Under the pieces are notes generated by a model. That model searched no databases, was not told where the DNA came from, and saw only the letters and a list, made by a program, of their open reading frames with translations. Made by a program: the position numbers and the translations under genes. Shown one piece after another: positions 1-35,495 of a stretch of 35,495 bases of DNA. The stretch is taken from positions 1-35,495 of the IMG/VR virus record IMGVR_UViG_3300017721_001134; one strand, 5' to 3'. Numbering within the stretch: the stretch's first letter is position 1; each line of letters begins with the position of its first letter. The stretch is from a virus. Taxonomy: Duplodnaviria; Caudoviricetes.

Positions 1-254
1 ACCATCACTTCTGTTTTGGGATCTTTCATTTGTCTTGCTTGATATTCGCCCAACATCATCTGTACCAGTTTGGAATTGGCAAAAGTTTCGCTTTGGGCAC
101 ACAAATTTTCTAAATGTGTGCGAGGTTGGATGCCGTTTGCTTTGGCATCATCACGGATCATTTTTTCAAAGTCTAATAACTTGTCCTTAGGTGTTTGTTT
201 CGGCTGTTTGGCTTTGTCCATGGAGTCGAATAAATTTGATAAGAAACTAGTCAT
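1..254 (-). CDS. hypothetical protein, truncated at window edge (MTSFLSNLFDSMDKAKQPK...)
   Basis: Not in ORF track. Read manually: ATG at 254, open to position 1, TAAATA 5 nt upstream (260-265). Confidence 0.75.
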   Translation of the reverse strand, partial: MTSFLSNLFDSMDKAKQPKQTPKDKLLDFEKMIRDDAKANGIQPRTHLENLCAQSETFANSKLVQMMLGEYQARQMKDPKTEVM

Positions 255-262
255 GTAGGTAT

Positions 263-478
263 TTATTCTGCGAGGACTTCTGTTCCGCCTGGGTTGACGG
301 TGAGTGTGTTGGCAGTGAAAGGCACTTTTCCGGTGTTTTTAACAACGATTCTTTTGACTGGCAGAGTCGTATCAGGAGTCAACAGTGTGTGCTTCCAAGG
401 CAATGTTTGATCTAGGAATAATTCATTATTCAAATACAGTTGTAAACTGGCTGGACATGAACCATGTATTTGAATCAT
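263..478 (-). CDS. hypothetical protein
   Basis: 71 aa; ATGA overlap with the upstream gene; fills the gap in a tiled minus-strand run. Confidence 0.6.
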   Translation of the reverse strand: MIQIHGSCPASLQLYLNNELFLDQTLPWKHTLLTPDTTLPVKRIVVKNTGKVPFTANTLTVNPGGTEVLAE

Positions 479-720
479 CGCTTGAGTAGTGGCCCACCAA
501 ACAGTGATGTGCCTTTCATATCAAGGGCATTGTCTGTGGGTTTTTGTTTTTTGGCTTTTGGTGGTCTAGGTGCTTTGGTTCCTGACTTACCAGGCGATCC
601 TGTGAATGATTTTTTCTTTCTGTCTTTGCCTATTGCTATGTGTGGACTGACCACAGTGGCAATATTTCCTGATGCAGTTGCACCTGCTGTGGCTTGTTCT
701 AATATTTCTTTGATACGCAT
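475..720 (-). CDS. small basic protein, probable head-internal protein
   Basis: 81 aa; N-terminus MRIKEILE (capsid-targeting-like); Lys/Pro-rich; TAAATA 5 nt upstream. Confidence 0.7.
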   Translation of the reverse strand: MRIKEILEQATAGATASGNIATVVSPHIAIGKDRKKKSFTGSPGKSGTKAPRPPKAKKQKPTDNALDMKGTSLFGGPLLKR

Positions 721-724
721 TATA

Positions 725-1513
725 CTATTTACTTTCCTTATTACCCATGATTAGGTCGAATTGCTTATAGTATTCTGGCAACGATTCTTTCATTTGGAAA
801 TTAAACACACTACGATCTATAAATTGCAACAGAGGTATATAACCAGTGACGTGCTGTTCAGTTTGTATGTTGTTGTCAGTGGATTGTGTATTCTTTCTTA
901 TGATCAAATTGGCATCGTTATCTGTTTCTGCTATCATTGAAACAGGATCAATCTGGTGCTTGTCATCTGTGTTATTAAGAATATAGTTTTCTTGTGTTAT
1001 GTCTTTGTCTTCAAATCCTTCTAACAACAATTTGTTTAACCCCTTGACATTTTTCAAAGGAGTTTGATTATCTAACATCACATATCCGCTACGCAGAGTT
1101 AATAATATTTGACATGGTTGTTCACCAAATATAAAATTTTTATCATTTTTCCATAATGTGTTTTTCAACCATCCTGCATCAGTATGATGCAACGAGTCAA
1201 CATGATATTGATACGGGTGTCCATTCACAAGAACTGCATACAATAACATGGCACTGCCTTCACCTTCTTTTGTGAAAACTGTTTTTGTGTTAACATCTCC
1301 TTGTGTTGCTATTTCGTCTCGTGATCGAGGCACAATTCTAAAAGTGTATTTGTATGTGCCATCTTCCTCATGTGTGATAGGCTTTGTCAAAATTAAACAA
1401 TCATGATGATGCCAGTAATATTCATCTATTAAGACATCGTTGCAATACAGTCTTATATCAGAGTAGCACAAACTTTCATTGGTATACAACATGAATTGAA
1501 CTTGATGTGCCAT
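725..1513 (-). CDS. hypothetical protein
   Basis: 262-aa ORF; TAATTA 5 nt upstream. Confidence 0.75.
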   Translation of the reverse strand: MAHQVQFMLYTNESLCYSDIRLYCNDVLIDEYYWHHHDCLILTKPITHEEDGTYKYTFRIVPRSRDEIATQGDVNTKTVFTKEGEGSAMLLYAVLVNGHPYQYHVDSLHHTDAGWLKNTLWKNDKNFIFGEQPCQILLTLRSGYVMLDNQTPLKNVKGLNKLLLEGFEDKDITQENYILNNTDDKHQIDPVSMIAETDNDANLIIRKNTQSTDNNIQTEQHVTGYIPLLQFIDRSVFNFQMKESLPEYYKQFDLIMGNKESK

Positions 1514-1521
1514 GTTGTTAA

Positions 1522-1842
1522 TTATTTTTTCTTTTTTCTGCCTCTACGCATATTGAGTTGCCAACGAGCCATGCGTCCTTTTTCTCCGCCTGCTTTGGCA
1601 TACTTTTGTAATTGTGCCATAGTGGCACCTTTGGGGATTCCTACTCTTTTTGATATACCTTTGCGTCCAGGCTTTTTGCCATCAGCAAAATTATCTTTAA
1701 ACATTACCTTATTGCCTTCTCCTCTACGAGGATCTTTGCTGATTGATTGATAATAAATTTTGCCATCCTTGCGTACTTTTTTAAGACCTAAAGGTTTTGC
1801 AGTGTGTGGCATTGGCTTGCCTATAAGTTCCATTAACTTCAT
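1522..1842 (-). CDS. small basic protein, probable head-internal protein
   Basis: 106 aa, K/R-rich, N-terminus MKLMELIG, ATGA-coupled to the upstream gene. Confidence 0.75.
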   Translation of the reverse strand: MKLMELIGKPMPHTAKPLGLKKVRKDGKIYYQSISKDPRRGEGNKVMFKDNFADGKKPGRKGISKRVGIPKGATMAQLQKYAKAGGEKGRMARWQLNMRRGRKKKK

Positions 1843-2159
1843 TTTTTCTTAGCCTTTGTTTTCTTTTTCATTGTGTTGATATATTTTCTATAAACTGCCG
1901 CTGGCCCTGCCTTGCCTGCCGCTTTGGCTCTTTGCTCCATGGCAACTGCCGCTTGTATTTTGTGTGCATGTGATCTTCCTGATTTACGTATTTTAGTAAT
2001 ACTTGATCGTGCTGTGGCTTCATCTTTGAAACCAAGTCCATGTATTGTGCCTTTAGGATCTTCATCAGTGTACAAATCAGAATGTTTTTTTGATTTGCGT
2101 TTTTGTCCTTTTTTCCTAGGAATACGTTTTCCTTCTAATATAATTTCTGATATTTTCAT
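1839..2159 (-). CDS. small basic phage protein (KHSDLYTDEDPKGTIHGLGF motif), probable head-internal protein
   Basis: Start moved to ATG 2159 (MKISEIILEG), which overlaps the stop of 2156..2278 as ATGA; very basic. Confidence 0.75.
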   Translation of the reverse strand: MKISEIILEGKRIPRKKGQKRKSKKHSDLYTDEDPKGTIHGLGFKDEATARSSITKIRKSGRSHAHKIQAAVAMEQRAKAAGKAGPAAVYRKYINTMKKKTKAKKK

Positions 2160-2278
2160 TTTTTCTTTTTCTTTCCAGCACAATGAGCCTTTTGTGAAAA
2201 CCCTTTTGGGTTATTACAGTCAATAGACCGTTTGTATTTTTTTGACCATTTTTCGTTAATGAACTCTTGTAATCTCAT
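2156..2278 (-). CDS. 40-aa basic protein MRLQEFINEKWSKKYKRSIDCNNPKGFSQKAHCAGKKKKK
   Basis: Not in ORF track. TAAATA (2284-2289) 5 nt before ATG; stop overlaps the next ATG; N-terminus resembles T4 internal-protein leader MKTYQEFIAE. Confidence 0.75.
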   Translation of the reverse strand: MRLQEFINEKWSKKYKRSIDCNNPKGFSQKAHCAGKKKKK

Positions 2279-2924
2279 CTATGTATTTAATTAATTGTTC
2301 GGCCCATTGTTTGTGTCCTTCTGCAGATGGATGTTCATCTTGATTACTCAACTGTAGGTTACAATACTGGCAAAATTCGTAATGACTGGTAGCAGGGTTG
2401 AATATCATCCTGTGATCTAGTGCATTAAACAATGTGTGATGATCTGGATATTTTATGTTTATTTGTGATATCAATCCAAAATACATCACATATGGAATAT
2501 CATTAATTTTTAGGTAGTTCTGTGTGTCCAACATCTGTGTAAGTTGTAGCAAAGAGTGATCTTGTTCAACATCCCATCCTTGTTGTGCTGACACAAACTT
2601 GGGTTGTTCATGTGTGCTCCATGTACGCCACGTGGTTGAATATCCCTGCATTGGCTTGTATCCATCATCAGTAGGATAATCTCTTCGTCCAGGAGATGAC
2701 CATTGTATCACAGCAAATGTATCTTTTTTGCGTTCTGGATTTTGTTCAAAGAAAAGTTTAGTTGTGTCACATATTCTTCTGTTGCCTCTACCCCCACGGG
2801 CAAAATTGTATAAGGTAGCCCCATAGTGATCCGCTATTTCTTTACCTACCCATGTTTTACATTCTTTACCCCACTTTTTACGGGGGCCGTTGAAAGAACA
2901 TCCATTGACAAAAAGGTTTCGCAT
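2256..2924 (-). CDS. SGNH/GDSL hydrolase-like protein
   Basis: N-terminal GCSF (block I-like), NFARGGRGN (block II-like), C-terminal DEHPSAEGH (DxHP block V-like). Confidence 0.65.
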   Translation of the reverse strand: MRNLFVNGCSFNGPRKKWGKECKTWVGKEIADHYGATLYNFARGGRGNRRICDTTKLFFEQNPERKKDTFAVIQWSSPGRRDYPTDDGYKPMQGYSTTWRTWSTHEQPKFVSAQQGWDVEQDHSLLQLTQMLDTQNYLKINDIPYVMYFGLISQINIKYPDHHTLFNALDHRMIFNPATSHYEFCQYCNLQLSNQDEHPSAEGHKQWAEQLIKYIDEITRVH

Positions 2925-2929
2925 CGTTA

Positions 2930-2945
2930 TATTTAAAAGTAAATA
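2930..2945. promoter_or_regulatory. back-to-back divergent TAAATA late-type promoters
   Basis: TATTTA 2930-2935 (minus-strand TAAATA, 5 nt from ATG 2924) and TAAATA 2940-2945 (8 nt from ATG 2954) in a 29-bp gap. Confidence 0.7.
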
Positions 2946-2953
2946 AAGTTACT

Positions 2954-4132
2954 ATGGCAGTAAAAGAAAAAGTAGAGTTTGCAAAAATTGTAGTAAAAGA
3001 TCAAGCATTCAAAGTGAACAAAACTTATCAAATGTCACTGAGTGGTAAAAACTCTATGACCAAAGATCCAGCATACAATGCCGCAAATCCTAGACATTTT
3101 ATTCCAATGATGGACGAAGACAGATATGGCGAACGTTCTGATGCATTTGACAAGATTATTAGTGCCACACATAAACATTTTTGGGATCCAAATGATACAA
3201 AATACATTGATTACTCTACTCCATTTGATTCTGAAAACAATCACATATGCGATCCCAGAGTGTTTTGCATGGAATTGCGTATTCCTAGCATCGCAGACAA
3301 ACTGGACGACAAACAAAAAATTAAACTCAGTAATGAAAGTTTTAGATGGGTGCTGTCACAGATACTGCATGGAGAACAAGGAGCATTAAGTTTAAGTGCT
3401 AGTCTTTGCCATGTGTTAAAAGATCCAGGAGCACAGGAATATGCGGCCAATCAAACCAGAGAAGAAGCAAGACATGTTCTTGGCTTTACAAAATACATAG
3501 AAGCACGTTGGGGTAAACCATACAGAGTTGGACCAACACTTGGAAGAGTGCTGAACAGCATTGTATCATCTGATCAAGTGTACAAAAAAATTGTTGGAAT
3601 GCAGATGCTAATTGAAGGATTGGCTATGGGTGCGTTTGCAATGGCTCATGAAGATACAAATGATCCTTTGTTAAAAACACTTTTAAAATACACAATGAGT
3701 GATGAAGCATTTCATCATAAGTTTGGAAAAATTTGGGCAGACAGAACCATTCCAAAACTATCTGAGTCAGAACATCATAAAGTAGAAGATTGGTCAGAAT
3801 CACTGTTCACTAACTTATTGTTTAATCTGGTCAATCCATGGGAAAAGAAAGAAATATATGAAAGTGTAGGTTTGGATCATAAATGGGTGGCACAAGAGTT
3901 TATAGCAGGATTAGACAGAGATGAAGTTGCTAAAACTGAAATGAGACAACAAAATAATATATTCCGCGTGTTAGTAAAAACATTATTGAAAGCACACATT
4001 ATAACTGACAGAACAAAGTCAACCTATGCTGAGTATGTTGATATGGAAGAACTGCACCAAGAAGATGATGAAGTAGCAGGCACTGACATAGCAAACAAAG
4101 GCATAAAGATATTACAGAAAATAAACACATGA
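2954..4132 (+). CDS. ferritin-like diiron-carboxylate protein (AurF-like oxygenase/desaturase superfamily)
   Basis: Diiron ligand pattern HGEQGA...EEARH...IEGLA...DEAFHH (E, ExxH, E, ExxH). Confidence 0.8.
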   Translation: MAVKEKVEFAKIVVKDQAFKVNKTYQMSLSGKNSMTKDPAYNAANPRHFIPMMDEDRYGERSDAFDKIISATHKHFWDPNDTKYIDYSTPFDSENNHICDPRVFCMELRIPSIADKLDDKQKIKLSNESFRWVLSQILHGEQGALSLSASLCHVLKDPGAQEYAANQTREEARHVLGFTKYIEARWGKPYRVGPTLGRVLNSIVSSDQVYKKIVGMQMLIEGLAMGAFAMAHEDTNDPLLKTLLKYTMSDEAFHHKFGKIWADRTIPKLSESEHHKVEDWSESLFTNLLFNLVNPWEKKEIYESVGLDHKWVAQEFIAGLDRDEVAKTEMRQQNNIFRVLVKTLLKAHIITDRTKSTYAEYVDMEELHQEDDEVAGTDIANKGIKILQKINT

Positions 4133-4226
4133 TCAAACCTGTACGCATTGGTGGCATGATGGTTACAAGCACATATAAAAATGCCCCGATACACAGGATA
4201 CTAGCACTAGAAAAAGGAAACAAAAA

Positions 4227-5438
4227 ATGGACACAACATTCTCAAAAGAAGACCTCGACTTCCAACAAGAAGTAAGATCATTTATCAAAGACAACTATCC
4301 ACAAGAGTTGCAAGATTCTATTGCAGAAAAGAAAAAATTAGGTCAAGAGCCAAACAAAAAAGAACTGATGGCTTGGCATAAAATATTAGGTGCTCACAAA
4401 GGATGGTCAGCTCCAGGATGGCCAACACAGTATGGTGGAGCAGGATTTACTGCCACACAGAAATACATCTTTGAACAAGAAATGGCTCGGGCAGAATGTC
4501 AATTTGTAATGCCGTTTGGCCCTGTAATGTGTGCCCCTGTAATTTACACCTTTGGTACACAAGAACAAAAAGATAGATTCCTTCCTGGCATTCTTTCAGG
4601 AGAAGACTTTTGGTGTCAAGGATATTCAGAACCTGGAGCAGGATCAGATCTTGCAAGTTTGAAGACCACAGCAGACCTTTCGGAAGATGGCACACACTAT
4701 ATTGTTAACGGACAAAAGACTTGGACTACATTGGCACAACATGCCGATTGGATTTTCTGTTTGGTACGCACAGACAAACATGCTGACAAACCTCAAAAGG
4801 GTATTTCATTTTTGCTTATTGATATGAAGACGCCGGGTATTGAAGTGCGTCCTATCTATTTGATGGATGGCACCCACGAAGTAAACGAAACATGGTTTGA
4901 AAATGTCAAAGTGCCTGTTGAGAATAGAATAGGTGAAGAAAACATGGGTTGGAACTATGCTAAGTTTTTACTTGCAAATGAAAGATCGGGTATAGCAGGA
5001 GTGGCAAGATCACAAAAAGCAGTTCAACGAATCAAAGAGATTGCCGCATATGAAAAAAGTTATGGTGAACCGTTAATACAAGATCCTGCTTTTGCTAGGA
5101 AGATTGCTGAAGTAGAACTTGAATTGAAAGCACTTGAATATACAGAACTTAGATCGTTGTCCAAAGAGGCGGCCGGAAAAGGCCCTGGTGCTGAATCTTC
5201 ACTGTTAAAAATTAAAGGTACAGATATACAACAGGCATGCACTGAACTGGCCATGGAAGCAGTGGGATATTATGCCAATCCATGGATACAAGAAAGATCA
5301 GGATCTAATTTCAGTGTTGGAGCAGATCACACTATTGACAGATCAGGGCAATATTTCAACTTTAGAAAAGCATCAATATATGGTGGATCTAATGAAATAC
5401 AACGGAATATTATCGCTAAAATGATATTGGGTCTCTAG
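4227..5438 (+). CDS. acyl-CoA dehydrogenase (PimC/FadE large-subunit type)
   Basis: WCQGYSEPGAGSDLASLKT, NGQKTWTT, GISFLLIDM, LANER, SIYGGSNEIQRNII motifs; AAGGA SD upstream. Confidence 0.93.
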   Translation: MDTTFSKEDLDFQQEVRSFIKDNYPQELQDSIAEKKKLGQEPNKKELMAWHKILGAHKGWSAPGWPTQYGGAGFTATQKYIFEQEMARAECQFVMPFGPVMCAPVIYTFGTQEQKDRFLPGILSGEDFWCQGYSEPGAGSDLASLKTTADLSEDGTHYIVNGQKTWTTLAQHADWIFCLVRTDKHADKPQKGISFLLIDMKTPGIEVRPIYLMDGTHEVNETWFENVKVPVENRIGEENMGWNYAKFLLANERSGIAGVARSQKAVQRIKEIAAYEKSYGEPLIQDPAFARKIAEVELELKALEYTELRSLSKEAAGKGPGAESSLLKIKGTDIQQACTELAMEAVGYYANPWIQERSGSNFSVGADHTIDRSGQYFNFRKASIYGGSNEIQRNIIAKMILGL

Positions 5439-5466
5439 TTGACATTTTACCAAAATATAGTATAAT
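5439..5466 (+). promoter_or_regulatory. sigma70 consensus promoter
   Basis: TTGACA-N16-TATAAT; ATG 6 nt after the -10 box. Confidence 0.8.
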
Positions 5467-5472
5467 AATGGT

Positions 5473-5724
5473 ATGGGTAAACATTTAAAAACATCAATGG
5501 ACGAGAAGGTTATAGACTATCTAGCAATAGAACTATACAAACTTGATCCTGAAAATGCTGTGCTGAATAAGTTTTTAGGCATGGACAATTTCGAAGGTAC
5601 AGAACTTCAAAAAACATTAAGAGAATACAAAAAGACTGGTAAGTTTCCAGATCATTACAACACAGATGGTACTTGGAAATATCCTAGCGGTAGGATCAGT
5701 ATGGAAGATTTTTTAAAGAAATAA
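5473..5724 (+). CDS. hypothetical protein (likely early gene)
   Basis: 83 aa directly after a consensus sigma70 promoter. Confidence 0.75.
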   Translation: MGKHLKTSMDEKVIDYLAIELYKLDPENAVLNKFLGMDNFEGTELQKTLREYKKTGKFPDHYNTDGTWKYPSGRISMEDFLKK

Positions 5725-5907
5725 TTATTCTGCTGGAACTTCTTCTACAGGAGTTTCAGTAGGTGCTTCAACAACTTCTGGTTCGATGGCATCTTGTGCC
5801 ATAAACGTTTCTTTTTCAACATTGAGTATGTCTTGGAAAGCCTCTTTGGCTTTGTCTTCATTTTTATTAACTAGATGATCTAACATCTCGTGCCATTTGT
5901 CTGACAT
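5725..5907 (-). CDS. small acidic protein, possible prohead-core-like
   Basis: Start moved to ATG 5907 (MSDKWHEMLDHLVNKNEDKAKEAF), preceded by AGGAGA; acidic E/P tail. Function is inference. Confidence 0.65.
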   Translation of the reverse strand: MSDKWHEMLDHLVNKNEDKAKEAFQDILNVEKETFMAQDAIEPEVVEAPTETPVEEVPAE

Positions 5908-5908
5908 A

Positions 5909-6178
5909 TTATTCTCCTGTTTGTGATAAAGATATTGTGTATCGCTTGCCGTTGAATGTAAACGAATCATCTGCAGGATCAAATTCTGCACCCATTGTCT
6001 TTAATGATTCTTCAATATGATTTTTCACAGTATCAATTTCTTCTTCTATTTTTACAAACACTTCTTCTTTGTCTTGGATGGCATTCATTATCCTGCCTGC
6101 TTGTGCATCAGTTGTGGATGCTCCTAAGCCATCAAGTTTGTTTGCTAAGTCTTTAAGAAAAGTTCCTTCTTTACTCAC
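5909..6178 (-). CDS. hypothetical protein
   Basis: 89-aa ORF overlapping the upstream stop. Confidence 0.7.
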   Translation of the reverse strand: MSKEGTFLKDLANKLDGLGASTTDAQAGRIMNAIQDKEEVFVKIEEEIDTVKNHIEESLKTMGAEFDPADDSFTFNGKRYTISLSQTGE

Positions 6179-7778
6179 TGCGTACTACCTCACAATTTCC
6201 AAATTCATTTGATACTGAACCAAACATATCAGCACCTAGTTCTTCGTACATAGCTTTGATTGAATCAATTGCTGTTACTTGATCTTCAAAAAAGTTTGGT
6301 TGATCTAGATTCAAAGAATTTAATTTATGTTTAAGTGGATATGTTCCGTTACCGTCTTTTGATAGATATGGAACTTCTCCAGCACCAAGTTGTCCTGTAA
6401 TTTTGCCTTCTACTACATGATATGCAACTGAGTATGCTGTTGGTGTGCCTTCCCATGAACCATCTTCTGCAACTAATCCATCTTCGCCTTTTTCGATCAC
6501 GTTAGCAACAACAAATCTTGTGCCATCATATAATGTTTCGTCAGCGATAATTTTTGCTGAAGCAGTCAACCCTAGTGATTCTTGTACACCACCAATTAAC
6601 ATTAATTCATATTGCTTGTTTAATTCTGCAATAAGTTCATCAGTGTCAACATCTTCTTTTTTCATGCCTTTTTCTTTTTTGTCTTTGGCCGCTTTTTTCA
6701 TTGGCTCTTTTTTGTCACCATCACCATCTATATCAATATAGTCTGGTTTTGCTTTTGCTTCTGGAAGTGGATTGTCACCTCTAGATGCCGCTGATGGTCC
6801 CATGTCTTTGTTGTTCACTGTGTTTCTTTTCAATTCGAAATCTGATTGATCATGAAATTTTTCGTCAGGCTCATTTGCGTATGCTTCTGCTTCTGGCTCT
6901 TGGTCCATGTCAGGCATCTCTGCTCCTGGCATTTCAGGTTTACCCATGCTTGGCATTTCTGGTTGACCCATTTGTTTCATCATTGATGGATCAATACCTG
7001 CATTTTTTAATATTGTCATTAGAGCAATTTGATCTTCTAATGAGTCAGTTTGTATTTGAATACCTTCGCTAATTCTTTCTTTTCTTGACTCGTCAACTTC
7101 TTCAGACTCATCTTCTTTTTCTTCTTTATCTTTAATAGCCTTTTGTAATTTAGGAGGTAATTTTTCTTGTTTCTTTGTAAGTTCGTCTATTTCGTCATCA
7201 GCAACAACTTCTTCATCACCTTCTGGTGCTTGGTCGTTGGCATCTTGAATTACTTTTGCGTTCTCTTTAGTAATCAAAAGGAATTGATCATCTTCCATTT
7301 GTACTTTAGATTCATTTGAAAATTTGTTGTAAACATCAACTAGTGTAGAAGCATCTGCTTCTGCCGCCCATGCTGACATTCCTTCTATAAATGCTTTTCT
7401 GAATGACTCATCGTCCATCATTGCATCTTGTCTTTCTTGTACTTTTAGATCAGCCAACTGTGCTTCCAGTCCAGCAATTTGATCTATTCTTTTGCTCTCA
7501 CTCATTGTGGATTCTCCTTGTTGTGCTGATTCTATTCCTAGTTCGGCTTTTTCTTTTTGTTTTGCGTACCAAATAGATAGGCTAGATTCACCATGTTTTT
7601 TGATAAATTCTGCTTTGCTCATATGCTCAGCATCTTCTTCTTGTCCGATGACCATATCTTTCACTTTGCCTTCTTCAATCTCTTGTTTGATCTTGTCTTC
7701 GTAAGTTTGAGGCTGTGATAGTACATTTACTGCGTTTAAAGACTTACGCATCATGGATATGTATTGCTCTTTTGACAT
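6171..7778 (-). CDS. acidic, modular low-complexity protein, probable prohead core/scaffold or internal head protein
   Basis: Start moved to ATG 7778 (MSKEQY), 5 nt after TAAATA; E/D/K-rich, PEMP repeats, DIDGDGD motif. Confidence 0.7.
   Translation of the reverse strand: MSKEQYISMMRKSLNAVNVLSQPQTYEDKIKQEIEEGKVKDMVIGQEEDAEHMSKAEFIKKHGESSLSIWYAKQKEKAELGIESAQQGESTMSESKRIDQIAGLEAQLADLKVQERQDAMMDDESFRKAFIEGMSAWAAEADASTLVDVYNKFSNESKVQMEDDQFLLITKENAKVIQDANDQAPEGDEEVVADDEIDELTKKQEKLPPKLQKAIKDKEEKEDESEEVDESRKERISEGIQIQTDSLEDQIALMTILKNAGIDPSMMKQMGQPEMPSMGKPEMPGAEMPDMDQEPEAEAYANEPDEKFHDQSDFELKRNTVNNKDMGPSAASRGDNPLPEAKAKPDYIDIDGDGDKKEPMKKAAKDKKEKGMKKEDVDTDELIAELNKQYELMLIGGVQESLGLTASAKIIADETLYDGTRFVVANVIEKGEDGLVAEDGSWEGTPTAYSVAYHVVEGKITGQLGAGEVPYLSKDGNGTYPLKHKLNSLNLDQPNFFEDQVTAIDSIKAMYEELGADMFGSVSNEFGNCEVVRSE
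6928..6971 (-). repeat. 24-bp imperfect tandem repeat (MGQPEMPS/MGKPEMPG)
   Basis: ggcatttcaggtttacccat at 6928 and ggcatttctggttgacccat at 6952. Confidence 0.6.
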
Positions 7779-7815
7779 ATGTTTATTTATTACTATCGCT
7801 ATGCTTGAAGATAGT

Positions 7816-9327
7816 TTATGCAACCCCTATTTGCGGACTAGGTTTTTGCTGTGTATTTTGGAAGTCAAGCAGTGTTGTTCCTATTACTAACTGATTATTT
7901 CTTATCTTTTTACCTATTACTTCTGGGTTTTGAGTTGATATTACTTCAAAGTTACTAGAATTAGGGTTTATAACTAAAATTTTATCAACTTGTTTATTCT
8001 CATAATACAGTTGCCCTAATAATGTGACAATTCCTACTTTTAATCCAGTATAATCTATTTGGCCATCAGACTCAACGTAATCATTAGTATTGATCATTTT
8101 TGCAACTTTTTTTCCTAATTCAGGTTTCATTGCGGCTAGAATAGCATTTTTGATAAATTGTGCAGTGTCTTTTTTTGCAACTTTGCCTTTTGCTTTTATA
8201 CCTGCATTTATGGTTTTAATTAGAGTTTCACCAAAATTTGCTGTTGACTGTCCTTTTGAAAATTCGCCTGTTCCTTTTCTGTATTTGAATGCTGTTCCAT
8301 CTTTATTGACTTGTATGGGTTTGTTGTCTCCATGTATTTTCACAGTTTTAATAAATGTTTTAAATGCTTTTATAAAATCTTCTTTTCCGTCGGTTCCATT
8401 GCCACGTAAATCGTCAGGAGTCAATCTGCCACCTTGCTTTGCAGATTTACTTGCTTTTATTTCAATTTTTTCTCCGTCTACTACAATGTCACCTTTGTCA
8501 CCCTTAAACACAGGACTGCCAACTATTGCCAATCCTAGTTCACCTGGTCCCCAGTTTCCGCCAGTACCTGAAGGCATTTTAGTTAACAGATCATCAATAA
8601 GTCCTAATTCAACTAAGCCAGCATATTTTGTTTTTCCAACTTCATCTTTAACATTGCCGCTACCCATAGATACCATTTTACCTAATGGAACTATGCCTTT
8701 GATAGAATCTTGTACAAAATTTCTGATCAGTTTATAGAACTTATTTTTTTGTGCTGATGTTTTTTCTTGTCTCTCATAAGTTTTAATCATTCCATCTAGT
8801 ATTTCTCGTATATCACTACGCATTTTATTCTCTTCAGGTGCTTGCCTCGATATCGGCTTATCCCCTTTTTTCTTTGCCTCTTCATAATGTGCATCTAATG
8901 CCTCGAGCGACCCTGTTACTTTGCCTGCTAGTCTTTCTAATCCTTGTGCAAGTTCTGTATCTTGTCGTACACTTTTAGCAAAATCCTTTTCACGTGTCTG
9001 TTTGGTTAATGCACTTTCATATTTTTTGATAAAATCTTCAGCTGAATCAAATTTTTGATCACAAACTTGAGGCATTTTTTGACACATGATTGCCATCAAT
9101 CCTTCTAATTTATTCTGTTGCTGTACAATAGTCTGCGGTGCAACTTGCTCAGTAGCAGGCTCAGAACCTAAAATTTTATTAAAATAATCTATAACTTTCT
9201 GTAGTGCAGAACTTACTGTATCACTTTTAGAAGGATCTTGTTGTGCAATTTGAACTAAATTATCTACCCCTTGTTTAAGTTCAGCCCCGTTTTCCTGTTC
9301 AAAAATGTTTACCTCATTAATTCTCAT
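7816..9327 (-). CDS. large protein with possible PD-(D/E)xK nuclease-like domain, probable head-internal protein
   Basis: N-terminus MRINEVNIFE; GPGE...KGDIVVDGEKIEIKAS fits an E...D...ExK arrangement. ORF solid, function tentative. Confidence 0.55.
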   Translation of the reverse strand: MRINEVNIFEQENGAELKQGVDNLVQIAQQDPSKSDTVSSALQKVIDYFNKILGSEPATEQVAPQTIVQQQNKLEGLMAIMCQKMPQVCDQKFDSAEDFIKKYESALTKQTREKDFAKSVRQDTELAQGLERLAGKVTGSLEALDAHYEEAKKKGDKPISRQAPEENKMRSDIREILDGMIKTYERQEKTSAQKNKFYKLIRNFVQDSIKGIVPLGKMVSMGSGNVKDEVGKTKYAGLVELGLIDDLLTKMPSGTGGNWGPGELGLAIVGSPVFKGDKGDIVVDGEKIEIKASKSAKQGGRLTPDDLRGNGTDGKEDFIKAFKTFIKTVKIHGDNKPIQVNKDGTAFKYRKGTGEFSKGQSTANFGETLIKTINAGIKAKGKVAKKDTAQFIKNAILAAMKPELGKKVAKMINTNDYVESDGQIDYTGLKVGIVTLLGQLYYENKQVDKILVINPNSSNFEVISTQNPEVIGKKIRNNQLVIGTTLLDFQNTQQKPSPQIGVA

Positions 9328-9847
9328 ATATGTCCTTCAATTGTTCCAACGTGGCATCTGCTCTGCCGTCTTTGTGTTTGATAGCAGTACCACCGGCTGC
9401 CATCCAATTTTTTATATTTACACCAAAATCATCGATGAGCACATTAGGAGTGCCATCTGATTGTTTGGCATATATGCCTTTGTTTGCTGTGGGGGACATT
9501 ATAATTGTGTCTACAGGCTGTATGGATAGGTTTGCTTGTACCCATGCTCTCTTCTGTTTTTCTGCTCTGGGGTCTCCTGACAGTGCTTTAGACAGTACAA
9601 CAAATTCTCCTACAATGTTTTGTATACCTGATAACAGTTTGTTGGCATCTGGTAGCACACCCAAGTTGGGCCAAAAGTCATCTGTTTGAGCAATCTGTTT
9701 TAGTGTTCTTTGCAGTGTGTTTTTGTCTGCTTGATTCCATTTGGCAACACCTGCCATTTTGTTGAATGGAGTAAAGAAGTCTGCTAGTACACCGTCAAGG
9801 TCTACATATAGGATAGGTTTAGTGCTGTCGATTTCAAACAACAACAT
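9317..9847 (-). CDS. 5'(3')-deoxyribonucleotidase, NT5C-like HAD family
   Basis: YVDLDGVLADF (DxD motif I), K..W, LIDD (motif IV), W..AGG..I.H. Confidence 0.85.
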   Translation of the reverse strand: MLLFEIDSTKPILYVDLDGVLADFFTPFNKMAGVAKWNQADKNTLQRTLKQIAQTDDFWPNLGVLPDANKLLSGIQNIVGEFVVLSKALSGDPRAEKQKRAWVQANLSIQPVDTIIMSPTANKGIYAKQSDGTPNVLIDDFGVNIKNWMAAGGTAIKHKDGRADATLEQLKDIYEN

Positions 9848-10515
9848 TATGCTAGTTTTAATTTCTTCATCATTTTTTTAAGTGTGCCTGGCTTAACATC
9901 TTTGGTGGTGTTTTGTTTTGTGATAATTCCAACACCTGCTGTTTCTTTTATGCCTAGTCCCAGTCTCACAGCATGATACATATCATCAACAAGTCCTGAA
10001 TCACCTTTAACAATCTGTGCAAATGCTCCAGCATCACCTTTGGCAGCCGCTTCGCGTGCCTTTGATGCCGATGCTCCGGTGGCGCCATCTGAATCAGGAT
10101 CTCTGTCACCTGCTGATACAACTTTTATTTCGTCAAATTTATATTCATCGCCATTGTATTTTTGTAATAGGTCATTAAATGAACTCACTCTGTCAGAGCC
10201 TGCTACCATTGTGACTGCGTTGTGTCCACGTTGTTCTAGATATTGCATCACTTGTATGATTGTTCTTACACCTTCATCCTGCACAATCTCACTGGTGTGA
10301 TTGCCAAATCCTCTTTTCATAAAACTTATTTTTGTGTCGTAGTCTAACGGATTCTTTTTCTTATCTGTGGTGTGTGATACAAAAATGTAATAGGGTAGTC
10401 CTATTGATGCCACCTTGTCTAGCAGTTTGCCGTGACCTATTGTGGGCGGATTAAACCGACCAAATGTGAATACAGCAGGATTATTGTCCTTTTCTAGGAT
10501 TTCTAGTAATCTCAT
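9847..10515 (-). CDS. cytidylyltransferase-family (HIGH-type) nucleotidyltransferase
   Basis: FTFGRFNPPTIGHGKL, VAGSDR, SAGDRDPD, SASKAR motifs; ATG 10515 gives MRLLEILE. Confidence 0.85.
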   Translation of the reverse strand: MRLLEILEKDNNPAVFTFGRFNPPTIGHGKLLDKVASIGLPYYIFVSHTTDKKKNPLDYDTKISFMKRGFGNHTSEIVQDEGVRTIIQVMQYLEQRGHNAVTMVAGSDRVSSFNDLLQKYNGDEYKFDEIKVVSAGDRDPDSDGATGASASKAREAAAKGDAGAFAQIVKGDSGLVDDMYHAVRLGLGIKETAGVGIITKQNTTKDVKPGTLKKMMKKLKLA

Positions 10516-10762
10516 CACTCATCATTTCTTTGTACATTTCAACAGCAATCATCTTCTTTACGTCTGGACTGATTACTTCATATGGAATGTTATTTGTTTC
10601 GCTGAATTTCTTGCAGGCATGATCGACCAATTCCATGACTCTGCCATGATCGTTTGGATTTTTACGCATATAATAAAATGATGGCACATACATTCTTCTG
10701 TACATGTCTTCGTCATCGAAAATAGACTGTGTAATGGCTAAACCTAATGATTCATCGTGCAT
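10481..10762 (-). CDS. hypothetical protein
   Basis: 93 aa; TAAATA 5 nt upstream. Confidence 0.7.
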   Translation of the reverse strand: MHDESLGLAITQSIFDDEDMYRRMYVPSFYYMRKNPNDHGRVMELVDHACKKFSETNNIPYEVISPDVKKMIAVEMYKEMMSDEITRNPRKGQ

Positions 10763-10773
10763 ACAGATATTTA

Positions 10774-11202
10774 TTAGAATAATTTTTCAATCAACCATTC
10801 GTATACAGGAGCAGTGAATGTGAATCTATACTCACCGTTGTAGCCTAATTCTTTGATTTTTTCCAGTACAGGTGCTTTTGGTGAAGGATGATCTGGGTAA
10901 AATTTGGCCTCAGGATTCAATATCTGGTCCAAATCAACGTCATCCATCATTATTGAATCGATCAAAATGTAGGAATCCTTTGTTGTGACATCTTCTTCTT
11001 GCACAACATTGGCAAATGTTTTGTTAGAAACTACTAATCTGAATTCATGCTGGCCATCTTCTAGTTCGATATCGCTAGTAAAATCTATGTCTTTGCCTGA
11101 ATCGTCTGAAAATATTTGATTGTCACCGATAAAAATAGAAACAGTTAAAGGATGATCGTGCCAAACATGCTTGGCTTTAACGCCTATTTTTATCATATAC
11201 AA
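10774..11202 (-). CDS. hypothetical protein (beta-rich)
   Basis: 142-aa ORF in a tiled run; exact start uncertain (11202 or 11196). Confidence 0.7.
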   Translation of the reverse strand: MYMIKIGVKAKHVWHDHPLTVSIFIGDNQIFSDDSGKDIDFTSDIELEDGQHEFRLVVSNKTFANVVQEEDVTTKDSYILIDSIMMDDVDLDQILNPEAKFYPDHPSPKAPVLEKIKELGYNGEYRFTFTAPVYEWLIEKLF

Positions 11203-11371
11203 ATTCCATGCCGTGCAAGTTGCCTACAAACACATCAGGTTTAAGTAATTTTAATTCTATTCTGATGTCTCCAGGCTTTACTACTGTAACAATTTTATTT
11301 TGTGATTCTGTGACTATACCAGCAGTCACATACTTGTCTTTGTCTGTGCAATATAAAGATATTTCTTCCAT
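11177..11371 (-). CDS. hypothetical protein (likely early gene)
   Basis: 64 aa; consensus sigma70 promoter with ATG 6 nt after the -10 box. Confidence 0.75.
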   Translation of the reverse strand: MEEISLYCTDKDKYVTAGIVTESQNKIVTVVKPGDIRIELKLLKPDVFVGNLHGMEFVYDKNRR

Positions 11372-11377
11372 ACCATT

Positions 11378-11405
11378 ATTATATAGGATTAAAGATAAAT
11401 GTCAA
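11378..11405 (-). promoter_or_regulatory. sigma70 consensus promoter
   Basis: TTGACA-N16-TATAAT-AATGGT-ATG, same layout as 5439-5475. Confidence 0.8.
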
Positions 11406-11406
11406 A

Positions 11407-11757
11407 TTATTTGTTGAAACCAACAGTTTCACGTTTTATATCATTGTGATTGAATTCTGCCCAGTACAATTCAAATGCTACACCATCTTTTACTCCTTCG
11501 AATTGATGATATACTCCTGGTTTGACTTGACAAAAATCGCCTGCTTTAAGCACAGTTTCGTCTACAAGGTCATAATCATTTTGCCAAACTCTTATGATCA
11601 TTTCTCCTGACTCAACAAAGAAACCATTCCATTTAAATTCATGCTTGTGTTTAGAACAAACGCCACCTTTTTTGTATTCTATTCGATGAAACTCATGCAC
11701 ACCATTGGCATGCACTAATTCTGTGTTCCCCCAAATTTTTCCTGCTTTGTTTCCCAT
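11407..11757 (-). CDS. cupin-domain protein (mannose-6-phosphate isomerase type II-like)
   Basis: K.WG start, SKHKH...F.V.SG, V.PG.YHQF cupin motifs. Confidence 0.8.
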   Translation of the reverse strand: MGNKAGKIWGNTELVHANGVHEFHRIEYKKGGVCSKHKHEFKWNGFFVESGEMIIRVWQNDYDLVDETVLKAGDFCQVKPGVYHQFEGVKDGVAFELYWAEFNHNDIKRETVGFNK

Positions 11758-11777
11758 GCAAGTAATTATGTGGTAAT

Positions 11778-12128
11778 TTAAAAGTTGAGTAGTATTTTGG
11801 TTACTGATCCAGTTTCAACAGTTGTCGATGCTCTTACCCACACAAAGTTACCAGTAAAATTGATATATTGTGTTGCTACCACACTAGAACTATCACCAAC
11901 TGACGTTCCATCTATATCGAACCAGTCTGTAGCATTGTCTGGATCAGTGGCAAGTGATCCTTGCATTTTTATTGTGCCAACAAAATCTGAAGAGCAAATG
12001 TATGCCACTGTATGTAATCCGTCAGCATTCCCATAATATCCATCTGCTTTGACGGCTTCTGATACTGTGGCCGCAGTTGAGTCAGCGGCAGCTATTTGTG
12101 ATTGTACAATGATCGATGTGCTTGGCAT
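11778..12128 (-). CDS. probable virion structural protein
   Basis: Beta-rich, DGYYG..DGLHTV, WFDI, FTGNFVWVRA; late motif 5 nt upstream. Confidence 0.6.
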   Translation of the reverse strand: MPSTSIIVQSQIAAADSTAATVSEAVKADGYYGNADGLHTVAYICSSDFVGTIKMQGSLATDPDNATDWFDIDGTSVGDSSSVVATQYINFTGNFVWVRASTTVETGSVTKILLNF

Positions 12129-12136
12129 ACAGTTAT

Positions 12137-12418
12137 TTATTGAGAGATTTCAGGGAACAGTCTTTCGATAGTGATTTCGTCCATTCCATTGATCTCATGT
12201 ATTTTTTGTGGAGTAACCAAATATTCACGTAGATTTTCAGGATCACAACCTTTAATAACAATTTTTTGTCCTTTGATTTCACATGCTTCAAACAATAAAT
12301 CTTTTGCGAGATCTAATGGTTGTGCTCCTAGTCCATGCACACCTATTGTGGCATTTAGCATAGCATTCTTTTTTAGATAGTTGTGCTCTATCATGTATTT
12401 CACAATGTTTGTTTTCAT
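12137..12418 (-). CDS. hypothetical protein
   Basis: 93 aa; AGGAGA SD. Confidence 0.75.
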   Translation of the reverse strand: MKTNIVKYMIEHNYLKKNAMLNATIGVHGLGAQPLDLAKDLLFEACEIKGQKIVIKGCDPENLREYLVTPQKIHEINGMDEITIERLFPEISQ

Positions 12419-12425
12419 GTATCTC

Positions 12426-14633
12426 CTAGTTTATTGTAAACTCGTCTGAGTCTTTGTTATAATCAACTGAAAGTTTTTTGTTTGTGATACTATCAAAAAG
12501 TATCTTCTTACTCAAAGGCAGTTTTATTCTTGTGCTTATTACTCTTTGCAGTGGTCTTGCACCCATTTTAGAATCGAACCCTTCTTCTTGCAGTTGTTGT
12601 TTTGCTTGTTTGGACAGTTTAACAGTAATATTTTTATCTGTCATCTGATGATTTAATTGTGTAATAAATTTATCTACAATACTGGCCATTACCTTTTTTT
12701 CTAATGGCTTAAATCTTAACACAGCATCTAACCTATTTCTAAATTCTGGTGCAAAATAATTTTTAATATCAATCTCTCCGTCATGCACATTATTGTCAGT
12801 GAATCCTAATGTGTTGGCCTGCATATCCTGGGCACCCAAGTTTGAAGTCATCATGATGATTGAGTTATTGAGTCTCACTTTCTTACCATTAGATGCTGTA
12901 ATCACAGCATCATCCATTGCCTGTAGCAATATTGTCATTACATCTTTGTGTGCTTTTTCGACTTCATCAAACAGTATGACTGCGTTAGGATGTTTTTCCA
13001 ATTCATTAACAAGTTGTCCTGCATTGCCATCATCATATCCTACATAACCTGGAGGCGATCCTATTAATTTGGCAACAGAATGTTTTTCTTGATATTCACT
13101 CATGTCAAATTTTACCAGTGTCATGTGTAGTCCATCAGCAAGTTGCCTTGCAGTTTCTGTTTTTCCACAACCAGTTGGTCCAACAGCAAGGAAAGATCCT
13201 ATAGGTTTGTTTTCCTGCTTTAGGCCTGCTTGAGCAACAATCACAGTATCGACCAATTTGTCTATCACAGTGTCTTGTCCGAACACTTGTGTTTTGACTG
13301 TTTCGCCTAAATTTTCTATGCTGGCTGTTTTTGTTTGTTCAATTGACTCAAACTTTACACCTGATATTTGTGCAACTTGTTTTTGAACATCTGTGATGTC
13401 TACATCTTTAAATGCATCAAATATTTTTGCTTTGGAACAAGCACGGTCTAACACATCAATTGATTTGTCAGGTAGTTGCCTGTCTGTAATATGTTTGACT
13501 GATAGATCCACTGTGGCATCTATTGCGTCTGATGTAATTTCCACTTTGTGATAATCTTCGAATTGTTCTTTGAGACCCATCATTATTTGTTTTGCATGTT
13601 CAACACTCGGCTCTTCAATATTCACTTTGCCAAATCTACGCATCAATGCTCTGTCTTTTTCAAAATGCTTTCTGTATTCTTCCCAGGTGGTTGAAGCAAT
13701 CACTTTCAAATCTCCTCTTGCAAGTGCTGGTTTCAACAAGTTTGCAAGATCAACACCTCCTTGCCCGCCTGCTCCCGCACCATGCATCATGTGTGCTTCG
13801 TCGATGAACATAATTGCTTTGTCATTCTTTTCTAATACTGATAATAATATTTTTAAACGTTCTTCAAAGTCTCCTCTGTATTTTGATCCAGCAATTAAAG
13901 ATCCTACATCAACAGAAAATATAGTATGATCTTTGATCACATCTGGCACTTTGTTTTCAACTATCATGTGTGCTAATCCTTCTGCAATAGCAGTTTTTCC
14001 TACTCCTGGATCTCCTATCATGATAACATTGTTCTTTGTTTTTCTTCCTAACACTAGCACAATTTCATCTACCACGTCTTGTCGACCAATACAATGAAAT
14101 GTTTTATTTTGTTTTGCTTGTTCATTCAAATCAACAGTGTAGTTTTTAAGTATCTTGGCCGCTTGTTTCTGATTAACCTGTGTTTCATCAGGCACCTCAG
14201 TACCAACTTCTGTCATGTGGTCGACAACAGCCTTTTTAGTAAGTCCATTTTTTAACATGAAAAACAATGCATGTGAATTTTTTTCACCAAATAGGCTCAA
14301 TATAAGTTGAAAGCAATCCACATATTCTTTACCTGAAAATATTGCAGTGGTGAATGCTCTGTTTACTGTACGCTCAGTAGATTGTGTTCTTTTTGGATAT
14401 ACTTCCTCTTTGCTTTTTATTTCATTCAACCCATTTTCGATATGATCCTGTAGATCATTCATCATTTGATCAACTTTTATATCCTTATTACTGTGTAACA
14501 ATTCATCTAGATCCGGTTGTATCAATAGAACAAAAAGTAAATGTTCTAGTGTAATGTATTCGTGCGAATGAGATCTAGCAATTTTAACTGCTTCGTCAAA
14601 AATGTGTTTCAATTTATCGTCTGCTTGAATCAT
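12426..14633 (-). CDS. clpA: ATP-dependent Clp protease ATP-binding subunit ClpA
   Basis: Clp N-domain (HEYITLEHLL), AAA1 GDPGVGKT/FIDEAH, AAA2 GPTGCGKT/FDEVEKAH, LGF ClpP-docking loop, GARPL; no ClpB coiled-coil middle domain. Confidence 0.92.
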   Translation of the reverse strand: MIQADDKLKHIFDEAVKIARSHSHEYITLEHLLFVLLIQPDLDELLHSNKDIKVDQMMNDLQDHIENGLNEIKSKEEVYPKRTQSTERTVNRAFTTAIFSGKEYVDCFQLILSLFGEKNSHALFFMLKNGLTKKAVVDHMTEVGTEVPDETQVNQKQAAKILKNYTVDLNEQAKQNKTFHCIGRQDVVDEIVLVLGRKTKNNVIMIGDPGVGKTAIAEGLAHMIVENKVPDVIKDHTIFSVDVGSLIAGSKYRGDFEERLKILLSVLEKNDKAIMFIDEAHMMHGAGAGGQGGVDLANLLKPALARGDLKVIASTTWEEYRKHFEKDRALMRRFGKVNIEEPSVEHAKQIMMGLKEQFEDYHKVEITSDAIDATVDLSVKHITDRQLPDKSIDVLDRACSKAKIFDAFKDVDITDVQKQVAQISGVKFESIEQTKTASIENLGETVKTQVFGQDTVIDKLVDTVIVAQAGLKQENKPIGSFLAVGPTGCGKTETARQLADGLHMTLVKFDMSEYQEKHSVAKLIGSPPGYVGYDDGNAGQLVNELEKHPNAVILFDEVEKAHKDVMTILLQAMDDAVITASNGKKVRLNNSIIMMTSNLGAQDMQANTLGFTDNNVHDGEIDIKNYFAPEFRNRLDAVLRFKPLEKKVMASIVDKFITQLNHQMTDKNITVKLSKQAKQQLQEEGFDSKMGARPLQRVISTRIKLPLSKKILFDSITNKKLSVDYNKDSDEFTIN

Positions 14634-15129
14634 TTAACTTCCTTTGCTTTTTCCTATAATAATCTAATTTTAATTTGCTAACTTTATCAACAAAACAAAT
14701 ACCATCTAGATGTTCTATTTCATGTTGTATACATTGTGCCCATATATGTTCGAATCTGTCAACTTGTTTTTGTAAATTTTTATCATAATATTCCATCACT
14801 GCCCATTCAGGACGTTGTAATTTCATAAACAAATTCGGAAATGACAAACACCCTTCTTCTACCAATTGCATAGTAGTTGATGTCTCTATAATTCTTGGAT
14901 TAATAAATGTAAGATCTCCATACATCACAAACATCCTTATTCCTACACTGACTTGATTTGCCGCTAGACCTAGTCCGTCGCCTTTTTTCATTGTTCTGTA
15001 CATAAGGTCAGATATTTTATCATACTCTAAATCTTGTGACAGGTCAGTTTCAGGTATAACTTGTCTGAGTGCTTTGTGCCCTTCTAGGTTTATCTTAAGA
15101 ATATTTTCTTGAGATGTCTCTGATGACAT
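14614..15129 (-). CDS. def: peptide deformylase
   Basis: GLGLAANQV, EGCLSFP, QHEIEHLDG motifs. Confidence 0.95.
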   Translation of the reverse strand: MSSETSQENILKINLEGHKALRQVIPETDLSQDLEYDKISDLMYRTMKKGDGLGLAANQVSVGIRMFVMYGDLTFINPRIIETSTTMQLVEEGCLSFPNLFMKLQRPEWAVMEYYDKNLQKQVDRFEHIWAQCIQHEIEHLDGICFVDKVSKLKLDYYRKKQRKLNDSSRR

Positions 15130-15904
15130 TTAAATCCTCCTCTATTAAATTTGATGGTATACTAACATTTATCTTTACAAAAAAATCTCCCATTCTTGTT
15201 GATGGTGACATAAGACCATGTTGAGCAATTTTCATTACAGTTCCTGGTTGTGTACCAGCAGGCACCTTTAGACTAATTTTTCCTCCATCTATTGTTTGTA
15301 CTTTGACAGACGTACCCTGTATTGCGTCCCAACAAGTGATTGAATGTTCCGCATAAAGATTAAATCCGTCACGTTGAAAATATGGATGATCTTCGATATA
15401 AATTTTGCATAATAAATCCCCAGGCTGAGCATTTTTAAATTCGTTCATACCCAACCCTCTGTATCTCACAGTTTGTCCTGATGATATACTTCTTGGAATA
15501 TCGATCTTTATAGTTTTGCCCAACTGATCTATATGGATATCTTTTTTAGTGCCAGTGAATACTTCCTCTAATGATACTTCTAGTGCTATTTGTATGTTGC
15601 GGTTCTTTTGCACAGTTCTTCTTCTGAATCCAGGATTGCCGCCAAAAAATTGCTCAAAGATTCCTTCAAACCCACTACCACCAAAATCAAATTGCATACC
15701 ACCTTCACCAAACACTTGTTCTTGTTCATACTGTTGTCTTGCCTCTTGGTTTTTTATTTGACTATATGCTTGATTGATTTCTTTGAATCTAGATTCATCA
15801 CCGCCACGATCAGGATGATGTGTCTTCGCTAAATTTTTAAATGCTGTCTTGATGTCTTTGTCAGACGCATTTCTATCTACACCTAGAGTGCTGTAAGGAT
15901 CCAT
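15095..15904 (-). CDS. DnaJ-class (type II, CbpA-like) co-chaperone
   Basis: J-domain with HPD, G/F region, C-terminal domain, no zinc finger; start 15904 (MDPY) preferred from promoter spacing. Confidence 0.92.
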   Translation of the reverse strand: MDPYSTLGVDRNASDKDIKTAFKNLAKTHHPDRGGDESRFKEINQAYSQIKNQEARQQYEQEQVFGEGGMQFDFGGSGFEGIFEQFFGGNPGFRRRTVQKNRNIQIALEVSLEEVFTGTKKDIHIDQLGKTIKIDIPRSISSGQTVRYRGLGMNEFKNAQPGDLLCKIYIEDHPYFQRDGFNLYAEHSITCWDAIQGTSVKVQTIDGGKISLKVPAGTQPGTVMKIAQHGLMSPSTRMGDFFVKINVSIPSNLIEEDLNVIRDISRKYS

Positions 15905-15910
15905 GCTCAT

Positions 15911-15938
15911 AGTATACTATATAATGATGATCTGTCAA
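15911..15938 (-). promoter_or_regulatory. sigma70 promoter of the dnaJ-def-clpA run
   Basis: TTGACA-N16-TATACT, 6 nt before ATG 15904. Confidence 0.75.
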
Positions 15939-15953
15939 TGTTGCAAGTGGGGA

Positions 15954-16301
15954 TTATTTTTTGCTAGTGCCAGTGTACAATCCAAACCATGCCGCACCTG
16001 CTCCAACCACAACACTGATAAGTCCTGATTGTTCCATACTTGGATCTGGTAGTCCCATATACCATATTACAGTTTTGTATAACAGAATAATGTACACAGT
16101 CAAAAATAATCTTGGAAAAATACGCCATGCGTCAACAGCCTTGGCCATGTGTATAATCCTTGCATATGGATTAGGGCCTAGATCTTTAACACTTGTGTCT
16201 ACTTCTAAATCCAGTTTAACTTTTTTTGTTGTGCCTTGCTCACTAGCTGGTACTACAACTTCTGCGTCTGGTTTAGGTGCTGTTGGTTCTTCGTATGCCA
16301 T
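15954..16301 (-). CDS. two-TM membrane protein, holin candidate
   Basis: Hydrophobic segments IFPRLFLTVYIILLY and GLISVVVGAGAAWFGLY; next to lysis genes. Confidence 0.6.
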   Translation of the reverse strand: MAYEEPTAPKPDAEVVVPASEQGTTKKVKLDLEVDTSVKDLGPNPYARIIHMAKAVDAWRIFPRLFLTVYIILLYKTVIWYMGLPDPSMEQSGLISVVVGAGAAWFGLYTGTSKK

Positions 16302-16837
16302 TATAGATATTTAGTTGGGACGATGTTATATGCTACTATATACCTGCGTACACCAAGTGCAGACGGCTCTACATAGTGTCTCAGGTAACTTGGAACTAGA
16401 ATCATTTCACCATTCTTAGGCACATGTTTATAATCACAAGTTGGAAACACTAGTGCCCCAGATCCTTCAGGACAATCTATAAAAGCAACGCCACTCCATA
16501 GGGCAGGATAATGATCGTGTTCTTTTGCATATTCATCGTCTGTGTATCTTGCACCCCATAAGGCGCCTATAGAAAATTGTCTTTTGTGATCTTTTTTCAA
16601 CAGGGTGTAACTAGTGGCCAGTTCACATGCTTTGTACCCTATGTTTGCAAATGATGGATGTAAAGTCATATCCCATTTGGTCATGTGACATTTTAAATTA
16701 GTTTTTTTACTGTGAGGATCGACTTCGTTGTTAATAATGTCAATAATTTTTTGTTTTTGTAATTCGTAGTGCGGAATGTTTGACACAACTACATCAATGT
16801 CGTGATTGGTTTTGATGCCAATTGTGTCAAACTTCAT
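16301..16837 (-). CDS. putative 2OG-Fe(II) oxygenase
   Basis: W...HDH...WSG...PS.L.H.V...R...AYN double-stranded beta-helix pattern. Confidence 0.75.
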   Translation of the reverse strand: MKFDTIGIKTNHDIDVVVSNIPHYELQKQKIIDIINNEVDPHSKKTNLKCHMTKWDMTLHPSFANIGYKACELATSYTLLKKDHKRQFSIGALWGARYTDDEYAKEHDHYPALWSGVAFIDCPEGSGALVFPTCDYKHVPKNGEMILVPSYLRHYVEPSALGVRRYIVAYNIVPTKYL

Positions 16838-16845
16838 TTTGGGGG

Positions 16846-17007
16846 TTAGTCTTTTTTACAAATTTTCCATACAGAATAAGCTATACCTGCGTATGCAATT
16901 ATCTTTGCCAATGGGCCAAATAAAATTATCAGCACACAAGCAATTAAGATACCAGCACCATCTAGTGTGCTTGATTCTTTCATTCTGTCTTTAATAAAAT
17001 CCATCAT
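16846..17007 (-). CDS. 53-aa membrane protein MMDFIKDRMKESSTLDGAGILIACVLIILFGPLAKIIAYAGIAYSVWKICKKD
   Basis: Not in ORF track. Fills the gap exactly; two hydrophobic stretches and a basic C-terminus. Confidence 0.75.
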   Translation of the reverse strand: MMDFIKDRMKESSTLDGAGILIACVLIILFGPLAKIIAYAGIAYSVWKICKKD

Positions 17008-17008
17008 A

Positions 17009-17287
17009 TTATTTTTTCTCCAGTTTTTTTATTCGCTTTTCTAATTCATCGATTTTCTTTGTCACGTAAGGATATTTCTTACGCCACGCATCAGTTGGTT
17101 GTTCTAGCCAAGTCCAACCCCAGCGTTCTACAAAATAATCTAGAATCATGTCGAATTTTGCATACAACCATAGTCCAATTCTTGTGCTTTTAAAATAGGT
17201 TGAAAATGCAAGTCCAAACAAGGATCCTACTAATGCAGTATAGATCCATAATCTATCTGAAGCCATTCTTTCAATCATTTCCCACAT
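17009..17287 (-). CDS. membrane protein with C-terminal coiled coil
   Basis: TM LWIYTALVGSLFGLAF; KIDELEKRIKKLEKK; AGGAGA SD and TAAGTA upstream. Confidence 0.75.
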   Translation of the reverse strand: MWEMIERMASDRLWIYTALVGSLFGLAFSTYFKSTRIGLWLYAKFDMILDYFVERWGWTWLEQPTDAWRKKYPYVTKKIDELEKRIKKLEKK

Positions 17288-17326
17288 AATTGTCTCCTAT
17301 CAGTTGTACTGTTACTTATCTAAAAA

Positions 17327-17701
17327 TTATTTGGCTTGTTTAGGCTCGTAATAGTTTTTGTATTGTACTATTATTTGATCTTGTGCAAGGATATGTTTTC
17401 TCAGATCAGCATAGTTAATTGATAATGCTTGGTAGCCTTTGTCTGTTAGTGCAAACAGCACAGGTTTTTTGCCTTCTGCTGTAAGTTTGTCAAAAATTTC
17501 TTTGTAATTGTTTTCATTAATCACAATCCATTCAACATCCATTGTTTCAATTGGTGCTGGAGATTGTAAATTCAAAGGTGTTTTGGCAACAGCTACTTTC
17601 ACACTTTCAATTTGTTTGACTCCACCTGCACATGCTGTTAGAAATAAAAACAAACCTAGCAGTATTGCACACCAAATTATTCTATCCCATTCACGTGTCA
17701 T
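17327..17701 (-). CDS. o-spanin-like lipoprotein
   Basis: Signal peptide with lipobox LTAC; directly downstream of the i-spanin candidate (ATGA overlap). Confidence 0.7.
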   Translation of the reverse strand: MTREWDRIIWCAILLGLFLFLTACAGGVKQIESVKVAVAKTPLNLQSPAPIETMDVEWIVINENNYKEIFDKLTAEGKKPVLFALTDKGYQALSINYADLRKHILAQDQIIVQYKNYYEPKQAK

Positions 17702-18186
17702 TCTGCTGTCTCCTCTTCTTTGGCTGGTGCTTCGTATGTCATGCCTACTTCTGCCATTTTGTCTTTTACTAATTCACGACATTGTCTATTGAAGAAGTCG
17801 TCTTGCACCACAGCAGAACCACTTGCAAGTTCCATACATCTGTTGACATGTCTTACTGCTCTGTTGATTGTTTTTTGTGTTGCTGTTGGGTCTTCCATGC
17901 CCCACAATGCAATATCATATTTGGCAAATTTACTTGCCAGTTCTTTGTTGTCTTTTTCTGCGTTTGCGAGAGCAGTTTCTAGTTGTGCTTTGGCCTTGTT
18001 GATTGCCTCAAAGTCTTCTTTCATTTGTTTGATCACAGCATCTTGTTCAGACTTAATATTTTCTAGTATGAGATTGTTTGCTTCTGATGTTGCAAGATCT
18101 GCCTGCAAACCTTTAACATATACAAATCCGCCACCAGCGGCAGAAAGTATTACAAGTATTATTGCAATTTTTAATCCGCCAAACAT
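17698..18186 (-). CDS. i-spanin-like protein
   Basis: Start moved to ATG 18186 (TAATG overlap with endolysin stop); N-terminal TM then coiled coil, two Cys. Confidence 0.7.
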   Translation of the reverse strand: MFGGLKIAIILVILSAAGGGFVYVKGLQADLATSEANNLILENIKSEQDAVIKQMKEDFEAINKAKAQLETALANAEKDNKELASKFAKYDIALWGMEDPTATQKTINRAVRHVNRCMELASGSAVVQDDFFNRQCRELVKDKMAEVGMTYEAPAKEEETAE

Positions 18187-18695
18187 TAGATAAGTTTCAA
18201 CGCCATCTGAGTGGTTTCTTCCACTCTGCGTGTCCATCCTCTACCAAATGTTGCAAATGTTGATAGTTGTTTGTAGTAGTCTAATCTTGTGTCTTGATAT
18301 TTTTTGACAGCGTCTTGTATTGATGTTGATTTGAGATACTCATCTAGTTTTGCTAGTGTGTTAGGTCCTATTCCTCCATCTGCTATTGTGCCTATTTGCG
18401 TCTGTAAATATTTTGCCGCTCTGCCTGGACCAGCATTTACTCCAAAATCAAACACACATAGATCAAGTCCACCTGGTAATGAATCACCTTTGATCTTGTG
18501 CCAGTAATTTTTTTTATAGATAGGTGCAACATCTTCTACCAACAAATCTTTCATATCTTTTGTGCCGCCCCATTCTTCGTACACTCTCTTGGTTACTCCA
18601 AGATTAGTTTCACCACCTGGATCTTTAGGATGATTTACATATCCTCCTTCGTGGTGAAGTATTGCCTCCAAACATTTTTCGTAATTGGCTTGCAT
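18186..18695 (-). CDS. endolysin, glycoside hydrolase family 108 with peptidoglycan-binding domain
   Basis: HEGGYVNHPKDPGGETNLGVT, FDFGVNAG, DG.IGP.T, FGRGW.RR motifs. Confidence 0.92.
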   Translation of the reverse strand: MQANYEKCLEAILHHEGGYVNHPKDPGGETNLGVTKRVYEEWGGTKDMKDLLVEDVAPIYKKNYWHKIKGDSLPGGLDLCVFDFGVNAGPGRAAKYLQTQIGTIADGGIGPNTLAKLDEYLKSTSIQDAVKKYQDTRLDYYKQLSTFATFGRGWTRRVEETTQMALKLI

Positions 18696-19405
18696 TACAA
18701 GTCCTCCGCTTTGATTATGATGTTCTTGTCTTCTTTTGATATTTTGAAAAGATCATCTACTTTAACAATGTGCCATCCACCACCCAACCAATTGTTGAGA
18801 TATTGTGTTTGTGCTGTAGATGATTCGTCTATTCTGTATACGCCATTTTTTGTAGGTACATTTACTGCTTCTAAAACAAATTTATGTTTGTTGTAAATTT
18901 TACTCATAGTTAAATTTTTACCTGATCGTCTCACTGTGACTTTTGATTCTTTAAACAGTGTATTAATATCTTCATCTGTTGTGTCGTCAGTTAAAAATTT
19001 GTATTGCTCTGCACTGGTAGGAACAAGACTCAGTAAGTTTGCTTCGTTCAAACTATAAAATTCTTCATTTTTGTAAAATCTAAATTTCCATGGCAATATA
19101 CCTGTCACGTTTTCCATGTCACGCACTAGTTCCATAATATTATTTGGAAGGCTATCGTCTCTTTCAAGTTCTACAAAAATATTGTACATTTTCTGTGTGT
19201 TTTTGGCCGCTGAAAAATCTGCATCTAACACATAGTCATGGCCAGACTCAACAAAACTAACAAGGTCAGCCGCTACATCTTTGTTGTCTGATTGAAACTG
19301 TATTACAGATACATCTTCGTCTCTGCCAAGTTTTGCTTGAAAGGCATCAATGACCACTTCTGGACTGACATGGTTGTACATTTCTAAATTCTTGATTGAC
19401 TTCAT
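18695..19405 (-). CDS. hypothetical phage protein
   Basis: 236 aa; TAATG coupling at both ends. Confidence 0.8.
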   Translation of the reverse strand: MKSIKNLEMYNHVSPEVVIDAFQAKLGRDEDVSVIQFQSDNKDVAADLVSFVESGHDYVLDADFSAAKNTQKMYNIFVELERDDSLPNNIMELVRDMENVTGILPWKFRFYKNEEFYSLNEANLLSLVPTSAEQYKFLTDDTTDEDINTLFKESKVTVRRSGKNLTMSKIYNKHKFVLEAVNVPTKNGVYRIDESSTAQTQYLNNWLGGGWHIVKVDDLFKISKEDKNIIIKAEDL

Positions 19406-19887
19406 TACAATTCTACTTGGTCTTGTGGTGATTGAAAGTCATCAACTTGTGAACCTGACACAGTTTGTGTCATCTTAGTTTCTGCATTGAAGTCTTCTAT
19501 CACTGTGTTTGGAATAGTGATTTTTACTAACCATACAGGCATTTCGTCTAGTTTACCTTTTCTTGTGCCAGGTCTATAATCACTGTAACTTTTAATCTTT
19601 CTTGGAATCAATTTAATATCTTTTTTGTATGATACTTGCCCGCCCACATTGGTAATACGTTTGCCTGCATCTGGATCTGGCATTTCTTTCATGTCCCACA
19701 TAAAAGTTGCAGTGGTGTCATATTTTGTTACCACAGGTCCTTCAACAAGTTCACCTTTACTCCAGTTTTGGTATGCGTATATGTTGACATCATCTAAAAC
19801 CTTTTCTAAATTAACAAGTGAACTAATCACATTGTCTGAAGCATAAATGTTTTTGATATTGCGTAAGATGTCTAGTGTATCTATCAT
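19405..19887 (-). CDS. hypothetical phage protein
   Basis: Start moved to ATG 19887 (MIDTLD), 5 nt after TAAATA; MPDP.AG motif. Confidence 0.8.
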   Translation of the reverse strand: MIDTLDILRNIKNIYASDNVISSLVNLEKVLDDVNIYAYQNWSKGELVEGPVVTKYDTTATFMWDMKEMPDPDAGKRITNVGGQVSYKKDIKLIPRKIKSYSDYRPGTRKGKLDEMPVWLVKITIPNTVIEDFNAETKMTQTVSGSQVDDFQSPQDQVEL

Positions 19888-19944
19888 AGTGATATTTATC
19901 AAATGTATCTTACAGCCGTAAACAAGCGAATAACTACTGAAACA

Positions 19945-21003
19945 ATGGATCTTTACAGCACAGAATTACGTGATACTCCCTATTGGCAAACTCTAGAACC
20001 AGTCATACAGAGCGGAGCAATGGAATCAGCCATACGTGGCGAATATAGATATCCTTACAGAATAAACATATATCCTGGTACAAGTTGTATGTTTTCTTGT
20101 CTGTTTTGTGGGCGAAATTACGATGCAGTAGTAAAAGGCAGTCAAAATATTTTCAGCCAGATAATACAGCAAGACGATGGCAAAGATTTAGATCGTATCA
20201 ATATCAGCGGAGGACTAGAACCATTAACCAGTCCGTACATAAACCAAATCACAAAAGATTTGCACAATAAAGGATACAGGTCACGAATGATTACAAACGG
20301 ATTCATGTTGAACGACAAGATTCTAAACAAAAATCCCTATATAAATTCACTGCATCATATCAGAGTATCACTGTATGGCTTGGATCATAACGAATATGTT
20401 GCCACAACAAAACATCAGAAAGGTTGGCAAGTGGTAAAAGATAACTTGACCAACTATAACAAACGATCAGACAGAACAAAATTATTCTTAAACTATGTAT
20501 TGATTCCAGAAAACTTTGAAAAATTAGGACGTATAATAGATTATATCAAAGATATAGGTGGCATCGATAATTTGTCTCTCAGAGAAGATTTTACATTTCA
20601 GTATGAAATACAAGAACGCAACAAAGTGAAAGACGCTCTGCTTAAATTTGATGAAAGTGTTAAATCAATGGGTGTGACTGTTGATTATGGATATGCTTTA
20701 CAAGATGCTATGAATGGCAAGGATAACAAATTGATGCAAGTAACACACAAAGAATTGACCACAAAACAATCGCCACAAATAAAAATATGTGTTGACCCAA
20801 ATGGACACATTTATTCACACATGGAGGCAGGATTTGTGGATCGTCCTGGGGCCGCAAGACATTCTTTGGGTAATGTCAGAGGCAGTTCAATAGAACAAGA
20901 GTTAAAAAAACAAGTAGAAGTTGAGCCACAAGATGGTGACACACAATACATGGATGCCTACAATCACTTAATGGCAAAATTTATACATGACCAAACAACT
21001 TAA
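19945..21003 (+). CDS. radical SAM enzyme, DesII-like (TDP-aminosugar ammonia-lyase family)
   Basis: YPGTSCMFSCLFC (CxxxCxxC), SGGLEPLT, TNG, RVSLYG. Start 19945 suggested by TAACTA at 19931; 19903 also possible. Confidence 0.75.
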   Translation: MDLYSTELRDTPYWQTLEPVIQSGAMESAIRGEYRYPYRINIYPGTSCMFSCLFCGRNYDAVVKGSQNIFSQIIQQDDGKDLDRINISGGLEPLTSPYINQITKDLHNKGYRSRMITNGFMLNDKILNKNPYINSLHHIRVSLYGLDHNEYVATTKHQKGWQVVKDNLTNYNKRSDRTKLFLNYVLIPENFEKLGRIIDYIKDIGGIDNLSLREDFTFQYEIQERNKVKDALLKFDESVKSMGVTVDYGYALQDAMNGKDNKLMQVTHKELTTKQSPQIKICVDPNGHIYSHMEAGFVDRPGAARHSLGNVRGSSIEQELKKQVEVEPQDGDTQYMDAYNHLMAKFIHDQTT

Positions 21004-21931
21004 AATTATATGTTGCGGAACCAAAGATTTTCTAGATTACTATTCTGACGGACTTGCTGAAGATTGCAATAGATTTGGTTACGAGTTCGAAAAAATTGTA
21101 ACTATCAGTGAACACACATACAGTTCAATAAATCACCAAATACAAAAAGATATGGTAGATTATATGACATGGAATAGTCACGACAACGAACGTATATGTT
21201 TTTTAGATCCTGAGTGCAGAATAGTCAAACCTATTCCCGAAAGTTGGATTGAGTCCAAGGAGCCACATGTATTTTATAAAGTTGAACATGGCCAACAAGA
21301 AATATCAAGATATGTATATGGAGCCACACTGCCGACAAATATAATAATGCAACCAATATTTGTGTCACGACATGATTTAGTTTGGATGCAATGGTGGTTG
21401 GATGCTTCTATATCTTTAAGCGACTTAAAACACGAACAATATGTTCCACAAGAATTACTAATACAACAATCACTTAATTTTAATAAGGTAAAGTACACCA
21501 GTGGAGTTGTAACTTATAATCGAGGTTACACAGGCAAACATGAAGTTGTCGCTGGCAGTTGGAAGCATCAAGATACAATTATACAACACCCAAGAATACA
21601 TGCTACTTTGGATCAAAGAATATTGCCATGCAATCCGGAAAGAAGAGATAATAAAATTTTGTCCGAAAGAGATTTACACAACCATTACGAACATTGTCCG
21701 TATGAAACAATACAGCAAATTGATCAGTTAATGGGTAAGGAAAAATTAGATGAATGGCCTGCAGAAACACAACTGAAAGATGGTTGGCACTGCATTGATA
21801 AATGGGAATTTAAGCCACGTACAGGACAAGTTAAACATAAAGATTACGCCATGATAAAATATCATCACAGCATCATAAGAAAATTAGATATCGGCGTCAA
21901 AACTCCTGCTGTGTATCATTTCACTAATTAA
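20987..21931 (+). CDS. hypothetical protein, possible GT-A glycosyltransferase-like fold
   Basis: RICFLDPECRIVKPIP resembles the DxD strand of nucleotide-sugar transferases; overlaps the radical SAM gene. Function tentative. Confidence 0.45.
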   Translation: MTKQLKIICCGTKDFLDYYSDGLAEDCNRFGYEFEKIVTISEHTYSSINHQIQKDMVDYMTWNSHDNERICFLDPECRIVKPIPESWIESKEPHVFYKVEHGQQEISRYVYGATLPTNIIMQPIFVSRHDLVWMQWWLDASISLSDLKHEQYVPQELLIQQSLNFNKVKYTSGVVTYNRGYTGKHEVVAGSWKHQDTIIQHPRIHATLDQRILPCNPERRDNKILSERDLHNHYEHCPYETIQQIDQLMGKEKLDEWPAETQLKDGWHCIDKWEFKPRTGQVKHKDYAMIKYHHSIIRKLDIGVKTPAVYHFTN

Positions 21932-22022
21932 CACTGCACTTTACAAAGTTATTAGGACGTTAAGTATTTTTGTGCGTTCAGCAAAACTTAAACTCAAACA
22001 AAATTTTAAACGGAGAACATCT

Positions 22023-22703
22023 ATGAAACATAAGACTGTCCTATCCTTCAATGAACTAAGAGACGAATACATCAACGAAATCAGACCACGCACCGCAAAC
22101 CAGAAAAAATACTGGGAAATGCTGGCTGATGATTCTAAGTCAATCGTGATTGCTCATGGCCCTGCAGGCTGTGGCAAAACCCTGTTGGCTACCCAGAATG
22201 GTATTGATCTAATGAAATTACAAAAGATTAACAAGATTGTGATTACACGTCCGGTGGTAGGTGCAGATGAAGATATCGGTTTTTTGCCAGGTACTTTAAA
22301 CAAAAAGATGGAACCGTGGACTCGACCGTTGTATGATATCTTCCATAAAAATTACACCGTTAATCGCGTTAAGAGGATGGTAAATGAAGAACAAATCGAA
22401 GTAGCACCCTTGGCATTCATGCGAGGAAGAACCTTTGAAAATTGCTATATTATAGCGGACGAAATGCAGAATACAACTGTGAATCAATTCAAGATGCTTC
22501 TTACTAGAATAGGTGAAGGATCTAAATTGGTTATTACCGGTGACTTGGGCCAAACTGACAGAGGCAAAGAAAATGGCATGAAAGACTTTTTAACAAAATT
22601 AAAAGCAGTAGAGTCTAGATATATTTTTGATGTGCAACTGTATGGTGAAGATATCCAAAGACATCATGCAGTCACAGAAGCTTTGTCAATTTATGGAGAG
22701 TAA
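22023..22703 (+). CDS. phoH: PhoH-family ATPase
   Basis: GPAGCGKT, ITRP, GFLPG, PLAFMRGRT, DEMQN, LTRIG, TGD..Q.D; GGAG SD before ATG 22023; TAAGTA at 21961. Confidence 0.95.
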   Translation: MKHKTVLSFNELRDEYINEIRPRTANQKKYWEMLADDSKSIVIAHGPAGCGKTLLATQNGIDLMKLQKINKIVITRPVVGADEDIGFLPGTLNKKMEPWTRPLYDIFHKNYTVNRVKRMVNEEQIEVAPLAFMRGRTFENCYIIADEMQNTTVNQFKMLLTRIGEGSKLVITGDLGQTDRGKENGMKDFLTKLKAVESRYIFDVQLYGEDIQRHHAVTEALSIYGE

Positions 22704-22704
22704 T

Positions 22705-23622
22705 TTATAGTCTTGCAAGTTTGATCAGTGTAGCAGACAAATTAATTTCAGCTTCTGCCACAAATGAATGATCTACTAATCCTTGTTTGATTACTAGTAT
22801 GGCTTCATCTTGCTGATCTTCTGAGTTACCAAATATCTCAACATTGTCATACATCCATTTGTAGATGTCTTCCATTTCTTCTGGACGTGCTTGTGAACAC
22901 AACAGTTTCCTTGCTTCTGTGATTTTGCCTGCTTTGAACAAGTCCACCATTTCTATTCTGTAATCTTGTGTGCCAGTGTCTGCTGTGTTGGGTGCTTGTA
23001 GTTGTCCCTCTGAAGAATTCATTTGCACTGTGTTGATACATTTACGCAAATCAGGATATGTTGCTTTCACATAGGTGTCTAGGATATCCAAGTTAGGTTC
23101 TACGCCTTCAGCAATCAATATCTCTGCCACTCTTGCTGTGAATTCTGTTTTGTCTACTTTCTCAATATGAAACCCTTGGCATCTTGAATGCAGTGCAGGA
23201 ATGACTCTGTTGGGATAATTGCAAGTCAAAATAAATCTTGCAGACTGATGATACATTTCCATCACACCACGCAAGGCCGCTTGACCATTGGGTGAAATAT
23301 AATCTGCTTCATCCAACAACACAACTTTGAATTCACCAAAAGGCATTGTTTGTACAAAGTTTGTGATCTTGTCTCGAATTACATCTACGGAGTTTTCACG
23401 TGATGCATTTATTTCAAGTATGTCTGTGCCGATAACATCTAAGGTGTTCAGCAGTATTTTGGCCAATGTAGTTTTACCAACTCCTGGAGCACCTGAAAAT
23501 AACAGATGTGGAATAGTCTTAGACTTTATCCATTGTTCAACCTGTGTTTTTTGATTTTGATCGCGGAACACATAACCTTCTAATGTGTTCGGCCTATACT
23601 TTTCTACCCAAAGTGTGTCCAT
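22705..23622 (-). CDS. clamp loader ATPase subunit (RFC small subunit / T4 gp44-like)
   Basis: WVEKYRP, GAPGVGKT, INAS, LDEAD, SRC motifs. Confidence 0.93.
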   Translation of the reverse strand: MDTLWVEKYRPNTLEGYVFRDQNQKTQVEQWIKSKTIPHLLFSGAPGVGKTTLAKILLNTLDVIGTDILEINASRENSVDVIRDKITNFVQTMPFGEFKVVLLDEADYISPNGQAALRGVMEMYHQSARFILTCNYPNRVIPALHSRCQGFHIEKVDKTEFTARVAEILIAEGVEPNLDILDTYVKATYPDLRKCINTVQMNSSEGQLQAPNTADTGTQDYRIEMVDLFKAGKITEARKLLCSQARPEEMEDIYKWMYDNVEIFGNSEDQQDEAILVIKQGLVDHSFVAEAEINLSATLIKLARL

Positions 23623-23628
23623 AAAACT

Positions 23629-23657
23629 ATTATACTTGATTTGTTTTTAATTTGCAA
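23629..23657 (-). promoter_or_regulatory. sigma70 promoter
   Basis: TTGCAA-N17-TATAAT, 6 nt before ATG 23622. Confidence 0.7.
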
Positions 23658-23661
23658 ATGA

Positions 23662-24069
23662 TTAATCATTACCTGGCAGGGCAGTCATTTGTTTTGCTCC
23701 ACCTTGATTATGATAACCTGCATGTACTCTGTTGTGATCAGGCTCTTTGTCAGACACTAGCAAGATATCATGTTCGTCTATCATTCTTACTTCTGTGTCA
23801 TCTTCCAACTTAATATATCTTGTCCAACGTCCGTGTGCTATCAATACCCATTGTCCTACTTTGACATCTTCTTGATCTTTTCCAATAGCATAAACTTTGG
23901 CCCAACGTGGATGTACACCGTCTGCAGATCCGTCGTCATCTTGCAGTATGATTCCGCCTTTAGTTTTGGTCATACCAAAGTGCATGTCTGACACCAGCAC
24001 ACGTTTCTTCAATGGTGTGATTGTGCCTTTGATTTTATGAAATACTGATACTGATTCTCCAAATGCCAT
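23662..24069 (-). CDS. groES: GroES-like co-chaperonin
   Basis: PL..RVLV, TKGGIIL mobile loop, V.AIG, VKVG..V, E.DIL.V. Confidence 0.85.
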   Translation of the reverse strand: MAFGESVSVFHKIKGTITPLKKRVLVSDMHFGMTKTKGGIILQDDDGSADGVHPRWAKVYAIGKDQEDVKVGQWVLIAHGRWTRYIKLEDDTEVRMIDEHDILLVSDKEPDHNRVHAGYHNQGGAKQMTALPGND

Positions 24070-24075
24070 ATTATA

Positions 24076-24104
24076 ATATTATGAAATTATAGACAGTGTG
24101 TCAA
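24076..24104 (-). promoter_or_regulatory. sigma70 promoter
   Basis: TTGACA-N17-TAATAT, 6 nt before ATG 24069. Confidence 0.65.
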
Positions 24105-24106
24105 GA

Positions 24107-24286
24107 TTATTTTTCGTCTCTTTTTTTAACTATTTTTCCACCAGCACCTATTTGGTCGCCACGTGCATTTACACCTGCATTACCTACTGCGATTGTCTTT
24201 TCATTTTTAGCTCTTAGAGCATCAAAATCAATAGGTTTACCTTGCATAGTAAAATGTTGTGTTTTTCCTTGTTGTCTTCTTGCCAT
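24107..24286 (-). CDS. 59-aa protein MARRQQGKTQHFTMQGKPIDFDALRAKNEKTIAVGNAGVNARGDQIGAGGKIVKKRDEK
   Basis: Not in ORF track. AGGAG SD; fills the gap exactly. Confidence 0.8.
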   Translation of the reverse strand: MARRQQGKTQHFTMQGKPIDFDALRAKNEKTIAVGNAGVNARGDQIGAGGKIVKKRDEK

Positions 24287-24298
24287 GTTGTTTTACTC

Positions 24299-24823
24299 CT
24301 AACGTAAAAACTCTTTGTAACTTAAATTGTATTTAATAGGGTCTATATGGTGGGTACCTATCAAATAGAGAACCAAACTGCTCACACTTGAACCTCTGCC
24401 AATGCCAGTAACTATGTTGTTCTGTTTACACACATCCATCATATAAATCAAATATTTGAGTATGTGCATCATGTTCCTTTGTGTGTATTCATCTAATTCA
24501 ATTGCCAGTCTATCAATGTATGCATCATCAATCATTTTGCGTTGTGACATTTGTCCTGTCAAATACAGTTCAATATCCATAGTTGCATATTGTTCAGGCA
24601 TTATCCATGTTCCAGACAGCAATTCATGATATTGATCCACAGGCATATCTATCAACATAGGTTGTGCTAATGTGTCTACTTCAAAATGTTTTGCATGTGT
24701 GCTGTGTAGACTGGCTTCTGTTGAATCATCTAACACCAACTGATCAACAGGGTCACCACTGTACAGTAATTCAATCACTTCACGTGTAGAGAAAGAACAA
24801 TTACCAAATGCATCAGTAATCAT
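24299..24823 (-). CDS. DNA polymerase III alpha (DnaE) fragment
   Basis: RL..EL...GIGRGSSVSSLVLYLIG...IDPIKYNL...EFL matches the DnaE palm N-part; ends before the PDxDxD motif. Confidence 0.8.
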   Translation of the reverse strand: MITDAFGNCSFSTREVIELLYSGDPVDQLVLDDSTEASLHSTHAKHFEVDTLAQPMLIDMPVDQYHELLSGTWIMPEQYATMDIELYLTGQMSQRKMIDDAYIDRLAIELDEYTQRNMMHILKYLIYMMDVCKQNNIVTGIGRGSSVSSLVLYLIGTHHIDPIKYNLSYKEFLR

Positions 24824-24825
24824 GT

Positions 24826-25383
24826 CTAACCTCCTTGAATAACTTTGAATCCTTCATGTTGTTTTATTGTAAAGCCTATATCGTCCCATGTCAACGGCTC
24901 TTTGGTAAAGTTGGAAAATCTTGGTGTGTCATCGTGCCACCATGGATCTTTAACACCACAAGTTTGTAGCAATTTCCATTCTGGTGAATCTGTAGTGATC
25001 ATAAATCTTAAATTTTCGCCCTGCCATGATTCTATTTCCAATGCATCAACATTCATACTTTTACCACCTATTGCATCTAGTTTTGCTAACAATGTGACTC
25101 CTATCACTTGGTCAACCGGTGTGTCAAAGAAGTCTATCACATCATTTTCAAACACACTAAATGATTTGTAGAGATTATCATCATGCTGTACAAACAATGA
25201 ATTTTGTAATGTTTTACCAAACACATATTTTATTTTTTGGAATGTGACATGCTGTGATTGAGGACCATTTGTGATTGGCAACATGTGGATATTGATAGAC
25301 ACATCATTAGGCCACAACTTATTTTGCAGATACATGGTATTGGTAAATCTAGTTTTCCAACTTATGCCATCATCATTTAACAT
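24826..25383 (-). CDS. hypothetical phage protein
   Basis: 185-aa ORF in a tiled run. Confidence 0.8.
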   Translation of the reverse strand: MLNDDGISWKTRFTNTMYLQNKLWPNDVSINIHMLPITNGPQSQHVTFQKIKYVFGKTLQNSLFVQHDDNLYKSFSVFENDVIDFFDTPVDQVIGVTLLAKLDAIGGKSMNVDALEIESWQGENLRFMITTDSPEWKLLQTCGVKDPWWHDDTPRFSNFTKEPLTWDDIGFTIKQHEGFKVIQGG

Positions 25384-25612
25384 TGATTAATCCATCGAAT
25401 TGCGAATTATCATCGTCTTTGTCTTGTTTGGCTTTACGCATTTTTCTTTCTTGATCTTCAAGTTGTAGTGTGTTCTGAATTGCAACCAATTGTTGATACA
25501 TGTTTTGATTGTTCATTCTTGCCGCTTGATTCAATTTTATTGTAACATCTTTGAGACGAGTTTCCAACTGTTCATCTGTGAGAGACTTTGGTTCCATGTG
25601 TGGATTAAACAT
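25373..25612 (-). CDS. hypothetical coiled-coil protein
   Basis: 79 aa; TAAATA 6 nt upstream. Confidence 0.75.
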   Translation of the reverse strand: MFNPHMEPKSLTDEQLETRLKDVTIKLNQAARMNNQNMYQQLVAIQNTLQLEDQERKMRKAKQDKDDDNSQFDGLINVK

Positions 25613-25625
25613 ATTAGATATTTAA

Positions 25626-26213
25626 TTACGTGGCTGAAGTGTATTCTAGTATTTTGGAAATGTATTTGGTTGTGCCGCCATCAACTGAAAATATATCAAA
25701 CACATACACGCCTTTTCTTTCTGGAAAATCTGTTGATACAGATGATGAATCGCCAACATCTTGATCTTCATCATTTGGAAATGTTACGCCAGTTAATGTA
25801 ATTGTGTGTGTAGAATTTGCTTTAGTTACTAACATCTTCATTGTTGCGTACACATTTGTACCTGAATCATCAGTTGGAAAGTTTGTAAATGTTAGAGTCA
25901 AGTTTCCTGATGTTGTTGCTGTTGTAACATTGCCATCAGCAAATGAACAAGCAACAGAGCCAGATACTGCACCTTTGGCTACAACTTTTTGACCCCAATC
26001 TTTCAATACTAGTTCTGATTGATCGTGTCCGTTGAAGTCAGTGTCTGCATTGGTTACAGCACTGTTTGTTTGTAATGCAGTAATTTCTGTACCCGCTGTT
26101 GTAAGTTGGGTTTTGATTTGAGAAAAATTATCTCTAAAGCCTTGGGAATCATTATCCTGACCTGCTACTGGAAATGCTCCGTCAATGTTTGCTACTGTGA
26201 TTGCTGTTGCCAT
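25626..26213 (-). CDS. probable virion (tail/baseplate) protein
   Basis: FPVAGQDNDSQGFRDNF N-terminus, short coiled coil, beta-rich C-terminus (SVDGGT); late motif upstream. Confidence 0.65.
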   Translation of the reverse strand: MATAITVANIDGAFPVAGQDNDSQGFRDNFSQIKTQLTTAGTEITALQTNSAVTNADTDFNGHDQSELVLKDWGQKVVAKGAVSGSVACSFADGNVTTATTSGNLTLTFTNFPTDDSGTNVYATMKMLVTKANSTHTITLTGVTFPNDEDQDVGDSSSVSTDFPERKGVYVFDIFSVDGGTTKYISKILEYTSAT

Positions 26214-26224
26214 ACTGTTATTTA

Positions 26225-27685
26225 TTACCTTGTTCTCACTAATTCTGGTTGATCTGATACATGAGTAATTCTATCCGTTACAGACCTTCTTTGCATCAAT
26301 AATTGTTTATCTAGAATAGTTCCTCTATCAAATGTTACTCCTAAATTTAAGAATCTAGTGCCATCTCCGTCAAAAGTTGTCACAGTTGCACTGGCGTCTA
26401 ATGTGCATTCAGCACCGCCTGTAAATGTTGTAGGTTTTAAGGTAATCACAACAGATGCACCATCAACAGGTGCTGTGTTTACTTCAACGCTCTGTCCTGT
26501 TGCAGTAAATTCAGTGTTTGTTAATCTTTGTCCGTTAACAGTAACAATTAATGCGTTATTGGTTGCTACAGATTTAGGACCATCAAATAAAACTGTGCTA
26601 CCATCGCCGACTGCTGTGACACTGTTATTTGTACCATCGAAGGATGTACCAATGTTATTATCTATAACCCATCTGTCAAATTCAATAGGCAACGATCTAA
26701 TATCATATGTAGATTCATTTTTGATCCTATACAATATTTTTTCAGCTTCTCCAGGTTTGCAATATCTAATAGGCAACACATTTTTATGACCTAGCACTAA
26801 TCCGTCATCTTGTGCAGATTTCATCCACAAAGGAAGATATTCAAAGTTCTCAACAGTCAACCCCGACTTGAGTTCGTTCTGCATATTCCTTATTGAGTTT
26901 ATGAATATTTGATTTTCTTGGGTGCCTGGCACTGGTAGTGGATTGTCAGCAGTCAATAATATTGTTGAAGCATCGAAACGTATGGTTATGTTAGGAAGAT
27001 ATTGATTAGTGAATGTAATAGAATTATCAGCACCGGTGTTAGCATCATATAATTCTGCATACACAACTTCGTAGATTGTATTACCTCCAGGATCTTTTGC
27101 CTTTGCCGCCTTGAATTCGCCGGGTATTAATTTTACGGTATAATTGTTTTTTACCATAAAATCTAGAATTGTTCCTAGTGATTTAAGATGTACACCAGCA
27201 AGAAACAAAACACTAAAGTTATAAGTGTGTGTGTTGAAATTTCTGTCTTGGTCTCTGTAGCGACCATCGTTAGTGAATAATTTGTTTGTAGTAATAAAAT
27301 TCAAGAAATCTGTGCGAGACACATCCGGTACATATAAATTTCCATACATGTTGGCAACTTCGTCTTTGGTTCTTCGTTGAGCGGATATTGTATAAGTTTG
27401 ATCTTTTACTAGTTGTCCTGATTGAGCAGATGCTCTTACTACAAAATTAAAATCTTTATCAACAGTTGTATTATTATTATCAAAAGTTGTATCAAGATTA
27501 TCAAAACTAAACAGTTGATTTTTCACTTTGCCTGTGATTTCACCATCAGGTTCAAGTCTTAGGCCTGGAGGCAATCTACCTGTTCTATAAGAATAGGTAA
27601 TAGGCAGATTGTTGGACGTACTAGCACCAACTGAGAATACTGAAACTTTGTAAGGTGAAATAGAACCTAATTTAATATTCGCCAT
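26225..27685 (-). CDS. probable baseplate/virion protein with putative Ig domain
   Basis: G.LPPGL.L...GEI.G, TFD repeats, GDGST..F...APVDGA module. Confidence 0.7.
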   Translation of the reverse strand: MANIKLGSISPYKVSVFSVGASTSNNLPITYSYRTGRLPPGLRLEPDGEITGKVKNQLFSFDNLDTTFDNNNTTVDKDFNFVVRASAQSGQLVKDQTYTISAQRRTKDEVANMYGNLYVPDVSRTDFLNFITTNKLFTNDGRYRDQDRNFNTHTYNFSVLFLAGVHLKSLGTILDFMVKNNYTVKLIPGEFKAAKAKDPGGNTIYEVVYAELYDANTGADNSITFTNQYLPNITIRFDASTILLTADNPLPVPGTQENQIFINSIRNMQNELKSGLTVENFEYLPLWMKSAQDDGLVLGHKNVLPIRYCKPGEAEKILYRIKNESTYDIRSLPIEFDRWVIDNNIGTSFDGTNNSVTAVGDGSTVLFDGPKSVATNNALIVTVNGQRLTNTEFTATGQSVEVNTAPVDGASVVITLKPTTFTGGAECTLDASATVTTFDGDGTRFLNLGVTFDRGTILDKQLLMQRRSVTDRITHVSDQPELVRTR

Positions 27686-28785
27686 TATAGATTTACCTCC
27701 ATGTCTACCTCATTGAAAGATATTACATCCCATCCTACGCCTCGTACTCGCATAGTAAATTCTCTAGTGAACACTTGTTCTATAAATGAACTTGAATCTG
27801 ATCTTTTAGTTGCACCGATTGTGAAAGTGTAAGTTTCTTCTAGGGTAATTTGTCTAGGTATTAATCCAAATATTTCACCACTATTATAATCAACTTCTAA
27901 TCCTGGAGGTAATGTTCCACTAGTCAATGCATAATAGATATTAATATCCCCAGCAGTCCCTAGGTTGCCATCCGGATCAACTGTGTCTATTGTAATAATA
28001 TAATAGTTTTCATGGTAGTAATCACCCAAATCAGGTTCAGTAATAAAGTGCAATGGCCTGATGCCATCAGATGCATCAGCACTGTGTATAGTAGTGTCTG
28101 CCCTTAGCAAATCACTATCAGTTTTTTGTCCTGCTCCAGTGACTGCTATTGAAAATGTTCTATCGGCAAATGCAACACCGTCGGACACTCTTACTGTAAA
28201 TTCGTAAAGTTTATTAATAGATGACAAACTTAAAGTAAAATCCCAAAGTTGAGTTTCGTCCCATTCTACTCCGTCCCAACCTACCTGCGTAGAATCAAAC
28301 AATGATGCCGGCACAGGTTGACTGACACCTCTTAAAACTCCTGACTCTTCAAGTAGATCAATTCCTGGCGGTAGTTGTCCATCGATAACTTTGTAACTCT
28401 TAATATCGTTGTCTGTGTCTACAGCTTGTAACTGCAAATTTAAAAAAGTACCATCGAATAAGTTTGCTATTTGTCCTGCTCCAGTAATCCATGTAGGAGC
28501 ATCGTCACCATCTACAAACAGAGTAAAAGTTCTATCAGCCACATCATTACCTGCCGTAGCTCTCACCACAAAGGTTGATTCTGTTCTTTCAGGAACCTCT
28601 GTTGGTATGCCTTCTATGAATCCTGTTGATTTTATTTGTATGCCTGCAGGCAATTTGCCAGAATGAAAAGTATATTTTACAGTATCACCATCCGCATCAG
28701 TGGCTTCAATAGCCTGCGAATAGAATACGCCTTCACTAATACTGCCCAGAGAACCGGCATCTGTTATCCATGTGGGTTTTGCCAT
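27685..28785 (-). CDS. putative Ig-repeat virion protein
   Basis: Two P.WIT.AG starts and three G.LP.G....G...G repeats with FT.RA/DRTF strands. Confidence 0.75.
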   Translation of the reverse strand: MAKPTWITDAGSLGSISEGVFYSQAIEATDADGDTVKYTFHSGKLPAGIQIKSTGFIEGIPTEVPERTESTFVVRATAGNDVADRTFTLFVDGDDAPTWITGAGQIANLFDGTFLNLQLQAVDTDNDIKSYKVIDGQLPPGIDLLEESGVLRGVSQPVPASLFDSTQVGWDGVEWDETQLWDFTLSLSSINKLYEFTVRVSDGVAFADRTFSIAVTGAGQKTDSDLLRADTTIHSADASDGIRPLHFITEPDLGDYYHENYYIITIDTVDPDGNLGTAGDINIYYALTSGTLPPGLEVDYNSGEIFGLIPRQITLEETYTFTIGATKRSDSSSFIEQVFTREFTMRVRGVGWDVISFNEVDMEVNL

Positions 28786-28803
28786 TTGTAGTATTTAAGT
28801 AAA

Positions 28804-28878
28804 TTAATGTAGGGAATTAGACCACATGTACAAAATGACCAATATAAACACTAGGAAGTACAATTTTAGTTCTTGCAT
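28804..28878 (-). CDS. possible 24-aa single-TM peptide MQELKLYFLVFILVILYMWSNSLH
   Basis: Occupies most of a 109-bp gap; strongly hydrophobic; no SD or standard promoter motif. Confidence 0.35.
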   Translation of the reverse strand: MQELKLYFLVFILVILYMWSNSLH

Positions 28879-28894
28879 GTATCTTAATGCAAAA

Positions 28895-30400
28895 TTAAGT
28901 TATTGTAACACCCTGTGAACCAACAATGTTCCATTTGCCTGTCTGTGCATCAAAAATTAAAGTTGCCGCTTCTCCTACAGCATCCCATCTAATTTGTGTT
29001 GTCCAGTTTCCGTTGGTGTTGCCAAGAATGGCTGGTGTAGCATTACCACCACCTGCAACTGTACCTATTTGGTTACAAATAATGTATTTGATTTGACCAT
29101 CTACACCATCTGCTATTGATAGTGTCATACCACCTGAACTCATATCTAAGAAAGTAACATCAGTGGTCACAGCAATCGCGTCTGTACCAGCAGAGTCACC
29201 TGACACTGTTTCTACACTAAGTTGTGTTATTCCTGTTGTATGCACAATATCGCCAGTGACATTTGCAACACCAACCAGTTCAAGACCATCATCAATCTTG
29301 ACTGCTGATGAATCACTGTTTTTGATCAAGTCTACATCCAGTGATATTGCAGATACTGAACCTGCAATATTGATACTGTCTGTGAATTGTATGGCTGTCG
29401 AATCAGCTGATTGTATCTCTGTGATATCTAATACGTCTCCACTAATAGTGCCATTCACATTCAAGCCATCTGCTATGTTAACACGGTCTGAACCTTCTGC
29501 TTTGATTGTACCGTTGAGAACCAGATTGTCATTTATTGTGACACCAGTTGAGTCAGTTGATTGTAAAGATTCAAAGTCACCAATTTTTCCTGTCACAGTT
29601 CCTGTTGCTGTAACATCGTTGAATCCAGTAATATCACTTGATGCATCAACAATTACTGCTTTAGAAGCTGTCACTGTTCCTGCTGTGATTGTGTCTATAG
29701 TTTCAAGTTCTGCTTCAGTCAATACAGCATTACCGCAAGTCAATGAAGTACCAGTTAAAGTACCACCTGACGTAACAGCACCTGTGAAATTGGCTGTGCT
29801 TCCGCCAACCACTGCTCCACTGATTTCAACTGCTTCTTGTATTCTTATGCTTGAAGAGTCAGTTGATTTGATAATGTTTACGTCTACAGTGTCACCAGTA
29901 AGGTCACCTTCGATGTTGGCTACAATAGTTGCTGTGCTTGAATCTGTTACTGCTGTGGCAGTTGCGGCAGAAGTTGTTAATACAGCTTTAAATTTGTCAT
30001 CACCTTCGTTCCAATACAACGCCGCATTGTTTCCTGCAGATCCACGTTGTATCAATATTCCAGCATCTTCGTCAGCACCGCCGGAGTTGTCTTTGTTTAA
30101 TTCAATTAAGTTGTCGCCTATTTCTAATGTTGTGGCATTTATTTCTGTAGTTGTGCCTTTTACTTCTAAATTAGAATTGATTATCACCATGCCTGTGCCA
30201 TTTGGTGTGATATTAATATTTTCGTTTGTTACATCTGATATAAGTGCGTTGCCTGAAAGTGACAAACTTGATAGCGATGAGCCACCTAGTTCTGTGTATA
30301 TTTCATCAAAGTTGTCATTGATCTTATCAAATGCCGTTCTTAATGGATCACCAGTACCGTCGTTGGCCGCTGATCCTATTCCTATTGTTTGTTTTGCCAT
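28895..30400 (-). CDS. tail fibre/baseplate protein with T4 gp9/gp10-like N-terminus
   Basis: MAKQTIGIGSAANDGTGDPLRTAFDKINDNFDEIY; Thr/Ser/Gly-rich repeats; AGGAG SD. Confidence 0.75.
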   Translation of the reverse strand: MAKQTIGIGSAANDGTGDPLRTAFDKINDNFDEIYTELGGSSLSSLSLSGNALISDVTNENINITPNGTGMVIINSNLEVKGTTTEINATTLEIGDNLIELNKDNSGGADEDAGILIQRGSAGNNAALYWNEGDDKFKAVLTTSAATATAVTDSSTATIVANIEGDLTGDTVDVNIIKSTDSSSIRIQEAVEISGAVVGGSTANFTGAVTSGGTLTGTSLTCGNAVLTEAELETIDTITAGTVTASKAVIVDASSDITGFNDVTATGTVTGKIGDFESLQSTDSTGVTINDNLVLNGTIKAEGSDRVNIADGLNVNGTISGDVLDITEIQSADSTAIQFTDSINIAGSVSAISLDVDLIKNSDSSAVKIDDGLELVGVANVTGDIVHTTGITQLSVETVSGDSAGTDAIAVTTDVTFLDMSSGGMTLSIADGVDGQIKYIICNQIGTVAGGGNATPAILGNTNGNWTTQIRWDAVGEAATLIFDAQTGKWNIVGSQGVTIT

Positions 30401-30431
30401 TAGTGTGTTCTCCTTTGGTGTTGACGAAATG

Positions 30432-30444
30432 TATTTAATAAATA
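30432..30444. promoter_or_regulatory. back-to-back divergent TAAATA late-type promoters
   Basis: TATTTA 30432-30437 and TAAATA 30439-30444 form the palindrome TATTTAATAAATA. Confidence 0.65.
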
Positions 30445-30465
30445 TTTTTATAAACCTAATGTAAG

Positions 30466-30747
30466 ATGTTCATCAAACAAACCACACAGATACACCTACA
30501 TCAACGAGAAAGCAAACTGGGTAAAGTACACAATTTCAAACGCAGACGTTCTGCATATCATTTCAAATGTGATGCTTGTGGCACAGAGTTTGTGCGTGAC
30601 AAGAGTAAAGTCACTCCTGCACGAGCGTCAAACAATTTTCACCATGTGTGTTCCAAGTGTGATGTAAAAAAGTATGCTCAAAAAGTGGGTGTAGAAATGC
30701 GTAAGATTTGGAACATTGATGCAAGTTCCACAGAAATAAAACTTTAA
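30466..30747 (+). CDS. small basic zinc-ribbon protein
   Basis: CDAC...HVCSKC pairs, 93 aa. Confidence 0.75.
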   Translation: MFIKQTTQIHLHQRESKLGKVHNFKRRRSAYHFKCDACGTEFVRDKSKVTPARASNNFHHVCSKCDVKKYAQKVGVEMRKIWNIDASSTEIKL

Positions 30748-31835
30748 TTGCTGTAAACGTCCAAGTTCCAAGCACCATTGCCAAACACACAAGTTGCAAG
30801 ACTTCTTCTTGGCTCAACAGAATCTCCTGCACCAAAAGGTGTTGTGAACGGTTTCCATGCATAGGTAGATAACACATCTCCATCATCTGGATTTCTCACT
30901 TGAGATATTGTCACAGTTGTGTTTGCAACAGATCCATACACAGAGTCACCACCTGCAATAATAAAATGCATGATCTGTCCTTCTGTGCCAGCGGCAAGTG
31001 TGTAATCTTCTTCACCAGCGGCTAATGAATGTATAGTTTTTGATAATGACAAAGCAGTGGTTGATGTAGCCAAATCATCTTGTGGTGTGAATACTGTTGC
31101 TCCTGATACATCTATATTTCCTGTAACACTTACTCCAGTGTGTATTACTCTGAATCTTTCTGATAAAGAAGCTCCATCATGTGTTTTAACAAAAACTGTG
31201 TTTGATGTGCCTGATGTTCCATCCATCTGCAGTTCTGCTCTTACATTTCCGTTGGAATTTTGAAAACTTAGACCAGGTGTGTTTGCGTCAGCAGTTCTCT
31301 GAAGTGTTACTATCGACGAGGCAGATTTGATGTGTAGTTGTGTGTCCGGTGAACCAACAGAACCTATACCAACCTGTCCACCTGCTTTCAACAAGATGTC
31401 ACCTGTGCCGCCAGGTTCGATTGTAATATTTGTGTTGCCTGTAGTGACTATATCTCCTGTGAGTGTGATACCCGCGGTTGTAATAGCAGGAAATGTAAAT
31501 GCCGCATCTGAACCAAAAGACAGTTGTCCATCTATTCTTACATCATCTACAATGCTCAACCCGGTTGAATCGTCCGAACGTATAATATTATTGAATATTG
31601 TTGGAGCATTCATTACAATAGTTCCGTCACCTCTGGGATCTAATGTTAGTTCTCCGTCTGTGATAAATGTTGTGATGTTAGCAGTTTCAAGTGTGGTTGA
31701 TGTGGATGAATCTCCTGATCCAACCAGTTGATACAACTCATCAAAATTGTCATTGATTTTTGACATGGCCGCACGTAAAGTATCGCCCGTTCCTGTGTTT
31801 ATTCCAGTGCCTGTGTTGATTGATTGCTTAGCCAT
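30744..31835 (-). CDS. tail fibre/baseplate protein, paralog of 28895..30400
   Basis: MAKQSINTGTGINTGTGDTLRAAMSKINDNFDELY; GQVGIG...P...LHI fibre motif; G.EGQI C-terminal module. Confidence 0.75.
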   Translation of the reverse strand: MAKQSINTGTGINTGTGDTLRAAMSKINDNFDELYQLVGSGDSSTSTTLETANITTFITDGELTLDPRGDGTIVMNAPTIFNNIIRSDDSTGLSIVDDVRIDGQLSFGSDAAFTFPAITTAGITLTGDIVTTGNTNITIEPGGTGDILLKAGGQVGIGSVGSPDTQLHIKSASSIVTLQRTADANTPGLSFQNSNGNVRAELQMDGTSGTSNTVFVKTHDGASLSERFRVIHTGVSVTGNIDVSGATVFTPQDDLATSTTALSLSKTIHSLAAGEEDYTLAAGTEGQIMHFIIAGGDSVYGSVANTTVTISQVRNPDDGDVLSTYAWKPFTTPFGAGDSVEPRRSLATCVFGNGAWNLDVYSN

Positions 31836-31855
31836 ATATGCTATTTAACAAATGA

Positions 31856-32170
31856 TTAAGTTTCGATTGTAGGAACTTGCCCCATCATATACCACTCGCC
31901 ATCTACTGCTAGATACCATTCTTTACAGGCAAAACTATACTGGCTAATGGTCAAATCTTTTAATTCTTCTTTGTTTGTTTCACTATTCCAATATTCTAGG
32001 AAGGATTGTTCGAAAATAGGCTCTGTGCGTTCTAAAGCTAAGTTACAAAAGGATTCTTCCTGAAAACTTATTTCCTTGTTGTAGGTAGAAAAAGATCTGT
32101 CAGTTTCTTCAAACTGAACAGTCACAGTTACTAACCATACGGAAAATATTGATGTAGCAAGATCAAGCAT
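31856..32170 (-). CDS. hypothetical protein, possibly exported
   Basis: Hydrophobic N-terminus, two Cys, acidic. Confidence 0.65.
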   Translation of the reverse strand: MLDLATSIFSVWLVTVTVQFEETDRSFSTYNKEISFQEESFCNLALERTEPIFEQSFLEYWNSETNKEELKDLTISQYSFACKEWYLAVDGEWYMMGQVPTIET

Positions 32171-32489
32171 TCATGTTCACAGAGAATGATTCACCGCAAC
32201 CACAAGTCATTTTTGATTGAGGATTGTCAAATTTAAATTCTGCTTTAAATGGCGTCACCACCCAATCCAAAGTCATGCCTAAAATATACATTTCAAACAT
32301 ACGATCAACAAGCAGTACATCTTCTAGTAAAGCATCTGATTTTGTATAACCATCTTCATTTTCGAAGCTCCAGTCATATGTAAGTCCTGCACATCCGCCG
32401 CCATTTAGAGATAATCTCACATAGGAAGAATTATTTTCTTGTGCTAATGATTTAAGGTGTGCTATTCCCTTGTCTGTGATTGTAATCAT
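32163..32489 (-). CDS. A-type Fe-S cluster carrier (IscA/SufA/HesB family)
   Basis: GGGCAG and CGCGESF motifs. Confidence 0.93.
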   Translation of the reverse strand: MITITDKGIAHLKSLAQENNSSYVRLSLNGGGCAGLTYDWSFENEDGYTKSDALLEDVLLVDRMFEMYILGMTLDWVVTPFKAEFKFDNPQSKMTCGCGESFSVNMNA

Positions 32490-32497
32490 ATGTGTAT

Positions 32498-32815
32498 TTA
32501 CATGCCCATTAGTAATCTAGCATCATCGCTCATGAATGACATGTCCCATGGTGGATCAAATGTAAGTTGCATTCTTACAGGAGAGTATCCTGCATTGGCA
32601 ACTGCTTCTTGTACCCATGATGGCAGTTCTCCTGCAACTGGGCAATTAGGACTAGTCAGTGTCATAACAACATCAGCTGACTTGTCTTTATTAATTTGTA
32701 CATCATAAATTAATCCAAGTTCAAACACGTCAACAGGAATTTCTGGATCGTATACTTTGTGAAGTTGTTCAGTTAATTTAGGATATTCTTTTTCGTAATG
32801 TTCTCTATCTATCAT
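32498..32815 (-). CDS. sufT: DUF59/SufT Fe-S assembly protein
   Basis: V.DPEIPV...ELGLIY, MTLTSPNCP, FDPPW...MSDDAR motifs. Confidence 0.9.
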   Translation of the reverse strand: MIDREHYEKEYPKLTEQLHKVYDPEIPVDVFELGLIYDVQINKDKSADVVMTLTSPNCPVAGELPSWVQEAVANAGYSPVRMQLTFDPPWDMSFMSDDARLLMGM

Positions 32816-32820
32816 GCCGT

Positions 32821-32849
32821 ATTATAGCATAAAAATTAAGAAAGAACAA
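32821..32849 (-). promoter_or_regulatory. sigma70 extended -10 promoter
   Basis: TTGTTC-N17-TATAAT with TG at the extended -10 position; ATG 5 nt after the -10 box. Confidence 0.65.
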
Positions 32850-33381
32850 TCACTCCACAAGCAAGTCTTTCGCCTGCATTACCAGTTTTGATTGATTCAG
32901 CATCACCACCAAGACCTAGATCGTCTTTATCTGAATGTATTATTATGGATCTACCAACCACACTTCGGTCTCCACTTAGGTCAACTCTTGGAGCAGATAT
33001 GTCCAATGTTATCACTCCGTCTTCATTAGCAGTGACATTACCTAAATCACCAACATGACCTTCTTCTAGATCTCCGTGATCAACATTGTCCGGATCGTAA
33101 TGTGCACCAGCAGTGTCACATCCTCCGGACAAGTCTCCGAATTCATGTATGTGGAACCCATGTTCGCCAGGTTCGACACCTGTTATTTCTCCAGTGATCA
33201 CAGTCGGACCTCCTGGTTCTTGTGTAAATTTAATTGTGCCTTTGACAGTGTCTGAGTGTATCAGTTCAGATGTTGCATTGACAGTTTCATTTGCTTCTGA
33301 TAAACTGGTAACACTATCACATTCACAGACCTTGGCTTTTGTTCTTGGGCATTCTTTAAACAGCACATGGTCTATCTTCAT
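32836..33381 (-). CDS. sodC: Cu/Zn superoxide dismutase
   Basis: HGFHIH, GAHY, DHG, HVGDLGN, GRSIIIH, GNAGERLACG; the expected metal ligands are present. Confidence 0.95.
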   Translation of the reverse strand: MKIDHVLFKECPRTKAKVCECDSVTSLSEANETVNATSELIHSDTVKGTIKFTQEPGGPTVITGEITGVEPGEHGFHIHEFGDLSGGCDTAGAHYDPDNVDHGDLEEGHVGDLGNVTANEDGVITLDISAPRVDLSGDRSVVGRSIIIHSDKDDLGLGGDAESIKTGNAGERLACGVIVLS

Positions 33382-33384
33382 AAT

Positions 33385-33534
33385 TTACTTTTTCTTTTTC
33401 TTTGTGGCTTTTTTCTTTTTCTTAGCGACTTTTTTCTTTTTCTTTTTAGCAGTAACTTTTACTGCTTTTTTCTTTGCAGGTTTAGTTGCTTCTGCTTTGT
33501 CGCCTAATAGCCAAGTCCAAATAGACATAATCAT
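33385..33534 (-). CDS. 49-aa lysine-rich (histone H1-like) protein
   Basis: Not in ORF track. MIMSIWTWLLGDKAEATKPAKKKAVKVTAKKKKKKVAKKKKKATKKKKK; TAAATA at 33545-33550 and AGGAG SD. Confidence 0.8.
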   Translation of the reverse strand: MIMSIWTWLLGDKAEATKPAKKKAVKVTAKKKKKKVAKKKKKATKKKKK

Positions 33535-33561
33535 TCTCCTTGTTTATTTACAAAAATGTAC

Positions 33562-34596
33562 TTATAACGCCAAATACTGGTTGTATAACTGTTCGGAAGC
33601 AAGGTTTTTAGCCTTTGCTTCTACTTGTATATCGAACTCGTCTAGGAAACTTAGTGCCCAGTCATTAACTTTTGCATTGGGCAAATAGTCAGAATGTGCT
33701 CTGAGTTTCTGTTTTTTACAACCGCGTGCCAATAAATCCTGGATGTTGTGCATCTCAGTGTGTGTTCGATCACCTAGTTCGGCAACTGCTAGGTGCTCGT
33801 CACGTGAATAAGAGTAATGCATGGTAGGTCTTACACCACGCCACGAATCTCTCACACGTTTTACTCTATCATCATTTGGATCTATGTATTCTTCGTCCCT
33901 GATCCAATGATGATGAATGTCCATTACAAGGGCAAGATCTTTTTCAAGTTCTAATGAAGCATCAAGACCCCAACCCATTTCGTCATTCTCAATGGTGATA
34001 AGATTCCGTGCTTCGGGTGAAAGTTTAGGCAAAGCCTTACGAATTCCTTCTGGGCCTTGTCTTCCTGATATATGCACATTAATTTTGCAACCATCTTGAA
34101 ATTGTTTGCCAAACCCCATCATGCGAGCCATTGAAGCATGATATTCAAATTCTTCTATACTGCGTTCTACAATGTCAGGTGTCACTGATGCTAACACAGT
34201 GAATTGACCTGGATGAAAAGATATCTTTACATCTTTCTCTCTTGCAAGATCGCCACACTCAGCAAAATGTTTTTCACAATATTCTATTACATCTGGTTTA
34301 CTCCAATAATATTTCCAAGTGTTCTCTGTTGCCACAGGTAGTATGGGAGATGATATTCTGCACATTCTACGTTCTGCTGGCAGATTACCAACCTTGCTGA
34401 TTAAATTTTTAATTGCTTGAATGTTATGATGGAATACAAATTGCAGTTTGTCTTCTGCTTCTTCTTTGTGTTCGTTGAGCCAACGGACAGTGGTTGCCCT
34501 AGTATTGAAAGGTCTTTCAAATTCTTCTAATTGTTTCTTCTTTAATGTCCTATCATGGTGAAACCATTGACAACAGAATCCAATACGTTTGCTCAT
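33562..34596 (-). CDS. uvsE: UV damage endonuclease
   Basis: RIGFCC, RISS...P, SFHPGQF.VL.S, INVH, IENDE, DIHHH, RAHSD, VEAKAK motifs. Confidence 0.93.
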   Translation of the reverse strand: MSKRIGFCCQWFHHDRTLKKKQLEEFERPFNTRATTVRWLNEHKEEAEDKLQFVFHHNIQAIKNLISKVGNLPAERRMCRISSPILPVATENTWKYYWSKPDVIEYCEKHFAECGDLAREKDVKISFHPGQFTVLASVTPDIVERSIEEFEYHASMARMMGFGKQFQDGCKINVHISGRQGPEGIRKALPKLSPEARNLITIENDEMGWGLDASLELEKDLALVMDIHHHWIRDEEYIDPNDDRVKRVRDSWRGVRPTMHYSYSRDEHLAVAELGDRTHTEMHNIQDLLARGCKKQKLRAHSDYLPNAKVNDWALSFLDEFDIQVEAKAKNLASEQLYNQYLAL

Positions 34597-34601
34597 GTCT
34601 T

Positions 34602-34629
34602 ATTGTAACACATATAATAATTGTGTCAA
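34602..34629 (-). promoter_or_regulatory. sigma70 promoter
   Basis: TTGACA-N16-TACAAT, ATG 5 nt after the -10 box. Confidence 0.75.
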
Positions 34630-35258
34630 TGTTGTTGTATTCCTAGACACTGTATCAACAGTTTGTCTGTATATCCTGCATTTGAAGTGGCATGTCTGGC
34701 GTAGAAGGGCATTTCTATCAAATCACCCCTTTGCCAATTAATGTCTGTGTGTCCACACTGAAAAGTATGACCAACATCACGATCAGATAAAAACCAAATG
34801 TAAAACTTTGTATCGTAGAATGTGTACTGTTCCATTTCTTTTGGATATCTATCACACCATTTATACCAAGTGTCTTCGTGTGCAGGCACAACAGATCCAG
34901 GAGACTGTATATTCATAGTGAAGTTAGGCAACTGCATGTCAAAAGAATTGCACACATCAAGTAGTGCTGTAGGCAAATCTTGCATTTCTACCATCTCTAA
35001 CTTGGTATTGCTTTTGTTGTATCCATGACCCATCATGTAATCACGCCAGTCTGCCTTACTGCCCCAATCTCTGTCTCGTAGTATGGTCCTGTCCTGCACA
35101 TTAAGAGTATCCAGATCAAAATCAGGTACATCAAAATTTCCTACCAGTCGTACACCATTATGCATCTTGTCTTGTTCAGTCTTAACCTGTTCGTAATAAC
35201 TCATAAGGTTGCGATGATAATCGCCAATTGTGTTATCTTTGAGAGTTAGTACTTCCAT
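34626..35258 (-). CDS. putative 2OG-Fe(II)/cupin-fold oxygenase
   Basis: Q.PG...P.HED...W..GD...H...NAG (HxD...H triad). Confidence 0.65.
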   Translation of the reverse strand: MEVLTLKDNTIGDYHRNLMSYYEQVKTEQDKMHNGVRLVGNFDVPDFDLDTLNVQDRTILRDRDWGSKADWRDYMMGHGYNKSNTKLEMVEMQDLPTALLDVCNSFDMQLPNFTMNIQSPGSVVPAHEDTWYKWCDRYPKEMEQYTFYDTKFYIWFLSDRDVGHTFQCGHTDINWQRGDLIEMPFYARHATSNAGYTDKLLIQCLGIQQH

Positions 35259-35485
35259 TGACTTTCAAGTTCTTTCACATAATCTAATTCAGTTTCACGA
35301 TTGTCGAATGTTGTGTAAGGTCTTTGTAGTTTTCTTGACACATGATAATCAATAAAATCATTAGTTAGAGTAATATGCAACAACAGTTCTCTGATTTCTT
35401 GTATGTCTACGTTCCTTGCTATCACTGTGGCTTGCATGGTAGGCAGTTTGTCTGATGCTTCGCATTTGCCTTCTCCTGATTCCAT
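35246..35485 (-). CDS. hypothetical protein, possibly 5'-truncated
   Basis: Frame stays open to the window end. Confidence 0.55.
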   Translation of the reverse strand: MESGEGKCEASDKLPTMQATVIARNVDIQEIRELLLHITLTNDFIDYHVSRKLQRPYTTFDNRETELDYVKELESQWKY

Positions 35486-35495
35486 ATAGGTTAAA

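Follow-up and report, generated by a model that had tools for sequence, protein, structure and literature searches.

The stretch of DNA analysed here (the window, 35,495 nucleotides) is a fragment of an uncultured, aquatic jumbo phage of the Rak2/PA5oct/Atu_ph07-like type (group 2.2 jumbo myophages). Virion genes and a gene order specific to this clade are present (PhoH, phrog_12928, phrog_13138, DnaJ, ClpA, GroES, and a short PolIII-alpha), the gene order agrees with that of PA5oct, and the 40 tblastn matches listed, of 85, were all to group 2.2 phages. A protein 91% identical to the product of the phrog_12928 gene, which serves as a marker below, is encoded on a 291-kb contig; a near-identical relative of the window, G001, is estimated to be 15% complete at 50 kb. 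Counts for the window rest on 57 hand-curated starts, a few of which were revised after the shuffle test described below, none of them among the 14 sites with TAAATA 5-6 nt before ATG.

The hexamer TAAATA occurs 21 times in the window (18 copies on the minus strand, three on the plus strand), and 14 of these copies sit 5-6 nt before an ATG. Only two (9420, minus; 18405, plus) lie inside coding DNA away from any start; fourteen other hexamers of the same base content are found in 11 to 49 copies on the minus strand and 17 to 46 on the plus strand. On either strand, TAAATA is under-represented in coding DNA. An earlier note on this DNA had listed sixteen starts with such a box just upstream, and all were borne out, every one on the minus strand and located here by the A of its ATG: TAAATA ends 5 nt before ten of them and 6 nt before four, and TAATTA ends 5 nt before the remaining two. 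The TAAATA boxes at 5 nt are 260..265 (ATG 254; the TAA is the stop codon of the upstream ORF), 726..731 (ATG 720; overlapping the end of the upstream gene), 2284..2289 (ATG 2278 of a 40-codon ORF; within the 3' end of the upstream gene), 2930..2935 (ATG 2924), 7784..7789 (ATG 7778), 10768..10773 (ATG 10762), 12134..12139 (ATG 12128, virion protein phrog_13657/14467), 19893..19898 (ATG 19887, virion protein phrog_12928), 26219..26224 (ATG 26213), and 32495..32500 (ATG 32489, IscA-like; the TAA is the upstream stop). The variant boxes are 1519..1524 (ATG 1513; the TAA is the upstream stop) and 11763..11768 (ATG 11757, a cupin), and those at 6 nt are 16308..16313 (ATG 16301), 25619..25624 (ATG 25612), 28792..28797 (ATG 28785, an Ig-domain protein), and 31842..31847 (ATG 31835, a gp9/10-like tail protein). 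A further box, on the plus strand at 2940..2945 and absent from the earlier list, stands back to back with the minus-strand box at 2930..2935, 8 nt before ATG 2954 of an AurF-like gene, with a predicted leader of 3 nt. The distance is 5 nt in 12 of the 17 short-spaced sites of the window.

Where the box is more distant, a GGAG had been said to lie in between. This holds for the minus-strand box at 30432..30437, 31 nt before ATG 30400 of a gp9/10-like tail protein. At 17287 and 22023 the distant box is TAAGTA rather than TAAATA; at 33534 the GGAG is indeed present but fits a second ATG, 33528, 16 nt from the minus-strand box at 33545..33550. The minus-strand box at 24330..24335, 43 nt before ATG 24286 and likewise with an intervening GGAG, had not been listed. 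These three TAAATA sites are classed as leadered. The exception already remarked upon stands: the plus-strand box at 30439..30444, back to back with the one at 30432..30437, lies 21 nt before ATG 30466 without an SD-like word.

TAAATA is found 5-6 nt before 14 of the 57 starts. When the 40 nt upstream were shuffled 2000 times with dinucleotides preserved, the average was 0.21 and no shuffle gave more than 3. It is extremely improbable that stop codons and AT-rich intergenic DNA produce this pattern. At the sixteen sites the TAA of the box is the upstream stop codon in four, as such an artefact would have it, overlaps the end of the upstream gene in three, and is intergenic in nine; yet eleven TAAATA sites are left once those with a TAA stop are taken out, the exclusion that the earlier note had proposed, control hexamers show no spacing peak, and the spacing among 150 marker-gene orthologues is two-peaked. 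The full T4 late-promoter octamer, TATAAATA, has no copy in the window; the TAAATA core alone is fixed, and ATAAATA is found in 6 of the 18 minus-strand boxes. Across the sixteen sites, none of the positions from -20 to -13 is invariant (further upstream, inspection was by eye only), and in having no conserved -35 element the boxes are like T4-type (gp55) late promoters.

Six early promoters of the host's sigma70 type, which the earlier note did not mention, also end 5-6 nt before an ATG. Three have the form TTGACA-16-TATAAT or TTGACA-16-TATACT and end at 6 nt: 5439..5466 (plus, TATAAT, ATG 5473), 11378..11405 (minus, TATAAT, ATG 11371), and 15911..15938 (minus, TATACT, ATG 15904, the second ATG of DnaJ). 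The others, all on the minus strand, are TTGCAA-17-TATAAT at 23629..23657 (6 nt before ATG 23622 of a clamp-loader-like ATPase), TTGTTC-17-TATAAT at 32821..32849 (5 nt before ATG 32815 of an FeS assembly protein), and TTGACA-16-TACAAT at 34602..34629 (5 nt before ATG 34596 of UvdE). When short-mode phage DNA is pooled, full sigma70 promoters are found within 20 nt of an ATG at 32 sites, and 14 of these end 6 nt before it; this peak lies one base further out than that of the late box, as expected from the geometries of the two promoter types. An SD-like word precedes DnaJ in 0 of 74 orthologues, and the -10 box lies 5-7 nt before ATG in the eight closest orthologues of the clamp-loader gene, which is elsewhere often SD-led. 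On this pattern in the DNA, early messages, like late ones, are likely leaderless.

Box-fused starts had been described as having no Shine-Dalgarno site, and none of the window's 23 fused starts has an SD-like word, compared with 17 of the 34 others (Fisher p 2e-5); at long sites in the pooled DNA, 216 of 360 have a strict SD word between box and ATG. The companion claim, that most remaining genes are translationally coupled, was overstated: 22 of the 34 abut or overlap the preceding gene in some way, but an exact -4 or -1 overlap is found in only nine, and 17 have the SD-like word. At box+5 the start codon is ATG in 94 cases, GTG in two, and TTG in one, and a strong preference for AUG is expected of leaderless messages according to work on Caulobacter (PMC8459731). 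The first 30 nt of fused genes fold weakly (mean -0.9 kcal/mol for 33 genes versus -2.5 for internal sequence, p 8e-6); the difference from 84 SD-led genes (-1.6 kcal/mol) is not significant (p 0.29). Several database proteins are extended upstream through a TAAATA box; if the leaderless reading holds, box-to-ATG spacing would offer a practical guide to start-codon assignment in such genomes.

Among the 150 orthologues of the marker gene (virion protein phrog_12928, ATG 19887), a box was found in 149 upstream regions, at 5-9 nt in 43, at 17-33 nt in 104, at 14 nt in one, and at 10-13 or 15-16 nt in none. The closest relatives (68-91% identity) all have a 7-nt spacer and therefore a predicted leader of 1-3 nt; in Caulobacter, each added leader base is reported to halve leaderless initiation (PMC8459731). 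Spacing mode is a genome-wide trait: non-marker sites number 59 short versus 33 long in 21 short-mode loci, and 67 short versus 203 long in 78 long-mode loci, where 38 of the 67 short sites still cluster sharply at precisely 5 nt. When clade DNA is pooled, 241 sites have a spacing of 4-9 nt: the commonest spacing is 5 nt (94 sites), and 127 sites fall at 6-9 nt; because many pooled sites are orthologues of one another, p-values overstate their independence. Gene by gene, the cupin (ATG 11757) has TAATTA or TAACTA at 5 nt in five of five orthologues, the virion protein at ATG 12128 has short spacing in 21 of 25, and at ATG 26213, among 62 orthologues, the spacing is short in 9 and is long in 51. 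In the relative G002 the same box and spacer as at ATG 2278 stand before a different gene.

In T4 the A of the late box is placed at -12 by a structural study (PMC7892883), and from the P23 sequence printed there we deduce that TATAAATA spans -13 to -6, with +1 at the sixth base after the box. This geometry predicts +1 at the A of the ATG for 5-nt spacers. A pyrimidine-purine step at bases 5/6 is found in 48% of 287 leadered clade sites, 44% of 201 sites in four cultured relatives, and 44% of 27 sites in T4, with roughly 20-35% at most other positions; Syn9 shows this signature, and the complete relative G006 does not (27% of 37 sites). Five-base spacers end in a pyrimidine in 92% of 94 cases and eight-base spacers have A at base 6 in 97% of 32, the purine at the sixth base being shared with T4 late promoters. 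For the relative CBB, whose genome encodes a gp55-like sigma, the late promoter has been predicted to be ATAAATA (PMC5259590, Table S7). The clade sigma matches the region of T4 gene 55 at E 1.6e-6, as well as phrog_234/12791, and is present in G006, G020, G022, G028, PA5oct, CBB, Phosso, Atu_ph07, and XacN1. No gp55 gene lies on the window contig or on the near-identical G001 and G002; among 29 records, all fragments, three matched, all of them long-mode and none short-mode, and one of 80 sigma-bearing loci has more short than long sites, in a search whose query favoured long-mode lineages. Orthologues of gp33 are reported in group 2 jumbo phages (PMC7824862), while the transcription section of the CBB paper states that neither gp33 nor gp45 was found (PMC5259590).

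Geometry, two-peaked orthologue spacing, and the start-site signature lend good support to the earlier proposal that TAAATA is a predicted late promoter, and support leaderless mRNAs as its likely product. We consider it probable overall that a late promoter is fused to the ATG, giving leaderless messages as an accommodation to the host and probably not as a means of shutting off SD-led translation; within this account we infer promoter function, the +1 position, leaderless translation, the host, and the selective reason, whereas the box positions, the statistics, the two-peaked spacing in orthologues, the lack of SD words at fused starts, and a gp55 homologue in relatives are direct observations. 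A predicted phage gp55-like sigma on host RNA polymerase would read the box; with the box 5-6 bases before ATG, transcription would start on the A or one base before it, and the resulting messages would be translated without a Shine-Dalgarno site. Together with the six sigma70 promoters of matching layout, the boxes would leave about 23 of the 57 genes with no leader or almost none, with downstream operon genes relying on SD sites or coupling. Promoter plus ATG would replace a leader of 20-30 nt, most likely because the lineage has accommodated to a streamlined host that uses few SD sites and is good at translating leaderless messages.

Two other readings concern what the box does and where messages begin. 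TAAATA might be an AT-rich, S1-type or Kozak-like enhancer on leadered or polycistronic messages rather than a promoter; spacers of 7 and 8 bases often have A at -3 (64% and 97%), and Kozak-like signals are reported in Bacteroidetes (PMC6847099). This is very improbable, given that in orthologues the same box can stand 17-33 nt away, separated from the ATG by an SD, that the box precedes the heads of divergent units with no upstream message (2924, 2954, 19887), that it is depleted from coding DNA, and that in the Bacteroidetes phage PTm1 a spacing of 5 nt is not clearly favoured (20 at 5 versus 15 at 11). It is also unlikely that strict leaderlessness is the minority, with +1 at 1-4 bases before ATG, or with read-through or re-initiation: the share of 6-9 nt spacers in the pooled sites fits such very short leaders, and 7 of the 16 boxes touch the upstream gene, but 5 nt is the modal spacing in pooled DNA and window, and the short sites of long-mode loci peak there as well.

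The candidate host is a low-GC marine alphaproteobacterium, to whose single-cell genome two adjacent window genes match at 75-76%, as found by scanning 19 of the 64 parts into which the genome collection is divided. SD-like words precede 12% of 368 genes of this host, whereas counting in the same way gives 24-26% for the phage; the host's anti-SD is intact. The accommodation part of our preferred account is weakened because the leaderless signal is weak in this host (a full promoter at 6-7 nt in 11 of 368 genes), and because the hosts of Cr30 and phiM12 make leaderless messages, yet these phages show long sites. The earlier note had proposed instead that the phage largely bypasses SD-led initiation, which could let it suppress host SD-led translation or resist defences aimed at translation; in a wider form of this takeover reading, key messages would be made leaderless so as to shut host SD-led translation or to survive damage to initiation by defence or starvation. 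The genome-wide nature of the short mode agrees with this, as does the joint switching of early and late promoters in the window's subclade, seen at the clamp-loader gene. The proposal nevertheless fares poorly and we hold it to be improbable: 17 of the 57 genes keep an SD-like site, including the lysin, a spanin, ClpA, peptide deformylase, and a tail protein; SD words recur in 20 of 21 lysin and 48 of 63 ClpA orthologues; the candidate host has few SD genes; and the 56 window proteins and 30 proteins from flanks of close relatives, which represent a minor share of a genome that may be about 300 kb, include no recognisable ribonuclease toxin, initiation factor, or ribosomal protein.

A broader proposition, which we regard as rather doubtful, is that several aquatic T4-like and jumbo lineages independently rewired early and late promoters onto the ATG, with the first gene of most messages translated as leaderless, sustaining phage protein synthesis in starved, streamlined hosts or under defence. 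If so, box-to-ATG spacing would be a sequence marker of phage host and translation strategy. On the leaderless reading itself, abundant aquatic relatives would run the T4-type sigma system without a leader, and layouts that flip gene by gene and lineage by lineage would be a natural experiment on when leaderless initiation pays, with the cultured phage HTVC008M as a non-pathogenic test system. The weak case for takeover lowers the value of the finding, and the promoter and leaderless reading itself is built from sequence.

In textbook accounts of T4-type late transcription, the messages have leaders and are translated from SD sites. T4 late promoters (TATAAATA; gp55 sigma, gp33, gp45 clamp; PMC2988020, PMC7892883) have the TAAATA core in common with the window phage, in which the octamer's first two positions are not conserved; T4 has 1 short versus 28 long sites and its late messages have leaders, unlike those predicted here. 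CBB (Rak2-like, Mimasvirus; PMC5259590, Table S7) belongs to the same clade, with the box upstream of virion genes, a sigma of family phrog_12791, and a predicted box likewise reduced from the octamer, but has 0 short versus 50 long sites; PA5oct has 4 versus 48 and Atu_ph07 4 versus 68 (400 of 490 kb). The word 'leader' is absent from the main text of the CBB and PA5oct papers. The layout is not shared by the Caulobacter phage Cr30 (0 short, 4 long), phiM12 (0 short, 18 long), or Syn9. The Pelagibacter (SAR11) phage HTVC008M (Kyanoviridae), which encodes gp55 and belongs to a different T4-like lineage, has 14 short versus 11 long sites, with 11 TAAATA at exactly 5 nt; its sigma70-type promoters have no peak at 6 nt, and SD-like words precede 46% of its genes. 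The literature searched yielded no description of the HTVC008M layout and no paper on a phage layout with promoters fused to ATG. Lambda cI was the first phage case of a leaderless message. Leaderless genes of bacteria, recognisable from a TANNNT some 12 bp ahead of the start (PMC3160421) and investigated in Caulobacter (PMC8459731), share with the window a fixed short distance from box to AUG, no SD, a strong AUG preference, and few intermediate leaders. Unlike in those genes and in lambda cI, the main box of the window is a predicted late promoter for a phage sigma, and the layout is found at roughly 40% of the genes of a lytic jumbo phage, compared with the one repressor gene of lambda.

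The window, a whole contig of 35,495 bases at 37% G+C, carries genes for the virion proteins phrog_12928 and phrog_13138, for gp9/10-like tail proteins and for lysis (a GH108 lysin and two spanins), together with those for ClpA, DnaJ, GroES, PhoH, a clamp-loader-like ATPase, a short PolIII-alpha, peptide deformylase, IscA, SodC and UvdE. With one of the virion proteins as tblastn query, 85 phage records matched, and the 40 matches listed are PA5oct-like and 121Q/PBECO4-like phages, RaK2, and Sinorhizobium phage Phosso. The window shares its gene order with PA5oct and is one piece of the genome of an aquatic phage in jumbo group 2.2 (PMC7824862). Contigs of 291-303 kb exist for its subclade. 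The PolIII-alpha-like protein (24299-24823) is a minimal form of 174 residues, kept short across the clade (phrog_11127), Phosso included. Genes for IscA-like and SufT/MIP18-like proteins, Cu/Zn superoxide dismutase and UvdE, with oxidative- and UV-stress functions, cluster at 32163-34596.

The box considered here, TAAATA or its variant TAATTA, is a candidate late promoter. All 16 sites at which the earlier note had placed it 5-6 nt before an ATG were found, on the minus strand. TAAATA occurs 21 times in the window: in 14 copies the gap to the following start codon is 5-6 nt, in one (the plus-strand start at 2954) it is 8 nt and in four 16-43 nt, and two copies are intragenic. Across 57 curated starts, 2000 dinucleotide shuffles averaged 0.21 such sites and never exceeded 3, where the window has 14. 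An artefact of upstream TAA stop codons is rejected, since the upstream stop supplies the TAA at only four of the 16 sites and 11 TAAATA sites survive their exclusion. The T4 late-promoter octamer has no copy in the window. Ahead of the cupin gene, all five orthologues have the variant box at 5 nt, as either TAATTA or TAACTA.

The 57 genes divide into 17 with a late box at 5-8 nt, six with a full sigma70-type promoter 5-6 nt away (together with the 17, the 23 fused starts), 17 with a Shine-Dalgarno (SD)-like word, 12 that abut an upstream gene and lack such a word, and five that fit no class. SD-like words precede none of the 23 fused starts vs 17 of the 34 others (p 2e-5). Given these class counts, and exact ATGA/TAATG overlaps at only nine of the 34, the earlier proposal that such overlaps couple most of the other genes was overstated. 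Promoters are fused to three of the four genes in the stress cluster. Divergent gene pairs flank a 29-bp gap with two back-to-back TAAATA boxes (2925-2953), a 15-bp gap with one box (19888-19902), where neither a promoter nor an SD is evident for the plus-strand radical SAM gene at 19903 itself, and a gap at 30401-30465 with a second back-to-back pair (30432-30444). The run of small lysine-rich ORFs at 254-2278 differs between the window and its 91%-identical relative G002 while the boxes are unmoved, which suggests that genes may be swapped behind fixed box-plus-ATG units. Seven proteins with minus-strand starts at 720, 1842, 2159, 2278, 9327, 9847 and 10515 share a similar N-terminal word, M-[RKL]-[ILL]-x-E-[IFLV] (MRLQEFINE, MKISEIILE and MRIKEILE, for example), which we take to resemble the T4 capsid-targeting sequence of internal proteins. 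By that analogy the seven, a nucleotidase and a cytidylyltransferase-like enzyme among them, may be head-packaged and injected.

In the relative CBB, ATAAATA is the predicted late promoter, at 35 places ahead of structural genes (PMC5259590, Table S7), and a gp55-like sigma is encoded (PMC5259590). The CBB-type sigma family is also found in PA5oct, Phosso, Atu_ph07, XacN1 and the complete environmental relative G006, and it matches T4 at 39.8-40.1 kb (E 1.6e-6). As a marker we used the virion protein gene at 19405-19887, for which orthologue upstream DNA was taken from 166 loci and 16 were dropped (15 duplicates, one too short). The box was found in 149 of the remaining 150 orthologues, and its distance to the ATG is bimodal: 43 boxes lie 5-9 nt away and 104 lie 17-33 nt away; one lies at 14 and one at 0 (a locus with another at 32), with none at 10-13 or 15-16. 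Because the box stays constant while the gap toggles between room and no room for an SD, it appears to behave as a promoter. The vacant middle distances are what selection against short leaders gives (PMC8459731). The 80 sigma-bearing viral loci are mostly long-mode, with the longer box spacing prevailing, and 33 of them have at least one short site. A gp55 search of 29 fragment records for a link with the short mode matched three, none short-mode.

The T4 structure numbers the A of the box -12 (PMC7892883), so +1 would be the sixth base after TATAAATA. At leadered sites, which have no ATG nearby, bases 5/6 form a pyrimidine-purine step in 48% of 287 sites from the clade, 44% of 201 from CBB, Atu_ph07, PA5oct and XacN1, and 44% of 27 in each of T4 and Syn9; in G006 the step is not enriched (27% of 37). 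Five-base spacers (n=94) end in a pyrimidine in 92%, so that the A of the ATG completes the step, and of 97 start codons located at box+5, 94 are ATG. Eight-base spacers (n=32) have A at base 6 in 97%, which would predict a 3-base leader, although this base is ambiguous, being also the -3 position of the ATG. The pooled sites contain orthologues and are not independent. Host-type promoter spacing offers a second check on the start position: the usual gap between a -10 hexamer and +1 places +1 six bases from the hexamer's end (PMC3160421), and in pooled short-mode phage DNA the distance from full TTG-16/18-TANNNT promoters to the ATG peaks at 6 nt (14 of 32), whereas T4, Syn9 and CBB have none at 5-7 nt. 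No RNA record was listed for window 9600-19500; three metatranscriptome contig sets gave only short cross-matches, and as their contigs carry no 5'-end information they weigh neither for nor against. From the sequence patterns, we consider the layout real and its messages probably leaderless.

Box layout is a trait of the whole genome. With the marker site removed, 21 short-marker loci have 59 short and 33 long sites, and in 78 long-marker loci the short sites number 67, of which 38 sit at exactly 5, and the long sites 203. Counted over whole or near-whole genomes, plus the window, short/long sites number 14/2 in the window, 14/3 in G002, 23/38 in G006, 13/55 in XacN1 (terminal repeats counted twice), 14/11 in HTVC008M, 4/48 in PA5oct, 4/68 in Atu_ph07 (over 400 of 490 kb), 0/50 in CBB, 1/28 in T4, 0/28 in Syn9, 0/18 in phiM12 and 0/4 in Cr30. 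In HTVC008M, a phage of Pelagibacter, 11 sites are TAAATA-N5-ATG. G002, about 91% identical to the window, has equal spacer length at 12 of 12 script-matched sites, four with different spacer sequence; it has an extra box 5 nt before the orthologue of window gene 32170, and the box of window site 2278 there heads another gene. A quick tree of 154 marker proteins, built on 150 columns and with long branches, needs four layout changes, at least two of them forced by well-supported branches, which makes any count of origins provisional. XacN1 (AP018399, whole record) has 11 TAAATA-N5-ATG sites vs three at 11 nt, and its full sigma70 promoters peak at 6-7 nt (13 sites), making it by sequence a cultured clade member with a partial, putatively leaderless layout. 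The orthologues of DnaJ (window 15095-15904) have an SD-like word in none of 74 clade loci and a full sigma70 promoter 4-8 nt before the ATG in 36, so this gene looks leaderless throughout the clade, long-mode genomes included. Five aligned database proteins (P0054, P0062, P0074, P0037 and P0081) have N-terminal extensions ending K-Y-x-T ahead of a conserved Met, because gene callers read through the TAAATA box; clade starts are thus often mis-annotated.

As to the host, the acyl-CoA dehydrogenase and AurF-like genes have their best matches, at 75% and 76%, in single-cell genomes that carry the deposit label uncultured Pelagibacteraceae; the next-best matches reach 65% and 62%, and the matching bacterial loci are chromosomal. 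The matched bacterium is a low-GC marine alphaproteobacterium, for which Pelagibacteraceae is a provisional name. The two genes, an AurF-like di-iron protein beside the dehydrogenase (2954-5438, plus, the minority strand), are likely a fatty-acid cassette of host origin that a late promoter apparently drives. IscA is uninformative on the host (best match 40%; not found in the two candidate genomes). The candidate host keeps the anti-SD in its 16S, with an SD-like word in 12% of 368 genes (T4 56% and this phage group 24-26% by the identical method). It has a small peak of full -35/-10 promoters at 6-7 nt (11 genes), and a general TANWNT scan gave no clear peak. The near-identical contig G001 prolongs the window (L170 4402-7051; L169 7070-9158 and 15471-17579) with CsgG, curlin-repeat and FecR-like genes, amounting to a curli cluster within a group 2.2 jumbo phage, and with genes for a TctA transporter, a porin, ClpP and an Hc1 histone-like protein. 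Melnitz-like marine myophages, which infect streamlined hosts, are reported to carry curli genes (PMC9004378). The candidate-host data, the curli genes and HTVC008M point to streamlined, low-SD hosts. Host competence for leaderless messages is insufficient to explain the layout, since it is absent from Cr30 and phiM12, whose alphaproteobacterial hosts have such messages. The earlier suggestion that a leaderless route serves shut-off of host SD-led translation, or resistance to defences, fares worse: the phage keeps SD sites, conserved among orthologues, on lysis, protease and tail genes, so that such a shut-off would keep the phage from completing lysis, and the DNA examined, a small part of the genome, contains no recognised gene for targeting translation.

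A full-text literature search, which did not cover subscription papers such as cyanophage TSS maps, found no description of leaderless gp55-type transcripts. Nor do the CBB, PA5oct, RaK2, Melnitz and phiKZ papers describe any in their main texts; the RaK2 main text lacks the word "promoter", in PMC9004378, PMC2704228 and PMC12801897 "leaderless" occurs only among the references, and HTVC008M is not treated in PMC12753301. In phiKZ, dRNA-seq detected no leaderless phage transcript (PMC8244752). Both ingredients, T4-type late boxes and leaderless messages, are already known.
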